Source: a virus
Lineage: Duplodnaviria; Caudoviricetes
Strand: one strand, 5' to 3'
Length of the DNA: 64,000 nucleotides
Virus record (IMG/VR): IMGVR_UViG_3300021387_000452
The position numbers and the translations under genes are program-made. The notes beneath the pieces are model-generated. The model saw nothing but the letters and a program-made list of their open reading frames with translations. It was not told the origin of the DNA and did no database searches. Within the stretch, counting starts at the first letter, position 1. Every line of letters starts with the position of its first letter. This document shows, one piece after another, positions 1 through 64,000 of the stretch.

Positions 1-323
1 GTAAACACAGCAATATTTGCTGGTGATCCACTTAACGCCTGAACATTTACGTGCCAACCTTCTGGAAGATTAAAAGCTTTCTTTGCTCTTTCTATGCAGA
101 GATTCTCAATTTTATCTGTGTTCTCTTGCCCCTGGTAGTATCTAAACCCGTTTGGATTATTTGGGCCATTTGGATACCCTTCAGCATACTTCTGCGTAAA
201 AACACTGCTGAGCGCTTCCATGACATCATTAGATACTTTACATTCAGATGGAATCATTCGTAAGACTGTATTCTGCCTTATTTCCTCTTCCATTATAATC
301 TGACGTACTTCTTTATCTCTCAT
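1..323 (-). CDS. glyA: Serine hydroxymethyltransferase, 5' part (runs off window start; not in ORF track)
   Basis: My translation from ATG at 323: MRDKEVRQIIMEEEIRQNTVLRMIPSECKVSNDVMEALSSVFTQKYAEGYPNGPNNPNGFRYYQGQENTDKIENLCIERAKKAFNLPEGWHVNVQALSGSPANIAVF. KYAEGYP..RYY.G and VNVQ.LSGSPAN are SHMT signatures. Confidence 0.93.
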   Translation of the reverse strand, partial: MRDKEVRQIIMEEEIRQNTVLRMIPSECKVSNDVMEALSSVFTQKYAEGYPNGPNNPNGFRYYQGQENTDKIENLCIERAKKAFNLPEGWHVNVQALSGSPANIAVF

Positions 324-332
324 AATGAATTA

Positions 333-662
333 TCATCCTACAAGTGAGTTAATAATTTCTCTAATCTTCGCTTGATTATTACCAACAACTCTATTCACTT
401 CAATCCCATCTTTAAAGAAAATAACGCATGGTAAATTCTGAACTCCAAGCTGTTCAGCTACTGATTCACATTCTTCAACATTAGCTTTACAGAATAGAAT
501 ATCATTATTGCTGTTCTTAAATTCATCATTAAGCTTATCAATAAAGATCGCCATCGCTCTACATGGGCCACACCAAGTAGCCCAGAAATCTATAACAACT
601 ATACTTGCATCGTTTATAGCATTTGTAAAATTGCTATCATTTATATGAAACGTAACGCTCAT
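333..662 (-). CDS. trxA: Thioredoxin
   Basis: DFWATWCGPC active site, 109 aa. Confidence 0.95.
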   Translation of the reverse strand: MSVTFHINDSNFTNAINDASIVVIDFWATWCGPCRAMAIFIDKLNDEFKNSNNDILFCKANVEECESVAEQLGVQNLPCVIFFKDGIEVNRVVGNNQAKIREIINSLVG

Positions 663-716
663 ACTGCATCTGTCTCCTATTAAATTAAAGTGATTTAGTA
701 AGATTATTGATACCAG

Positions 717-2987
717 CTACTGCATGTAGTTGTAATTGTCTTCTTCAATCTCTGGTATATAATCACTCTCTACTGGATCTCCTGGATGAAGATCTTTTTC
801 TTTAATTTCTTCTATTGCTGGCTTGTACTCATGAGTTTCAAAATCATATTCAAATGGAATTAGCGACCCAAACGATAATCCAATGCTAAGATCTGGGAGC
901 AGCGGAACTTTCCAGTCTGGGAGTTTAATCGTTTGGCATTCCATAATAATAGGAATGACTTCATCCAATAAATCTCTAGGCACTAGATAGTTGATTTCAT
1001 CGTGAATTGTTCCAATCCATCGAACACCTTTATCATAATACTTTGTGAATAAATCTTTCCATAGTCTGATTATCATTAGCTTAAGTGCATCACCAGCGCA
1101 ACCTTGAACGACTGTGTTAGACACTGTTCGTTTTGCAAATCCCTGTAGAGATCTATCTGAACTGTTGATGTAATATTTGACACGACGAGGTCTACCAAAG
1201 TACGTCTTTACATAGCCATTCTTTTTTGCATATCTAAACGCATTTCGCTGTGCAGCTTCAATTGAAGGAAGCGCTGATTTAAACTTATCAATAAAGTCCT
1301 CGCATTCTTCAATAGACATATCTGGGAATTGATTATGGAATCCGTAAGCTGATGATCCATATAGAATACCAAAGTTTGCCGTCTTTGCTTTCTTACGCGC
1401 TTCTTTGCAATAATTATCTTCACCAAAGATTTTTATTGCTGTCATCTTATGAACATCTTGGCCAGTGTTAAATGCATTGATCCATGTTGGCTCATTAAAT
1501 ACATTTGCTGCAAGACGAAGCTCTTCAGCTTTCATATCGACAGATACTATAACCGCATCTTTCGTAGGTGGTCTAATTGCTTTACGAACATTAAGATGAG
1601 GGTCCTGCCCTTCAACTAAACCGAGGCTGCCTTCTGAATTATCATCAAAGATATAACCACAAAGATTTTCACCATTTGCAATTTGTTCTTCTGTAGCTAA
1701 ATGAGTATGATAGTTGTGCGAGTGTGGCTTCGGTAAGCTTTGAAAGTTTACTGGGCTAAAGAATTTATTCTTACCATCAGTACCACATGCTAAACGGCCA
1801 GTAGGAACTCTGCATGTAAAGTAATTGAATCTAATAGGATGCTTTTTAACTTCATCTGGAGATGATATTTTTATAAGCGTCTCTAAGTATGAGTTGTCAA
1901 ATTTGAACAGCTTTTTATATTCAATGAGCTTACGAAGATATTCATTATCACCATGAGTAGCTAAATAATTCTCAATGGTCTTAATGTCAGTTTTCATTTG
2001 ATTAGTCGCTGTTCTCTGACCTGTATCAATTCCAAGCTGCTGAAATACGCCAACTAATTCTCTGCCTGATGAGATGTTATATTCCATTCCGACTTGTGAA
2101 TAAAGGTACTTCTTAAGTGAATCTAAATGATTTAGCACATCTCCGCGCATTGACTTAAGATAATCATGGTCTACAAAAATTGGAGTGTTCTCTAGCTTCA
2201 TTACAGGGTATAGAACTTCATTGTCTAACTTACCAGCAGCACCTGACTCAGCATAGTATCTTTCTGTTTTGAAAAATAAATGATATGTACCAAGAGCATC
2301 GATGCAAGCATAACGATATCCTGATTCAGCAGGAAGATATCCAAAGTTAGCCTCTCCACCAGTTGTGTCTTCAAATGTAGGTGGATTCCATCCAAGGAAA
2401 TGCTTTTCTGATTTTTTCAACGAAGGCATTGGTACATTTGTATCAGCTAGCCAAACTGAGCATTGAACATCAAAATATTTTACTTTTGAGAGATCAAATG
2501 AATAGATCTTTTCATCTTTCTCAGGTGTGTAACCATACTTTTCTGGAGTCATGAATTCAAGAAATCTCATATCGAATCTTGCATTATATAGCATTGTTAG
2601 CTTTGATCTGCATAGCATTGCATACAGTACTTTCAATCCTTTATATCCGATTGAGATATCAGGGTGAGTCAACGGCACATAGTAACCATTATGACCGTCT
2701 TGAGTAAATGAGTAGCCTACAATAACTCCCTCAACTAAATCACCAGTTTTCTCGCCTTGCTCTGGTGATAGAGAGCTAGTTTCAGTATCCCATGCAAAGA
2801 ATGAGTCTGGCTTAAACTTATTATTATAGAAATCCATCAGCTCTTCATACGAATGAATCAAATGATATTCAAGCTTGTAGAGATCTTCAAAGTTTTCGAG
2901 AATTGGTACTGCTGGTACATAATGCTCATAACTTCCACGGCTTGTTTTAATTTCATCTGATTCAGCTTTCTTTTTTCTTGGTGCCAT
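717..2987 (-). CDS. polA: Family A DNA polymerase (3'-5' exonuclease + polymerase, no 5'-3' exonuclease)
   Basis: Exo motifs WDTETS, YNARFD, YACID; TGRL; motif A VDMKAEELR; motif B RKKAKTANFGILYG; VQGCAGD; motif C IHDEI. Confidence 0.93.
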   Translation of the reverse strand: MAPRKKKAESDEIKTSRGSYEHYVPAVPILENFEDLYKLEYHLIHSYEELMDFYNNKFKPDSFFAWDTETSSLSPEQGEKTGDLVEGVIVGYSFTQDGHNGYYVPLTHPDISIGYKGLKVLYAMLCRSKLTMLYNARFDMRFLEFMTPEKYGYTPEKDEKIYSFDLSKVKYFDVQCSVWLADTNVPMPSLKKSEKHFLGWNPPTFEDTTGGEANFGYLPAESGYRYACIDALGTYHLFFKTERYYAESGAAGKLDNEVLYPVMKLENTPIFVDHDYLKSMRGDVLNHLDSLKKYLYSQVGMEYNISSGRELVGVFQQLGIDTGQRTATNQMKTDIKTIENYLATHGDNEYLRKLIEYKKLFKFDNSYLETLIKISSPDEVKKHPIRFNYFTCRVPTGRLACGTDGKNKFFSPVNFQSLPKPHSHNYHTHLATEEQIANGENLCGYIFDDNSEGSLGLVEGQDPHLNVRKAIRPPTKDAVIVSVDMKAEELRLAANVFNEPTWINAFNTGQDVHKMTAIKIFGEDNYCKEARKKAKTANFGILYGSSAYGFHNQFPDMSIEECEDFIDKFKSALPSIEAAQRNAFRYAKKNGYVKTYFGRPRRVKYYINSSDRSLQGFAKRTVSNTVVQGCAGDALKLMIIRLWKDLFTKYYDKGVRWIGTIHDEINYLVPRDLLDEVIPIIMECQTIKLPDWKVPLLPDLSIGLSFGSLIPFEYDFETHEYKPAIEEIKEKDLHPGDPVESDYIPEIEEDNYNYMQ

Positions 2988-3066
2988 AATTTCTTAAACT
3001 CCTAACTGGCTAAAAGGCATAATCGCGATAGTCTTTTACTTCAACATCGCAAAGTATATATACAAC

Positions 3067-3101
3067 AAAGCCCATAGAGATTTAATCGTCTCTATGGGTT
3101 T
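3067..3101 (-). terminator. Hairpin, probable intrinsic terminator after the lipoprotein gene
   Basis: cccatagaga(3071-3080)/tctctatggg(3089-3098) stem; short U tract on minus strand overlapping TGTATA at 3059-3064. Confidence 0.7.
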
Positions 3102-3115
3102 AGTCGCTTTATAAA

Positions 3116-3697
3116 TTATTCTGGTTTGCTTGGCTGTGTAGGCTCAGCTGGTGTAGAATCAGCTGGTTTATCTTTGCATTCTAGTTTATCGCCTTCACCT
3201 TTCTGACATGTTTTATTTACATCGCACTCATCATTCTCTGCTTTACCAGCACATTTATCTTCGACAGGTGTGGCTGCACATTTTGCTTTATCATTATCAG
3301 GGCAGGCAGTACCATCTTCACATTTGCATTCTTCTACATTTCGAGGTTTGCATTCACATTTATCAGCTTCACATAAACAATCTTCAGTGTCAGCATTACA
3401 TGCAGGATCACATTTAGCATCTTCATGTTTTGGACAAGCATCTTTTCCGCCTTCAGGACAAGCAGACCCGTCGTCGCATTTACATTCTTCAGTAGCTTTT
3501 GCTTCACACGCACATACATGGTTTCCAGCATCAGTGTCTTTACAAACGCATGTTTCAGTATCTGCATTACATGCTGGGTTACAAACTTCAACTGCTGGAG
3601 TTTTATCCTCAGGAGTGGCATCTTTGTCATCCTTGTCTTCACAAGCAACAAAGATTAGAGCAGAAATAGCAAAAAGAATTGTGAATAATTTTTTCAT
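3116..3697 (-). CDS. Cysteine-rich lipoprotein with an internal duplication
   Basis: Signal peptide MKKLFTILFAISALIFVA|C lipobox; >20 Cys; two copies of C.PACNADTE.C.C...EECKC.DG.ACP. Confidence 0.8.
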   Translation of the reverse strand: MKKLFTILFAISALIFVACEDKDDKDATPEDKTPAVEVCNPACNADTETCVCKDTDAGNHVCACEAKATEECKCDDGSACPEGGKDACPKHEDAKCDPACNADTEDCLCEADKCECKPRNVEECKCEDGTACPDNDKAKCAATPVEDKCAGKAENDECDVNKTCQKGEGDKLECKDKPADSTPAEPTQPSKPE

Positions 3698-3761
3698 AAT
3701 AAACTAATATCCTTTATATTACATGTAAATAAACGAATGATTATAACGGAACCATTCAACC

Positions 3762-3790
3762 GTGAACCATGCTATTTATACATGGTTCAC
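3762..3790 (-). promoter_or_regulatory. Hairpin with TGTATAAATAG across arm and loop; candidate promoter of the lipoprotein gene
   Basis: gtgaaccatg/catggttcac stem with no U tract; minus strand reads ATGTATAAATAGC (contains TATAAATA, the T4 late-promoter sequence). Confidence 0.5.
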
Positions 3791-3931
3791 TGTAGTAGTT
3801 TAACTAATAAAATGTAATACTATGTACTACATGTAATTATAGATATTTCTACTATGTAGTTTGATAAGTAAACTTCTTTAGCCAAACGTTGTCTTTTCTG
3901 AATACATTCTATTTGAGTCAAATCACTACTG

Positions 3932-4315
3932 CTACTCAGCCTCATCTAGTAAATCTTTTACTTTAGTTAGATTGGATATGTATTCATTAGACGCTACAGT
4001 AGCAGCACTATCTGTGTATTCCAATTTTAATTCATCAATAATATTTATTGCTGAGTTAACTAGTGATCCAGCTATAACTGGTGATTCGCACGCTTCAACT
4101 GTACTCTTACTTACTGTGTATGGAATTGGGCAATTGTTTGACTTAGCGTCTACTGTGTTTTCTCCAGCTGGATCTGGTTTAAGACGAACTCCATTGTTAA
4201 ATTGCGGAGATCGTAGCCACGATATTAAATAGTCTATATCACCAGCAGTCTGTCTCATTCCTAGCTGACTTAATTTAAGAGCAATTTCATGAAGTCTCTT
4301 TAATTCATCTGTCAT
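3932..4315 (-). CDS. Hypothetical protein
   Basis: 127 aa ORF overlapping the end of the upstream gene, same strand as all neighbours. Confidence 0.7.
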   Translation of the reverse strand: MTDELKRLHEIALKLSQLGMRQTAGDIDYLISWLRSPQFNNGVRLKPDPAGENTVDAKSNNCPIPYTVSKSTVEACESPVIAGSLVNSAINIIDELKLEYTDSAATVASNEYISNLTKVKDLLDEAE

Positions 4316-4595
4316 CTCTGTTACCTTTATACTTAAACATCATAACAAACAATACGATGAGTAGAAAAGTTGCAAGACCATAGTTTATGTATTGCCAAAA
4401 CAGCTTCATGCCGGTGTTACTAAATATGTAATACGCACAAAGTGTATTTCCGCCAAAGTCAAGTAGAAGCATTGGTAAAGACAGTCCTCTAGTAGACTTT
4501 GCTTTGTAGCACTTTATAACCTGCGGAGCTGACTTTACTCCAAACAATAAATTACCTAGCATGCCAGCGATAAATGCCAAATTTATATGATCCAT
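4305..4595 (-). CDS. PQ-loop / SemiSWEET-family membrane protein
   Basis: 96 aa, three hydrophobic helices, APQVIKCYKAKSTRGLS matches PQ..K....KS..GLS. Confidence 0.8.
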   Translation of the reverse strand: MDHINLAFIAGMLGNLLFGVKSAPQVIKCYKAKSTRGLSLPMLLLDFGGNTLCAYYIFSNTGMKLFWQYINYGLATFLLIVLFVMMFKYKGNRDDR

Positions 4596-4623
4596 AGTAC
4601 ATATCTCAACAGTGTTACTAGTA

Positions 4624-4651
4624 AGCCTATCTAAATCACTTTAGATAGGCT
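4624..4651 (-). terminator. Hairpin, probable terminator
   Basis: agcctatctaaa/tttagataggct 12 bp stem, 4 nt loop. Confidence 0.6.
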
Positions 4652-4731
4652 GAACTTTATAGTCTAATAAATACACACAGCATGCAGATAAATTAATCTG
4701 AAGCTTAATAGATCACTGCTATCTATTGATC

Positions 4732-6045
4732 TTAAGCAAATTCTGGGTTGAGATCTCCAAGAATTAGATCAGACAAATAATCTTTAATTTCAGCTTCTGA
4801 TGTATCATAAAAAGACACTGGTGCGATATCAGTATCACTTGGCATAATGACTATCTCTTCATCTTTGTCATTGTAATATAACTCTGCAACCTCATCACCT
4901 CTGTAGAATAAATCTACAGCTTTATCAGTGTAGTGGTCGAAATAAAGTGTATGACCAAAGATCTTAATTAGAAAGCTTTGAACATTTCTAAGAAGATCTC
5001 TGCCAACATCACTTAAGAATCCCTCAACGACTATTGGAGAAGTCTGTCTTTTGCATTCGTGCTTATTTGCCCAGTATGCTCGTAATGCAGCTTCAGCATC
5101 AGCTTTTGTATCATAGTCAGCATCCCAATAATCTTTTCTATTCTTTTTTAGAATCTTCCATTTATTGCCAACTTTACGAATTACACCATCATCTTCAGAT
5201 TCAGTTAGCCATGATTTTGTGTGATCAACTGCAGTAACATTTTTATAATTAGCTCTGTTCTTTTTAAGCTCAGCGCCATTTATTATGATATTTATTAGAC
5301 TATGAAAGTCAAGCCACTTATCGACTATAATAACTCTACCATTACCATCACCAGCTAAGAACTTGCAAATATCGCCGTCAAAGTTATTTAGCTTTGGGTT
5401 AGATAGTACAATTGATTTAAACTTAGCATCTTTAAATTTATTGTACATTTCGTGATTGAATGATTTCACATACTTGTCATCTTCACTACGTGGAGTTATG
5501 TACAACTTACCTTCTACTGGAAATGGCTTATTAGTTTTACCGTCGACTAACATGGTTACAGATGGCTGTCCAGAAGACTCATTAAATCTCCACTTTGATT
5601 TACGATCAACTGACTCATTCATTCTATCAATGATTCTTTCTAAAGCATATCCAATACAAGAAAGAATAACTCTACGATTATCTCTAATAAGAGATATAGA
5701 ATCTCCAGTCTGAGGAACTATATTTCTTGTAAGAGGCTCACTTTCATCTCCGACTTTAATAGTCCATTCTTGAGTTTCCATATTGCAAATTATTCTGCAA
5801 TCTTCACCAAACATATTCTTTAGAGCGCTCCAATATTTCATATGTACTCTTTTTTGAATACGTCTATAAAATGTAGACATGTCAAATTTGCAAGTTGCAG
5901 TTTTGCCTCTAAAAGATACGTCAGTTAGATTACATGACTTACATAAATATGTAAAGACTTTCTCCTTTTCAGAAAAGTCTTCAGCCTCATTCATAACTTT
6001 AGCTAGAGATTCAAGTCTAGCAATTCGTCTTTCTATATTACTCAT
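4732..6045 (-). CDS. Multi-module hypothetical protein with N-terminal IERRIARLE tag (putative capsid-internal protein)
   Basis: True start probably ATG 6045 (GGGAG RBS at 6053-6057): MSNIERRIARLESLAKVMNEA; internal x-x-E|S/G sites. Confidence 0.65.
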   Translation of the reverse strand: MSNIERRIARLESLAKVMNEAEDFSEKEKVFTYLCKSCNLTDVSFRGKTATCKFDMSTFYRRIQKRVHMKYWSALKNMFGEDCRIICNMETQEWTIKVGDESEPLTRNIVPQTGDSISLIRDNRRVILSCIGYALERIIDRMNESVDRKSKWRFNESSGQPSVTMLVDGKTNKPFPVEGKLYITPRSEDDKYVKSFNHEMYNKFKDAKFKSIVLSNPKLNNFDGDICKFLAGDGNGRVIIVDKWLDFHSLINIIINGAELKKNRANYKNVTAVDHTKSWLTESEDDGVIRKVGNKWKILKKNRKDYWDADYDTKADAEAALRAYWANKHECKRQTSPIVVEGFLSDVGRDLLRNVQSFLIKIFGHTLYFDHYTDKAVDLFYRGDEVAELYYNDKDEEIVIMPSDTDIAPVSFYDTSEAEIKDYLSDLILGDLNPEFA

Positions 6046-6056
6046 ATGATATCTCC

Positions 6057-6656
6057 CTAGTCCCAGTATGGGTACATAGCTTTCAATAATGAATTGGCTA
6101 TCTCTTCTGCCCATCCGTTGAGCGTATCATCTGAATAATCATCAGCCTCAGCTGAATCTACTCTTAAGTAGCAGTCATTAAATTCAACATCTGACCCATC
6201 ATCATACATAACTGATGTAGAGCCATAGTCAACATATGTAGGCTCACCCTGGTAAAAAGATATGTCATATACCATTGACGTTGATAAAACAATCATAGCA
6301 TATAGTTCATTATCACTCTTCATACGAAGAGTATAGCATGGAGTCTCATCGTACATGTCTAATTCAACAGTGCCACTCTCACCTTTATCAATTGCACTAT
6401 CTTCGCCCCAGTGGCATCTAGAATAACGATTTTTTGGTAGCCAGATTTTTTCAGCTGCTGTAGAAAAGTCATCTATTTCAAGAAGATCTTTGACAATAAC
6501 ACCACATGCTTCTTTAGCTGAATTAGCAGTTCCTATGACTTCGCCGTCATAGTTCATTGAAGACCATCTAACAACTTCAACTAAATTACTGTTATCTTCT
6601 TTAAGAAGTCTTTCTAGCCTAGCAACTCTCTGTTCTAATGTAAGTTTTTTCTTCAT
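6057..6656 (-). CDS. Acidic hypothetical protein with N-terminal LEQRVARLE tag (putative capsid-internal protein)
   Basis: True start ATG 6656 (GGAGGA RBS at 6661-6666): MKKKLTLEQRVARLERLLKED; the longer ORF-track start overlaps the amidase. Confidence 0.7.
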   Translation of the reverse strand: MKKKLTLEQRVARLERLLKEDNSNLVEVVRWSSMNYDGEVIGTANSAKEACGVIVKDLLEIDDFSTAAEKIWLPKNRYSRCHWGEDSAIDKGESGTVELDMYDETPCYTLRMKSDNELYAMIVLSTSMVYDISFYQGEPTYVDYGSTSVMYDDGSDVEFNDCYLRVDSAEADDYSDDTLNGWAEEIANSLLKAMYPYWD

Positions 6657-6678
6657 GTTGTCCTCCATAATAGTATGA

Positions 6679-7527
6679 TTATAACCATTTGGCAATAACG
6701 CCTCGTTCCATATACTCGGCGACTTTTTTCTTAAACTCACTCCATCTTCTATCACCATCCTCTGGCGGCCATATAAGCGGCTGAGGGCACAGCTTGCCAG
6801 TTGCGTCCCCATGACGAATAATATGATCTAGCTTAATCTTGTAGACATTTGCTAGATATGCTACAGTCTTTGCAACGTTCTCTACTGCTTCATCTTTAAA
6901 GTACCAATCTTTATCTGTTGCCTTTTTACTATATTTAGAATGTTTCCATACGCATATGTCAACACCTAATGAATAATAATTACCTTTAAAATCATCACCT
7001 TCAGATTGCCATTTTAAATGATTTTTAGCAGCTAAATCATATCTCCAGTCGCTTGCTTTGTAGTTAGCGAGCTGCTCCAATGTCATCTCTTTACCGCTTT
7101 TTGGCTGCTGAACTTTACCACCACATACATGCCAAGCTGCATACTTCAATGGAACTGCAGAGTAAATATCTTTTTCATCAATATAGAAATGAGAAGATGC
7201 GCCTGTGTTATTCTTCATCGCTTTGCACATTTGCTTAGCACTTACATTCATACACGCAGTATAATGAACAACAATCCAAGATGGTGGGTTACTGAACTTC
7301 TTACCATGCGCATATTCATAAATCGGGTTATGAATCTTAATTTCAACAGGCTCTTTTTTAGCTAGAGTTGCTACAGTAGGCTCTGTCTCTGTCTTTGAAG
7401 TCTCAAATAAATCAGCGTCAGAAGTAGCAATCTCAGTTACTTTCTTCTCTATTCTAATGTCATTCATTACGCTTTTAAGAGCGCAACCAATCTTACTACA
7501 CCAATTTAACATTTGTATAAACCTCAA
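6679..7527 (-). CDS. N-acetylmuramoyl-L-alanine amidase (Amidase_2 type), probable endolysin
   Basis: IVVHYTA, ASSHFYID, AWH, IIRHGD and K.CP zinc-amidase motifs; exact start uncertain. Confidence 0.85.
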   Translation of the reverse strand: MRFIQMLNWCSKIGCALKSVMNDIRIEKKVTEIATSDADLFETSKTETEPTVATLAKKEPVEIKIHNPIYEYAHGKKFSNPPSWIVVHYTACMNVSAKQMCKAMKNNTGASSHFYIDEKDIYSAVPLKYAAWHVCGGKVQQPKSGKEMTLEQLANYKASDWRYDLAAKNHLKWQSEGDDFKGNYYSLGVDICVWKHSKYSKKATDKDWYFKDEAVENVAKTVAYLANVYKIKLDHIIRHGDATGKLCPQPLIWPPEDGDRRWSEFKKKVAEYMERGVIAKWL

Positions 7528-7544
7528 TCATTTCAGTATAAAAC

Positions 7545-7577
7545 AAAAGCGCGGCTGTAGAATAGCATACCGCGCTT
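7545..7577 (-). terminator. Intrinsic terminator
   Basis: aagcgcgg/ccgcgctt stem followed by a U-rich tract on minus strand. Confidence 0.65.
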
Positions 7578-7597
7578 ATAATTAGTAGCAATTACTT

Positions 7598-8305
7598 TTA
7601 ACGCCAACCATGATATAGACTATTGTGACGACGCTCTTGATCAGCTAAAGTTTCCCAATCACTGTCAGAGTCTCCCCACTGCCGTCGATATTTTGGTGCT
7701 TGGAACGTTGGAGATTTCTTAAGTGTAAACTCAAGAACTGGTAAATCAGTTCCGTCTCCAGAAGCATACTGATTAAAATCAATTATACATTTATGAATCT
7801 TACAGAATGCACCAATAATCTTTTTAATTTCAACTTCATTAGTTAGTGTGTAGCTATCGTTTGTATAATATGCAGACCTATCAGGAGTGTTTGGGTGCGC
7901 ATATCGGCCAGGTTTTCCAGGTATAGGTGCTACATCATTGGGGCCATAATCTTTTGGATCAATACTATCATCTGTGATAATATTATGTCTATCTGCAACA
8001 CTATCAAACTCCCAGTCACCAATTGTCATGTTTAATACCGTAACTCTGGGGTATCTACCATTTTCATAGTAGTGATAGTTTCCTTCTAAACTATTGCCTT
8101 TGGGATTTACTTTGCGGCTTTTGAAAAGCATATTTAACAAGATCATTAAATAATCTTTAGATGACTTTGGCTGTTCAGCAGCATCATCTTCAAGAAGCAT
8201 TTTCTCTAATTTTGCAACTCTTGACTCTAAAGATTCTTTTTTATTTTTAATGAGCTTACTTTCTAGCGCCTCAATACGACGCTCAAGTTGTTCTCTACTA
8301 ATCAT
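7598..8305 (-). CDS. Hypothetical protein with two tandem N-terminal LExRxxxLE tags (putative capsid-internal protein)
   Basis: MISREQLERRIEALESKLIKNKKESLESRVAKLEKMLLED; GGGAGG RBS. Confidence 0.7.
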   Translation of the reverse strand: MISREQLERRIEALESKLIKNKKESLESRVAKLEKMLLEDDAAEQPKSSKDYLMILLNMLFKSRKVNPKGNSLEGNYHYYENGRYPRVTVLNMTIGDWEFDSVADRHNIITDDSIDPKDYGPNDVAPIPGKPGRYAHPNTPDRSAYYTNDSYTLTNEVEIKKIIGAFCKIHKCIIDFNQYASGDGTDLPVLEFTLKKSPTFQAPKYRRQWGDSDSDWETLADQERRHNSLYHGWR

Positions 8306-8330
8306 CTATAACCTCCCTTAAGTATATTTG

Positions 8331-8807
8331 TCATTTATGCCAAAAGTGATGCGTAATATCATCAACTGATATGTTGTTACTATCTCTTTTTATAAAGTAT
8401 AATCTCTGATTTGTAGTTGGTGAATTTAGTGGGCCTAGCTCTTTTATGTATGGGCCTACTTTGATATAATCAAAGTATTGACAATAGTAACTAAGATCTA
8501 GTGCTGATTCACCACTATACCACCCAACTAGCAAGTCATAGTTATTTTTTATATGCTTTGCAAAACTAACAAGCGACGCTTTATCATTATCTCCACCAAG
8601 GAATAGAATGCATGTAATTCCGCTATGCTTATTTATAAGATCATCAATAATATCTGTAGTAAGCTCATCACCACAATCAGTCTGTAGATATGAGCTATGA
8701 CAGCCAGGACATCTATGCGGACACAATGATAAATTAATGCCTAAGCTAATTTCGTCCATAAGCTCTGCGAAGCAAACTGAAGTGTCTTCTGGTATGTACT
8801 TAATCAT
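8331..8807 (-). CDS. nrdG: Anaerobic ribonucleotide reductase activase (radical SAM)
   Basis: CPHRCPGCHS CxxxCxxC; DYIKVGPY...GPL...TTNQRLY; nrdD nearby. Confidence 0.9.
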   Translation of the reverse strand: MIKYIPEDTSVCFAELMDEISLGINLSLCPHRCPGCHSSYLQTDCGDELTTDIIDDLINKHSGITCILFLGGDNDKASLVSFAKHIKNNYDLLVGWYSGESALDLSYYCQYFDYIKVGPYIKELGPLNSPTTNQRLYFIKRDSNNISVDDITHHFWHK

Positions 8808-8812
8808 ATGTA

Positions 8813-9931
8813 TTAGTCTAACAACATTCTTTCAAGTCTACGAACTCTGATTTCTAATGACTCTTGTTTAGCACCGGCGGCTATTAATAACTTCTTAATC
8901 GTGGCTTTTTTGGTAAGTGATAATGCGCTGTCTCCATATTGTGTTGAAGCATTTACATCAGCACCACTACTAAGTAGTAGCTTAACTGTCTTTACAAGGC
9001 CATTATCGCAAGCCCATATAAGTGGTGTCCTATCTTGCCAACCACGAATGTTTATATCAGCGCCGCTATCAATTATAGCTTTAATTGCTGATAAGATAAG
9101 ATCAGATTCTTTTCTTGCTGAGCAAAGCTTAATCAGTACTGGCTCTCCATCGATTGATGTAATTTTATTAGCGTCAGCACCAGACTCAACAAGCTCAATC
9201 AGCTTAGTGAGTGTACTTTCACTAAATACTGAATTATTCATCACCAATTCTTGAGCTTGTGCAGTTTCACCAGTTATGCTACTAGAGTTACTATCATTAC
9301 TGTTTTTATCTGCCAACTTTGCTTTGAGTGGGTCTTGATATTTATCTACATCTTTGAATCGCTGAAGTATATAATCATCTGCAGTAAGCTTTATACCATT
9401 TTTATTGCAGTACTTCTTTAAAGCAGTCATGTCTCTGATGATACTATCTTTTGTAGAGAAGCGACTTTCTCCTGGCTTTCTATTACCGGGATCTTCATTG
9501 AATCTTACTATGATTTCTTTAATGTACTTAGATACATTTTTGATAGGTCTATCAACGCATTCTTCATGCTGGCGATCCATCCATACTCTCTTCTTCTTAC
9601 CGGTTACTGGGTCCTTAGCAAAGCCTGGTATTCTACCTTTGTCATTCTCTATATTTACAAAATCATTATATGAAAAGATATGATAATTTTCTGATAGTTT
9701 ATCACCATCTACTACAATAGTAGCAATAACATCTGAGCCGGTAAGCCACTTTATATTTTCAAGATTTCTACTTCTTGAAAAGTATATTACGTCTTTTTTA
9801 CCAGTGATCTTATTTGGCTCATACATGCCAGATGCTTGTAGAATATCACTAGACACCATGTAAGATACTAAGCTCGACAGTGATGTTGTATGATATAATG
9901 TACCTACTTGTTTTGATTCATTCTTTATCAT
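8813..9931 (-). CDS. Putative ADP-ribosyltransferase-like domain + ankyrin repeats, with C-terminal LEIRVRRLE tag
   Basis: N-terminal LYHTT...IYFSR...HEE pattern (ART-like, inferred); ankyrin repeats (GADINIRG..RTPLIWAC..G...VKLLL..GADVN); ends KQESLEIRVRRLERMLLD. Confidence 0.65.
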   Translation of the reverse strand: MIKNESKQVGTLYHTTSLSSLVSYMVSSDILQASGMYEPNKITGKKDVIYFSRSRNLENIKWLTGSDVIATIVVDGDKLSENYHIFSYNDFVNIENDKGRIPGFAKDPVTGKKKRVWMDRQHEECVDRPIKNVSKYIKEIIVRFNEDPGNRKPGESRFSTKDSIIRDMTALKKYCNKNGIKLTADDYILQRFKDVDKYQDPLKAKLADKNSNDSNSSSITGETAQAQELVMNNSVFSESTLTKLIELVESGADANKITSIDGEPVLIKLCSARKESDLILSAIKAIIDSGADINIRGWQDRTPLIWACDNGLVKTVKLLLSSGADVNASTQYGDSALSLTKKATIKKLLIAAGAKQESLEIRVRRLERMLLD

Positions 9932-9935
9932 TATC

Positions 9936-11393
9936 TTAATCCCAGTCTAAGTCAGCAAATCTACTTGAAATCTTATTTGATTGATACGCTTGCTCTTCAT
10001 CTTGCGGAACAGTGATGTCATATACTGGATCATATGATATATCATTAAATGCTCTTTCTAGAGATTGAACAATAATGTCCACAAGATTATCAATAGCAAA
10101 ATCAAATGCAGAGTCATTTTCAGAGTTACGAGAATCTAGCGCTCTTTTATATATAGCATCTGCATTACCAACGATCTTCTGAGCTTTATGGTTAACAGTT
10201 AGTGATATGACGCCATCAATTGCTTTAATTCTACAGAGATAAGAGTCAGAGCTTCCTGTTGGAGAGAACCAAAATGAAATACCAAGCTTCATCTTATTTC
10301 TCTTAATACATTTAATTAGATTGTTCTTGATGTTTGCTTTCTCTTTAAGAGATATGATGTACTTGATCTGATTCTTTAGCTTCTTTTGATAGAATTTATT
10401 GAATAACTGTCCACTTCTAGTTACAAAGAATTTATAGACAGCAGTTGGAGATTCACTATTTACTGTATAACCCATGTAATTAAGAACTCTGCCGACGATG
10501 GTCCATAGCTGAGGGCACTCATCTGGAGTTACAGATACAGCTCTTGATAGCATTTCTCTAGTGATATTAACATCAGCTTTAATATCTTTCATTAAAGCTT
10601 TCTTTACATTCGCAGATTTCTTAAGATCAACTTTGTGTGTCTCTTCTAAGTCTGACATCTGATGAGCGTTGAACTCTGTTAAAGTAAATAGCTTATATAA
10701 GACAATACTTATTGCATTGACACATCTAGAAGTGCTACCAAGAGTAAAGAAATCATTTGCCAAAAGCTCTCCAATCTCTGATCTATTAGCACAGCCAAGA
10801 TACGCGCACGTAGACAAGAAGCTTTCACCAACGCCAGGATTATTCTTTTGTTTTGCTAATCTGTCATCTTTACTCGTGTGATCAAATGCATGTGTTAGCT
10901 CATGCTCAATTGTAGAGCGAATATCGGCTTTTTTAATAGATTTCTCAATATTATCTAAATCATGAACTTTTACTAAGACAACAAGCTCATTAGTAGATGG
11001 AACAAAGAATCCACCAGTGTTATGAACATCTACATCTCCATGATATTTTTGCTGAAGCATTCTATTGCAATCATCTTCTCTGTCTACATCAATGAAGTAT
11101 GTCGAAATGTAAATGTCTCTGGTGTTAGAGCCACTATCTCCTGTAGAGACTTTGTTCTTAAGAAGGAAATATCCATTTCTATCTAACTGCCCTCTAACTT
11201 TGTCAGTATTTTCTTTAATGTAACTAAAGTAAAACTTTGTGATATTTGACAAGCTTAAAGAAGCAGATGAAACACTAATCGCTTCTAAATATCTTTTGCG
11301 TAAATATGTAGCCATAGTATTATAGTCCCCAGTAATATAAGAAGCTTTTAAGCTTCTTATATTACGTAAATGAAAATCACTCTTCAGCGCCAT
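9936..11393 (-). CDS. HExxH zincin-like metallopeptidase candidate
   Basis: STIEHELTHAFDH plus downstream TEFNAH. Confidence 0.55.
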   Translation of the reverse strand: MALKSDFHLRNIRSLKASYITGDYNTMATYLRKRYLEAISVSSASLSLSNITKFYFSYIKENTDKVRGQLDRNGYFLLKNKVSTGDSGSNTRDIYISTYFIDVDREDDCNRMLQQKYHGDVDVHNTGGFFVPSTNELVVLVKVHDLDNIEKSIKKADIRSTIEHELTHAFDHTSKDDRLAKQKNNPGVGESFLSTCAYLGCANRSEIGELLANDFFTLGSTSRCVNAISIVLYKLFTLTEFNAHQMSDLEETHKVDLKKSANVKKALMKDIKADVNITREMLSRAVSVTPDECPQLWTIVGRVLNYMGYTVNSESPTAVYKFFVTRSGQLFNKFYQKKLKNQIKYIISLKEKANIKNNLIKCIKRNKMKLGISFWFSPTGSSDSYLCRIKAIDGVISLTVNHKAQKIVGNADAIYKRALDSRNSENDSAFDFAIDNLVDIIVQSLERAFNDISYDPVYDITVPQDEEQAYQSNKISSRFADLDWD

Positions 11394-12399
11394 GTTCTTT
11401 TAATAAAGACACATACTTAGCAACACGAGCATCTTTCTGATCCCATTTTAACGCTCTCTGTAAAAGAGTTTCACCGTACATATCTGGTACATTTGGATCT
11501 ATGCCAATTTCTAGTAAATATTCAACTACTTCTAGATTACCATCAGTCATAAATCTAGAAGCATCCCATAAAAGATCACTTGTTGGCTTTAGATTAGTGT
11601 TGTCTAATATGAGTTTTACTAGTGCTAAATTACCATTTACACACAAACGTCCAACATCTTTCAAGTTTACTTTAGCACCATTAACCAATAGTTCTTTTAC
11701 AGTATTATCTTTTGCGCGACTATTATTAAGACCAGTGAGAGCAGCTGCTAGTGGAGTAACTCCATTTCGTTTGTCATACGCATTTGGATCAGCGCCTGCT
11801 TTTAATAGCAACTTAACTATAGGATATGCAACCTGCATAGCCGCGCTACATATTGCTGGAGTACCTTGATATGATTCTACATTTGGATCAACACCAGACT
11901 TTAGTAGCTTTCTAACAGTTGCAGCATCACCATCATCAATTGCTTTAAGTAACTGATCGCTACCACCAATTCCAGATAAGTTAACACCGTCTACGACTGG
12001 TAAGTCTACATCTAGATATTCCATTGGCTCGTCTAAAGCATCCCATATTGATTTAATCTTACCATCTTTTGCTTGTAGAACACAGTACTTTTTGCGTGGG
12101 TCATTTTTATTTATGTAGAAATAAAACCCACCGTCTAAGTTGCGATTTCTAATAGTGTCTGCAAATACTTGCTCACCATTGCGTCTTCTTTCTGCAATAC
12201 CCCAGCCGGTGCTTTTACCATATTTCACTGCTGCTTTATATGAAGTTATTCTATACACTGTCCACTCTGAATCTTCATATAATACTATAACACCGTCATT
12301 ATCAGCTTCAAATGCTCGATGCTTATTACACTTATTAAGTCTTGCTTCAAGAAGCTCTACACGCTTCTCTAATGATCTATAACGCTCATTCATTATCAT
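11377..12399 (-). CDS. Ankyrin-repeat protein with an N-terminal phage domain and LEKRVELLE tag
   Basis: About 5 ankyrin repeats (GVDPNV..GTPA, GADPNA..GVTPL, GIDPNV..GETLL); N domain W.VY.ITSY.AA..YG..T.W resembles PcfJ-like domains of large phages (from recall). Confidence 0.75.
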   Translation of the reverse strand: MIMNERYRSLEKRVELLEARLNKCNKHRAFEADNDGVIVLYEDSEWTVYRITSYKAAVKYGKSTGWGIAERRRNGEQVFADTIRNRNLDGGFYFYINKNDPRKKYCVLQAKDGKIKSIWDALDEPMEYLDVDLPVVDGVNLSGIGGSDQLLKAIDDGDAATVRKLLKSGVDPNVESYQGTPAICSAAMQVAYPIVKLLLKAGADPNAYDKRNGVTPLAAALTGLNNSRAKDNTVKELLVNGAKVNLKDVGRLCVNGNLALVKLILDNTNLKPTSDLLWDASRFMTDGNLEVVEYLLEIGIDPNVPDMYGETLLQRALKWDQKDARVAKYVSLLKEHGAEE

Positions 12400-12453
12400 T
12401 CTCCAAAGTAAATTAAGTAAAACACACTACAATATAATAACTATAGATATGTC

Positions 12454-12711
12454 TTACCCAATCATATCTGAGGTGTCGTCAATGTAGCTACTGAGATCAT
12501 ACAGCTTAATTCTCTTCTCAAGAGCTTCCATATAAGAACGCATTCCATTAAGCTGTTCCTGAAAAATACTCTCACATGCATGTGGTACTCTGTCATTTAG
12601 CACAGCATTTTCCAACTTCTCAGTACGAAGTTTTAGCTGCCAATACTCTGCTTTTAAACGACCTTTCCAATCCAACGATCCCATTAGTTTTACTGTGTCT
12701 GCTAATTCCAT
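12454..12711 (-). CDS. Small helical phage protein (crAss001_48-like pattern)
   Basis: Start probably ATG 12711 (GGAGA RBS); RLKAEY.QL..R..KL...QL..M..Y...LE.RI pattern. Confidence 0.6.
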   Translation of the reverse strand: MELADTVKLMGSLDWKGRLKAEYWQLKLRTEKLENAVLNDRVPHACESIFQEQLNGMRSYMEALEKRIKLYDLSSYIDDTSDMIG

Positions 12712-12730
12712 ACACTTTTCTCCATAAAAT

Positions 12731-12767
12731 AAAAGCCATTGTAGATTATATACACCCACAATGGCTT
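12731..12767 (-). terminator. nrdD terminator with TGTATATAAT in its loop
   Basis: aagccattgt/acaatggctt stem, 15 nt loop containing tataca (12749-12754), U tract on minus strand. Confidence 0.7.
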
Positions 12768-12786
12768 AGTTATTAACAAATGGTGT

Positions 12787-14805
12787 TTACTTTGCCTTAT
12801 ATCTGTTAAACTTTACATACTCACCAGAGTCATCTTCTTCAACTCTATTAAATACTCTTGTTTCAAACTCTCGCTTTCTTCCATCATTCCAATTTTTAAC
12901 TGCTGTGAGATACCCTATAATTCTAGTATAGAAATTCAAGTTCTTGCTATGACAAGATGGGCACTCATTAATTGGAGCATTAACTATCTTACCACAATCC
13001 TTGCATTCACTCATCGGAATATTGAATGTTAGATAGCTGCACCCAACCTGCGCGGCATATTCAAGTAGATGTCTATATTGTTTTGAAGATAAGTGAGAAT
13101 CTAAATTGATGTGCGCAGCTGAGCCACCATCTAGATAATCACCGATATAATCTCTTCCGTGCATTTTAATCTTATCAAGAACTGATAGTAATGGATCATT
13201 TGGCTTAAATACATAACTTGCGTATAAGTTTGTATCTTCAGGAACCCAATAACCATCATCTCGATCCCAATTGTAGTTCTTGATAGCGAGTGACTCAGCA
13301 GGCACCTGTTCTGTATTAAATACTAAGTGATGTTTGCTTGTTTTATCTTTATGCAATTCATTCTGTTCTTTGAAGAATGAGAATATCTCTTGACAGAATT
13401 TTGCATATTTATCATTAACATCACATCTAATACCCAGAAATTCAGCAGCTTGGTTTAATCCATTTAGCCCTAAAGTTAAATACTGCTTGTTTAGATCAAT
13501 GAATCCTGCACGATATGCTGGCAATAGATTTGCGTCATACATATCCCAAAGCAATTCATTATAGGCATGGTGGTATTTATACACTCTATCAAGTAACTTT
13601 GAGAGGTATTTCTTTAATGATGGGTAACATGAATCATCAAAAGTAAACATCTCTTCTCGCTTCTCAGATTCTTTTCTATACCAGCCTTGAATCAAGCGAT
13701 TAAGATTAAATGTAATTACTGATTTACTTCCAGTTTGTATTCCTACGTTCCCATTAGTAAAGTTAAACTCTTTTGTTTGTAGTTTGTTTTTCAACCGACA
13801 ACAGCTACTTAATGAATCAACAGTGTCTGAGATGTATGTGAAGAATGAATGACCTCTTGCATACTCATCATATACGAATTGCGCCATCTCTTCATCTTCA
13901 AACTTACCATCTTTGTATAGCAGTGTAACAGTCTCAACTGGGAATGTAAGAATAGTCTTTAGTCGTTCTGCATTAAACCACTTCATGAATTCCATTTGAA
14001 TCCATTTAAGTGATTCCCAGTCAGGTCGCGTACCATCTGGAAAATAAAATTCTCCAAACATGCCTTCAAAGAATGGCTTGTCAAAATATGAGAAGTTTAC
14101 AAACGCAGACTGAAAGCCACGGGCAGCTGCAGGTTGGTTTATCGTGTAGATAATCTGCTGCCAATATTGTTGGATCTCTTTTAAGATTGTTCTAGGCTCA
14201 CCACTTAGAGGTCTCTCAATAATTTCATCTTGACGAAGATAAAAATCATCTCCCCACTCTTTCTTGCAGAAATAAGTGAAATAAAGTAAAGCCTCGCTTA
14301 CTGCAACTGCTCCAGCAAACTGAGAACTAATTGCGAAAATCATATTACAAAATATACCACAGAATGACTTTAAATTCTTTGGTGAAGCTGATAAACCACC
14401 AAGGCCTTTAATTCCATCCATTAAAAATGGGTACATTGTAACTGAAACGCAATATGGAGCTACAGCACCAGCAAATGAAGATTCATCGTGCTTATAAATA
14501 ACATGATCTTCAAGATCTCTAATATATCGTTTTGCATTAAAGTCTGGATAAAGCTCTCTAAGCTTATTAACAACCATTGCTCGTGAGATTCTAATGTTGT
14601 CTGCTTTATGCGCTTCAGCATTTAAGATAGCTATGTTCTTATTTGCTACATTAGAGTTATCGTCCACTGTACTATTAGCAGCATTTGAAGCCTGCTTAAA
14701 TTTGTTAATAAACTCAATTTTATTTCTTACAAACTCATCCTCCACACTATCGTTCACTGAAAGCTCGATGATTTCACTTGAATTTGATACATTATCTACA
14801 ATCAT
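12787..14805 (-). CDS. nrdD: Anaerobic (class III) ribonucleoside-triphosphate reductase
   Basis: LSSCCRL, CKDC...CPSC metal site, glycyl-radical loop YTRIIGYL; no ATP-cone. Confidence 0.95.
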   Translation of the reverse strand: MIVDNVSNSSEIIELSVNDSVEDEFVRNKIEFINKFKQASNAANSTVDDNSNVANKNIAILNAEAHKADNIRISRAMVVNKLRELYPDFNAKRYIRDLEDHVIYKHDESSFAGAVAPYCVSVTMYPFLMDGIKGLGGLSASPKNLKSFCGIFCNMIFAISSQFAGAVAVSEALLYFTYFCKKEWGDDFYLRQDEIIERPLSGEPRTILKEIQQYWQQIIYTINQPAAARGFQSAFVNFSYFDKPFFEGMFGEFYFPDGTRPDWESLKWIQMEFMKWFNAERLKTILTFPVETVTLLYKDGKFEDEEMAQFVYDEYARGHSFFTYISDTVDSLSSCCRLKNKLQTKEFNFTNGNVGIQTGSKSVITFNLNRLIQGWYRKESEKREEMFTFDDSCYPSLKKYLSKLLDRVYKYHHAYNELLWDMYDANLLPAYRAGFIDLNKQYLTLGLNGLNQAAEFLGIRCDVNDKYAKFCQEIFSFFKEQNELHKDKTSKHHLVFNTEQVPAESLAIKNYNWDRDDGYWVPEDTNLYASYVFKPNDPLLSVLDKIKMHGRDYIGDYLDGGSAAHINLDSHLSSKQYRHLLEYAAQVGCSYLTFNIPMSECKDCGKIVNAPINECPSCHSKNLNFYTRIIGYLTAVKNWNDGRKREFETRVFNRVEEDDSGEYVKFNRYKAK

Positions 14806-14832
14806 AAAACAAATTCCCCTAAACGCAGATTA

Positions 14833-15126
14833 CTATGCACGTCGATGACGCTCTTTTCTCTTCTTTGTATTATCTTTTGATATCTCTGGAATTGTATCAT
14901 CATACGGTCTAAGTCTACGATGCTCAATAGAGATAAGATAATCTACTCTAGGATTTACTTCATAAAGACCGTACCAAGTTGTATTTTCATTAGTCAAAGT
15001 GTGAACATATTCTAAAGCTTCTTCTTTTGTAGTAAAGTCCATTGTTATTTGTTTATATGGAAACTTTTCTATCATTGCTCTAAATATGCTAGGTTCTATC
15101 TTTGTCTCTTTTGGTTTTCTTGCCAT
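14833..15126 (-). CDS. Hypothetical protein
   Basis: Probable start ATG 15126 (MARKPK, GGAG RBS). Confidence 0.65.
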   Translation of the reverse strand: MARKPKETKIEPSIFRAMIEKFPYKQITMDFTTKEEALEYVHTLTNENTTWYGLYEVNPRVDYLISIEHRRLRPYDDTIPEISKDNTKKRKERHRRA

Positions 15127-15197
15127 ACTAATACTCCATGAATAAGATGAGCTATTATTGAATATACAAGAGATCGAAATGTGCTTTAACATAAAGC

Positions 15198-15220
15198 AAA
15201 AGGGAGCAAAGGCTCCCTTT
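15198..15220 (-). terminator. Intrinsic terminator
   Basis: aaagggagc/gctcccttt stem, 4 nt loop. Confidence 0.7.
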
Positions 15221-15254
15221 ATAATTAAATTTCTATGCTAATGACAATCTATAA

Positions 15255-16148
15255 CTACGGCTCTTCTGTTTCATCTTCAACATTTATTATTAAGCTAGTA
15301 CTAGATGTAGGCATAAAGCTAATCTGATAAACAGCTACAGCGCCAGATTCGGCTTTAATGTTATCAGTGTCTTCATTGTCAGCCGCCGGAGATACTTCGA
15401 TATTTTCTACACCGTCTACTGGCTCGACACCAACTTTCTTCATAGGATTATATACGCCTACAATAATAAAATTAGCGCCATTCGCATTACACTCAAGTGA
15501 ACTACCCCATGTATTTGGCTGCCATGTGTTTGAAGAACTGTCATATTTATATAAATATGATGTTATTTCACTATCAGGTTGATCACCTGGACCTGGCATT
15601 GCAGAAGTACTAACTGTAACTTGTACAGTAGTAGGTTCTACAGCAATACCGCCATCATCTTGATCATCAATAATAACGTCTGCACCATCATTTAAAGTTG
15701 ATGTAATATCATCAAAGCTAGTGTCAGGAATTCTATTTACTGATATAGGAGTAAATCTAGATTCTGGTACTCGTTTAGCTAATTCATTATATGGAGCATC
15801 ATTTCCTAAGCACACATAGAATGTAGCTAGAGTATCATTGGCTGGGATAATTGTATTGCAGTTAGTAGTAACTGATTCAAATAATTCTGTCGAGCCCTGT
15901 TTAATATAAACTCTGATTGAGTCAACTGAAACTGATTCTTTAAACGATATCTGACAATCTGCTGATGCAATGATCCAGTTATTATCTGATCTAAGCAAAG
16001 CTGGACCTGAGCAAACTAACTTTGTATTGACGTACACTACCATTGATAGGTTCTTCACTTTTTCTAGCTTAGAAATAAACTCTCTTACACTAGAACATTC
16101 GACTCCATCAATAGTCAGACTTTTACGTACAGCATCTTCTAACTTCAT
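15255..16148 (-). CDS. Hypothetical beta-rich acidic protein (possibly virion-associated)
   Basis: 297 aa ORF with GGAG RBS; no recognised motif. Confidence 0.6.
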   Translation of the reverse strand: MKLEDAVRKSLTIDGVECSSVREFISKLEKVKNLSMVVYVNTKLVCSGPALLRSDNNWIIASADCQISFKESVSVDSIRVYIKQGSTELFESVTTNCNTIIPANDTLATFYVCLGNDAPYNELAKRVPESRFTPISVNRIPDTSFDDITSTLNDGADVIIDDQDDGGIAVEPTTVQVTVSTSAMPGPGDQPDSEITSYLYKYDSSSNTWQPNTWGSSLECNANGANFIIVGVYNPMKKVGVEPVDGVENIEVSPAADNEDTDNIKAESGAVAVYQISFMPTSSTSLIINVEDETEEP

Positions 16149-16160
16149 TTTATATCTCCA

Positions 16161-16349
16161 TTATGAAACTTCTTCGATTGATTTCTCAACTTTTAATATT
16201 CGATATTCTCTATCATCACTAGACTCAAGCTCATCTAGCTTCTGCTTTGCTTCAGTAAAAGTAGCATATGAGCATATAAAAATATATGTATCATCATCTT
16301 TATCTTTTACCTCAACAGAGTAGTATAGTTTATGTTTTGTAAACATCAC
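16161..16349 (-). CDS. Small hypothetical protein
   Basis: 62 aa, translationally coupled to neighbour. Confidence 0.6.
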   Translation of the reverse strand: MMFTKHKLYYSVEVKDKDDDTYIFICSYATFTEAKQKLDELESSDDREYRILKVEKSIEEVS

Positions 16350-16567
16350 TAATCCCGAACGTATGATACATGGTCACATATATAGCTAACATACTCATCA
16401 AGAGATTTCTTGTCAACGCCATCTATGTGACTTTCAATGAAATGCTTGACTGGAGATCTTAGCATCTCTCGCTTAGTCAAGTGCGGATCAACACCGTTCA
16501 GCTCAATAGTGAGATACGTTTCAATGTCATACTTATTTAATACGTAATACATGAACGGCTTCATCAT
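16349..16567 (-). CDS. Small hypothetical protein
   Basis: 72 aa, packed between tk and the next ORF. Confidence 0.6.
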   Translation of the reverse strand: MMKPFMYYVLNKYDIETYLTIELNGVDPHLTKREMLRSPVKHFIESHIDGVDKKSLDEYVSYICDHVSYVRD

Positions 16568-16570
16568 AAT

Positions 16571-17119
16571 TCACTCTCTATAGCATCTGTAACAAACAGC
16601 TTTGTAATTATCCCATCCTGGATCTATAACACTCTCAGTCGTGTCTGGAGTTACTCTCTTATTGAATGAAGCGTGTTTGCCGCACGTTTGGCAAATAGTC
16701 TTCACTTCAATTATCTCATCGGCTAATTCAAATAGCCGCTTTGAAGCTGGAAACAAATGAGTAGTAAAATCAGTTCTTAAGCCAAAGCACAGCACATCAA
16801 TTTCTCTATCAACTGAGAAATTTCTTAATTCATCAATCTGTGGCTCAGTTAAGAACTGACACTCATCAATGAGAATTACATCTGCATTATTTATCAATTC
16901 ACTATAGTCATAGATACTATCTTCTTTATGTATAACAATGTCTGCTTTTCTTGGAGGAACTTGAGCTCTTGTTTCAATAAGCTCACTTCTAGTGTCTAGT
17001 GCTGGTTTTACAGTGACTACATTCCAACCAGCGGTGTCATAGTTATGTGCTATCGCAAGTAGCATCATAGTTTTACTACTGCTTACAGTGCCATGATAGA
17101 ATATAAGTTTTGCTGCCAT
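16571..17119 (-). CDS. tdk: Thymidine kinase
   Basis: GTVSSSKT P-loop, KPALDTR, ILIDECQFL, FGLRTDF, C..C and Y.AVC..C zinc ligands. Confidence 0.93.
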   Translation of the reverse strand: MAAKLIFYHGTVSSSKTMMLLAIAHNYDTAGWNVVTVKPALDTRSELIETRAQVPPRKADIVIHKEDSIYDYSELINNADVILIDECQFLTEPQIDELRNFSVDREIDVLCFGLRTDFTTHLFPASKRLFELADEIIEVKTICQTCGKHASFNKRVTPDTTESVIDPGWDNYKAVCYRCYRE

Positions 17120-17127
17120 AAAGCCCT

Positions 17128-17571
17128 CTAGATAAGCTTGTTAAAACCGAACATCTCACAAAGATCATCAATCACTCTATTTGAACTATTACCATACTTT
17201 TTTGCATGATCGCATCTTGACTGATAAGAAGCTCTATCGTTTTCAATTTCTTTTTCAAGAATATCTCTACACTGCTTTACGTTATTAGAAATAATTCTAA
17301 TAAGAGCAAGCTTCTTCCACTGCTCAAGATTTGAATCACAAATCAATCCATCAGTGTAGCTGCTTTGCTTTCCAGCTGAGTCCCATTTATAATATTCAAA
17401 TGCTGTAGCAAGCTCATCACAGAATTGAATAGCTTCTTCTTTCTTATTCTCGATAATAGCCTGAATTATTAAAGCTTGGTAGCAGTTTGGGTTGATCATA
17501 TTAAAGATGTCAAACATCGTCTTTCCATGACTAATTGCATGGTTACTCATCATCAGATCCTCACTAATCAC
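17128..17571 (-). CDS. Hypothetical protein
   Basis: 147 aa ORF in operon. Confidence 0.65.
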   Translation of the reverse strand: MISEDLMMSNHAISHGKTMFDIFNMINPNCYQALIIQAIIENKKEEAIQFCDELATAFEYYKWDSAGKQSSYTDGLICDSNLEQWKKLALIRIISNNVKQCRDILEKEIENDRASYQSRCDHAKKYGNSSNRVIDDLCEMFGFNKLI

Positions 17572-17921
17572 TAGATTTTGGTTTTACTAAGTTTTCTATA
17601 ATACTTCTTTACATAGAATCTGAGCATTCCTTTTGGATCATAATCTTCTTTTTCTCCAGTCTTCATATGATCTAAGGCATTCTTCTCAGTAAGCCAGTAG
17701 CATCTAAAGTCTTTATAATCTGGGAAGTCTTTCTTGAATGATGATATGATATGATCAAAATTGCGATTAAGCATATGATCAAAGTTTGTTCCAGACTTCA
17801 CATTAAGAAAGAAGTACTGTAAGTATTCTTCAAATGAAACAATCTCATTGAACCCAAGATATTCATAAATTCTATCTAAAATCTTCTTTTGTCTATCATT
17901 GCAAAGATTGTATCTATCCAT
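17571..17921 (-). CDS. Hypothetical protein
   Basis: 116 aa ORF with AGGAG RBS. Confidence 0.65.
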   Translation of the reverse strand: MDRYNLCNDRQKKILDRIYEYLGFNEIVSFEEYLQYFFLNVKSGTNFDHMLNRNFDHIISSFKKDFPDYKDFRCYWLTEKNALDHMKTGEKEDYDPKGMLRFYVKKYYRKLSKTKI

Positions 17922-17942
17922 AACTAAGCTCCTACAAAAATA

Positions 17943-17977
17943 AAGGCATCATATATTTGATATACATATGATGCCTT
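17943..17977 (-). terminator. Terminator hairpin with embedded TGTATATCAAAT
   Basis: aaggcatcatat/atatgatgcctt stem; tataca 17961-17966; U tract on minus strand. Confidence 0.75.
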
Positions 17978-18003
17978 CATAACTTAATTATCTGTAATGA
18001 ACA

Positions 18004-19170
18004 CTAGAATCCTATGACATAGCCGAATCTGTCTATCGCATGCTTATCCGCTCTAACTGAGCCCTTGATGTAGTCAACAAGTAGCAAATTGAATCTATCA
18101 TCAATGTTACCTTGATGCAATATTTTATCATCACCACTAGTTGTATAGTATGCAGGCGCAAAGTTTAGAATTTCACCACATTCGTCTGGTAGTGTATCTT
18201 TGAAATTAGATTGCTCATACTGGCCAAAGTTAAACAAATTCTGATGTACTCTATAGAAAGCTTTACCATCTTTAACACTGCCTTCAACAATCTTTTTCTT
18301 TCGAGTATAGATAGCAATTTGTCTTGGAATAATATTCTGATCAAGCTTAAGAACTTCTTGCATATTACGTGGATTAATAGTCGACGTAATAATTAGATGA
18401 TGCGGTAGAACATTATCCTGGCCAAGCTTCTCATCTGGAGAAACGATCTCCCAATACCTGTCTCCATAAAAGAACTGCCGTGATAAGCCTCGATAATTAC
18501 CATCTTCATCAGTACCGATGTCTTTAACAAAATCTACTGTACATCTTACTGCGCCAAGAAGTCCAACTGGGACACATGCTTTTATTCCTGACTTAAGATA
18601 TAGTGCATTATGTTTAAGAGCTCTCCCACGTAGAACGAGTTCTGAAAAGTATTGAGCAGCTGGCATTTGTATAAGTGGACCAGTAGGTGTTAATGGCTTT
18701 GCTATATCATCATCTATTCTATACCAGTTGAAAGTCTCAGTCTCTCCAGATGGCTGCACATAATAGCGATGGAACTGATCACGTGTTATGTCTTCTGGAG
18801 CACCTTCATCTTGACTAATAAGAACATCATCTTCATTATAGTGCTGCCAAACACAGGGGAACGGCGGTAGATATTCTGCAGATATTTCTGCAAGACTACC
18901 AAGTTGTGGCACCCCATTATTCAATTTCTGTTCAACACTATTTTCTTTTATGAAGTATTGATTCACACGCTTATCATCAAACTGATTATTAGTGACAGTG
19001 TTATCAGTTATGATAGATGTGTTGTATGGAGCAAGAGGAATTTCACTTTGAGAATCCCATAGATGATTGCCTATGCCAAATAGCATGTATGTCTCATTAT
19101 TTTCACCATCGAGAATCTCTTTGAATTCTCTAGCTTTCAAGTATCTTCCATAGTTAGTATATATTGCCAT
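18004..19170 (-). CDS. Probable baseplate wedge protein (T4 gp8-like N-terminus)
   Basis: MAIYTNYGRYLKAREF...YMLFGIG...W pattern; last gene of the baseplate/fibre block. Confidence 0.45.
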   Translation of the reverse strand: MAIYTNYGRYLKAREFKEILDGENNETYMLFGIGNHLWDSQSEIPLAPYNTSIITDNTVTNNQFDDKRVNQYFIKENSVEQKLNNGVPQLGSLAEISAEYLPPFPCVWQHYNEDDVLISQDEGAPEDITRDQFHRYYVQPSGETETFNWYRIDDDIAKPLTPTGPLIQMPAAQYFSELVLRGRALKHNALYLKSGIKACVPVGLLGAVRCTVDFVKDIGTDEDGNYRGLSRQFFYGDRYWEIVSPDEKLGQDNVLPHHLIITSTINPRNMQEVLKLDQNIIPRQIAIYTRKKKIVEGSVKDGKAFYRVHQNLFNFGQYEQSNFKDTLPDECGEILNFAPAYYTTSGDDKILHQGNIDDRFNLLLVDYIKGSVRADKHAIDRFGYVIGF

Positions 19171-19199
19171 AGTTGTTAGTCTCCATTAATAACTCATGC

Positions 19200-22100
19200 T
19201 TATTTAATTCTCATCACAAGTAGAACTCCGGTGCTAGAGCTTGCAGATAAAACTGTAAAAGCTACTCCGTTCTGCGGTACAATTTCTGTGTCATTGCCAA
19301 AAAATATGCTTGCTTCAGGATCAGTAAAATCACATAGTGCTAATGAAATACCTGAGCGTAAAACAGGCGGGAAAAAATCATCACCTTTATCACCACCAGC
19401 GCCATAGTTCATAATGCGCCATCCATTAACGCCAGATTCTCTCACAATTTGAGAACCGTATCGTAAATAATTGAATGGATTTACATCAGTTGATAATAAG
19501 TTTATAAATCTAACAGTTAAAATGCTACCAAGAGGTGGCATAATTGTCTGCGTTCCTCTAGCACCATGCTCATAGTCTTCATCAGATGCTAAATAATACG
19601 GATAATAAGGCATAACACCATTAAAACTTTTAGCATATACATTATCGAACGGTTTAGACTGGCTCCCGACATTTGATGTGTAACCATTGTATGACATTGT
19701 TGTGTAGACTATATAACCGCCATTATGAGCAAGTTTGTTATTAGCTGCGCGTATTGTAACCCATGATTTAAGGCGGAGCACACTCATAGTGCTACTTGTA
19801 GTACTACTATGTGTTAATAGTATTGGTTTAGAACTAGTGTGTAATTGGTCAATAGCATTGGATATTGAACTAATAGTATCTTCAACAAGTTCATTAATTA
19901 TCTGTATAGCTGTTGAATAGTCATCATATGCGCTAGTGCCATCTATATAGCCATCACTTTGAACCATATTAATAACAAAGCTATTATAACCAATTGGCTG
20001 AATATCATCTGTGTTTAATGTGCTGCTATATGAGTTAATTACGTTTAATTCTTTAAATCGATTTTCTGCTGTGCCAAGACTGTATTCATCATCAATAGGA
20101 ACCACCTCATAAGGTCGTATAATAAGCTCTTCACTAAATATATCTAGCTCATCACCCTCTATTATAGTGAGGCTAGTGTCATCTTTAGCCGCGCATGTAA
20201 CACCAGCTGCATTATTCTTAACTCTAGCTGCAATAGTCACTTTAGCGCCGTTTAAACTGCTAGGTATAGTTGAATTATCTGTGGTTGCATGCGCAAAAAT
20301 AACTGCGCTATTATTATCAGCTCTTGATGACATAACAGTACTATACACTATTTGTTCAGTTGATTCAGCGCTTCTTTTACCAGCAGTAGCTGCTGAATAC
20401 ACACAAGCAGTTCTAGCAGGATACACATTAGTATCTGACCATGATATACGTGACCAGTTATTTATACTATTAGTAATAACATTTTCAGTAGGATTGCCAA
20501 TATCAGCGCCGCCATCTATCATAGACGCTGTCATGACTGAATGGCAAGCTCTGTTGCATTTTCCAGCCTGTATTGGCTCAGTAGATCTATAACATGATGT
20601 TGCAACGGCAGAATCAGAACCAATGCTCTTTCTAGAAGCATGTAACTTTGACCCTCTAAGAGTGCTATCATGTAAATCAACCAGATTTGACGTGTCAGTA
20701 TAAACACCATTTCTAAATTGCACTGGGCTATTAAATGATTTATAACCCCAAATCTCTTGGTTATAAGAACCATCTACATTGTAAGTATTCATATGATGTT
20801 CATTTCTTTCATCAAATGAATTTTCCATATTACCAGCAGTAGAAGTTGATGTAATATCACCACGACCATTAGTCTGTGAATTAGAACCTGATACAATAAG
20901 TTGATCTGGCGAGTAATTATATTCATCAGCCTCTGCAAAGTGTAAGTTACAGCCATGCAAATCACTATCACTTTCACTATAATCTTCTTCTACAATACTC
21001 CAACCAGTTGGTACAGTATAACTGTTTCGCCATTGATCTCCAGTACCTGTTCTACAATAAAATGTACCATCTGTAATATTAGTCTCTATAAATGAATTTA
21101 TATATGATGGTTTTGCATAACAGTATACTTTCTTAAGTGATGTGCAGCCATAAAACATGAACACAGCGCACCCTTCTAAATTAGTATTAGTATAGCCTAT
21201 AACTGGACTTTCTTCTAAAGAAGTGCACCCATTAAACATATAATTAAAATGTGAGTTATGCTCATCATCTGGGTAATCCATTTTTAGTGGTAGCTTTGGT
21301 GGAACTACTAATGACGTACATCCGTCAAACATGTTCATGCATGACATTCCATTTGCGGTACACTTTGACATATCAGGTGCTTCTACTAAGCCAGTGCAAT
21401 GCCAAAATAAATCAAAGAAGTCATATTCGCCTACGGTATCTATGCTTGATAAAATTAAATCTGAAGCCGACGTAATTAGTGGGTTAGCGCAAAACATTCT
21501 ATTAAATCTATAACCCTGTGACTGATGTATCATTTTGCCACGCATAGATGAAATATCACCAGATAATATAGCTTCTATATTTCCAGTACCCGTAATATTA
21601 AAGTATGTGTAACGGTTTATATCGCCAAATCCAGGATTATCTGATTTAATCTGTATACTTTCACCGCCATTAAGTATTAGTGATGCTAATACACTATAGC
21701 TACTACAATCTCTACCAAGATAGTCATCAACATGACGGCTTGTATCAATTTCATCATGAAATGTCCACATGTCATAAGTAATCCAATCTTCACCAGACTT
21801 TTTAATATCATACGATGGGCTATAAGACTCCCATGATGTGACATCGCCAGACATTCGTAATTCAACAGTGAGTGTACCAGAGCCTTTGGCTGTAATTGTT
21901 AGCGGTTCATTATATGCAAAGCTTCCTAGCGTACCTATATGAATATATAGGCTCAACCCATCAATATAAAAATTGTTTACTCCAGCTTCACCATTAATAG
22001 GGCTGCATCTATTTGTTAAATACAGCCCGTTAAATTCTAATGATATATCACTTTCATATGTTTCATATAAGCCGCCAGAGTGTATTCTATTGTCTATCTT

Positions 22101-22553
22101 TTTAGATGATTTTATTATATTATACTTTGCAAATAAAGCTCCGCCGAATGATGTTGACATAGGTTCAAATTCATCTGCATCAATGCGGTCTTTAATATTA
22201 CCTTTTTTATCAAGAACGTATATCGGTGCCCAACTACTAGTCGAAGAATTATATTGGTCTGGAAAATTTGCAAATGTAAACGATTCACCTTCAAAGGGTT
22301 TGATTCTAATTGAACCCTTTAGAGGCCCTAGTTTCCAACAGAAATAACTATCATATGTAAAACCATAATCAGCGAATGCGTTGTTTACTTTAACAGATTC
22401 AATGTGAGACTCAAATCCAAGGCCATTTTTACCAAGGATTTCATCCATTGTAAGTTTTCTAGTTTGCCCATAGTAGACATTACCAGAAGCTTCTATTGAA
22501 GGGTATAGCAACCTTGCTAGTGATTCATAATCATCTTTTGGATTTATTGCCAT
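19200..22553 (-). CDS. Tail fibre / receptor-binding protein with BspA-like leucine-rich repeats
   Basis: MF.GCTSL...P repeats (~21000-21500); fibre motifs QEIWGYKSF and P.DDEYSLGT..NRF; position in tail block. Confidence 0.65.
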   Translation of the reverse strand: MAINPKDDYESLARLLYPSIEASGNVYYGQTRKLTMDEILGKNGLGFESHIESVKVNNAFADYGFTYDSYFCWKLGPLKGSIRIKPFEGESFTFANFPDQYNSSTSSWAPIYVLDKKGNIKDRIDADEFEPMSTSFGGALFAKYNIIKSSKKIDNRIHSGGLYETYESDISLEFNGLYLTNRCSPINGEAGVNNFYIDGLSLYIHIGTLGSFAYNEPLTITAKGSGTLTVELRMSGDVTSWESYSPSYDIKKSGEDWITYDMWTFHDEIDTSRHVDDYLGRDCSSYSVLASLILNGGESIQIKSDNPGFGDINRYTYFNITGTGNIEAILSGDISSMRGKMIHQSQGYRFNRMFCANPLITSASDLILSSIDTVGEYDFFDLFWHCTGLVEAPDMSKCTANGMSCMNMFDGCTSLVVPPKLPLKMDYPDDEHNSHFNYMFNGCTSLEESPVIGYTNTNLEGCAVFMFYGCTSLKKVYCYAKPSYINSFIETNITDGTFYCRTGTGDQWRNSYTVPTGWSIVEEDYSESDSDLHGCNLHFAEADEYNYSPDQLIVSGSNSQTNGRGDITSTSTAGNMENSFDERNEHHMNTYNVDGSYNQEIWGYKSFNSPVQFRNGVYTDTSNLVDLHDSTLRGSKLHASRKSIGSDSAVATSCYRSTEPIQAGKCNRACHSVMTASMIDGGADIGNPTENVITNSINNWSRISWSDTNVYPARTACVYSAATAGKRSAESTEQIVYSTVMSSRADNNSAVIFAHATTDNSTIPSSLNGAKVTIAARVKNNAAGVTCAAKDDTSLTIIEGDELDIFSEELIIRPYEVVPIDDEYSLGTAENRFKELNVINSYSSTLNTDDIQPIGYNSFVINMVQSDGYIDGTSAYDDYSTAIQIINELVEDTISSISNAIDQLHTSSKPILLTHSSTTSSTMSVLRLKSWVTIRAANNKLAHNGGYIVYTTMSYNGYTSNVGSQSKPFDNVYAKSFNGVMPYYPYYLASDEDYEHGARGTQTIMPPLGSILTVRFINLLSTDVNPFNYLRYGSQIVRESGVNGWRIMNYGAGGDKGDDFFPPVLRSGISLALCDFTDPEASIFFGNDTEIVPQNGVAFTVLSASSSTGVLLVMRIK

Positions 22554-22679
22554 ATCTATATAACTCCTACTACATAAGAGAATTTGACATAAAGCATTTT
22601 ACTGCTATAGACATTTGATATTCTAGTCATATACTTACTATACATCTAAGAAATGATTGACTAAACATAGATACAATAA

Positions 22680-22703
22680 AGCCCTAGCAAATTTGCTAGG
22701 GCT
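22680..22703 (-). terminator. Perfect 24 bp palindrome, probable terminator
   Basis: agccctagcaaatttgctagggct. Confidence 0.65.
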
Positions 22704-22732
22704 GAGCATTAGCTAATTTATCATTATGAAAT

Positions 22733-25693
22733 CTATGACGCAGAAATGTTGCTTCTAAGTCTATAAAAATTACTAAAGAACTTAGTGCTAACATCATCTG
22801 TTCTATCTACGCTATACTTATCATAGATATAATATAGACCGTCATTTAAGCATATATAGCGTTTCCTATCTGGAGAATAACTAGTAGGAGGAGTTTTTAC
22901 AGTTAAAAAGTTAACCAATCCAAACGGATTAGAACTAATGCTATGATTTAGTATAGATGCATGTGTTAAATACCAAGTAGTGTCTATCTTTGTGAATATG
23001 AATCCACGTACACCAACATAGTTACTTGAACTATCATAGAAATTAAAGTTTATGTAGATCATACTGTTACAAAGCTGAACAACACTTAATGGATAACCAG
23101 AGTCTACAGTTGATTCGTAGTAGTCTGAATTATTATGTATGTATGAACCAGGATTGTTAATAAACGTGCGAATAGCTGACTTGAAATTTATTCTATCAAC
23201 CACGTCCATAGTAACTGTTGATGATGATATGCTCTTATATTTCGCAAAGTATATATAGCCATCGCTAGCTGAATAGCTTATCCAGCAAAGTGCTACAGTT
23301 GGTGTTGAGCTAGATAAATTATCATTTAAGGCATATATAGTACAGAATGGCTCAGAACTACTTGTTGATATAGAAGCTGACTGTGTTGGCAATCCACTAT
23401 ATGTGGTACTAGTTAATTTAACATATCGTGTCACAGATGAACTACCACTGTAAGCTGCTGCAGGAAGACCATAGCAATTAGCTGTATCGTCATTATTCGC
23501 ATATCTAGTAAACACAGCTAATGGCGTAGAGCTATTTATAAGAACGCAGTCATATATCGAACCATTACTATAGTTCATTGTACTAGAACTACTTAGATAT
23601 AATCTAAGATAGCTACCATCTGATAAAAGACTTCTACTAGATGATACGTCAAATCTCTTAAGATTACCAGCATTATTATATGGAAGCGCAACTGGAGCCA
23701 TGTCTCTAATAACAATAACTTTTCCAGCAGAAGAGTCTGCTGGCCATGAAGAACTACTAAGTATATTTGTAGCGCTACTAGCATTACCAGATAAACTGCC
23801 ACTAAATGTTTTACAGCTCAATGTTTTAGTGCTTGGATTATAGTAGACATCGCTACTAGAAGTAGCTGTGTAAAGCTTTTTCTCAGCTGGAACGCTAGTG
23901 CCAGTGTTGACACCATTAGCAAATACTAGTGGGTGTTGTGAGTTAGTAGTTGACCCAGTAACTTGCACAAATTTAGCTGATTGCGCATAGCACTGACTAT
24001 CAATCATGCTCCAGTAAGATCCATCATACACTAATTCAAAAATACTATTTGCTGGCCATGAGTCAAACACCGTAGATCCTGGAGACATGCCATTATACAT
24101 CTTAATGTATTTAGCGCCAGTATTATTCACATTAAGAGTCGGAAGATTTGTTAATGTTGTACTATTAGTGTTTGTGAACTTTACAACAACACGAGCACCT
24201 ATTTCGAGCTTAAATGAACTGTTGTTGATAGTAACTACCTTCGCTGCCGTAGCTGCTGGAGTTGTACACTCTCCATAGTTGGATATGATATTTACTTTTA
24301 TTGACTCCCATTTAGTCCCAGTATACCTAAATGTTTTAAGAGAACCAGCATCCCAAGTTGAAGTATCAGAGCCGTCAGCAATAGCCCTAGCGCCGGTTGA
24401 ATTTACATTTAATGACACTTCACTTGTAGACGTATTAGCATACGTAAATAATACGGTTATAATGGACCCTATAGTTAGCGTGAATCCATAGCATGCTACA
24501 ATACGAGACGACCCTGAGTTTGTGCACGTGCCATTGTAAAATGGTCCAGTAGAACCATCTTCAATAATACCGAAAATACTATGAGCAGTATCTTCTACTA
24601 AAGTCCCATTAAACTTACCACCATAAAAGTCACTAGCACACACGCCAGAAAACTTATAGTTGCTAAACCCTAACCAACCTTTTCCATTTTGACTAGGTCT
24701 AATTGATGGGTACGCATTATTATTTTCACTATTGCCTATAATTAAATAGCCACTAGATGTATTTTCACCTGAGGCGTATATATGTTTCCATTGCCACGAT
24801 GTGCTTCCCAAGTCATAAGTGTTTGAAGCATTTGGAACTATATCATCATATGATATTATATAATTATTATTAGTTGCAGAAAGCTTCGTTGTCTTCGTTA
24901 AACCACTTATATATGATAGATTGCTTGCATTTGTAGCTGTTGATGCGTTACCAGTAAATTCAGTACCATTAAATGTAGATGCATATATTTCGTTCCATCT
25001 TCCATCTGTAGTGTCACTACCAATGTTTAAAGTACTTTCTGTTGGTAAGATATTTCCAGAATGCTTAGTGTCATTCTTAAAAGTCTTTTCTCCATAAATA
25101 TTTTGCGGATCTCCAGATAAAGCACTAGTCGCAGAATGTGTAGTCACAGATCTAGCGTCAAAGTCTTCTCTTGCAGTAACCTCATCATTTAATTCTTCAG
25201 CTGTTGCATAAACATCATCCATGATAGTTAATGTAACATTTGTAGGATTTTCAAAATTATCTACGCGAATCCCAAACTTCACGAATAACTTGTACTCTGG
25301 ATCAACACTTTTTGAAGAAATAGATGTTTGAGAACCACCGCCTCTACGAGCTACAAATACTAGTTGTTCTGATGGATAAGTAGTGTCTGTCTTAGCCCAT
25401 ACACCGAATAAGTTAGCAAGACCACCACTCTGATACGTATTATTGTCTATTTGACAGTTTATACTAGCAGTCTTTGTATTATCATTTACAATATATGAAT
25501 TAACGTTGCCACTACCAGTGTACTGGCTAGAATTCTGAACAATGGCAGTTAGAGCTTTCATATCACTAGCTTGTTTATCATCTACATCCCAACTAGACGT
25601 AGCAGCTCTAACCCAAGTTATCTTTTCTCCACTAGCAGCAGCTGTCAGTAAATCTTGACCAACATTTGTTATATATGAATTGAGAAACGCCAT
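22733..25693 (-). CDS. Tail fibre protein
   Basis: N-terminal ITNVGQDLL baseplate-anchor pattern; repeated I.P....Y.LG....W..IYA units; two copies of an F.L..G..I.V.F...N......LNVN.TGA..I domain; Ser/Thr-rich. Confidence 0.75.
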   Translation of the reverse strand: MAFLNSYITNVGQDLLTAAASGEKITWVRAATSSWDVDDKQASDMKALTAIVQNSSQYTGSGNVNSYIVNDNTKTASINCQIDNNTYQSGGLANLFGVWAKTDTTYPSEQLVFVARRGGGSQTSISSKSVDPEYKLFVKFGIRVDNFENPTNVTLTIMDDVYATAEELNDEVTAREDFDARSVTTHSATSALSGDPQNIYGEKTFKNDTKHSGNILPTESTLNIGSDTTDGRWNEIYASTFNGTEFTGNASTATNASNLSYISGLTKTTKLSATNNNYIISYDDIVPNASNTYDLGSTSWQWKHIYASGENTSSGYLIIGNSENNNAYPSIRPSQNGKGWLGFSNYKFSGVCASDFYGGKFNGTLVEDTAHSIFGIIEDGSTGPFYNGTCTNSGSSRIVACYGFTLTIGSIITVLFTYANTSTSEVSLNVNSTGARAIADGSDTSTWDAGSLKTFRYTGTKWESIKVNIISNYGECTTPAATAAKVVTINNSSFKLEIGARVVVKFTNTNSTTLTNLPTLNVNNTGAKYIKMYNGMSPGSTVFDSWPANSIFELVYDGSYWSMIDSQCYAQSAKFVQVTGSTTNSQHPLVFANGVNTGTSVPAEKKLYTATSSSDVYYNPSTKTLSCKTFSGSLSGNASSATNILSSSSWPADSSAGKVIVIRDMAPVALPYNNAGNLKRFDVSSSRSLLSDGSYLRLYLSSSSTMNYSNGSIYDCVLINSSTPLAVFTRYANNDDTANCYGLPAAAYSGSSSVTRYVKLTSTTYSGLPTQSASISTSSSEPFCTIYALNDNLSSSTPTVALCWISYSASDGYIYFAKYKSISSSTVTMDVVDRINFKSAIRTFINNPGSYIHNNSDYYESTVDSGYPLSVVQLCNSMIYINFNFYDSSSNYVGVRGFIFTKIDTTWYLTHASILNHSISSNPFGLVNFLTVKTPPTSYSPDRKRYICLNDGLYYIYDKYSVDRTDDVSTKFFSNFYRLRSNISAS

Positions 25694-25703
25694 GATATTA
25701 CCT

Positions 25704-28700
25704 CTACTCTTCTATAATACCCAAATTAATAAAGACTGATTCTGAAAGCTTGTTAATTGCACCTTCTTCAATAGTGTTCAAGTTTACTGTAGTCTGTCTA
25801 AATGTGTAACCTCGGTTTAGATATTCATCTCTTGGGAGCCACCAATTCTCTTCATCGCCATACACCAAATCTCTTGTTCGCATATACTTTGGATATAGCT
25901 CTACAAGTTGTGAGTTCCACATACCGTCTCCAAGCTCACTCGGCAAGTACTCTTGATTATCATTATTAGCTCGAGCACTTAATTTGCTAACTGTGAAGTC
26001 AACATACGCAGCATCCAATCTAGTATACTGAATTACTTGTCGATTGATCTCACTTGGCTTAAATGCAAAGTAAGCTCTATCTAATCCCTTATTCTGAGAT
26101 CCATCTTTATGATAAGTAATTATAATTTCGTATTCTCCGGTATCTTCTAATGTTATAGTAAAATCATTCCACGAATACTCAGATAGAATAACTGAACTTG
26201 AGCTCGTACCAGATCTATAAAAGTCATGACTAGAAATCACATTTCCAAGCGAGTCTCTAACTTCAATGGATGGGTAATCCCACATAGATGTAGAAGCTGG
26301 ATTACTTGGGATTTCACCACAACCCATTATTTTTACGCTGAAGCTAAATTTCTTCGGTACATAAAGCTTGAGCTTCATTGATGCAGTACTATTATGAACA
26401 TGATAGTTGCTATAACTCTTAAATACCTCATAGTCTAAATCATTTAACAACCCAACTATGTAGCTATCATTTGAATCAGCAGCGTCTGTACGCATCCATT
26501 GACCATTAAGATCAATAGACACACTTTGATTATTTAATTCAACTTTATGAGCATCGCATACTAGCTCGTAAGTAGTTACACCAGAATCATTGTTTGTAAA
26601 CAGCTCCATTCTTGCTATGTCATAATCTACAGGCTCACCTTTTTCATTATATATTCCAAGCACATGATAATCTAGTGATGATGTGTTCGTGCTATATTTA
26701 TATAATTCATCAATTCCAAAGTTAGTATACTTTGAATGAATCCAACCGATTATACTTCCAGCCGTTATTTTTAACCAGCCTGCTGATTTATCAATTACAG
26801 TAAATGTTTGATTATCATTTAGTGTACCAACTATCTGAGTTGGTTGTCCGCCCTGACCATTAATAAGCGGGTTTGCATATACATTTATTGGAGATGAGCT
26901 GAAGACAGCGCCTTCATTATCTTCAAGAGAACTTGATCTTACTTTATATAAATAATTATGGAACTCATGAAGTTGGATGTCTTTCTTTGTTTTGCTAAAC
27001 CATAGACGATGAGTGTTTACAGTCTTGAATGTAACATAATTATACTCATTATGCGCAACACGAGTAAGCTCATTCAAGTTTACATACATTTCTCCAGTAC
27101 ATGGATTGCCTTCAATGAAAGCGTGTGGCTCATAATCATCTGAGTACTCACTTTCGCCATCATAGTATGGGCTACTATCTCCTTGGCCGTCATCTGTATA
27201 CTTGAGCAATAGATTGTATGACAAGATCGGATTGTACCAAATGTTATCAAGTTCTCCGTAGCTGTAAACATCTACTGCAGATCTCAGACTATCGCTCAAG
27301 TCTTTGTTGTCACCCTGATTATCATTAGCAGCTCTAGTGTAGCCAACATATAATGGGTCTAGCTTCCCTACAGTTGGGCGATCATATGAGGTGAATGTTT
27401 CCTTAGATACTGGTGGTTCATTATCAGAGACAATGCTCTCGTACTCTTCTACATTGCTTCCATCTGGATTTGATAGCTGAGGTCGATTCTCATTCTGCTT
27501 TAGATTAAACCAATTGAATAGAGAAGATTTCTCATTATCATCTGTATTTTGCTGAGCCATGTCAAAGAATGGAGTTTTCTCATTCCAAAATGGTTTATAT
27601 GTCTTTATATGATGAGCTTTGTCACTCTCTATCAAAGCATCTGTTGCTAGAACGTCCCATCTATATGGACCAGGTTCGTCACTCTTCTCATCAGTGTAAT
27701 CAATGAATTCATTCTCATCAATAGAATCAGTAAGTGGAGCTAGTGTACAGTAATTAATTTCTCGCTCAGTCGTAGATATAAATGGTATGTCAATAGTTAC
27801 GATGTCGACATCACAATATGGACTTATTCTAGAAATAACATCTTCAGTAGAAATTCCATCTGGTATTTGCATGCGTATTTCATCTCCATTAATAATGGAA
27901 ATAGCATGATTAGTAGCTGTCTGATCATCAAGGTTAAAAATGCTTGCTAGCGTCTCTTTAAGATTTATAAATACATCATCTCCTAAAGCATTACTAAATG
28001 AAGCTGCATAAGATGTGACTGTAGTAGTTACTGAATCTTCAACTATTTCAGTTGTATGACTATTTATAAAATCATATACTTGTTCGACAGTGTATCTATC
28101 TTTATCAAATGGAATACTAACTGGACAATTTCTTATTAAAGCAATAGCCTCATCAATGCTAGTTATCTGACAAACGGTTGCTATTACTTGAGCAACCATC
28201 ATCTCATAATCTTCATTATATGACACAAGAGTTAAGTGCTTATTGAATAAGAATCTCTGTAGTCTATTCGGCTCAGATGATCTATACATACCATGAGTGT
28301 TACATTTCGTTGGAAACGTAGACTCTGTGTCATATAGCTCTGTCTGATCTGGCTCATACACTTCTGGCGTATGTAATAGACTATATGGAGCTGAATCACT
28401 TCTGCTTATCTCAACTAGGCTATCATCAGTCTCTGTGTCATAATAGAAATACTTACCAGTCTCATGAATTGGCCACGTCCCACTACTATCTAAAGTCGCC
28501 TCTGTGTGAGTCATATTATTCATGTAGTGATAATCAAACCAGTACGGTGTTCTCCATGGGGTATTAGTACCGTTTTGCCAGTCATAGTGCATTGACGCTG
28601 GGTACTTACCATCATATGACATGCTATGTGGTCTATAATTCTTGAGATCGCAGTCTTCTACAAAGGTTAGTCTATCAAAGGCTAGCATATTTACGTTGTA

Positions 28701-29264
28701 GAAGTATGTAGAATCACCAGGATAGACTGGCCTTGGCCATGGGATATATAAATATGTGTAGCCGGCTGGAAGTGCCTGCGCTATAAGAATATCACTCTGT
28801 AGAGCCATTGACGCAGAGCTAATTACTCTATTGTCTGAATGTCTAGACGCATTTCCACTAATATAGAAATAGCCGTCCATATCAGAACCGATTTCGTAAT
28901 GTCGTAAAACCTGAATTGTTCTAAAGTTGTATTCGCTCTTTTTTGAAAATCCAGTAGACCACACTCCCTCAAACTGCCCACCAGACTTAGCAATTGCATA
29001 TAGTGCATTTTGTCTGGTTCTATTATGCTTTATAGACGGGTACATTCTGTAGAACCGTCCATTTGGCAGCCAGTTATCTGTCATGTTTTCTACTTTAATA
29101 TCATACAACTCTAGCTTATGGCGTATTTCGTCAGAAGTTAATTCGTCTATATCAAGGCACTTCAGCATTTCATACGCATGATCTATGACTGATAGTCGCA
29201 CCTCTTCTATAGCCTCTTCTAATTCAGGCATGTACTCAATAATATAATCCGGTAAAATCTTCAT
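25704..29264 (-). CDS. Large baseplate protein (wedge, gp7-like position) with an inserted SH3b-like domain
   Basis: Follows the gp6-like gene; INVYANP...IVGTLNDNQTFTVIDKSAGWLKI....IGWIHSKY is SH3b-like. Confidence 0.55.
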   Translation of the reverse strand: MKILPDYIIEYMPELEEAIEEVRLSVIDHAYEMLKCLDIDELTSDEIRHKLELYDIKVENMTDNWLPNGRFYRMYPSIKHNRTRQNALYAIAKSGGQFEGVWSTGFSKKSEYNFRTIQVLRHYEIGSDMDGYFYISGNASRHSDNRVISSASMALQSDILIAQALPAGYTYLYIPWPRPVYPGDSTYFYNVNMLAFDRLTFVEDCDLKNYRPHSMSYDGKYPASMHYDWQNGTNTPWRTPYWFDYHYMNNMTHTEATLDSSGTWPIHETGKYFYYDTETDDSLVEISRSDSAPYSLLHTPEVYEPDQTELYDTESTFPTKCNTHGMYRSSEPNRLQRFLFNKHLTLVSYNEDYEMMVAQVIATVCQITSIDEAIALIRNCPVSIPFDKDRYTVEQVYDFINSHTTEIVEDSVTTTVTSYAASFSNALGDDVFINLKETLASIFNLDDQTATNHAISIINGDEIRMQIPDGISTEDVISRISPYCDVDIVTIDIPFISTTEREINYCTLAPLTDSIDENEFIDYTDEKSDEPGPYRWDVLATDALIESDKAHHIKTYKPFWNEKTPFFDMAQQNTDDNEKSSLFNWFNLKQNENRPQLSNPDGSNVEEYESIVSDNEPPVSKETFTSYDRPTVGKLDPLYVGYTRAANDNQGDNKDLSDSLRSAVDVYSYGELDNIWYNPILSYNLLLKYTDDGQGDSSPYYDGESEYSDDYEPHAFIEGNPCTGEMYVNLNELTRVAHNEYNYVTFKTVNTHRLWFSKTKKDIQLHEFHNYLYKVRSSSLEDNEGAVFSSSPINVYANPLINGQGGQPTQIVGTLNDNQTFTVIDKSAGWLKITAGSIIGWIHSKYTNFGIDELYKYSTNTSSLDYHVLGIYNEKGEPVDYDIARMELFTNNDSGVTTYELVCDAHKVELNNQSVSIDLNGQWMRTDAADSNDSYIVGLLNDLDYEVFKSYSNYHVHNSTASMKLKLYVPKKFSFSVKIMGCGEIPSNPASTSMWDYPSIEVRDSLGNVISSHDFYRSGTSSSSVILSEYSWNDFTITLEDTGEYEIIITYHKDGSQNKGLDRAYFAFKPSEINRQVIQYTRLDAAYVDFTVSKLSARANNDNQEYLPSELGDGMWNSQLVELYPKYMRTRDLVYGDEENWWLPRDEYLNRGYTFRQTTVNLNTIEEGAINKLSESVFINLGIIEE

Positions 29265-29350
29265 TACTCATGCCTCTGTGTAAGTCGCACTTTAGATGAA
29301 TCTTGATAATAGTTAGATATAGATTATACACCTGAGTCTGGGTAAACTAA

Positions 29351-29380
29351 AACGAGCTATCACATTTGCAATAGCTCGTT
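29351..29380 (-). terminator. Terminator hairpin
   Basis: aacgagctat/atagctcgtt stem; TGTATAAT about 20 nt downstream (tataca 29325-29330). Confidence 0.65.
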
Positions 29381-29392
29381 GAAATATAAATC

Positions 29393-31360
29393 TTATCTTG
29401 TAACTGCTTTTACCATTACCACAATGTTATTTAACACTGGCACCATATAGTGATGATCGATGTAGTATTTATCTATTGTACGATACTGGTTAGTACCATC
29501 ATCTGTATCTTTATACCCTTTGAATATGTCAGTATCTTTATAGTCCCAACTTTCACTATCAAGATCACCATACGCAGCTTGATGACCAAGAAGATCTTCA
29601 TATGTTTGAACTTCGCTCTCACCAGCTGGAGATATCACATAAATATTTGTAAATTTATCTGGAAATGCGTTATATTTCACTGGTTCATACTTAATCCAAG
29701 TTTCATCATCTTTAGTTGCTGTCGTACTGATACCAGTCTTTGTATTATTGTATGAACGACCTTCTGAAACACACTTATAAATCTCATCTAGATCTTCATT
29801 CTCTAATTCAAAAACTCTATTGAATGTGTTATCAACAGTACCATAAGTAGAATCTCTAACAATGCAGCTATCCATACGAATTACTTTGTCAGAGGCTTTA
29901 TGTACAATGTAGTTTATCTTTGAAACCTCTGGAATCTTTTCACCTGGATCAGCTGTATAATACTCAAGTAGAGCTTTCTTTATTTGAGTAGCTACAGCTG
30001 AAACTGAAGTACCAAGCAAATAACACTCTGCCTTGACAACAATTGTATATGGGTCTTTACCATAGGGGATTAAAACAATGCAGTCTGATCGAGATGATCT
30101 CTCTTTTAAGTCTTCCCAAAGCTCTTTTCTACCATCATAATCAGCATCTGTTATAATATAAATTGTTCTTGGGATTAGCTCTGTACCTTCAGGGACTTTA
30201 TCAAATCGATAATTGTCAGCATGATCAAATACTTGGCAGTGCTGAGAAGTAGCTGCTTTTATGTATGAAGCATAATCATCCTTTGTTAGTAATGAAGCGT
30301 AACTTTGAACGAACTTCTTATAGTTTTCTCTTGTTACATTCGGATTCTCATATTCAGTATAACCTTTAATCCCATCACTTAATGATAGTTCATAACTAAT
30401 ACCACTGAGTATACTTGGATCACTGGCATATTCTGGCAATGGTTTAATGTAATCAGATATATTTATTGCAGCTGCATTTTCTGGAGTATCATCAATCTTC
30501 TTATCAATCGTTCTAATATATCTGAATGAGAACGTATCTTGCACATCAAATAACTCTTGGTAATTTGAAGGAAACTCAATCACTAATGATATTGCACCGC
30601 CAATAAACTTTGGTGTAATCGTAAACGAAGTTTCACTAAAGCCTGATCCAATAATATCATCTACATACTCTAATTCAATATCACCGCTCTTACTACTATG
30701 TTTTACAAGTGATAATAGATTTCTGTCTATCAATGCGTCTGGAATGTCAATAGTCGAATCACTATTGATGTCGCTATATGAAAAATTAAATGTTTCAAGT
30801 GTTCCAAGTACTACAGGTACTCGTGTAATCCTCTTTGCAGCTGTGTCTACATAATTTGTGTAATTATACCAACCATGCAAGTTCTCACTCTTTGTTGGAT
30901 CACCAGTAGCCTCAGCTCTAAGTGCAGCAGCATATTCTTTGTCTAGTGGCGCATAAATAGTATGCTCAACTTTTTCTGCTGCATATAGAGTATCGCCAGT
31001 GTTAGTTACTGGTATTGGGCTAAACTTATCAATCTTTAACTGAAGTTTATTACCCTGAGCCTTTGAATTAATTAGCAACGTTCCAAATGAAGCACGAGGA
31101 AGCATCATCTTATATCCCTCACGCATAGCATAAGAGTAGATTGAGGACGCTCTTTTTGCAGTAGCAACATCACACTCTCTTCTTAATTCATCTATTGTGT
31201 AATGAAGCTGATCACCCATACGAGCAAGTGATTCTGCAAATATGACAATAGGATCAGACAAGTTAGTCCAATCCCAGTCTCTAGGGAGTTTATTCCTTAA
31301 AAATGAAATTATCTCTTCTCTAAGTGTAGCATAATCTCTGCCGACAAATCTTGATACCAT
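29393..31360 (-). CDS. Baseplate wedge subunit (T4 gp6 / P2 gpJ family)
   Basis: RDYATLREEI...W.....SDP.....E..A..GD.LHY..D....E....TA....S.......GY N-terminus; LLTKDDY motif. Confidence 0.85.
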   Translation of the reverse strand: MVSRFVGRDYATLREEIISFLRNKLPRDWDWTNLSDPIVIFAESLARMGDQLHYTIDELRRECDVATAKRASSIYSYAMREGYKMMLPRASFGTLLINSKAQGNKLQLKIDKFSPIPVTNTGDTLYAAEKVEHTIYAPLDKEYAAALRAEATGDPTKSENLHGWYNYTNYVDTAAKRITRVPVVLGTLETFNFSYSDINSDSTIDIPDALIDRNLLSLVKHSSKSGDIELEYVDDIIGSGFSETSFTITPKFIGGAISLVIEFPSNYQELFDVQDTFSFRYIRTIDKKIDDTPENAAAINISDYIKPLPEYASDPSILSGISYELSLSDGIKGYTEYENPNVTRENYKKFVQSYASLLTKDDYASYIKAATSQHCQVFDHADNYRFDKVPEGTELIPRTIYIITDADYDGRKELWEDLKERSSRSDCIVLIPYGKDPYTIVVKAECYLLGTSVSAVATQIKKALLEYYTADPGEKIPEVSKINYIVHKASDKVIRMDSCIVRDSTYGTVDNTFNRVFELENEDLDEIYKCVSEGRSYNNTKTGISTTATKDDETWIKYEPVKYNAFPDKFTNIYVISPAGESEVQTYEDLLGHQAAYGDLDSESWDYKDTDIFKGYKDTDDGTNQYRTIDKYYIDHHYMVPVLNNIVVMVKAVTR

Positions 31361-31371
31361 AGCAAAACCTT

Positions 31372-31725
31372 CTATGAAGCAACTCCATCAAGCACTGATA
31401 GTGTGACTTTGAATATTGTAGAATTCTTATTTAAGTTTATTGAGAATATAAGCTCTTTGTTCTCACCTATCTTATATGATATTCCAACAAGCTTGACGCC
31501 TTCAATAAGGCCAACTGCGGTCTTAATTTCCTGAGTGATAAGATTCAGTGAATAGAAATTAAGTATCTCATACTTAAGATCTCTTAAGCTACTACCGTAT
31601 GTTGGATAATACCATCTAGTACCAAGTCGAGTGTTGAGAATACTAACCAGCTCAGCCCTCAGCACTTCATTATCACTAGACAAGACGAAGTTACCATTTA
31701 CATATTTACCTGTGAAAGTCTTCAT
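31372..31725 (-). CDS. Baseplate gp25-like sheath initiator
   Basis: ILNTRLGTR.YYPTYGS.L..L.YE signature. Confidence 0.85.
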   Translation of the reverse strand: MKTFTGKYVNGNFVLSSDNEVLRAELVSILNTRLGTRWYYPTYGSSLRDLKYEILNFYSLNLITQEIKTAVGLIEGVKLVGISYKIGENKELIFSINLNKNSTIFKVTLSVLDGVAS

Positions 31726-31734
31726 CTAAATCAC

Positions 31735-32601
31735 CTATATGAATAAATCTATGCAGTATAAATGATCCATAGAATTGCCAATTGCCATACAGAGCGCTTT
31801 GTCTCCATCTTTCCCTGTATGAATAAAATCTTCGCGCTCTCTAGCTGAAGCTTGAGAATCAGTTGCAGTCATATCATCACCATCACCTGGATTTTGATCT
31901 GACCCATCATCTGTTTTAATATCTGTTACGTCAGTGCACCACGGCATAGCAGATGCTTTATCAAGCTTTAGTTCAATGTCAAAGCCATCTAATCCTGAAT
32001 TGGCTGTATGTAACCCAAAGTGAGCTTTATTATCATTTACCTTAAATGTTACTTTACTATTAAATTTGATAGTAGCATTACTCGTATTGAAGTCTATTTC
32101 TCCCATTGGGCCTGGAGCTTCTATCTTTGCTGCGTTACCGGCTACACCAGACAACACTGGTGGGATAGGCCCAGCTGTACCTGGAAATACACCGCATACT
32201 GCTGGTACTGGTGGCATTGGAGCACCGCCACTTAAATTAGCTCCAGATATAATCGCATTTTGAAGAGATACTTTACCAGTTCCTTTTATATTGCACTCCT
32301 TACACTCAAACTCCATCTCATCTATTTCCATTTTTCCATTTAATGTAAGTCTACCTTTGTACTTTAAAACTGGTGGATTCTTCCAAGCAGCATATGCAGC
32401 TCTAATAGTCCATGAAGCAATTACTTTCTGAACTGTAGAACCATCCTCACCATGAGGCTTTATTTCTTTTGAACCATCGATGTTATCGAAATCGACCCAC
32501 ATTATACCATTCTTTTCAAAGTTCTCGTCTAGTTCATCAATGCGTCCTATAAAGCATGATAGACTATTAATTGGTATTTCTAGCTGATTGCTTATAAACA
32601 T
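31735..32601 (-). CDS. Probable baseplate central spike (gp5/gpV-like)
   Basis: Position between hub and gp25; beta-rich with Pro/Gly segment; no decisive motif. Confidence 0.4.
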   Translation of the reverse strand: MFISNQLEIPINSLSCFIGRIDELDENFEKNGIMWVDFDNIDGSKEIKPHGEDGSTVQKVIASWTIRAAYAAWKNPPVLKYKGRLTLNGKMEIDEMEFECKECNIKGTGKVSLQNAIISGANLSGGAPMPPVPAVCGVFPGTAGPIPPVLSGVAGNAAKIEAPGPMGEIDFNTSNATIKFNSKVTFKVNDNKAHFGLHTANSGLDGFDIELKLDKASAMPWCTDVTDIKTDDGSDQNPGDGDDMTATDSQASAREREDFIHTGKDGDKALCMAIGNSMDHLYCIDLFI

Positions 32602-32623
32602 TTAAAGTCTCCATGAAAGCTCA

Positions 32624-33985
32624 TCACGTAGTGCTCTGATCTTTATTATCACCACTGGCAGTCTCTGTTGCAGCAGCTTCTTGATTGCTCTTCTCTTCAA
32701 CTTCTTTTTTATTGTTAAATACAAGTGTAGCTTCAACATTAGCTTTAATAACAGCGCCACTTAAATCATAGCTAACTGACTGAACAGTGGCGTACCTGTT
32801 CATTTCTGCTTTTGTAATTGGATGTTCTTCACCAAATTCTGTAAATACTCTAAAATTTATCTTCATCTTTGGATCATTTACAACAAATGACATTACATTA
32901 TAGCATTCAAATGAAATCTGTATATTGCCACTTGAGCCCTTATTTGCGTTGGCGGCCATTGCGCTAGAAGCTACTTTAGATGAAGCATTTGTAACAGCAG
33001 AGCCAGCTCCAGTTCTATTAACTTTAGTCCCATTTGGGTTTACATTTATACTATACATTAATATAGCATTAGATTGATCTATGCTAAATGAGAACGATGT
33101 CATTGGTATAACGCACTTTCCGCCAAACTCCTGTGGTGTAGAATACGCTGGCTTAGAGCCATTTAAGACAAACACAAAGTCTGTTATATTGTTATCATCT
33201 GTCTTATTACTAGTGTTTGTATTGTTACCAACCCAATTTCTAATCTCAAATGCTTGATCTGAATAGTTATACGAACATGTAAACTTTGTTGGGTTGTCTG
33301 GATCACTATCAGACTTAAGCTTTACTTTCTCCATAAAGAAATCTAATGCCGAGTAGATAGTACCGCGAGCTGCAAGTGCGCCAGGTTGAGTCTTAAATAG
33401 TACGTAGCCAATGTTCTCTGGATAAAGGAACTCAAATAAATTATCAAACTCACTAGATTCATGAGATGCGCCATTTGCATCAATATATACTACTTTCTTC
33501 GGTATATCAGACGCAGTGTTCTTAAGAAGACCAACTGCTGCATCTATAAATCCGCTTGGATTTACATAAGCACCATCAAGATCAGATGAGCACGGGAATA
33601 TAGGAAACTGCTTCCATTCTATTTCGATTGTTGGAACTGCTCCATTAAATGAAAGAGTCCACTTATCAATTACACCATCAAATTCTCTCTTTTTTGAAAA
33701 GCAACTAATAGAAATTTTTAATGGTATTTGAACAGACTTTCCAATATTGTCAGTCTGATAAGTAATGAACCGCGTAAATAGCTCATTTTTATAGTCTACT
33801 AGAGACATTGCCCCTGTACACCCAGCACTAGAATTATCTCCAGCTGATGGGACTTTTACTGAGAGACTTTGCAAGTGAGCATTATCATTACTAGAATACT
33901 TCTTGTGTATGTTGGACACTGTATACGGTTCTTTAAACAGCAATGTAACTGCTACTTCATTATAATCTTTAAACTGTGGGTACAT
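32624..33985 (-). CDS. Probable baseplate hub protein (gp27/gpD-like)
   Basis: Position after the LysM-like gene; size and beta-rich composition. Confidence 0.4.
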   Translation of the reverse strand: MYPQFKDYNEVAVTLLFKEPYTVSNIHKKYSSNDNAHLQSLSVKVPSAGDNSSAGCTGAMSLVDYKNELFTRFITYQTDNIGKSVQIPLKISISCFSKKREFDGVIDKWTLSFNGAVPTIEIEWKQFPIFPCSSDLDGAYVNPSGFIDAAVGLLKNTASDIPKKVVYIDANGASHESSEFDNLFEFLYPENIGYVLFKTQPGALAARGTIYSALDFFMEKVKLKSDSDPDNPTKFTCSYNYSDQAFEIRNWVGNNTNTSNKTDDNNITDFVFVLNGSKPAYSTPQEFGGKCVIPMTSFSFSIDQSNAILMYSINVNPNGTKVNRTGAGSAVTNASSKVASSAMAANANKGSSGNIQISFECYNVMSFVVNDPKMKINFRVFTEFGEEHPITKAEMNRYATVQSVSYDLSGAVIKANVEATLVFNNKKEVEEKSNQEAAATETASGDNKDQSTT

Positions 33986-33993
33986 GGTAAACT

Positions 33994-34242
33994 CTATAAT
34001 AGAGGAATCTTAAGCTGTGTACCAGCTGGAACTGCGTTTGGATTTATTATTGCATTAAAGCGTGCAATAATCCACCAATTTACTGGAGTATTATATACAC
34101 GCTGTGAAACAAGATCTAATCGATCAGCTTCAAATTCAGTCACTACTGTTGTGTTATATTTGTAGTAAGTCCTAAATAGATGAGACTGTGGAATGTCTGT
34201 CTCATCATCAACATTATAATACCTAGACGTTTGATTGTACAT
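33994..34242 (-). CDS. LysM-like baseplate protein (gp53/gpX-like)
   Basis: DRLDLVSQRVYNTPVNWWIIARFNAIINP....GTQLKIP. Confidence 0.85.
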   Translation of the reverse strand: MYNQTSRYYNVDDETDIPQSHLFRTYYKYNTTVVTEFEADRLDLVSQRVYNTPVNWWIIARFNAIINPNAVPAGTQLKIPLL

Positions 34243-34257
34243 TGCACAGCCTCATCA

Positions 34258-35934
34258 TTATATTATAGATGACATAAAATCAGAAGCAGCTTTAGCCATC
34301 TGCGCACTTGCATCAGCTAAACCGCCTGCAGCTTCAAGAGCCATAGCCGCTCCATTTGCGATTTTCTGCATCATAGCCAAAGGATCTTCATTGTCATCAG
34401 CAGCTTTAACTGATAAGTTCTCTGCTAATCTATTAGCTCTAGATAAACTATTTTTTAATTCAGCAGCAGCTTCTTTTTCTGAAAAATCTCCAGTAGTCTT
34501 TTGTAGCTGTACATCTTCAAGTAGTATCATCGTAAATGAAACAGTTAGCTCTGAATAATAATACTCAGTACAAAACTCATTTACATTATCAGACTTTAGT
34601 TGGTAATTGCTATCTCGCACTGCTGAAAAATCACCATTAGCATATTTACCAGTCATTGATCCACCATAAGTAATAGACACTGAAGATATATAGCCAACTC
34701 TTGAAATCCCTGGTAGTATTACACCACAGACCTTCGGCATAAGTGATCCACTTTCAGTTTCCCACGGCCTCTGAAAACTTTCAGCCATTCTTTCTATATC
34801 TTCTAGAGTAAGATCATCACTCACTGCTCTAAGTTCATCAATATGCCATTTTAATTCAAATGTAATTTCTATCTGATTTGCATTTTGATAGTATTGGTAT
34901 GGGACTTGAGATCCTCTTGGAGAAATAGATTCATATGACGAAGCTGCAGTGTATGACACTGATTCTGGCTGTTGAAAACAAAGAAGCATGTTATGAGCTT
35001 TTTTAGTACCAGACTTACCATCAGTAGTACCAAAATATTCTGGAATATCATACACGATAGCTTGAACAACACTAAGTTTAGAAAAGTCACTAACTTTTCT
35101 ATTGTCTATAGGGTTTGTATGCTTACTAACTGGAAAGATTGTAAATGATCTTGCATCCTGAAGAAAATCTCCATTCTCAATTCGTTGAATTAATAATGAA
35201 AATTCGCCCCATGCCATATATGCAGCCATGTACATCTTCCATATATTAAACAACTTATCTCTAATAGTTACTTCTCCAGTTGGGAGCTTATCCCATGAAG
35301 TACTTCCCTTCTCTCCAGAAGACGTTGCCTTAAATGCACTAGTGTCATTATCGTTCTTTCTCTCACTTAGAATATCTGCTATAGTATCTTTCATAGATAC
35401 AGCTAATGAAGTACTTAAGTGAGTATCATTAATGAAAGATTCATCAAACTCATACTTTCTTTCTTTAAGCTTATCATATAGTGGAGAAAAATCTTCTACG
35501 ATCTGCTGAACTTCAAAGTCATCAATTGAAATTATAATCGAAGAACTGCTACCATAGTTTACAAAAAGACAGTATATATCTGATGATCTATCTAGTATAA
35601 GCCAGCCAATCTGATTCCCGGTTCCTTTATTTGATGAGTCAATAGTTCCGTTGAAATCTTTATAGATATTCTTGCCTTTGAAGACTCCATATCGTATATC
35701 TGATTTGTTGTCTAGAAATTTGAATGATACAGTTTTATATTCAGGAAGACTAACTGCTTTATCATAGAGCTCTTTATCAAGCTCATATTCATATTTATGT
35801 GGAAGAATACTCAGTACATCTTTCTTATCAGATTCAGTAGATGCACCCAGACTCTCTTCAACAAGAATTCGGAATGCATCCACTGTACTATTTTTTGCAC
35901 CAAGTGATAGTTTATTATATTCTAATACTGGCAT
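34258..35934 (-). CDS. Probable tail-tube initiator / baseplate tube-like protein
   Basis: C-terminal PESVSY....YE....RGS..PYQYY......I.FEL...GYISSVSITY pattern; directly after the tape measure. Confidence 0.55.
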   Translation of the reverse strand: MPVLEYNKLSLGAKNSTVDAFRILVEESLGASTESDKKDVLSILPHKYEYELDKELYDKAVSLPEYKTVSFKFLDNKSDIRYGVFKGKNIYKDFNGTIDSSNKGTGNQIGWLILDRSSDIYCLFVNYGSSSSIIISIDDFEVQQIVEDFSPLYDKLKERKYEFDESFINDTHLSTSLAVSMKDTIADILSERKNDNDTSAFKATSSGEKGSTSWDKLPTGEVTIRDKLFNIWKMYMAAYMAWGEFSLLIQRIENGDFLQDARSFTIFPVSKHTNPIDNRKVSDFSKLSVVQAIVYDIPEYFGTTDGKSGTKKAHNMLLCFQQPESVSYTAASSYESISPRGSQVPYQYYQNANQIEITFELKWHIDELRAVSDDLTLEDIERMAESFQRPWETESGSLMPKVCGVILPGISRVGYISSVSITYGGSMTGKYANGDFSAVRDSNYQLKSDNVNEFCTEYYYSELTVSFTMILLEDVQLQKTTGDFSEKEAAAELKNSLSRANRLAENLSVKAADDNEDPLAMMQKIANGAAMALEAAGGLADASAQMAKAASDFMSSII

Positions 35935-35946
35935 AATATATCACCC

Positions 35947-38900
35947 TTATGCATGAGGTAGTCTTGCCGGAGTTGAAGCACCAACTGGCTTTTTAACAAA
36001 CGCAGCCATATCACGTAGATACTTCACAACGTCTTTCATCGCCAAAACAATCTCATCCCTCTGTGAATTACTATCAGATACCTTCTTTGCGCTTTTAGAA
36101 TTTGATACATCATATTTAACCTGACCGTTAGTCTGAGCAATGATTGTGTTTATAGCATTCTTTGAAAGATTCTGTAAAGTCTCAAGCTGTGTATCTGTTT
36201 TTGCTTTAACACCTTCAGCTACAACGTCTGTACCTTCAGCAAGATTTGAATATAGTTGGCTATATTCTTCTGGAGTTAGCTCTTTAACTGCAGGCTGTGG
36301 TGTGTTTGCGTCTTGAGGTACTGAAGATGATGTAGTAATACCATCTGGAGTATCAATCTGCTTTGTAGCTATATACTTTGAAGTTGCGGCATCAAACATC
36401 CCATCATAGAATCCAGCACCAACCATACCCCACTTAGCTTTATTATTCATTGGTACTTCAATAACGCCCTTAGACCCTTCCTTTGCTTTGAATTTACCTT
36501 TAGCATAAGAATCTGACGATCCGCTAGCATTAATCCACTTACCATTAGTAGTTATAATACCCATGTGTTGTGGAAATCCGGTCTTGTCGCTTTTATTAGA
36601 AAATCCAATCATTCCAGGTAAAGCGTCACTTAAATTAACTTTGTGCAACTTTGAGCTATTCCAGTGTGTACCAACTGTGCCAGATGGGAATTTCTTCATA
36701 CCAGCTGATCTAAAGGCTGACTGAACAAGAGTATTACACACAAAACCGTCGCTGTATATAGAGTATGGTTTTCCAACTTGATCCCTTGCATATGCTATTG
36801 CATTATCAGCAATAGAGTTTCCAGATGAAGATAGAGAGTCATCAACAGCAGTTCTTATTTTCTTTTTATCAATGAAAGACATTTTACTGATAAGATTCTT
36901 TAGTACACTTGGTTTATCAAGCGGAATAATAGCTTCTCTACCAGCCTCACCTACTAAGCCAGGCCCGTGAGTCGATGAAGCTCCACCAGCATATGCATTA
37001 AGCTTTGTAAGAAATTCATGAATCTTTAATATAGTCTCTGAAGTCTTAGCTACATGTTGTGTTATTGTCTCTAATAAAGAACCAGTGTTTGGTGGTAATA
37101 CTGAAACTTGTTGCTGATTTCTTGCTGAATCCAAATAGCTCTGTACATTATCAGCTTCAGCTTGATCAAATTTAATACCATTTTGAACTACATCTGAATC
37201 TAATACTTTCGCAAACTCACTGATTGCATCATCAGCATTATTATAGTGAAGACGTCTCTCAGCATCTGCCATAACTACCATTGCTTCAGACTCTGATAGA
37301 TAGTTATTCGCTGCAGACTGAAGAGCTGCAAGAGCATCTTTTCTACTATTTTCATCTTTAGCACTATCAAACGCTTTTTTAGCATCTTCATAGGCTTGTT
37401 GCGCTGCACGATCTTCTTTATTACCAAGTAATCTTCGCTGAGCTTCTTCAAATTCTGCAAGCTTACTTTCATCTTTATCAAAAACGCCAGATAGTTTGTA
37501 TTGCAAGAATTTAAAACCCATCTGTACAGCATTAACTAATGTAACAATTGGAGCTCCTAATGTAGCTGTAACAAGTTCTTTTACTGTACTTACAGCTGAT
37601 AATATCACTTCCTTTATTACTTTAAATCCAGATCGTACTAATGGACCAATTGCATTCTGTAAATAATTTATAGTTCCTGACAACCAGCCAATAACAGTTG
37701 GTATTTTGCTAACAAAGTAATTAAACATTCCATTAATTGTTAAAACTATATTATTTACAAGTGTAACTGCATTATCTAGAGTGTTTAATACATTAGTGAT
37801 TAAATTAGAAATTGCTAATAGTGGTGGCTCAATAACATCTATGATAAGGTTTACTACTCTATCAACAGTTAATGCGATAGTGCTAAGAATTTCTGAAACT
37901 GGTGGTAAAATTACATCTACAAGTTTAGTGAAAGTTTCAACAATTGGTGGGAGAAATGAGTCTACTATCTTTCTAGCAATGTCTAGTATTGGTGGTAATA
38001 TTGTAACAACAACTTTATCTAAAAGCTGAAGCACTTTTGGTAATAACTGCTTAACAGCAAACTCGATTGTACTTACAATAGTTGGCATGACAGGAGCTAT
38101 CGACTTAGCTAAAACATTAATTGATTCAGCAATGAGTCTAATTGGTTCAGTCAAAACAATAATAACTTCTCTTACTGAGTCAATGGCAGTTACTACTATT
38201 TCTCTAACGCCATCAATAAATGACACACCAATTTCTCTTATGCAGTCAATAACTGATACACCTAATTCTTTAACTGCATCAATGATTGGTACTATAGCAT
38301 CTGCGACAGTTTGAAGTACCTGTACAATTGCTGGAACAGCTGGGGCTACAATGTCTATTAACTTACCAATAACTTCAGTTACTTTTAGTACGATGTCTCT
38401 TATTCCAGGAATTGCATCAGCTATAGCACTTCCTAAACCATCAAAGAATCCCTTAAATGTTGGAGCTGCCTCTTTAATAGCATTTCCAATACCAGACAAG
38501 TCTATGTTTGATGCAGCAGATCGCGCACTTCCAGCTAAATTAGACGCAGCAGCTTTTGAGCCAGACATGTCTATCTTAGACAAGCTTGACTTTATCTCCT
38601 GCATTCCTGATTTATCTGAGCTAGACAGTTTACTTGTTAATCCACTGATTGCTCCAGATAAAGATGACCCAGCTTTATCAAATATCCCACCACTAAAGAA
38701 TCCAGAGAATGTATCTTTAATCCCTTTCCATATCTCTGGGAGTAGGCTGCCAATCCCGCTAATAATATCTTCAATGAATCCTGGAATATTTTTTATAAAG
38801 TCAGATAGTATTGGTTTTATTTGTTTAAATACTTCACCTAGTTTAGGCCCTATCTTATCCCAGTTAGCAACTATAGCGACTATAGCTCCAGCTGCTCCTA

Positions 38901-40338
38901 ATCCACCGATGATCCATTTGGTTACGCTACTAGTGTTAAAATATATAGACTTTAATAATGTGGACACTACTTTAAACCCAGTCGATACAAGCTTACCCAT
39001 ATCAGCTGAATCACCAAATAGTTCATCAAGAGTGTTTGAAAATTTGCCTATTGCACCGCCTAAAATATTATTATCAAACTCTCCAAATGCTTTCTGAATT
39101 TCAAAATTAATCTTTCCATTAGATGCATTATCTGAGAGAGCCTTTTTATTCTGTTTTTCTGTGCGAACATTCGTGCCAATATTCTGACCATTGGCTTGCA
39201 TATTTTTAATAGTAAGCAGTTGATTAGCCATTTGTCTAGTGGCTTCATCACCTGAACTGGCTAATGCTCTCAACTGCTCTGTAGAATACTGATTTGCTTG
39301 TTCTACTAAATGCTGGCCCTCACTACCTATTGCTTGAACTCCGCCCTGAATAGCTAGCAGAGCGCCATCAACTTCTTCTGTCATACCATTGGCTGCTCTA
39401 CGATTATTAGCGGCCATCTGTGATGCTTTCTCCCAGTCAGTAATAGCACCACCAGCATACTTAGCAGTATTAGCAGAGCTCTGAGCAATTTGAGACAACA
39501 CTTTATCAACACCAACTGTAGCTCTCTCTGACTCTGATACTGTAGCCAATTGCTGCTTAATAAGCTGTCTTGCACGCGGGTCAGTTGCAGCTGTAGTTAT
39601 CTGCTTAACCGCGGCTGTGCTTGCTTCCATTGCGTACTTATACGCTTCAGCATCATCTAAGCCGGATTTTCTTAAAGCTGCATACTTAGCTCGCTGCTCT
39701 TCTCCCATAGCTTCAAGATCATGCCCGCCAGCCTGTAGCGCATTATAATATTCTACAATCTCAGACTTATCAAGCTTAAACCCCAATAAACTCTCTACTT
39801 GACCTTGAGCAGCATTTGCCATCACCTGAGATCTGTCTTTCTCTTCTTTAGTAAGAAAGTTTTGTCTCATTAGTTTAGCGTATTGAGTCTGAGTTTTAAG
39901 AGTATCGTTTAATACACCCAATAAAGCCGACTTGAGTGTATCAAAACAATTCTTCATAGTATCTTTGAAGTCTTTAAGAGCATTTAAATTATCTCTATTT
40001 TGTCTACCAGATAGAGCTTTATCTATAGCACGGTTATTCGCTTCAGAAGCCATATTTTTCTTCTGATTACTAGTAATGCCAGATAAAGCTCTCTGCACAG
40101 CACGATCATTACTTGCAACAGCTTTGCTCTGCTTAGCAAAGTATTCTTTCTCATTAGCCTGATTATTTAATGAGCTATCAAAATAATTTTTAGCACTTTT
40201 ATTTCTATCACTATCTTCTTTAGACTTCTTAGTAAGATGCTCGTATATACCCTCTAGTATTTGATTAGCTAGATCATCAAACACTGGTAATGGCTTACTA
40301 GGGTCTATATTGAAATTAACTCCGCTATCTATTGCCAT
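35947..40338 (-). CDS. Tape measure protein with C-terminal NlpC/P60 peptidoglycan hydrolase
   Basis: 1463 aa with long amphipathic repeats; GLVGEAGREAIIPL; A..Q.GKPY......C..LV...F...G...HMGI. Confidence 0.85.
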   Translation of the reverse strand: MAIDSGVNFNIDPSKPLPVFDDLANQILEGIYEHLTKKSKEDSDRNKSAKNYFDSSLNNQANEKEYFAKQSKAVASNDRAVQRALSGITSNQKKNMASEANNRAIDKALSGRQNRDNLNALKDFKDTMKNCFDTLKSALLGVLNDTLKTQTQYAKLMRQNFLTKEEKDRSQVMANAAQGQVESLLGFKLDKSEIVEYYNALQAGGHDLEAMGEEQRAKYAALRKSGLDDAEAYKYAMEASTAAVKQITTAATDPRARQLIKQQLATVSESERATVGVDKVLSQIAQSSANTAKYAGGAITDWEKASQMAANNRRAANGMTEEVDGALLAIQGGVQAIGSEGQHLVEQANQYSTEQLRALASSGDEATRQMANQLLTIKNMQANGQNIGTNVRTEKQNKKALSDNASNGKINFEIQKAFGEFDNNILGGAIGKFSNTLDELFGDSADMGKLVSTGFKVVSTLLKSIYFNTSSVTKWIIGGLGAAGAIVAIVANWDKIGPKLGEVFKQIKPILSDFIKNIPGFIEDIISGIGSLLPEIWKGIKDTFSGFFSGGIFDKAGSSLSGAISGLTSKLSSSDKSGMQEIKSSLSKIDMSGSKAAASNLAGSARSAASNIDLSGIGNAIKEAAPTFKGFFDGLGSAIADAIPGIRDIVLKVTEVIGKLIDIVAPAVPAIVQVLQTVADAIVPIIDAVKELGVSVIDCIREIGVSFIDGVREIVVTAIDSVREVIIVLTEPIRLIAESINVLAKSIAPVMPTIVSTIEFAVKQLLPKVLQLLDKVVVTILPPILDIARKIVDSFLPPIVETFTKLVDVILPPVSEILSTIALTVDRVVNLIIDVIEPPLLAISNLITNVLNTLDNAVTLVNNIVLTINGMFNYFVSKIPTVIGWLSGTINYLQNAIGPLVRSGFKVIKEVILSAVSTVKELVTATLGAPIVTLVNAVQMGFKFLQYKLSGVFDKDESKLAEFEEAQRRLLGNKEDRAAQQAYEDAKKAFDSAKDENSRKDALAALQSAANNYLSESEAMVVMADAERRLHYNNADDAISEFAKVLDSDVVQNGIKFDQAEADNVQSYLDSARNQQQVSVLPPNTGSLLETITQHVAKTSETILKIHEFLTKLNAYAGGASSTHGPGLVGEAGREAIIPLDKPSVLKNLISKMSFIDKKKIRTAVDDSLSSSGNSIADNAIAYARDQVGKPYSIYSDGFVCNTLVQSAFRSAGMKKFPSGTVGTHWNSSKLHKVNLSDALPGMIGFSNKSDKTGFPQHMGIITTNGKWINASGSSDSYAKGKFKAKEGSKGVIEVPMNNKAKWGMVGAGFYDGMFDAATSKYIATKQIDTPDGITTSSSVPQDANTPQPAVKELTPEEYSQLYSNLAEGTDVVAEGVKAKTDTQLETLQNLSKNAINTIIAQTNGQVKYDVSNSKSAKKVSDSNSQRDEIVLAMKDVVKYLRDMAAFVKKPVGASTPARLPHA

Positions 40339-40360
40339 AATGCTTATCTCCAGGTAAAAT

Positions 40361-40397
40361 AAAAGCTCTATGTAAATTTGATATATACATAGAGCTT
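40361..40397 (-). terminator. Terminator hairpin with embedded TGTATATATCAAAT
   Basis: aagctctatgta/tacatagagctt stem; tataca 40384-40389; U tract. Confidence 0.75.
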
Positions 40398-40428
40398 ACA
40401 TACTAGCAGAGCTATCTTTGCTAATCTA

Positions 40429-41481
40429 CTATATAAGTACTTCAAAATAACGGTTCAAGAATCGCTTAAAGTCATCAATTGATTTCTTAGTTGATATTGA
40501 ATATCGTTTCAAGCATGAAATAATACTATTTGTTGGAATAAATGAAAACTCATCTTTCAATTTAATAGTGAGCTTATAATTTGAATCCTGATTACTATCA
40601 GAGTCAAGCGTAAATACACCAGGGCGTCTCATTGAGATCATGTTGTAATTATAGTCTCTAATGCTATTTACTTCATCAGATAATTCATACTGCTTATTAG
40701 AATCAAATCTAGCGTTCTTCATTATTACTGTATTTGAAATATTCTCAAACCATTCATCTAATTCTTTGCTACTATTATATGCATACGGATATGAGATATC
40801 TTCAGACTTAGCTACAAAATCAACTATACCAAGATCTGTGAATACTACAAAGTGAAAATATTTATAGCTGTCTACAACATCACCCGTTAGATTCTCAGTA
40901 GCTACTTTCTTTAATGTTGGTTGATTCTCAGCTTCATCAATGACTTGTGTATCTTCAACTATGATATTATTTCTAGCTGACTCGTTTGCTGCTATAAATG
41001 ATCTACTATACGAATAATCACTATCAAGCTGACGAACATGCAGAACATAGTGTCTACTTTTAAAATAGTCGCATTCACATAGAAAATCTTTACTCATCTT
41101 AAGAGCTGCAGCATCGTTTGGAGTTTTGCTTGCCTTTGTTGACACTAACTCGAACTTACTATTTATATAATGAATGTTCTCTGTATCTCTATCACTATAT
41201 GAAAGCCATGGAAGAACGTCCTCTTCAGTAAACCCAGCTGATTCTAGATTCTTATAGTCTTGCTTAGTAAATGTCTGAATAAGGTTACTTGGATTTACTT
41301 TAACCTGACTAGAAAATCTATCTACGAGTGATTTAGCACTACTATCACTAGCTTTATCAGCTAATGCTGTAGCTACAGCTGTTGATTTATTTGACTTTGC
41401 TTTACTAGACTCAGATTGTCTAAGTTTAGATAATATGTCAGCCAACCCCTCATCGATTCTGATTCCACCTACATCTGCCAT
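40429..41481 (-). CDS. Hypothetical protein
   Basis: 350 aa ORF with GGAG RBS. Confidence 0.7.
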   Translation of the reverse strand: MADVGGIRIDEGLADILSKLRQSESSKAKSNKSTAVATALADKASDSSAKSLVDRFSSQVKVNPSNLIQTFTKQDYKNLESAGFTEEDVLPWLSYSDRDTENIHYINSKFELVSTKASKTPNDAAALKMSKDFLCECDYFKSRHYVLHVRQLDSDYSYSRSFIAANESARNNIIVEDTQVIDEAENQPTLKKVATENLTGDVVDSYKYFHFVVFTDLGIVDFVAKSEDISYPYAYNSSKELDEWFENISNTVIMKNARFDSNKQYELSDEVNSIRDYNYNMISMRRPGVFTLDSDSNQDSNYKLTIKLKDEFSFIPTNSIISCLKRYSISTKKSIDDFKRFLNRYFEVLI

Positions 41482-41493
41482 ACTAAGTATCTC

Positions 41494-41811
41494 CTAGTTA
41501 ATAATATTGAAAAAATAGCAAATCTTCTTATGAAACAGCTCTATTGTCTCATTATTTTTAATCATATCTTTTCGAACAATTCTATCATTCTTTAGAAGAT
41601 AAACCATGTATCTCCCATGTCTATCTTCTACATAAAACTGAAATACATAAGGTGATTTATAGAAGCTGAGATATAGGCTTTTATATCTTCCGCTAGTAAA
41701 GATGAGTTTTACATTTCTTTTATAGCGAGTCTTTATGATCGTTTGAATGCATCGACCTACGTCTTCTAACGATTTTATATAGTCTTTCTTATCTATCATA
41801 GCCATACTCAA
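41494..41811 (-). CDS. Hypothetical basic protein
   Basis: 105 aa ORF. Confidence 0.6.
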   Translation of the reverse strand: MSMAMIDKKDYIKSLEDVGRCIQTIIKTRYKRNVKLIFTSGRYKSLYLSFYKSPYVFQFYVEDRHGRYMVYLLKNDRIVRKDMIKNNETIELFHKKICYFFNIIN

Positions 41812-41860
41812 ATGCGGTTACTGTGTTGGGTCATACTATGTATTGATATTCAGTAGTCAC

Positions 41861-41897
41861 AAAAAAGCTCCTATATGAATTATACATATAGGAGCTT
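41861..41897 (-). terminator. Sheath-gene terminator with embedded TGTATAAT
   Basis: aagctcctatatg/catataggagctt stem with U6; tataca 41881-41886. Confidence 0.8.
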
Positions 41898-41916
41898 AGT
41901 AATTTAACTCAATCGA

Positions 41917-44424
41917 TTAAACAACGCCCTCTTCTGCAAGAGTTGTAGCTGTTGAATAGATTGTGTAGGTGAGATCGAAGATTTCTGCTGACTGGTAGAA
42001 AATGAGTGAGATGTTACCTTTAATCATACGATTTGCAATCTCTTCATCAGAGGTTGTATCGGTACCCATCTTAACATCATATTCTCTTAATGCGTTAGCA
42101 GCCTTCAAAGGCTCAAGAATATAATTGGTAACGTAGTTTTTCCAAGTGTCCCAAAGAACAACACTGTTGATTGAGAATTTCAATTTGTCAGTATATTCAT
42201 CAATGGTGCTACGAATATAAACAAGTGTACGGGCAATATGAGCAGCGTTAAGATCTGTGTAACCAGCGTTTAGAGTTTCATTTCCGAAGATCTGAATACC
42301 TCTTGTGCCAGTATCATAGATTGGATTGATTCTGCACTGAACTAGCTGATCTCGCTGAGCTTTTGTCTTTGGATTCTTTACGATTTCGCAAGTCTCAGGA
42401 AGTGTTCCGTATTGATCACCAGCAACTGGATAATGAACACCACGTTCACGATATGAAGTCATGATGTTATTTATTACTAAGTTTGCTGGAGCAGTTAGAA
42501 CTTTAACAGACTTGGCTAAGCCGCTCTCAATCTGTGTGCATTGCTGCTTGAGCCATGAATAATATATTTCAAGATAGAAGCTCTGAATTGAATAGTCAAC
42601 TGTGTTTGTAACGCCATATTCCCAGAGATCTGCGTAATCTTTCTGTGAAGTTACCCAATCACAAGCATCATCTACTTCAAATGGTGTAGTATCAGCAATG
42701 CTCTTGCAGAATGGAGTAGAAAGAATAACTGTGCAGTCCTTGCGTTCACATGCAATCTGTTTTAGATTATAATGAAGTGCTCTACGCTCTTCATGGTTTG
42801 GAGCATAAACACCATCATCTGAACCAGCTCTATCTTCATCTTCCATATCACGGGAAACTGGAGCAGTTAGATCTGCCATTAGGCAACCAACGTATTTCTT
42901 GGCTTTGTACTGCTCAAGAGCTGCGATATAGTCATTCATTGAAACTTTGAATAAAGGCTCGCTAACTGTTACAGGCTGCTCTAGCTCTACTGGATTTCTT
43001 AATGGAGCTGCCCAGTTACCGCTATCTAAACAATATTTCTCAAGTAAAGCGTTAACAATTGAATTAGCTCCACGATCTTTAACTGGACAAGCACCAGCAG
43101 TGTCTTTATCGATGAGCTCAAATCGAACTGCAGTACCAAGTGATGAGTTTAGATTGTTTACCACACTCTGATTTGTTGTAGTCTGCTCAAGTTTGATCTT
43201 TGCAGAGCCAAGAATGTTCTTGCCACCATTATTCTTAACTGCAACGTTTAGATAGTAAACATGAAGTGAATATGGCTTTGTCTGTGAAAGATAAACATCA
43301 AATGTAAGATCTTCAGCCATTGATGAGTAAGCAATCAATGAGTGAGATGCTCTTGTAACACCGTTAATGTTAAAGACTTTAAGTGCACCGCTCTCGGTTA
43401 GCTTACCGTCTAATGTGCTCTTTAGTGTCTCTTTAGTTTCATCAGCAGCTAACTCATGTGTAACTGTGATTTCCAAATAACCGCCACTGAATTTGTAGTC
43501 GATCTTCTTAGGAACTCTTGGATCTGGTGTAGCTTCGATAGTAAACGCAGTTTTAAGATCATTGAGTGCAGAATTCAATAGAATGTACTCATTCTCAAGT
43601 TTAGTAGTACTCTTCAAAGTAAATGAAACTTCTTTTTCAACTGATTCATCATACTTAATAGTAGTGCTATCTTTTGATTCAGTTACTGCTTTAACTTTAA
43701 TAGGCTCTGCGCCCCAAGTTGGGTCTACATAACCAAACGCTACTATATTGGTGAAGCCAAAATCTTCAAGAAGTGTGATCTCAAGATCAAATTTACCATT
43801 TGCTTTTGCAACGCACTTCCATGTGTATTTACCAGTAAGATCAACGCCGTCACTTGGATATGGATTACTATCTGGGCTGCTTGGTTCTACATCATCAGTG
43901 CCTGCTACAGAAAATGGCTCTGAGTAAAGTACAAGGCTACCAACACCTGGTGTAGGTGTTTCACCATAACCTCTTAACTTGTCTACAATATATTTATTGT
44001 TGACATCTTTAATTACCCATTTACGTGAACCAATTGGTTCATTTTCTAACTGGATTTCAGTTTCATTACCAGCTGTATCATCCCGACGAACTTGATCTGC
44101 TAAGAATGTGAACTCATAAATACCAGACTCACCAGAATTTACTTTAGCAACATAACAAGATGTACCGTTACCAACTACTTGCATAATGCTGTAGAGATCA
44201 ATGTACTTTTTAGGGTCGATACGAGGATCACCGAAATTAGCAATTAAGCTCTCTGTGTCACGAATAAGAATTGGGCTGTATAACTTATCAGCATTCTTCT
44301 CTAACTTTGCTATTGGTGTAATAGCAGCAAGAAGAGGTGTGAAGCTGACTATATTTGGAACGACAGATAAGTCTTTTACTCTTGACTTAAGATGCGCTGA
44401 CTCGCGTGTCTCATTTCTAATCAT
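41917..44424 (-). CDS. Tail sheath protein (T4 gp18-like)
   Basis: FGDP near N-terminus; C-terminal PVAG..YG, RDQL...RINPI.....GI.IFGNETL......L....IARTL. Confidence 0.9.
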   Translation of the reverse strand: MIRNETRESAHLKSRVKDLSVVPNIVSFTPLLAAITPIAKLEKNADKLYSPILIRDTESLIANFGDPRIDPKKYIDLYSIMQVVGNGTSCYVAKVNSGESGIYEFTFLADQVRRDDTAGNETEIQLENEPIGSRKWVIKDVNNKYIVDKLRGYGETPTPGVGSLVLYSEPFSVAGTDDVEPSSPDSNPYPSDGVDLTGKYTWKCVAKANGKFDLEITLLEDFGFTNIVAFGYVDPTWGAEPIKVKAVTESKDSTTIKYDESVEKEVSFTLKSTTKLENEYILLNSALNDLKTAFTIEATPDPRVPKKIDYKFSGGYLEITVTHELAADETKETLKSTLDGKLTESGALKVFNINGVTRASHSLIAYSSMAEDLTFDVYLSQTKPYSLHVYYLNVAVKNNGGKNILGSAKIKLEQTTTNQSVVNNLNSSLGTAVRFELIDKDTAGACPVKDRGANSIVNALLEKYCLDSGNWAAPLRNPVELEQPVTVSEPLFKVSMNDYIAALEQYKAKKYVGCLMADLTAPVSRDMEDEDRAGSDDGVYAPNHEERRALHYNLKQIACERKDCTVILSTPFCKSIADTTPFEVDDACDWVTSQKDYADLWEYGVTNTVDYSIQSFYLEIYYSWLKQQCTQIESGLAKSVKVLTAPANLVINNIMTSYRERGVHYPVAGDQYGTLPETCEIVKNPKTKAQRDQLVQCRINPIYDTGTRGIQIFGNETLNAGYTDLNAAHIARTLVYIRSTIDEYTDKLKFSINSVVLWDTWKNYVTNYILEPLKAANALREYDVKMGTDTTSDEEIANRMIKGNISLIFYQSAEIFDLTYTIYSTATTLAEEGVV

Positions 44425-44447
44425 AATCTATATATCTCCTCAATGCG

Positions 44448-44873
44448 CTAAGAATTTCTAAGAACTGTTAATAATTCAAAATACTTAAGCTTGCCTTTTT
44501 TGTAATCTCGGTAGTAAGAACTAAAATCCTTCTCAAGAGTATAGTTTCGAGTATAATCAGAAAAGATACTCTTTTCGCTGTCAGACAACTTCGACCAAAT
44601 AGCAGAAAATACATGCTGAACAGTAAATGGCACTATGTGTGAAGTTAATAAATGATGTGGTCTAAACTGTTTATTTTCAGCAAAGCAAAACAAATGCTCA
44701 TTATGTTCTTCACAGAATAGCTTAGCTGCCTTTGTATTAGTGTTATCATGAAATGGGCAGAAGCATGATGTAGTTCTATCCGGAAAACTTATACCAGCAT
44801 ATTTTAATAGATATTCAAACGTGCAAAAATAATCAATGACGTTTACTTCAAGTGCAAAATCTACATCTGCCAT
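44448..44873 (-). CDS. Stand-alone primase-type (CHC2) zinc-binding domain protein
   Basis: CFCPFHDNTNT..A......HLFCF. Confidence 0.65.
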   Translation of the reverse strand: MADVDFALEVNVIDYFCTFEYLLKYAGISFPDRTTSCFCPFHDNTNTKAAKLFCEEHNEHLFCFAENKQFRPHHLLTSHIVPFTVQHVFSAIWSKLSDSEKSIFSDYTRNYTLEKDFSSYYRDYKKGKLKYFELLTVLRNS

Positions 44874-44882
44874 GTCAATACT

Positions 44883-46073
44883 CTAATATGCAATAATAGC
44901 TGCTTTTACTGCTGGAAGATTACCATACTGTTTAATGTTTTCTGAATTTGCGCTATCATACTCAAGTACTTTAGCATTAAGTTGATCAGCAACAAACTTA
45001 CGAAGCTTAAGAAAGTTATCATACTCTGTAGAATCACCATCGCTTTTGAACTTTTTGTTAATCCAAGCGCTCAAAGCACTTTGATTTTTATCACTATTTC
45101 TACTACTGAAATCATCTTTGTCTGAATTGTTTGCAGCTTTATCATCAGCAGACTTTACAGAGCCGCCAGTTAATTTGCTCATGTCTAATACATTATAGAG
45201 AACCTTAAATACAGTTTTCTCAGATGGCTTCTTAATACGACCGTCTATAGGTGCAACAGCAATACATACGGTGTTATCCTCTGAAGAATCTTTCTCAGAA
45301 CCAGAGTCCATTGCATATCTGCATCTGCCTATAAAAGGAGCATTCATTGTAAAGTTACTATCTGTTGATACCAGCGTCTTTAGCTGAGAAACGATAAAAC
45401 ACGCAGGATTTGTATCTTTTATTGCAAGTGTTCTGGCTGCTTTAAAGTTACCTGATTTAAGAGCTGATTTAATAGCGTCAATGTTTGTAACTTTACTATC
45501 AAGTATAATAGTCCATATAGAGTAACCTTCTTTTGAAAGTGATACTTTTACATGTAGTGTAGTTTTTGCGTCATTAGTTAGCTTCTGCGCTTGATCATCT
45601 GTATTCTGCTGCTGATTATCACTTTTATTAGCTGAGCTATCAGTGTTCTGCTGAATAGGTTGCTGGACTTGGTCTTGTTGAGCAGCTTGCTGTGAAGAGC
45701 CTTGACTGTCATCTCTAGCTGGCTCATCTTCAAATACTCTGTGAAGATAACTATATGCCTCTAATATTGAGTAATTTCTAATAAAGCTATTATTATCAGA
45801 AGTAGAAGTACTGCTATCTGAACTTTGACTTGTTGAAGATGGTTGAGATGCACTGCTTTGTGACTGCTGCTGCGGCTGTTCATTCTGTGAAGTTGATTGG
45901 TCAGATTCTTGATTAGAATCATTTTCACTAGAAGTATCTACAAACTCAATCTTACAGCTCTTTGATGAAGGCCCTAATAGAAATGTATTTAATAATTGAG
46001 TCGCCTCTTTACTCTGTCTAGTATCATCATCAACTGGCTTATCAGGAAATTCGCAAACTTTTATAAAACTCAT
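44883..46073 (-). CDS. Hypothetical protein with Gln/Ser-rich low-complexity tracts
   Basis: 396 aa ORF. Confidence 0.7.
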   Translation of the reverse strand: MSFIKVCEFPDKPVDDDTRQSKEATQLLNTFLLGPSSKSCKIEFVDTSSENDSNQESDQSTSQNEQPQQQSQSSASQPSSTSQSSDSSTSTSDNNSFIRNYSILEAYSYLHRVFEDEPARDDSQGSSQQAAQQDQVQQPIQQNTDSSANKSDNQQQNTDDQAQKLTNDAKTTLHVKVSLSKEGYSIWTIILDSKVTNIDAIKSALKSGNFKAARTLAIKDTNPACFIVSQLKTLVSTDSNFTMNAPFIGRCRYAMDSGSEKDSSEDNTVCIAVAPIDGRIKKPSEKTVFKVLYNVLDMSKLTGGSVKSADDKAANNSDKDDFSSRNSDKNQSALSAWINKKFKSDGDSTEYDNFLKLRKFVADQLNAKVLEYDSANSENIKQYGNLPAVKAAIIAY

Positions 46074-46150
46074 ATCAAATCACTCCATAACTTATGACTC
46101 AATGTAAGCATGATTCTTACTAATATAATTAGATATATTATACAACAAAT

Positions 46151-46176
46151 CCCTAGCAGATGAAACTCTACTAGGG
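46151..46176 (-). terminator. Probable terminator abutting TGTATAAT
   Basis: ccctag/ctaggg stem; + strand tatacaacaaa at 46139, same layout as 3059. Confidence 0.5.
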
Positions 46177-46187
46177 TTACACGAATT

Positions 46188-47714
46188 CTACTTAGTTCTA
46201 CGCCAAAGCATATTATCCTTAAGCATCTTCTTTTCAGCGCCAAGATCGACATCAATATAATTACATTGATCATCAAGACTGTCCAAAGTACCAAGCGCTT
46301 CACTGCCAAGAAGAGTGCTTATTAACGCTTTATGACTCTTAAATAAAGATGTCTTATATGTGTCGATAGTGTCTTTCACTGATATAAAATAGATATTTTG
46401 CTGATCATATGTAGAGTCCATTCTACAAACGCGACCGAGTGTTTGAATTACTCTACCAATCGACCAATCACAGTGAAAGCAGATTATATTATTTGACCTT
46501 TGAAGATTGCGTGACTGTGATGCAGCCTGTGAGCATAGTATGATGTCTTTTAATCCAAGATTTGATTCAATCTTTGCACGATAATCTTCTTTCTCTGCGC
46601 CAGTTAGTCGATATATATTGTTAAATCCAATCTCTGACTTATGCTCTAATAACAGCTGCTCAGCTCTTTCAAGAGAATCAATATATACAAAGTATATAAG
46701 AGTTGATTCATTACGATCAATGATTTCTTTTACTGTAGACAAAAGAAGTTTCATCTTATTTGTAACAAATGACTCATCATTGTCTTTAGTGTCTATAATT
46801 CGCTGTAAGTCATGAACCCTAGCGCCAAAATCTTTTGCATCATCTACTGGACTGCCTGGCTCTCCATCTTTCTTCTTTGATTTTTTCTTCACTTTCTCAG
46901 GATGATAGAGAATGTCAAAGAATCCTTTCGCTGCCATGGTGTAAAGCTTTTCACATTCTTTATCAAGATCACATTCTAGAAAGTTAAAATTTACATTATA
47001 ATGAACACAGCCCTTTATAATAAGCTTATCAAGAACGTCATTCAGTTCTTTCATGTTTTGATAGCCAACTATTTCAGTGATTTTTCTCTGAATTACAGCG
47101 CCAAATCTGTTCTTCATTCTAATAGTTCTATCTTGTGTAATGCAATATCTTGCTCTAAACTTAAACCACGACTGAAACACTCTTGGGTACACAAAGTGAA
47201 GAACATTGAATAGACCCTCAATGTCGTTTAGCAGTGGAGTAGCTGTCATCGCAATAATCTTCTTACAATAGCATCTAATCTCCCATGCTGCACTAGCAAA
47301 CACAGACTTTGGATTCTGTAAAGAGTGAGCTTCATCTATAACAAGATGGCATGTGTTAGTACTAGCAAGAGCAACCAAATCTTCGATGTATTTATTGACA
47401 ACTGAATTCTCTACAATGATATATCTCTTATTGGAAATATCTTCATACTTAATAGTCTTCCCAGCAGTTACAAATATGTAATCATTTTCTGGAATCTCAA
47501 GTTTGGTACTCAACTCTTTCTTAAATGCAGCTCTTGCTGACTTTGGAATGAATAAGATACACTTATGATTGTTGTCTTTTAGTAGATCATCTTTTACATG
47601 ACATAATACGCAGAGCGTTTTTCCGCATCCAGGGGAGAGCGCAAGTATAGCTGCATTCATTGATCTAAGCTTTTCTATTGAGCTCTTTTGAAGCTCAGAC
47701 AGTTCAAATTTCAT
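46188..47714 (-). CDS. SNF2-family (SF2) helicase
   Basis: SPGCGKT, IDEAH, MTATPL.N, SRNLQ, QTLGRVCR. Confidence 0.9.
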   Translation of the reverse strand: MKFELSELQKSSIEKLRSMNAAILALSPGCGKTLCVLCHVKDDLLKDNNHKCILFIPKSARAAFKKELSTKLEIPENDYIFVTAGKTIKYEDISNKRYIIVENSVVNKYIEDLVALASTNTCHLVIDEAHSLQNPKSVFASAAWEIRCYCKKIIAMTATPLLNDIEGLFNVLHFVYPRVFQSWFKFRARYCITQDRTIRMKNRFGAVIQRKITEIVGYQNMKELNDVLDKLIIKGCVHYNVNFNFLECDLDKECEKLYTMAAKGFFDILYHPEKVKKKSKKKDGEPGSPVDDAKDFGARVHDLQRIIDTKDNDESFVTNKMKLLLSTVKEIIDRNESTLIYFVYIDSLERAEQLLLEHKSEIGFNNIYRLTGAEKEDYRAKIESNLGLKDIILCSQAASQSRNLQRSNNIICFHCDWSIGRVIQTLGRVCRMDSTYDQQNIYFISVKDTIDTYKTSLFKSHKALISTLLGSEALGTLDSLDDQCNYIDVDLGAEKKMLKDNMLWRRTK

Positions 47715-47736
47715 ACTTAATAATCCTATGCAAAAT

Positions 47737-47770
47737 AAAACCCAGCAATGAAATATACATCACTGCTGGG
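47737..47770 (-). terminator. Terminator hairpin with embedded TGTATA
   Basis: cccagca/tgctggg stem; tataca 47754-47759; U tract. Confidence 0.7.
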
Positions 47771-47798
47771 CTGATGCTAAATCATATGATGTGTAGTA

Positions 47799-48083
47799 TT
47801 AAAATTCTTTTCCGTTCTCTCTATCTTCAAAAATAGAGCTGAAGCGATCATTAGCTTCTTTTGAGAAAATATTTTCACATACTTTAAGTGCCATATTTAC
47901 ATCGCTATAATTAGCAATATCACTATATGCTAATGTCTTACATAGATCATTTACAATCTGTCTAATACTATCTGCTGCTCTGTATACAGCATTAGCAACT
48001 GGATCAGCTGCTTCATTCTTAGCAGACTTACGATTCATCATTCTTTCTAATCTTGCAATTCTAGCCTCTAATTTCTTATCCAT
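47799..48083 (-). CDS. Small protein with N-terminal LEARIARLE tag (putative capsid-internal protein)
   Basis: MDKKLEARIARLERMMNRKSAKNEA. Confidence 0.7.
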   Translation of the reverse strand: MDKKLEARIARLERMMNRKSAKNEAADPVANAVYRAADSIRQIVNDLCKTLAYSDIANYSDVNMALKVCENIFSKEANDRFSSIFEDRENGKEF

Positions 48084-48092
48084 ATTTGTACC

Positions 48093-48929
48093 TCACAACG
48101 CGTTTAATCTCTCTATCTTTGACTTAAGAAAATCACTTATTGTAACTTGCTCTCTGTCATAGTCGCAGGTAAGATTATCTTCAATGACATTCAACTTCAT
48201 AATGTCAAAGTTGACTTTGAATTTATCATACGCTTCAATTAGCTTATCAATCCATTTCTTCTCAGAATCTTTCAGAGACTCTTTAACACAATCTAATTGA
48301 TATACTGACGGGCAGTCTCCAGAATAATTTAAAGAATTTACTATGTGAGCAGCTAACTTTCTTGGGAACCTTGCTACTGGTGGATATAGAGTATCGCTTG
48401 CATCACCAGCGATTGCTCTAAAGATTGGCAGCTTTGCGGGCTCTATTTCAAAGAACTTATCAGCGTATTCAAACTTATAAGACTCTTCTGTAATCACGCG
48501 GTCTGTGCCATTATCTATGACAGTGTCTGGCTTCAATGACTGTAAAATATCTTTATCGCCTGAGATAATTTTCTTTCTTCCTTCTAAAGTCCTAGACAGC
48601 GTGAAGATAATCTCATCTGATTCATAACTATTATTAAAGTATATTTTTATACGATCATTGTGAATCAAATGAACAAACGATGATAGAGCCTCATAGACGC
48701 TTCTCTGACCATCTCTACATCTGTTGCCTTTGTAAGCTTCACCAAGAAGTCGTCTACCTTTCGTGTCGCGCCCATCAAGTGCTAGATGGACAGTCGCATC
48801 TTTTCTTACAAGCAATGACTCAATTTTCTTACATAAGAAATGAATCTCTGGATACTCTTCCCAAATCTTTGAGCAGCTGAAATAGCCCCTATATAAAAGC
48901 CATGACGTGTCGCATAAATAATGAATCAT
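48093..48929 (-). CDS. 5'-3' exonuclease / flap endonuclease (T4 RNase H-like)
   Basis: LCDTSWLLYR, YKGNR, YESDEII, SGDKDILQ, GDASD; start refined by AAGGA RBS. Confidence 0.88.
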   Translation of the reverse strand: MIHYLCDTSWLLYRGYFSCSKIWEEYPEIHFLCKKIESLLVRKDATVHLALDGRDTKGRRLLGEAYKGNRCRDGQRSVYEALSSFVHLIHNDRIKIYFNNSYESDEIIFTLSRTLEGRKKIISGDKDILQSLKPDTVIDNGTDRVITEESYKFEYADKFFEIEPAKLPIFRAIAGDASDTLYPPVARFPRKLAAHIVNSLNYSGDCPSVYQLDCVKESLKDSEKKWIDKLIEAYDKFKVNFDIMKLNVIEDNLTCDYDREQVTISDFLKSKIERLNAL

Positions 48930-48939
48930 GTGCATATCC

Positions 48940-49614
48940 TTAAATTTCAATAATAGCTGGCTCATAAGTAACTCTATAATCTTCATCTAATATAGACACA
49001 TTCTTAATGTTAGCAAGCTTTCCATTATTAAGAATTACAGGTGTAGTATTATGATCACCTGTATGAATGTGCCCACAAATGTTTAGTTCGATGTTTGATC
49101 TAAGAATATCATTACGAAGATCTACAGAACCAAGCTCCTTATTAAACTGTTTAACAAACCCAACGTTTCCAAATCGTGGTGGCTGATGTGTAATAAGAAC
49201 GTCAGTGTCATCATCAAACTCATATATCTGGTTATACTGATTTGAAAACGCCCACCCGTTTGGTGATTCGCTGTTTGGGTTGCCATAAAATTTCTTTCCA
49301 TCTATAATGACACTATCATGGCAAAGATAATGGACTCTATCATCTATTCTATGACGAGCAAGAATCTTATAAAGATCTTCTTTAAAGAATTTATATGTGC
49401 ATGCAAAGTCATGATTTCCTGGAATGATTATTATATGGCTTGTCTTAAGAGCTTTCATCCAAGGCACATATTTCTTATCCCACCAATTAAGTACAGACAT
49501 GCAGTCTTGCTGACAATATAAAGGAGACCAATCTCCGGCAATTATTACTACATCGCATGATTCTCTAATCTGCTCTAGATTCCCATGCTGATCTGAAAGT
49601 GCGATGATTTTCAT
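48940..49614 (-). CDS. Calcineurin-like metallophosphoesterase
   Basis: SDQHG, AGD, PGNHD, THQPP, CGHIH. Confidence 0.92.
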   Translation of the reverse strand: MKIIALSDQHGNLEQIRESCDVVIIAGDWSPLYCQQDCMSVLNWWDKKYVPWMKALKTSHIIIIPGNHDFACTYKFFKEDLYKILARHRIDDRVHYLCHDSVIIDGKKFYGNPNSESPNGWAFSNQYNQIYEFDDDTDVLITHQPPRFGNVGFVKQFNKELGSVDLRNDILRSNIELNICGHIHTGDHNTTPVILNNGKLANIKNVSILDEDYRVTYEPAIIEI

Positions 49615-49694
49615 ATAAGCTCCAAATGCAAATACAATAAAAGGGCATAGAGATAATTCTACACCCTATAGTATACACAAATACTCTTTAATAA

Positions 49695-50270
49695 TTAAAT
49701 ACCAGTATCTTCCCAATAGCGGTCAACAGAAAGCTCTAGAGTAATTGTCTGGCCATCACCAGTACCATCAAATGAAAACTCTGAACCCTGACCAAAGGAT
49801 TTTGGCCAAATTCCTTCTAAGTTCCATTTACGAATTAAGCTGCAATCTGGGGAGTACATGTAAAGAACGCCATTTGTTTTATATGCACTAACTAGACCCA
49901 TGAGCTTGTCTTTACGAGAGAAGACTCTCTCAAACCATTGCTGCATAACATTGATCTGATCTCTACCAATAGTGTCATGAACAGTAAGAGTAAGATCATC
50001 AAATGTAGGTGATTTAGCAACTTTTACGACATCATTGCCGTGACGTAATTCTAACTGCTCAGCATTAACTTTTGGAGCTGAAATTGATTTTGTTGATAGA
50101 CGAATATGTTCTGCCAAAACATCGCCCTGACCACCGCTTAAACCAAGCTTACCAAGATCAAGAACTACTTCAAAATGATTTGTACGCTGAACTTCAAAGT
50201 TGCCAGACTCACTTGCAAAGTGAGACGCATCTGTATAAAACTTACCGGCTAACTTATCTTGTGCTGCCAT
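49695..50270 (-). CDS. Tail tube protein (T4 gp19-like)
   Basis: QRTNHFEV, P.FDDLTLT..D, YK....LYMYSPD....R.W.L.G.WP. Confidence 0.88.
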   Translation of the reverse strand: MAAQDKLAGKFYTDASHFASESGNFEVQRTNHFEVVLDLGKLGLSGGQGDVLAEHIRLSTKSISAPKVNAEQLELRHGNDVVKVAKSPTFDDLTLTVHDTIGRDQINVMQQWFERVFSRKDKLMGLVSAYKTNGVLYMYSPDCSLIRKWNLEGIWPKSFGQGSEFSFDGTGDGQTITLELSVDRYWEDTGI

Positions 50271-50290
50271 ATTATATCCTCCAAACTATG

Positions 50291-52033
50291 CTATATAGTA
50301 AATTCCAAATTGATACTTTCGAGCGCTCTAGCAAAGACCAGTCTGACATTAATAGTCACAGTCTGGTGCTCAGTAGTGTAGTCTATATTATAATTAGATA
50401 ATATGCCAGACTCAATGTACTGTTCTAGAATCTGACTTTTGATATAATTCAAGCAATTATTAATGTTGTAATATGTGTTCAGCATGAATTTCTTAGTCTC
50501 AAGAAATTCATGAATAGATCTTCTCATTCTAACGAAGTTACGAGCTATATGACTAAATCTCAGGTTTGGTAGAAGTGAAAGCGTTCTATTACCATAAATT
50601 GTAGGCTTATCAGAGTCAAATGAAACTAGTGTATTGCATCTAAGATCTCGTAGTGATTCAGCTATCGACTCACTCACTATAAATTTGATGTTATTATTTG
50701 ATATGTTTAAATCATCGACTGGATTAGCAGAATATACGCTACTGCTACGAACTATATTATAGAATGCTATAGATGCTAATGGGAAGTGAACTCTGTTTGG
50801 GACTTGAAGTATTGTAGAACCAACTACAAAATCAGAAATGGCTCCATAGTATAAATCACAGTTATAATTTTCTGGAAGTAGAGCTATGTGATGATCATTC
50901 TCAGCATCTGATTCTGGGCTAGAATTAATTCCATTTAAAAAATCTACAATCGAACTAGAAGATATATCTGGAGTATTCAAGTAGCAGTAAGTGTAACAGT
51001 CACTTGGAAATAATTCTAGTAATGAGCTCTGAATGTAGACTACAGAATCATAGCTCATATCATCTAGAACAGATCTAACAACTAATCCACTGTCATTCTT
51101 AATAGTGAACGATTTATATATCTTACTCAAGAGTAAGTTATGCGGCTCTGGCTTCTTCTCGCTTAGTCTTTCAATAGCTTCGATATATTTCAAAGAAGCT
51201 TTGTCTTCATCATCAAAGTCATAAATATATTTATCACTATTTATTCTGTACCAATAATGCTCACTTTTTGTATTTCGTTCTATTTTAGTTAGATCATATG
51301 CTTCATGAGTCTTTTCTTTATGTTCATCATAAGACTCGAAATATATCACAAGATTTTTGCATGCTTTGAATTCATCAATAAGTGAAGTCTCTTTAGACGG
51401 ATCTGAATTTACAACCTGAAGCTCCAAGCCATCTTTCAAAAGAGTATCGATCAATAGCTGATCAGTTGTATCTTTCTTTGACGTGTCAAACACGTAGTGA
51501 TTAGTCTTATATAGATTTGCTTTACTAAACGTTCGTAGAGCATCATCTCCCTGAATAAGTGATCTATTCAAGATATATAAATCTACATAAAGATCCAATC
51601 TGTTTATTGCAAATTTTGCTCGTATGATCGGCTGACAAAATTTGATGTCTGATTTTAATCTATATCCAACTGTGTCATACCCGCTATTAACAAATGAAAA
51701 CTCTGTATGGCCATTATATGGCGTTCTAAAATTTTCTTCATAAGTATTTAGCATATCATCATCTATAGATGATATGTACATATAATGGCCATTTGAGACT
51801 AAATGATATGCTATTATTAAATCACAATATTTTACTGGATCGATAAATGGATCGCCATAATAATCAAGAAGCTCTTGAACAGAATTTATCAATTCGCATC
51901 TATGATCTACTGATACGTCATTACCATCTTCACCTTTGTATGAGTATACTACAGTCTTTGGTGTGTGGCATATAATCGCGCCAATGTTAGAATAACTTGA
52001 ATAAATTCTATCTTCAATAACTGGATTGATCAT
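50291..52033 (-). CDS. Second, divergent tail-sheath-like protein
   Basis: YGDPFIDPVKYCDL aligns to FGDPRIDPKKYIDL of 41917..44424; IYGNRTL...HIAR aligns to IFGNETL...HIAR. Confidence 0.75.
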   Translation of the reverse strand: MINPVIEDRIYSSYSNIGAIICHTPKTVVYSYKGEDGNDVSVDHRCELINSVQELLDYYGDPFIDPVKYCDLIIAYHLVSNGHYMYISSIDDDMLNTYEENFRTPYNGHTEFSFVNSGYDTVGYRLKSDIKFCQPIIRAKFAINRLDLYVDLYILNRSLIQGDDALRTFSKANLYKTNHYVFDTSKKDTTDQLLIDTLLKDGLELQVVNSDPSKETSLIDEFKACKNLVIYFESYDEHKEKTHEAYDLTKIERNTKSEHYWYRINSDKYIYDFDDEDKASLKYIEAIERLSEKKPEPHNLLLSKIYKSFTIKNDSGLVVRSVLDDMSYDSVVYIQSSLLELFPSDCYTYCYLNTPDISSSSIVDFLNGINSSPESDAENDHHIALLPENYNCDLYYGAISDFVVGSTILQVPNRVHFPLASIAFYNIVRSSSVYSANPVDDLNISNNNIKFIVSESIAESLRDLRCNTLVSFDSDKPTIYGNRTLSLLPNLRFSHIARNFVRMRRSIHEFLETKKFMLNTYYNINNCLNYIKSQILEQYIESGILSNYNIDYTTEHQTVTINVRLVFARALESINLEFTI

Positions 52034-52764
52034 GCGTTCTTATCCCAATTGTCATTCCATTCAGATACACCGACTATATTCTCTGTACTAGTCTGATCAA
52101 CATCAGTAGTAAAGCTAACGTACTCAACAGCTTTCTGTTTGTACTTACGATAAATATAGGCGTTTAACTTAACTGTAATTGTTGCTCTATATAAAGCATT
52201 TCCGGTGTCAAAGTTTTCTAAATCTGAAACATCTTCAACTTCTTCAACTATCAAGTGGCATGCTTGCTCTTTGACTAGCTTATCTTGCGATCCATCTGAT
52301 TTAATGTTGTAAAACCCAAGATAAGGAACTCGAAAGAGATTCTCTTGAAGCTCAATCATAATAGTATCAAAGTTATCTCTCTCAAATGAAATAACATCTA
52401 TATAATATGTTAAATCAAAAGTAGAATTTACAACTGATACAGCGTCTTTATGGCCAGAGTCCAAAATTGTTTGATATAACTCAGGGTCCATTTTAGCAAG
52501 ATGATTATCTTTAGCTGGTGAGTTACCAGTTAGATATGTCTGACCTGACTTTGCTCTAGACCATGAATTATACTCTTTAGAAAATATTGGGCATATAGTT
52601 CTACGCACAGTGATGAGCGGAAATTCAATTTCTTTCCCATCTAAAATCTTTCTATCTCTGATTTCCTTTATTGGAATAGTTGGACGCATTATGAAATGCG
52701 TATTATCGAAATAATGCTTGATTCTTTCTGTAAGAGCAATATCATAGTCACGACAATCTAACAT
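52030..52764 (-). CDS. Probable tail terminator / neck protein (gp15-like)
   Basis: FPLITVRR and FDLTYYIDV patterns; neck-block position. Confidence 0.5.
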   Translation of the reverse strand: MLDCRDYDIALTERIKHYFDNTHFIMRPTIPIKEIRDRKILDGKEIEFPLITVRRTICPIFSKEYNSWSRAKSGQTYLTGNSPAKDNHLAKMDPELYQTILDSGHKDAVSVVNSTFDLTYYIDVISFERDNFDTIMIELQENLFRVPYLGFYNIKSDGSQDKLVKEQACHLIVEEVEDVSDLENFDTGNALYRATITVKLNAYIYRKYKQKAVEYVSFTTDVDQTSTENIVGVSEWNDNWDKNA

Positions 52765-53237
52765 TACTCTATCTCCTCATGATCAGTTCTAAGATAATTA
52801 GTCTTCATCTGAGACTCTTCTCTAGGCCTATTCTGCTCTTCTTTATATGTAATTAGCTTAAGTGCATAACTCATATGAAGTAAATATTGGCTTGAAACTT
52901 CTCTTACCTGATAGACATCGCCGTTTGCTAATTTAATAACACTGAACTCATGAATATTAAATTTCTTGCCACAGTACTGAAGTGGAGCAAGAGCAACGGT
53001 AGCTTCACGATCAGCATCTATTGTAGACCATCTTAGATTAGCTAATAATCTTGTATCTACATACTCTTGCAACAAAATCTTGTATGGAATACCTTTATCT
53101 AGAATTCTATCGTCGAGATACATGTTTGTGCTGTGGACATCGTAAACAACGCAGTCTATCCCAAATAATCGAAATGCTTCATCTATAAAGTTAGTATAGA
53201 CGTGCTTCTCTTTATCACTGTATAATAAACTAGTCAT
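52764..53237 (-). CDS. Probable head-closure / neck protein (gp14-like)
   Basis: EAFRLFGIDCVVY N-terminal pattern; position. Confidence 0.5.
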   Translation of the reverse strand: MTSLLYSDKEKHVYTNFIDEAFRLFGIDCVVYDVHSTNMYLDDRILDKGIPYKILLQEYVDTRLLANLRWSTIDADREATVALAPLQYCGKKFNIHEFSVIKLANGDVYQVREVSSQYLLHMSYALKLITYKEEQNRPREESQMKTNYLRTDHEEIE

Positions 53238-53241
53238 ACTA

Positions 53242-53628
53242 TCATCTCACATATGTAGATTTCTTTTCTCGCGAAAGCTTTCTTTGCTGAATTGAATTAG
53301 TCTGCCGTTTATACTCAAGATAAAGTCTATGAATAAGATTATTTGTGTTCTTCATCTCATCATACCAGAATCGCTGACTAAGATCATAAACAGCATGATT
53401 TATAAGATCTCTATTATTGAAACGAATAACTCTACCATTTAATCCAAGTGACTCAAGAATATCTTCAGGTGTAAAGTAATTTCTACTATCATCTAAATAG
53501 TATCTTCTATCTTCATTCTTCATCAGTGAGATATGCTTTTTTAATCTGCATTTAAGATACTGAAGTAGATATTCATTGAATTGGAAATCGTCGTATGGTG
53601 ATAGAATTGATTTCATATGTGTATGCAA
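53242..53628 (-). CDS. Hypothetical protein
   Basis: 128 aa ORF in neck block. Confidence 0.6.
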   Translation of the reverse strand: MHTHMKSILSPYDDFQFNEYLLQYLKCRLKKHISLMKNEDRRYYLDDSRNYFTPEDILESLGLNGRVIRFNNRDLINHAVYDLSQRFWYDEMKNTNNLIHRLYLEYKRQTNSIQQRKLSREKKSTYVR

Positions 53629-53645
53629 TACTCCAAATACAAAAC

Positions 53646-53687
53646 AAGGGGTGGTGTCTAATATATAGATATTAAACGCTACCCCTT
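53646..53687 (-). terminator. Terminator hairpin
   Basis: aaggggt/acccctt stem with extended imperfect pairing, U-rich downstream on minus strand. Confidence 0.6.
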
Positions 53688-53705
53688 AAATTTCACTATA
53701 ATAAA

Positions 53706-54212
53706 TTAGCGATTAAATTTACGGCAAGCTCTGCGACGGCGTGATTCTGTAAAGCGTCTTTCAAGAGCTGCCAAACGATCCTCTAATGAAGGCTGATATG
53801 ATTCTTCAGCTTCAGCTTCTTCCTCTTCAGCTGGAGCCTCTTCTCCACCTTCTTCTCCGCCCTCTTCTTCAGGAGGCATTTCATCTTCAGCTGGAGCCTC
53901 TTCTCCACCTTCTTCACCTCCATCTTCTTCACCTTCACCATCAACAATTGCTAGAGCTTTTTCAAATCTAGCAATAATATCTTCTAGACGAGCAAGAAGT
54001 AAATCAGCTTCAGAAGTATCATTCTCAGTATCAGTCTCTTCAGCTTCTGTAACTAGAGATTCATTTTTAACTTCATCTGTAGCTTCAGCTTTAACTTCTT
54101 CAGTTACAGCCTCTGTAGCTTCAGACTTAGCTGATTCATTTTTAACTTCTTCAGCTTCTGGATTCTCACGAAGCTTACGCATAATTGATTTGATTTCATT
54201 TGTTCTCAACAT
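53706..54212 (-). CDS. Acidic prohead core / scaffold-like protein with C-terminal LEDRLAALE tag
   Basis: Very Glu-rich, two VKNES sites, near capsid genes; ends SLEDRLAALERRFTESRRRR. Confidence 0.65.
   Translation of the reverse strand: MLRTNEIKSIMRKLRENPEAEEVKNESAKSEATEAVTEEVKAEATDEVKNESLVTEAEETDTENDTSEADLLLARLEDIIARFEKALAIVDGEGEEDGGEEGGEEAPAEDEMPPEEEGGEEGGEEAPAEEEEAEAEESYQPSLEDRLAALERRFTESRRRRACRKFNR
53824..53915. repeat. 32 bp direct repeat, 60 bp period, inside the scaffold gene (EEGGEEAPAE)
   Basis: tcttcagctggagcctcttctccaccttcttc at 53824 and 53884. Confidence 0.85.
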
Positions 54213-54239
54213 AGTTTCACCCTTATATAAGAAAGTAAA

Positions 54240-54893
54240 TTATCTAGTAGCGTAAAATAGCCCTAATACTGTACCAAGCTTTTCTTCTAAAGCGGCTTTT
54301 TCTGTAATCCCCTCTTGCTTCAGCTCTGATCCATTAGTCTCAATAGGAGATCCAGTTATCTTTACTTTTGATCGTATTTCACCCTCTATGCACTTTACTA
54401 AAGCAACTGTATAATCTATAACCCAATTAACAAAATCCTCTGTCATCGTGTCTATAGACTTATCTGTAATTGCTTCTATAGTCCATGGAGAATTACCGCC
54501 GTCAATATACACAGTGTCTCCAACTAATCTAAAGCCTACTTGGTTTAAGTCAGCCTGAACTGAATCTGTATAGTAATTCCACAAAGCGCAATTGACTAAT
54601 GAATTACTACCATTGATTACATAAAAGCCCTGATTGATTGCTTTATCAATATTGATATTTTCATCATTTTCAGCTGATGAAGTTACTCTGACTACAGCAA
54701 ATATTCTGCCATGCTCAAATTGGACCGTCTTAGTATATGTAGTTATGAATTCCATATTATTAAGATATGGGACCACTTTTCGTATAGCAGTTGATATTTG
54801 CTTGTTTATCATCTCGTCAGTAATCGCGAGATCTACAACTGGATAGCCTAATCTAACTTTTACTGTCTCAAGGATATCACATCTATTAAGCAT
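54240..54893 (-). CDS. Head-tail adaptor / neck protein (T4 gp13-like)
   Basis: VKVRLGYPVVDLAITDEMI; WV.DY..ALVK...GEIRSK......P...NG.EL..EG..E. Confidence 0.8.
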   Translation of the reverse strand: MLNRCDILETVKVRLGYPVVDLAITDEMINKQISTAIRKVVPYLNNMEFITTYTKTVQFEHGRIFAVVRVTSSAENDENINIDKAINQGFYVINGSNSLVNCALWNYYTDSVQADLNQVGFRLVGDTVYIDGGNSPWTIEAITDKSIDTMTEDFVNWVIDYTVALVKCIEGEIRSKVKITGSPIETNGSELKQEGITEKAALEEKLGTVLGLFYATR

Positions 54894-55416
54894 TTGATTG
54901 ATGTTCCTGTAAGAATGAGATCACATCATCTTTCTTTAGCTTGCAGCTTTCACCAGTGATCTCTTTATATTTTGCTTTTAACTGCTTAAGTGTCCAAGTA
55001 GAATAATCTTCTACTTCTTCAGCTTTAGCTTCTTCAACTGGCTCTTTAGCAGTTTCACTCTCTGCAGCTGGCTCTTCTTTAGGCGCTTGCTCTTCAACTT
55101 TAGCGTCTTCAACTGAAGCTTCTTTTTCTTTAGTCAGCTCTTCTACTTTTTCAGGTTCAGCTGGAGCCTCTTCTTTAACTGGCTCTTCTTTTGGAGTGTC
55201 TTTTATCTCTGGCTTTTTATCTTCTTTAACTGGCGCTTTATCTTCATTCTTTTTATTATCAACAGGCTTAATACAAAGTGCTTTAGCTAATGAAAGATAA
55301 TCTTCATACTCAAGATTAAGAACATTTGAACCTGGATTAAGAAGATATGACTTACCATTTGTAGCATAAACTGTAGTTGGCTTTTTTGAATTAAGCTTTA
55401 ACTTTAACTGAATCAT
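54886..55416 (-). CDS. Protein with acidic linker and C-terminal Rho-N/HeH-like helical module
   Basis: DYSTWTLKQLKAKYKEITG...KLKKDDVISFL. Confidence 0.6.
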   Translation of the reverse strand: MIQLKLKLNSKKPTTVYATNGKSYLLNPGSNVLNLEYEDYLSLAKALCIKPVDNKKNEDKAPVKEDKKPEIKDTPKEEPVKEEAPAEPEKVEELTKEKEASVEDAKVEEQAPKEEPAAESETAKEPVEEAKAEEVEDYSTWTLKQLKAKYKEITGESCKLKKDDVISFLQEHQSNA

Positions 55417-55433
55417 ACGTAAACTCCTATAAA

Positions 55434-56387
55434 TTAATAAAGTCTCTTAAGTCTACGATTTATATATAAACTTTCAAGACGTGAGAGTCGCTTCTCAAGA
55501 TCAGCTAGATATTCTTCTTGCTCATCTGGCTCAACTGGCTCTTCATAAGTGTCTGTTTTATCGCTCTCAAGACTACCGGCTACAGCGTCTTTAAGCTGAT
55601 CAACTTCTCTATCAGCCATTACTTCTTTTGCAGCGTCGACATCAATACAGAGCTCATTCTCAATCTCTTCATCAGACTGAAGTAAACCAACTTTTGCAGA
55701 AATACCTTTGGCTAAATCAACAACTACACAATCATCAACTAATGAAATAACAGCCATTAAGTTATCATTGTCATCATAGCACTCAACAACAGAATCAGAA
55801 AAGTCTTCATTCTTACTTGATTTCCAACTGTAATGCTCACGAAGCATACCTTCAATCTTTCTAAGAATAAAAGCTCTCTTTTCTCTAATAGATTCCATAG
55901 TAGGACGCTCACCAGTCTCGATAGCGTCATTTAACTCATCAAGCTTATCATCAAACATTCTACCACTCTCCGTTGCCTTATTATTAATATAGTCAATTAA
56001 GGCATTCTCTGCTTCTTTATCAGAATTGAAGCCCTTTGACTTGATTAAAAATCTATCTGATATTCTATTCTGCAGCTCATACTGAACAAGCTTAGTAGCA
56101 AGCTGATTAAAGTCACTAATAGATTTCACTTTCTTAGTGCTCTCTTTATCCTGTTCTTCTTTGCTTAGTATATCTGTTATGTCTATATTGTCATTAAATA
56201 AGAGCAATTCTAATGAAATAGACGCATCATTAAATGTAGGTGTAATTTCTATAGACAGCTCACCAGAGTTGCTAAATCTTGTTGGGCAAGATACAGATAA
56301 AGTATTTTTATTAATCAGCTTTGCTGGAAATAGCTCAGAGTTACCGATTGCAGATTCCCATATCTTTTTCCAATCTATATCTGGCAT
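55434..56387 (-). CDS. Acidic head-region protein with C-terminal LEKRLSRLE tag
   Basis: Directly downstream of the MCP; ends LADLEKRLSRLESLYINRRLKRLY. Confidence 0.65.
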   Translation of the reverse strand: MPDIDWKKIWESAIGNSELFPAKLINKNTLSVSCPTRFSNSGELSIEITPTFNDASISLELLLFNDNIDITDILSKEEQDKESTKKVKSISDFNQLATKLVQYELQNRISDRFLIKSKGFNSDKEAENALIDYINNKATESGRMFDDKLDELNDAIETGERPTMESIREKRAFILRKIEGMLREHYSWKSSKNEDFSDSVVECYDDNDNLMAVISLVDDCVVVDLAKGISAKVGLLQSDEEIENELCIDVDAAKEVMADREVDQLKDAVAGSLESDKTDTYEEPVEPDEQEEYLADLEKRLSRLESLYINRRLKRLY

Positions 56388-56460
56388 AATAATCTCCAGT
56401 AAGTTATTAGACAGTAGCTATAAAGAATAGATATTGCATTCATAATGATATACAAAAATA

Positions 56461-56484
56461 CCCAGCTGGGATTAACCAGCTGGG
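56461..56484 (-). terminator. MCP terminator (arms are themselves palindromic)
   Basis: cccagctgg gattaa ccagctggg; U tract overlaps TGTATA (56449-56454). Confidence 0.75.
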
Positions 56485-56513
56485 TAAATTAGTGTATTAA
56501 ATAATTAATTTAA

Positions 56514-58010
56514 TTAGTGGCGACCAAGTTCACCATTAAGAATTCTACCACGGACATACATAGCTGGGTTGAGCATCTTTACACCATAGTAGCTAACGAG
56601 ACCCTGACGGCCAACAAAGTCATCGAGCATTACAAGATCAGTCTTTGTAATTGGGAGGAAGTCCGCAACTACGAAGCCGGCATCCATATCTGAGCCCTTG
56701 TAACCAACGAGGTAAGAATCTTCTGGAACGTATGGTGAGTAAATAACTTTGATCTGACCTTCGATTTCACCAACAACGAACGCGCCATTGTTAGGAAGTG
56801 TAGCGCCAGTAGCTTTGAAATGATCGGAACCAGCTGATTTAATAATGTTGAGGCCCATACGACCAACAACAACCCAGTTACCAAAGCCACGTTTTGTTTC
56901 AAAGTTGATCTTAGAAGCACAAGCAAAGATTTCGCTTAAGAAGCTGAGATCATGTTCGTGCTGTGAAATGTAGGATGTAACCTGACGATCCCATGTTGAG
57001 GTGTTCTTGGCCTGACGCATGAGGATGCTAATAACTTCATTATCACGTTCCTGACGGATTTCAGCTGTACAAGCATTAACGAGAGCTTCTTCAACGTTGA
57101 TACCATGAACTTTAGAAAGAGCATAGGAAGCGTCGAATGCGAAGTTTGCGCGAATCTTGTGAGGGACAGCTTTGATCATCTCTGTACGGAGACGAAGTTC
57201 AAGACTCTCAGTCTCAGAAGGAACGTGAGAAAGATCCTGGAAGTATGTGAGTGAAACAGTGTCTGTTGCAGCAATTGTTTCACCAGAGTTACCAAGCTCT
57301 AAAGTAAACTCACCACTCTCTGGATTAATTTCAAATGATGGAGCAGTTCCAGTAGCAGCTTTTAACTCAGTGAAGCAACCATCAGCGTCAACTCTTCCAA
57401 CTACCCATGGATCATCATCATGCTTACGACGAGCACGATATGTAACCATCGCTGATTCATTATGGATGTCGATTGGAGTCTCAGGTTTTACCTTAACTGG
57501 TAAATGCATCATAAAACCAGTAACTTTTGTAGTTGAGTCACCTGACGCTGGCTTTACATTAACAGGTTCTTCACTAATGCGTTCGCTAGCGGCCATAATA
57601 CCAGCATCAGCACCACGCATTGCACCCCACTGATCGATGGCGATACCATCTTTCTTAGCGTTACCACGAGTATTGCCATAGGTGTACTGTAAGAAACGAA
57701 TTACACCAAGAGGAGAATCGATTGACTGAACGGAAACGATATCATCAATGATCTGGCTTGCATAAATTGCACTAACCATATCGATGGAGTGCTCAGGGAA
57801 CCAGTCAATGCTATTATACTGAGAAGCAGGAACGCCATCAACTAAAGATTCATTCTTTACATTACGAATGGCTTTAAGATCTGAAAGGGCTTTATTAGTA
57901 TTATTGAGAACGTTTGCAAGTGTGGCTTTAGCATCATCACTCATGCCACCACGAATAGACTCAACTACACTAATCTTGTTTTGAAAAGCTTCAACAACGA
58001 CGTTATTCAT
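56514..58010 (-). CDS. Major capsid protein (T4 gp23 family)
   Basis: DIVSVQSI..P.G.I.FL.Y.YG; I.A..HK.RA.F; EI.QE.D.EVI; GNWVV; LVGYKG....AG.V.A...P; strong codon bias. Confidence 0.92.
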   Translation of the reverse strand: MNNVVVEAFQNKISVVESIRGGMSDDAKATLANVLNNTNKALSDLKAIRNVKNESLVDGVPASQYNSIDWFPEHSIDMVSAIYASQIIDDIVSVQSIDSPLGVIRFLQYTYGNTRGNAKKDGIAIDQWGAMRGADAGIMAASERISEEPVNVKPASGDSTTKVTGFMMHLPVKVKPETPIDIHNESAMVTYRARRKHDDDPWVVGRVDADGCFTELKAATGTAPSFEINPESGEFTLELGNSGETIAATDTVSLTYFQDLSHVPSETESLELRLRTEMIKAVPHKIRANFAFDASYALSKVHGINVEEALVNACTAEIRQERDNEVISILMRQAKNTSTWDRQVTSYISQHEHDLSFLSEIFACASKINFETKRGFGNWVVVGRMGLNIIKSAGSDHFKATGATLPNNGAFVVGEIEGQIKVIYSPYVPEDSYLVGYKGSDMDAGFVVADFLPITKTDLVMLDDFVGRQGLVSYYGVKMLNPAMYVRGRILNGELGRH

Positions 58011-59043
58011 ATGAAAACCTCCTGAAATGTGAACACATTCTTTCTAAAATAGAAGTATCTTTTTTATCGAAAATATTTTCTGTTCTAAGACTTTCGTTAA
58101 ACTTAGAGTCATCCCTAAATTTATTGATACTTAGATCATCACTGTCGTTACATTTAATAGATATTGGGTTTGATTTTTGCTGAACTTTTGAAGATGACTC
58201 ATTAACAATCTTGGTCTGAGGAGCTTTAGTTCTACGCTCTTTAGCTTCAGTAATTAACTGCTTTGCTTCTTTTATAAGATTAGATAATTTGTCTTCATAA
58301 GTTACACGATTGAATTTCTTCAAAGAAGCATCTAATGATTCTGATAAACGATTTACAGACTCCAACATTGCATTAATATTGATCTTGTTCTCTCGTTTGC
58401 AGATCTCATTATCCAATGTTCTAATACGAGATTCAAATACTGGATTCTTAAATGACTTCAAAGCTGCAGATGACTCTTTAAGCTCTGATGTAGTCATTTT
58501 CTCTAAAGGTTTAGATATTGGATCAGCTTTTTCTAAACGAGCGCATTTAAAGCCAGGCTCAGTAACAGCATCAAAAGTAATAAGCTCATATGAGTTTTCA
58601 AGGATTACTTCATGGCCGTCTTTCTGAATAGAATCAGCTACTGCTCTAGCAGATATACCGAGCTTAGTACCATATTGAGCTAACGTATTAAGAATTCTAC
58701 CAGTTGGAGTATCAAGAACATCAAACTCGCCATAAAGAAGATTGCCATCTCCATCTGGAACCCAGAGTCTCTTACAAGCAATACCCACTTGTGGATAGCT
58801 AATGTCAATGCGATTTTCAGGGTGACCACCTTCACCCAGCATTGATCTGTTCTTAATACACTCTTGAACTGTAGGGTTATGTAATATCCGATCTTCTACT
58901 AATTTACGTGAATAAATTCTGTTATTTCTATTGACCGCGCCGAACTCCATGCACGGGCCGACTAATGTACAAAGAACTCCAGAAGTCTTATTCTCATTCG
59001 TAGTCTTCATTTCGGATATAATTGATTCAGTAAAAACCTTCAT
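58003..59043 (-). CDS. Prohead protease (T4 gp21 family) with helical scaffold-like C-terminal extension
   Basis: NRNNRIYS, GEGGHP, LDTPTG.I, LGISARA, LITFDAV.EPG; start ATG 59043 after GGAGGG. Confidence 0.9.
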   Translation of the reverse strand: MKVFTESIISEMKTTNENKTSGVLCTLVGPCMEFGAVNRNNRIYSRKLVEDRILHNPTVQECIKNRSMLGEGGHPENRIDISYPQVGIACKRLWVPDGDGNLLYGEFDVLDTPTGRILNTLAQYGTKLGISARAVADSIQKDGHEVILENSYELITFDAVTEPGFKCARLEKADPISKPLEKMTTSELKESSAALKSFKNPVFESRIRTLDNEICKRENKININAMLESVNRLSESLDASLKKFNRVTYEDKLSNLIKEAKQLITEAKERRTKAPQTKIVNESSSKVQQKSNPISIKCNDSDDLSINKFRDDSKFNESLRTENIFDKKDTSILERMCSHFRRFSYE

Positions 59044-59164
59044 TATACCCTCCAAAATAGTGTGTATGAATAAACTATATTTATTAGATATTGATGATTA
59101 GTTTCAGTATTGTAGGCTCTTATAATAATAGATAATTAGCATTGAAAAAGTGTGATTATACAGA

Positions 59165-59194
59165 AATAGCGTAGAGAAGCTTCTCTACGCTATT
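59165..59194 (-). terminator. Perfect 30 bp palindrome, probable terminator, abutting TGTATAAT
   Basis: aatagcgtagagaagcttctctacgctatt; tataca 59157-59162. Confidence 0.7.
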
Positions 59195-59216
59195 AATGCA
59201 TTAATTAGTAATTAAA

Positions 59217-59909
59217 TTACCAGCGAATGTTTAGTGGACGGCAATGTTTTACAAATTCCATCATTGTTGGGTTAGGCATACGAGTGCATTCATTGTCATT
59301 GCGAGCACGAGCAACAAGATGAATCTGATAATCACCTGGATCAAGATTTACTGTCTCAGCATTGTTATGAGTTGTAGCAGCGCCAGTTGTAAGAACAAAG
59401 TTAACAGTTACTTTAGTACCAGCTTTTGGAGCTGCAGCGGCTAATCTAACGATGCATTTATCAGCTGGCTCACCCTCAGCAGGCCCAACGATTGTTGGAG
59501 TAGCTCCACCTTCAACGACACAATCACCAACAACTAACTTCTTAGCATTATCATCACCAGAAGCATTAAATAGACCAGAAAGATCTAAATCAGTTGAACC
59601 CTCTGGAACAACACGAGTAATGCTGCCTTTAACAGTAAGAACACACTCATCTGTTTTAATAGCCATACTATCTTCACCAGATGCAGCTTCTGCTTTGTAG
59701 CCAAAGTGACCCTCAGCAACTACGCCGGTACCAACGTGACGAAGATGAATGCTACCATTGGCAGTTTTTGCAGGTACTGCATCAGAACCACTGCCACTAG
59801 CAGCGGCTAACTGAAGAGTAGCATCTGTAATCTTAGCTTCATTTAATAGAGCGGCATAGCCATTAGGATTAACTTTTGGTCCCCAACCTAAATCATCAAA
59901 TTTTAGCAT
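59217..59909 (-). CDS. Probable abundant virion protein (head decoration-like)
   Basis: Ala/Gly/Thr-rich, own terminator, next to head genes; function inferred from context only. Confidence 0.45.
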   Translation of the reverse strand: MLKFDDLGWGPKVNPNGYAALLNEAKITDATLQLAAASGSGSDAVPAKTANGSIHLRHVGTGVVAEGHFGYKAEAASGEDSMAIKTDECVLTVKGSITRVVPEGSTDLDLSGLFNASGDDNAKKLVVGDCVVEGGATPTIVGPAEGEPADKCIVRLAAAAPKAGTKVTVNFVLTTGAATTHNNAETVNLDPGDYQIHLVARARNDNECTRMPNPTMMEFVKHCRPLNIRW

Positions 59910-60023
59910 ATCAAACCTTCCTTCTTAAGAGTAAGAGAAATAATTACTAAGACTAAAACGAAAACAAAGAATGTAAAAATGAATGATCACTTTTACTCTA
60001 CATTATAATAGATATCATGAAAT

Positions 60024-63000
60024 CTAATCAACGAAGTCATCATCAATAACAACATCTACCCTATCAGCACCAGAATACAATGAAGTCATACCATCAACGA
60101 ATCTATAGCCTTCATTAGAAATGCCACTTCTAGGAACCCAAGTTGTAGTTACGCCAGGTATACAATAGATAGTATTTTCTGGGTGATCTGAATCGTTCTT
60201 ATCATCAACTAAGCAATCAATAATGCCTTCATCTTTTGTAGGATTAAACACTTTAACTTTGTATCTAACTGCACCTCTAGTGTTATCTGAATAGAACTCA
60301 CTATACGAAATATAATTAGACCCATCGAGGCTGATAATTTCATTTGTTGGATCATCAATTGCTTGACTATACTGATCTGTTGTAGTAATGTAAACAAGCT
60401 GACCATTAAGAATTGGCTTAAGAGTCTGCCAACGCATGATATCAGCAAGACCATTCCAATACAGGCTTGATTCTTGATCATACCAAACAAGTGGAGTACC
60501 TGAAGATGTCCCATCACTTGTTAGATAATTTCCATTGTCATCACGTAATATATATGGACATACATGAGTTGTGTAACCATATTTCCATACAGTATCGGTT
60601 GATTGATCCCAGTCAGGCGGCTTTATAGCAATGAAGTCCTCATTAACATACTGTATTGATGAATCATTAAAGATGTATTGGTTATCATTTCTATTGATAT
60701 TAGAATAAACTGTAGCTTCGTACTGAATTAAGACCTGCCCTCTATATATTGGAGTAACGCTTCCAGCTAACATGTAAACGTTATCAGGAACTCGATCTGC
60801 TGTACGCCACAGACGAGGCTCTTCCCACTTAGAAGACCAATACTTACCATTGTAGAAGCGCATTTCGTATGGCTTTGGAATTGCTAAATTATTCTCATCT
60901 CTATATTCTTGATCATACTCATACGCTGCTACTGCAGAAGCCTTTGACGGAGTATAGCCATAGTTACTTATAAGTACTCGCTGTGATTCTCCATCGCCAG
61001 TGTACATATAATCACGATCACTATCATAAATAAAGATGCTAACTGGAACATCAATATCATACCAATTCTCGAGAGTGTAGCCATCAATAATTGATATAGG
61101 TGATTCATAGCAAGCAGCAAATAATTCTTCTGAAATAAACTCTTTAAAGAATCCTACAGCTGATGTTGGATTGCTCTTGTGAGCTTCATCATCGTGATAA
61201 TTAACTAATGTAGAATAGTCATATGTAAGTGCAGAGATTGCATCTGTTTCAGCGTCTTTTTCTTTATCTATGCTAACATTACCATTGAAGATTCCGTACA
61301 TGAATGTATCTTCATTGTCGTTGTCACCATCGAATGACCCGTCTTGATCGCTATCTGATACATAGCATCTATAGTATGTAACAATGACACTGTCTTTCTT
61401 ACGTCGAGCGTAATTGATCGGCACATACTCGTGATCATCAATGTCTATTCTAGACGGTAGTACTTCAGCTTTATCTTCACTATCTAGTGTGCTATATGGT
61501 ATGATTGATAATTTATATGGATATTGCGCGTTTGACTTCTTATAAAGATTCTCATCAAAGTAAGACCAGCCAATATTACCAGTAGCAATGAAGTAAATCT
61601 CATCTTCATTTGGAGATAAGTACTTAGGCTCTCTTATTTGATGACTAGTTGAAACTGCACTGTCATCAGCAGTATAATTCATGTAAATCGGATCGACCCA
61701 CTGATACGCTTTTCTAATTACAACTGGATCATCTGCTAAGTATCTCACGATTGGAGAATCTTTTTCAGCCACGATACCAGTTTTCTGATCAAGATCAGAA
61801 CCATCTGAAATGATGTTATTTACGTTGACCCATAATAAAGACTCAAGATCTGATAATGGAAGACATTCACCCTGAGGCTTTATATTATCCCAGCGTAAGA
61901 TCTCTTCTTTATATAAACTATCACTACCAAGCTTAACTTCAACTTCTATCTCAATCTGTTCATGACCATTATAAAATCTATCCAAGTACTCATACAATGT
62001 ATAGTCATCTTCAGATGTAGAGAATATGAACAGATTCTTTGATGAGCTTTGTTTGTCAATTGGACCAAGCACTATTACATTCTCAGGATGTTCAGTGTCT
62101 GACTTATCTGTAATTGATATCACAAAATGATAATCACTACTAATAGGGAGCGAATCTCCAAATGCCGATAGTATAAAGCATCTATAAGCAGCCGACATAA
62201 CGTGATATGATATATACACGCTTCTAACAGTAGGGTCGCTTTCACTAAACTGTGAATATATAAGTGGCTCAGCAACTGCTTGTTCATTAGTAAGAACTTG
62301 ATCTGCATCATACGTCTTATCTACATGAAGAGCATAGCAATTTAGCTCACTAGCTTTAAGAGGTAGCTCATCTAGCTTATCGATTTCTTTATCACTACCA
62401 AGATTCCAAAGTCTGTTTGGAGTGATTCCCTTATATCTATCACGCATCTCTGCATTAGCAGCTTCATCGAGCTCTGGGATGTAATGAGTATGATGAAATC
62501 TAAATGTGTACCAAGCTGTGCTTACTAAATTCTTGAACTCTCCATTATACCAGAACTTTGGATCTATTCTCCATATAAGTGTTGGACTAAACCCCAGACA
62601 TCTGCAGCCATAGAGAACTCCAAGTGCATATGAATACATTGCATTGTAGTCTAGAAGCTTGTAAATCTGCCCATTCTTTCTACGCTCACTGTAGTATTCA
62701 CTCAAAGTCATATTATACGCCTTTAAATACTTAGCAATGCTAGCGTCTTCAATGTCTGAGGTGTCGATCAAACTCCCACCAGAATAGTCAGCGTCTGAAA
62801 AGATATCTCTAATCTTCTGAGCCTGTCGATCATATAATGTAGCAGTTTCACTAGACTCAAGTCTAGACATTGAGCTGTTCAAGTCTATAGACTTATTATT
62901 TACATCATTCCTAAATATAATAGGAACCGTTCTATCAGACCCAGTACCAGTGAGCTCATTAAGAAGAAGTTTAAGACCATTACAGTTAAATCTCAAATAA

Positions 63001-63263
63001 TATTCGAAATCTTCAATGCTGCTTAGCTGAGAAAGATAGCTATGAATCTTATCATAAATCTTGAAATGTTCAAATGGGACTACATCATTTTGATCTTTTA
63101 TATAGACGCTATTTGCTATTACAAGAGTGTCTGATAAAGCATTCATGTACGATGTTACTGATTCTAAACCTAACAAAAACAGCATGGTTGGCTCGGCTAC
63201 TTGCCATGTGTATAACACTCTATCATAGTAGAACAAAGTGCCATTTCTAGATGAATAAAGCAT
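60024..63263 (-). CDS. Large acidic, Tyr-rich hypothetical (probably virion) protein
   Basis: 1079 aa with GGAGGAG RBS; no recognised motif. Confidence 0.6.
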   Translation of the reverse strand: MLYSSRNGTLFYYDRVLYTWQVAEPTMLFLLGLESVTSYMNALSDTLVIANSVYIKDQNDVVPFEHFKIYDKIHSYLSQLSSIEDFEYYLRFNCNGLKLLLNELTGTGSDRTVPIIFRNDVNNKSIDLNSSMSRLESSETATLYDRQAQKIRDIFSDADYSGGSLIDTSDIEDASIAKYLKAYNMTLSEYYSERRKNGQIYKLLDYNAMYSYALGVLYGCRCLGFSPTLIWRIDPKFWYNGEFKNLVSTAWYTFRFHHTHYIPELDEAANAEMRDRYKGITPNRLWNLGSDKEIDKLDELPLKASELNCYALHVDKTYDADQVLTNEQAVAEPLIYSQFSESDPTVRSVYISYHVMSAAYRCFILSAFGDSLPISSDYHFVISITDKSDTEHPENVIVLGPIDKQSSSKNLFIFSTSEDDYTLYEYLDRFYNGHEQIEIEVEVKLGSDSLYKEEILRWDNIKPQGECLPLSDLESLLWVNVNNIISDGSDLDQKTGIVAEKDSPIVRYLADDPVVIRKAYQWVDPIYMNYTADDSAVSTSHQIREPKYLSPNEDEIYFIATGNIGWSYFDENLYKKSNAQYPYKLSIIPYSTLDSEDKAEVLPSRIDIDDHEYVPINYARRKKDSVIVTYYRCYVSDSDQDGSFDGDNDNEDTFMYGIFNGNVSIDKEKDAETDAISALTYDYSTLVNYHDDEAHKSNPTSAVGFFKEFISEELFAACYESPISIIDGYTLENWYDIDVPVSIFIYDSDRDYMYTGDGESQRVLISNYGYTPSKASAVAAYEYDQEYRDENNLAIPKPYEMRFYNGKYWSSKWEEPRLWRTADRVPDNVYMLAGSVTPIYRGQVLIQYEATVYSNINRNDNQYIFNDSSIQYVNEDFIAIKPPDWDQSTDTVWKYGYTTHVCPYILRDDNGNYLTSDGTSSGTPLVWYDQESSLYWNGLADIMRWQTLKPILNGQLVYITTTDQYSQAIDDPTNEIISLDGSNYISYSEFYSDNTRGAVRYKVKVFNPTKDEGIIDCLVDDKNDSDHPENTIYCIPGVTTTWVPRSGISNEGYRFVDGMTSLYSGADRVDVVIDDDFVD

Positions 63264-63331
63264 GCTGCTCCTCCAAATTAATATAACTATACTATAACTA
63301 CTACTTTATTGATATATAACTTCATAAAAGA

Positions 63332-63355
63332 AAGCCCCTGAATATTCAGGGGCTT
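63332..63355 (-). terminator. Perfect 24 bp palindrome, terminator
   Basis: aagcccctgaatattcaggggctt followed by U-rich tract on minus strand. Confidence 0.75.
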
Positions 63356-63362
63356 AACTTGT

Positions 63363-63770
63363 TTATTTTCTTATGCAAGCTGGTTTATCTGGCCAAACTA
63401 CATTTTCTGGAAATCCTTCTTGCTGTGGAATGTCTCTTAATGCCTGACGGTATTCTTTAAGAGACTCAAGATCTTCATTTTTCTTCGCTGGCATGTCTGA
63501 AATTGTAAAGTATTTGTCAGTTTCACTTAATAGCATATCTCTTTTATCTCTTATTTCAAATGCTTTATACTCATATACCGATTCTTCACTAGGTCTCTCA
63601 TAATTAAGTTCATTCTCTGACAACAGTGTGCGAATATAATTCTGTATTTCTGAATCTTCATTACTATGAATGTCGAAAATGTACTCTATTGTTTCACCAT
63701 CAATAGTTAAACTAAGTCCTAGTTGCTCACAATTAGCAAGCATTCTAGCTTTGTTTACTGTAATATTCAT
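63363..63770 (-). CDS. Tail fibre assembly chaperone
   Basis: IRDKRDMLLSETD...YRQALRDIPQQEGFPENVVWPDKP signature. Confidence 0.85.
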   Translation of the reverse strand: MNITVNKARMLANCEQLGLSLTIDGETIEYIFDIHSNEDSEIQNYIRTLLSENELNYERPSEESVYEYKAFEIRDKRDMLLSETDKYFTISDMPAKKNEDLESLKEYRQALRDIPQQEGFPENVVWPDKPACIRK

Positions 63771-63787
63771 GATTTCTCCTAAATGTA

Positions 63788-64000
63788 TTACGATATTATT
63801 GCTAAAGCAATGTAATTCGCAGCAGATGTTGAATTGATATATACTTGTGTTAATAAACGTATAGAGCCAGTTAAGTTAGAAGGCGCTGTTTGTGAGGTCG
63901 TATCTTTATAGCCAGATGTTGGATCTACACCATAAATAGTACTGCCACTATTATACATTCTAAGAATCTTAACAGAATTTACTGTATAGTAACTAGTACC
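63788..64000 (-). CDS. 3' end of a gene entering from beyond the window (probably a tail fibre)
   Basis: Open frame GTSYYTVNSVKILRMYNSGSTIYG...YIALAIIS* ending at TAA 63788; upstream of the fibre chaperone. Confidence 0.55.
   Translation of the reverse strand, partial: GTSYYTVNSVKILRMYNSGSTIYGVDPTSGYKDTTSQTAPSNLTGSIRLLTQVYINSTSAANYIALAIIS

Follow-up and report, generated by a model that had tools for sequence, protein, structure and literature searches.

In bacteriophage T4, the internal proteins IPII and IPIII (MKTYQEFIAE), IPI, and Alt carry a capsid-targeting sequence (CTS) that is removed by gp21 (Mullaney & Black 1996; PMC9958956, PMC9026906), and Alt is packaged and processed at both of its termini (PMC9026906). 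In the phiKZ-like phage SPN3US, gp47 and gp53/54 possess long N-terminal propeptides and the protease gp245 has a C-terminal propeptide (PMC5694885, PMC10052503). How proteins are chosen for the scaffolding core of T4-type phages is still called "mysterious" in a review of the T4 head (PMC9958956). The locus described here carries a terminal tag whose most likely role, judged from its sequence and setting, is that of an address label loading proteins into the capsid.

The window, by which we mean the whole stretch of 64,000 nt analysed from the virus record IMGVR_UViG_3300021387_000452, encodes 58 proteins. A preliminary description of this DNA had listed nine full copies of the motif [LI]ExR[IVL]xxLE and a weaker copy in the protease, all of which were recovered at their stated positions, in the coding frame of the minus strand. 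The nine strict copies compare with 0.0075 expected (mean of 2000 within-protein shuffles; maximum 1), and column-permuted motifs scored on the real window proteins averaged 0.023 copies and never exceeded 1. All nine lie within 26 residues of a terminus, in zones that make up 17% of residues, so that the proposed enrichment over shuffled proteins is borne out and the placement at the "very end" holds to within that distance. The genes with N-terminal tags each have an ATG just ahead of the tag (6045, 6656, 8305, 12393, and 48083) following a GGAG-type ribosome site, and the tags therefore begin at residues 4-8. The strict motif was confined to coding frames, with no copies in the other five. 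Because codon choice varies among copies (TTA/CTT, GAA/GAG, AGA/CGT/CGA) and orthologous copies show synonymous changes only, as for LEDRLAALE of the scaffold in the window versus G002, the motif is preserved at the protein level. A DNA-level element at gene boundaries, such as a promoter or terminator, is ruled out by the codon variation, the solely synonymous orthologue changes, and the empty other frames.

The candidate cargo genes, all on the minus strand, lie mostly in a main cluster at 4732-12393 (a slash marks the predicted cut in the sites that follow). A gene for a 437-aa protein (4732-6045) encodes the N-terminal tag IERRIARLE (residues 4-12; 6010..6036) and then VMNE/A, and a relative from G003 that shares its C-terminal domain is likewise tagged at the N terminus. 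The 199-aa protein (6057-6656) carries LEQRVARLE (residues 7-15; 6612..6638) followed by LLKE/D, with the tag retained in its database relative P0142, and the 235-aa protein (7598-8305) has the tandem tags LERRIEALE and LESRVAKLE (8204..8287) ahead of MLLE/D, both retained in the relatives P0121 and P0133. A protein with a predicted ADP-ribosyltransferase-type (ART) fold and ankyrin repeats (8813-9931) starts with MIKNE/SKQVG (9917-9931) and bears its tag, LEIRVRRLE, at the C terminus (residues 359-367 of 372; 8831..8857). The next gene (9936..11393) encodes a 485-aa protein with an HExxH motif and a degenerate leader ending in YLE/AIS; in G003 the orthologue is fully tagged at the N terminus, and the protein is probably cargo. 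An ankyrin protein (11377-12393) carries LEKRVELLE (residues 8-16; 12346..12372) and then RAFE/A. Outside the cluster, a 94-aa protein (47799-48083) has LEARIARLE (residues 5-13; 48045..48071) and AKNE/A ahead of an acidic mature part (pI 4.55). The tagged proteins had been described as eight unrelated ones; that stands except for the proteins at 8813-9931 and 11377-12393, which have ankyrin repeats in common. As previously noted, the replication enzymes and tail proteins in the window are untagged. No Pfam or PHROGs match was obtained for the scaffold or the 437-, 199-, 235-, 94-, 317-, and 485-aa proteins. Proteins with a second leader type likewise had no Pfam match, so a restriction-enzyme-like identity is unsupported for them. 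The main cluster lies downstream of a terminator-hairpin cassette (12733-12767). A scan of 4400-13000 for sigma-70 promoters and terminators found no more than in shuffles, and the T4 late promoter TATAAATA was absent upstream of the tagged genes; an ATATCTA..TATAG motif upstream of the protease and p317 genes is tentative and unconvincing.

The same helix is written on head proteins, again on the minus strand. The acidic scaffold-like protein (53706-54212) has a very acidic body with VKNE/S sites at residues 22-26 and 47-51, and its C-terminal copy LEDRLAALE (53760..53786) is followed by the basic tail RRFTESRRRRACRKFNR. The 317-aa protein (p317; 55434-56387) encoded after the capsid protein gene ends similarly, with LEKRLSRLE (55473..55499) and a basic tail, and contains a conserved internal KNE at residue 192; the ESM Atlas yielded nothing usable for it. 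The gp23-like major capsid protein (56514-58010; PF07068, E 1.3e-36, with the profile starting at residue 75) has VKNE at residues 51-54 (57849..57860), at the end of an amphipathic helix of its own in the propeptide. Retained in 4 genomes, [VM]KNE/S (residues 51-55) is likely the propeptide cleavage site. The gene at 58003-59043 encodes a predicted prohead protease of the gp21 family (peptidase S77), with a PF03420 match at residues 33-167 (E 8.5e-11) and 26% identity to T4 gp21 by tblastn (E 9e-8). Its copy, FESRIRTLD (58411..58437), is present in the protease as claimed and is followed by NE/I, but it is internal (residues 203-211 of 346) rather than at the end of the protein. It lies where the S77 domain ends, at the exact point beyond which the protein is no longer homologous to other S77 proteases. 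In all relatives examined (61-86% capsid protein identity), the helix is kept in the scaffold C terminus, at the protease domain boundary, and in p317, which confirms the earlier remark that these three head genes have it in common.

Two elements make up the tag. The first is a two-heptad helix, basic and amphipathic (L-E-x-R-[IVL]-x-[RK]-L-E-[RK]-[LM]-[LI]), whose a/d positions are hydrophobic and whose e and g positions are occupied by Glu and Arg, respectively; with a pI of about 10-11 the tags are strongly basic, and the leader consensus is M-x(2-6)-LExRIARLE(R/K)LL...KNE. The second is a Glu site 2-12 residues past the helix, most commonly [KM]NE and otherwise hydrophobic-x-E. Of 57 tags, 28 have NE in the 20 residues that follow, versus a background of 8%, and 19 tags have KNE in the next 25 residues versus about 0.6 expected, a roughly 30-fold excess. 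The 65 KNE sites include another 17 that lie in the capsid protein, scaffold, or p317 or at protein starts, giving about 36 of 65 in total, and control tripeptides showed no N-terminal enrichment. Conserved bodies begin at P1', as in ..E/[SA]KQVGTLYH, ..E/GKRDQEIL, and ..E/GGASGHM. The Glu site that had been placed between tag and body is thus found after N-terminal tags and is identical there to the capsid protein and scaffold sites; among the window sites, [KM]NE applies only to VMNE/A and AKNE/A, and LLKE/D, MLLE/D, and RAFE/A are of the hydrophobic-x-E kind. For the candidate KQE/S and EE/S sites suggested ahead of C-terminal tags, the only support is that EES[YF] is conserved in the scaffold. 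C-terminal tags may remain attached, because they have no consistent Glu site upstream.

Beyond the window, three related contigs encode 13-20 tagged proteins each. Searching 668 ORFs of four genomes with a tag HMM gave 61 matches above the best decoy (42 N-terminal, 12 C-terminal, and 7 internal, 4 of these being the protease). The distinction from generic coiled-coil heptads had been a concern of the preliminary description; beside these counts for the tag, generic amphipathic heptads are terminal in only 32% of cases. A leader profile searched against 1.84 billion representatives retrieved 69 proteins, 56 of them matching within the first 20 residues, and in other genomes (P0130, P0138, and P0148) tag+KNE junctions join modules in frame. 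A metagenome scan added the loci L041 (86% capsid protein identity) and L046 (67%), and a second IMG/VR scan for more distant clade members added none. The nearest cultured relatives, which belong to the SP-15 group, have no such motif; the SP-15-like phages LIS04, GXN1, and HSE3 gave 0-1 pattern matches per genome, which is chance level. Nothing was returned by tblastn of a 30-aa tag against 50,697 GenBank phages or by megablast of 14 kb of the window. The tag bearers form a clade of uncultured myoviruses from rumen and gut that have T4-type heads and large genomes (about 200-290 kb).

The protein at 8813-9931 documents the portability of the tag. An AF2 model of its residues 1-180 (pLDDT 71, pTM 0.69) was aligned by VIA-align with Tpt1 (7yw4; Z 10.4, rmsd 2.7, 107 aligned), KptA (Z 8.2), and DarT (Z 8.0/7.7/7.4), with ART folds making up nearly all of the top 50; they were also nearly all of the top Foldseek matches (E about 1e-2). 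The N-terminal domain is thus predicted to have the ART beta-sandwich fold. Candidate residues for a catalytic H-Y-E or R-H-R-R set are H14, R53, Y83, and E123/E124, none of which varies among 4 homologues in the sequence alignment. Profile searching of the PDB found nothing, and ankyrin repeats were the only structural match of the full-length model. In alignment A2, the same KQVGTLYH body has the helix at its N terminus in three phages and at its C terminus in the window, so the label does move between termini, as had been proposed.

The resemblance to the T4 CTS is close in organization. Both are short terminal elements on otherwise unrelated, nonessential or nonstructural proteins, both end in a Glu site like that of the capsid protein (here matching the apparent head protease sites of capsid protein and scaffold), and both occur with a T4-type head, a gp23-like capsid protein, and a gp21-family S77 protease. 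ART-fold cargo here has its counterpart in Alt, and Alt and gp21 are also C-terminally processed in T4. The leader, however, has no sequence similarity to MKTYQEFIAE (a CTS that we verified in the T4 genome). Its targeting part, a two-heptad helix, spans about 12-14 residues and stands apart from the cleavage site, which brings the whole leader to 20-30 residues; the site is [KM]NE rather than the L/I-x-E of T4. The tag also stands at either terminus or internally and recurs in scaffold, protease, and head-module protein, and each genome has 10-20 or more cargo genes, some as in-frame multimodule fusions. The phiKZ-like propeptides are likewise inferred to target the prohead and to be removed after Glu by a gp21-related protease, which itself loses a C-terminal piece, but they span 20-254 residues with no common short motif, whereas one compact motif here marks cargo and scaffold. 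The herpesvirus scaffold and protease have a common C-terminal coat-binding tail, and the P22 scaffold has a C-terminal helix-turn-helix. These too are short terminal elements, on scaffold and protease, that mediate procapsid incorporation, and the herpesvirus element is released by maturational cleavage; they serve only assembly proteins and no variable cargo, and their sequences are unrelated. Encapsulin cargo-loading peptides are short and portable and bring unrelated cargo into an HK97-fold shell from either terminus, but encapsulins lack a portal, scaffold, and protease, and the peptide stays on the cargo. The tag here is helical, linked to a protease site, and common to the scaffold, and loading of the encapsulin type is rejected for a window with tail, scaffold, and protease genes.

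We read the tag as most likely a new type of T4-like capsid-targeting propeptide: it is longer and helical, can sit at either end of a protein, and recurs on the scaffold, S77 protease, and head-module protein. The motif is probably the core of a two-part T4-type propeptide that serves docking, protease clipping, and cargo delivery. The helix would dock its bearer in the assembling prohead core alongside scaffold, protease, and p317, and the second part, [KM]-N-E/ or hydrophobic-x-E/, would be cut by the gp21-family protease, at a site of the same sequence as the likely end of the capsid protein propeptide and the predicted cuts in the scaffold. After the shell closes, the protease would remove the tags from the N termini of cargo proteins and cut its own catalytic domain loose from the tagged tail behind it. 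ART-fold/ankyrin and other ankyrin proteins, the HExxH protein, small acidic proteins, and many products of unknown function make up this cargo, which would be retained in the capsid and, like T4 Alt and the internal proteins, probably be injected along with the DNA into the next host. Much of the earlier interpretation survives in this account, namely a portable either-end label, common to head proteins, with a Glu site after N-terminal tags and bodies starting after the Glu. Counting against it, about half of the tags are without NE and depend on less specific hydrophobic-x-E sites, two heptads are short for a coiled coil stable on its own, some cargo homologues have no recognizable tag, and the main cluster is set among nucleotide-metabolism genes.

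A different receptor would preserve capsid loading. The helix could bind the inner face or propeptide of the capsid protein, or by charge the poly-Glu body of the scaffold, and scaffold, protease, and cargo would then have it in common because they compete for one shell site. Such binding has its parallels in the coat-binding tails of herpesvirus and P22 scaffolds and in the cargo peptides of encapsulins. The pairing of basic tags with an acidic scaffold body agrees with this proposal, as do the C-terminal copies with basic tails in the scaffold and p317, which are placed as coat-binding elements are in the P22 and herpesvirus scaffolds, and the helix ending in VKNE that the capsid protein propeptide bears. 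The Glu-e/Arg-g pattern (R3 to E8'; R/K at -4 to E1') instead fits a parallel self-complementary coiled coil and is one that a surface-binding peptide does not need; we regard this receptor as rather unlikely.

Readings that sever the tag from the capsid fare worse against the same data. That it is a generic cytoplasmic zipper for dimers or trimers, with coincidental NE sites, is very unlikely: short leucine zippers are common, there are faint Pfam matches to trimerization and coiled-coil families (DUF1192, TolA_bind_tri), and some proteins have two tags, but this leaves unexplained the strict terminal position at either end, the tag in scaffold and protease, the KNE excess with the sequence of the capsid protein maturation site, the bodies starting at P1', and the in-frame tag+KNE fusions. 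It is most improbable that the tag sends proteins to the tail lumen, the baseplate, an intracellular assembly, or degradation by a host or phage protease. Terminal degrons and localization tags are known at both termini; the only tagged proteins of known role, however, are the head-assembly proteins (scaffold and prohead protease), the window tail and baseplate genes are untagged, and the Glu site linked to the tag has the sequence found at the expected propeptide boundary of the capsid protein.

For the capsid-targeting propeptide, one tentative view of docking is mimicry, in which the terminal helix of the scaffold would be the template and bearers of a copy, at either end or between the modules of a polyprotein, might coassemble with the scaffold in the prohead core through a self-complementary mini coiled coil before protease release. 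In T4, the start of the scaffold protein gp22 (MLKEQLIAEA) resembles the CTS MKTYQEFIAE, and the account may extend to that phage. If true, it would for the first time explain mechanistically how the core is located by a capsid-targeting sequence. The clade is an unusually legible case, with the targeting helix apart from the cleavage site and also written on scaffold and protease, and the receptor question is therefore directly testable with peptides and recombinant head proteins. The tag marks a large and changing cargo set, including a predicted ART-fold/ankyrin protein like T4 Alt, and would allow the proteins probably injected by many uncultured phages of the gut and rumen to be catalogued by a sequence rule.

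The preliminary description placed a 9-residue helical motif, [LI]ExR[IVL]xxLE (the tag), at the ends of the acidic scaffold-like protein (the scaffold, 53706-54212) and several otherwise dissimilar proteins. This terminal motif was confirmed, in coding frames only: nine strict matches were present in the 58 window proteins (20,432 residues), within-protein shuffles gave a mean of 0.0075, column-permuted motifs run on the real proteins gave a mean of 0.023 (maximum 1), and every other reading frame of the window lacked it. After reassignment of the start codons to the ATG downstream of a GGAG-type ribosome site, N-terminal copies start at residues 4-8, and the C-terminal copies finish 5-17 residues short of the stop. 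As originally noted, the tag is absent from the window's replication enzymes and tail proteins. The codons of the motif vary from copy to copy and orthologous copies differ only synonymously, which indicates selection on the protein motif and rules out a DNA element at gene boundaries.

All window genes lie on the minus strand (G+C ∼36%). They encode a T4-type head module, with a gp23-like major capsid protein (56514-58010, minus; PF07068) and an S77 gp21-like protease (58003-59043, minus; PF03420) assigned by Pfam, together with a neck protein homologue, a gp19-like tail tube protein, other tail proteins, and replication and metabolic enzymes (DNA polymerase A, NrdD, SNF2 helicase, and FEN nuclease). 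The closest cultured phages belong to the SP-15 group (Listeria LIS04, Bacillus HSE3, and Streptococcus GXN1; capsid protein identity ∼30%), and the closer relatives are all uncultured, including nine contigs in IMG/VR. At least 164 capsid protein clusters of relatives exist, the 120 listed all having ≥63% identity, on contigs reaching 290 kb; the window's own capsid protein is carried by a 221.5-kb contig. About 17 kb past the window end, on the contig of the same genome (locus L049), a 250-residue ORF carries ..ILEKRLTRLENLIKNE|SADD (the bar marks the predicted cut point), so this genome has at least one further tagged gene. Three stitched related contigs, G002 (103 kb), G003 (156 kb), and G004 (204 kb, 95% complete), served for comparison.

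A degenerate DNA pattern of the motif matched 14, 21, and 16 times in G002, G003, and G004, respectively, and the reversed control matched 0-2 times. An HMM built from tag instances gave 61 matches above the best decoy score in 668 ORFs, of which 42 were N-terminal, 12 C-terminal, and seven internal (four of these in protease orthologues), whereas non-tag generic amphipathic heptads were terminal in only 32%. The window encodes nine tagged proteins and G002, G003, and G004 encode 13, 20, and 14, with further proteins bearing weakened variants such as LQKRLEKLE; a recognizable tag is missing from some homologues. Searching 1.84 billion representative proteins with a profile built from 36 N-terminal leaders (E up to 0.001) retrieved 69 proteins, and the match began within the first 20 residues in 56; three of the 17 matches inspected were unrelated repetitive coiled-coil proteins. 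We conclude that the tag is a family-wide system.

The tag has two parts, the helix followed by [RK]-[LM]-[LIFM] and then a Glu 2-12 residues later, most commonly within [KM]NE. Of 57 tags, 28 had NE within the next 20 residues, compared to a background of 8%, and about half of the tags depend on h-x-E sites, which are less specific. Protein starts (first 45 residues) contained 30 occurrences of KNE (11.9 expected), with no comparable excess there of the control tripeptides KDE, KQE, KNQ, KND, and ENK. The four proteomes contain 65 KNE sites, of which 19 lie within 25 residues after a tag (∼0.6 expected). Another 17 either open a protein as MIKNE or belong to the scaffold, the capsid protein, or the 317-residue product of the gene following that of the capsid protein (p317, 55434-56387). 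The proposed Glu site between tag and body was supported for N-terminal tags; C-terminal ones have no consistent upstream Glu site. Kept in all four genomes are [VM]KNE|S at residues 51-55 of the capsid protein, ∼20 residues ahead of the start of the Pfam gp23 profile, one or two KNE|S sites in the scaffold, an internal KNE in p317, and LD[NK]E and KFNE in the protease tail. In three cargo families (putative cargo being tagged non-head proteins, mainly clustered at 4732-12393), the first residue of the conserved body directly follows the Glu (..E|[SA]KQVGTLYH, ..E|GKRDQEIL, and ..E|GGASGHM). An 835-residue protein without a Pfam match (41917-44424, minus) begins with MIRNE|TRESAHL (MIKNE|T in the G002 orthologue); this minimal KNE-type start is common to it and the ankyrin-containing protein at 8813-9931. 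A second shared leader lacking the helix, MLF[VLI]NE.Y......[IL]TNE|, occurs in G002 (14038-14907 and 16493-18046; locus L029) and G004 (185676-186797 and 195947-196825; locus L019), and a Pfam search assigned these proteins to no family.

The label is usable at either terminus, as had been proposed: in one family with an identical body (alignment A2), the helix is N-terminal in three phages and C-terminal in the window protein, whose N-terminus is shortened to MIKNE|S. Some proteins carry tandem tags or tags at both ends. Modules that elsewhere are encoded as separate tagged genes are fused in frame through a tag plus KNE junction in G003 (136791-137420; locus L027) and in several database relatives (P0130, P0138, and P0148); in P0148, ..RIKRLEKVMSRKNE|Q links a preceding, unrelated module to a following one that resembles the window's 94-residue protein. 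Such an arrangement would be expected of a polyprotein cut at its junctions.

The tag helix is common to three head proteins in the relatives examined, in agreement with the first reading. The scaffold ends in LE[DEN]R[LI]A[AD]LERRFTESRRR in every one, p317 ends in L[ESL][KR]R[LIV][ST][RK]LE[SN]L[YF]I.R+L+, and the protease has FESRIR[TIL]LD[NK]E near residue 201, exactly at the end of homology to T4 gp21 and SP-15-type proteases. In the SP-15 group a long coiled-coil region is fused to the protease, and a search there found no copy of the motif. Hydrophobic residues occupy helix positions 0, 4, 7, and 11, a spacing that would fit a coiled-coil d-a-d-a register. In this register, the Glu residues (positions 1 and 8) would occupy e and the Arg (position 3) would occupy g; position -4 is commonly R or K. 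R3 and E8' would be placed as for the g-e' salt bridges of a parallel coiled coil, so that any two copies, cargo or scaffold, would be self-complementary. Alternatively, the binding partner may be the poly-acidic body of the scaffold, given the basic character of the tags (pI 10-11), or the capsid protein propeptide, which carries its own amphipathic helix ending VKNE. Small cargo proteins are acidic without the tag (pI 4.0-5.2).

Most cargo proteins matched neither Pfam nor PHROGs; ankyrin repeats and DUF6273 recur. H14, R53, Y83, and E123/E124 are invariant in the N-terminal domain of the tagged protein at 8813-9931 and its relatives. This domain models as an ADP-ribosyltransferase (ART) fold, with Tpt1 closest (Z 10.4; 107 residues aligned at rmsd 2.7 Å), followed by KptA (Z 8.2) and DarT (Z 7.4-8.0), and nearly all of the top 50 structural matches were ART folds. 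A 485-residue protein (9936-11393, minus) has a metalloprotease-like HELTH (HExxH) motif; the window copy has a degenerate leader, the G003 orthologue has a full tag, and all three orthologues keep ..[IL]E|AI[SG]S. The cargo cluster is broken by an untagged Amidase_2 (N-acetylmuramoyl-L-alanine amidase) gene (6679-7467, minus) and an NrdG-like radical-SAM activase gene (8331-8807). A hairpin with a 14-bp stem and a T-run (12733-12767, minus) lies upstream of a small gene (12454-12711). Between this hairpin and the first cargo genes, the coding strand has no further terminator-like site; one weak site (5-bp stem, 6142-6155) lies inside the cluster. ATATCTA-N(5-7)-TATAG, which precedes the protease gene, the p317 gene, and their orthologues by ∼30 nt, is a possible late-promoter element, based on few cases.

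In T4, a ∼10-residue N-terminal capsid targeting sequence directs IPII, IPIII, and fused foreign proteins to the core, and gp21 removes it (PMC9958956, PMC9026906). The localization of proteins to the core is still called "mysterious" (PMC9958956). The tag system is proposed, from sequence, to work similarly. It differs in sequence and length, in a predicted docking helix separate from the predicted cut site, in its KNE cut-site motif, in its use at either terminus and between modules, and in a docking helix common to scaffold and protease. T4 Alt, a packaged and injected ADP-ribosyltransferase, is processed at both termini (PMC9026906), and the 8813-9931 protein resembles it in its modeled ART fold. 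By comparison, the propeptides of phiKZ-like phages are long and unlike one another, and the protease of these phages carries a C-terminal propeptide (PMC5694885, PMC10052503). Our literature search found no description of a coiled-coil capsid tag. The proposed capsid-loading role is partly supported: the tag is family-wide, found at either terminus, common to scaffold and protease, and linked to KNE, but its C-terminal copies lack a consistent cut site. The T4 N-termini (NC_000866, locus L038, 9118-9927; T4 stretch W04, 65689-65718 and 66386-66415) read MLKEQLIAEA in scaffold gp22, MEGLIEAIK in gp67, MNEPQLLIET in gp21, and MKTYQEFIAE in IPII and IPIII, and through the shared ..Q.[FL]IAE the targeting sequence resembles the N-terminus of T4's own scaffold. 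The results are partly consistent with the tag system being a variant of T4-type capsid targeting that uses a coiled-coil helix, and the likeness in T4 hints that scaffold mimicry may be general.
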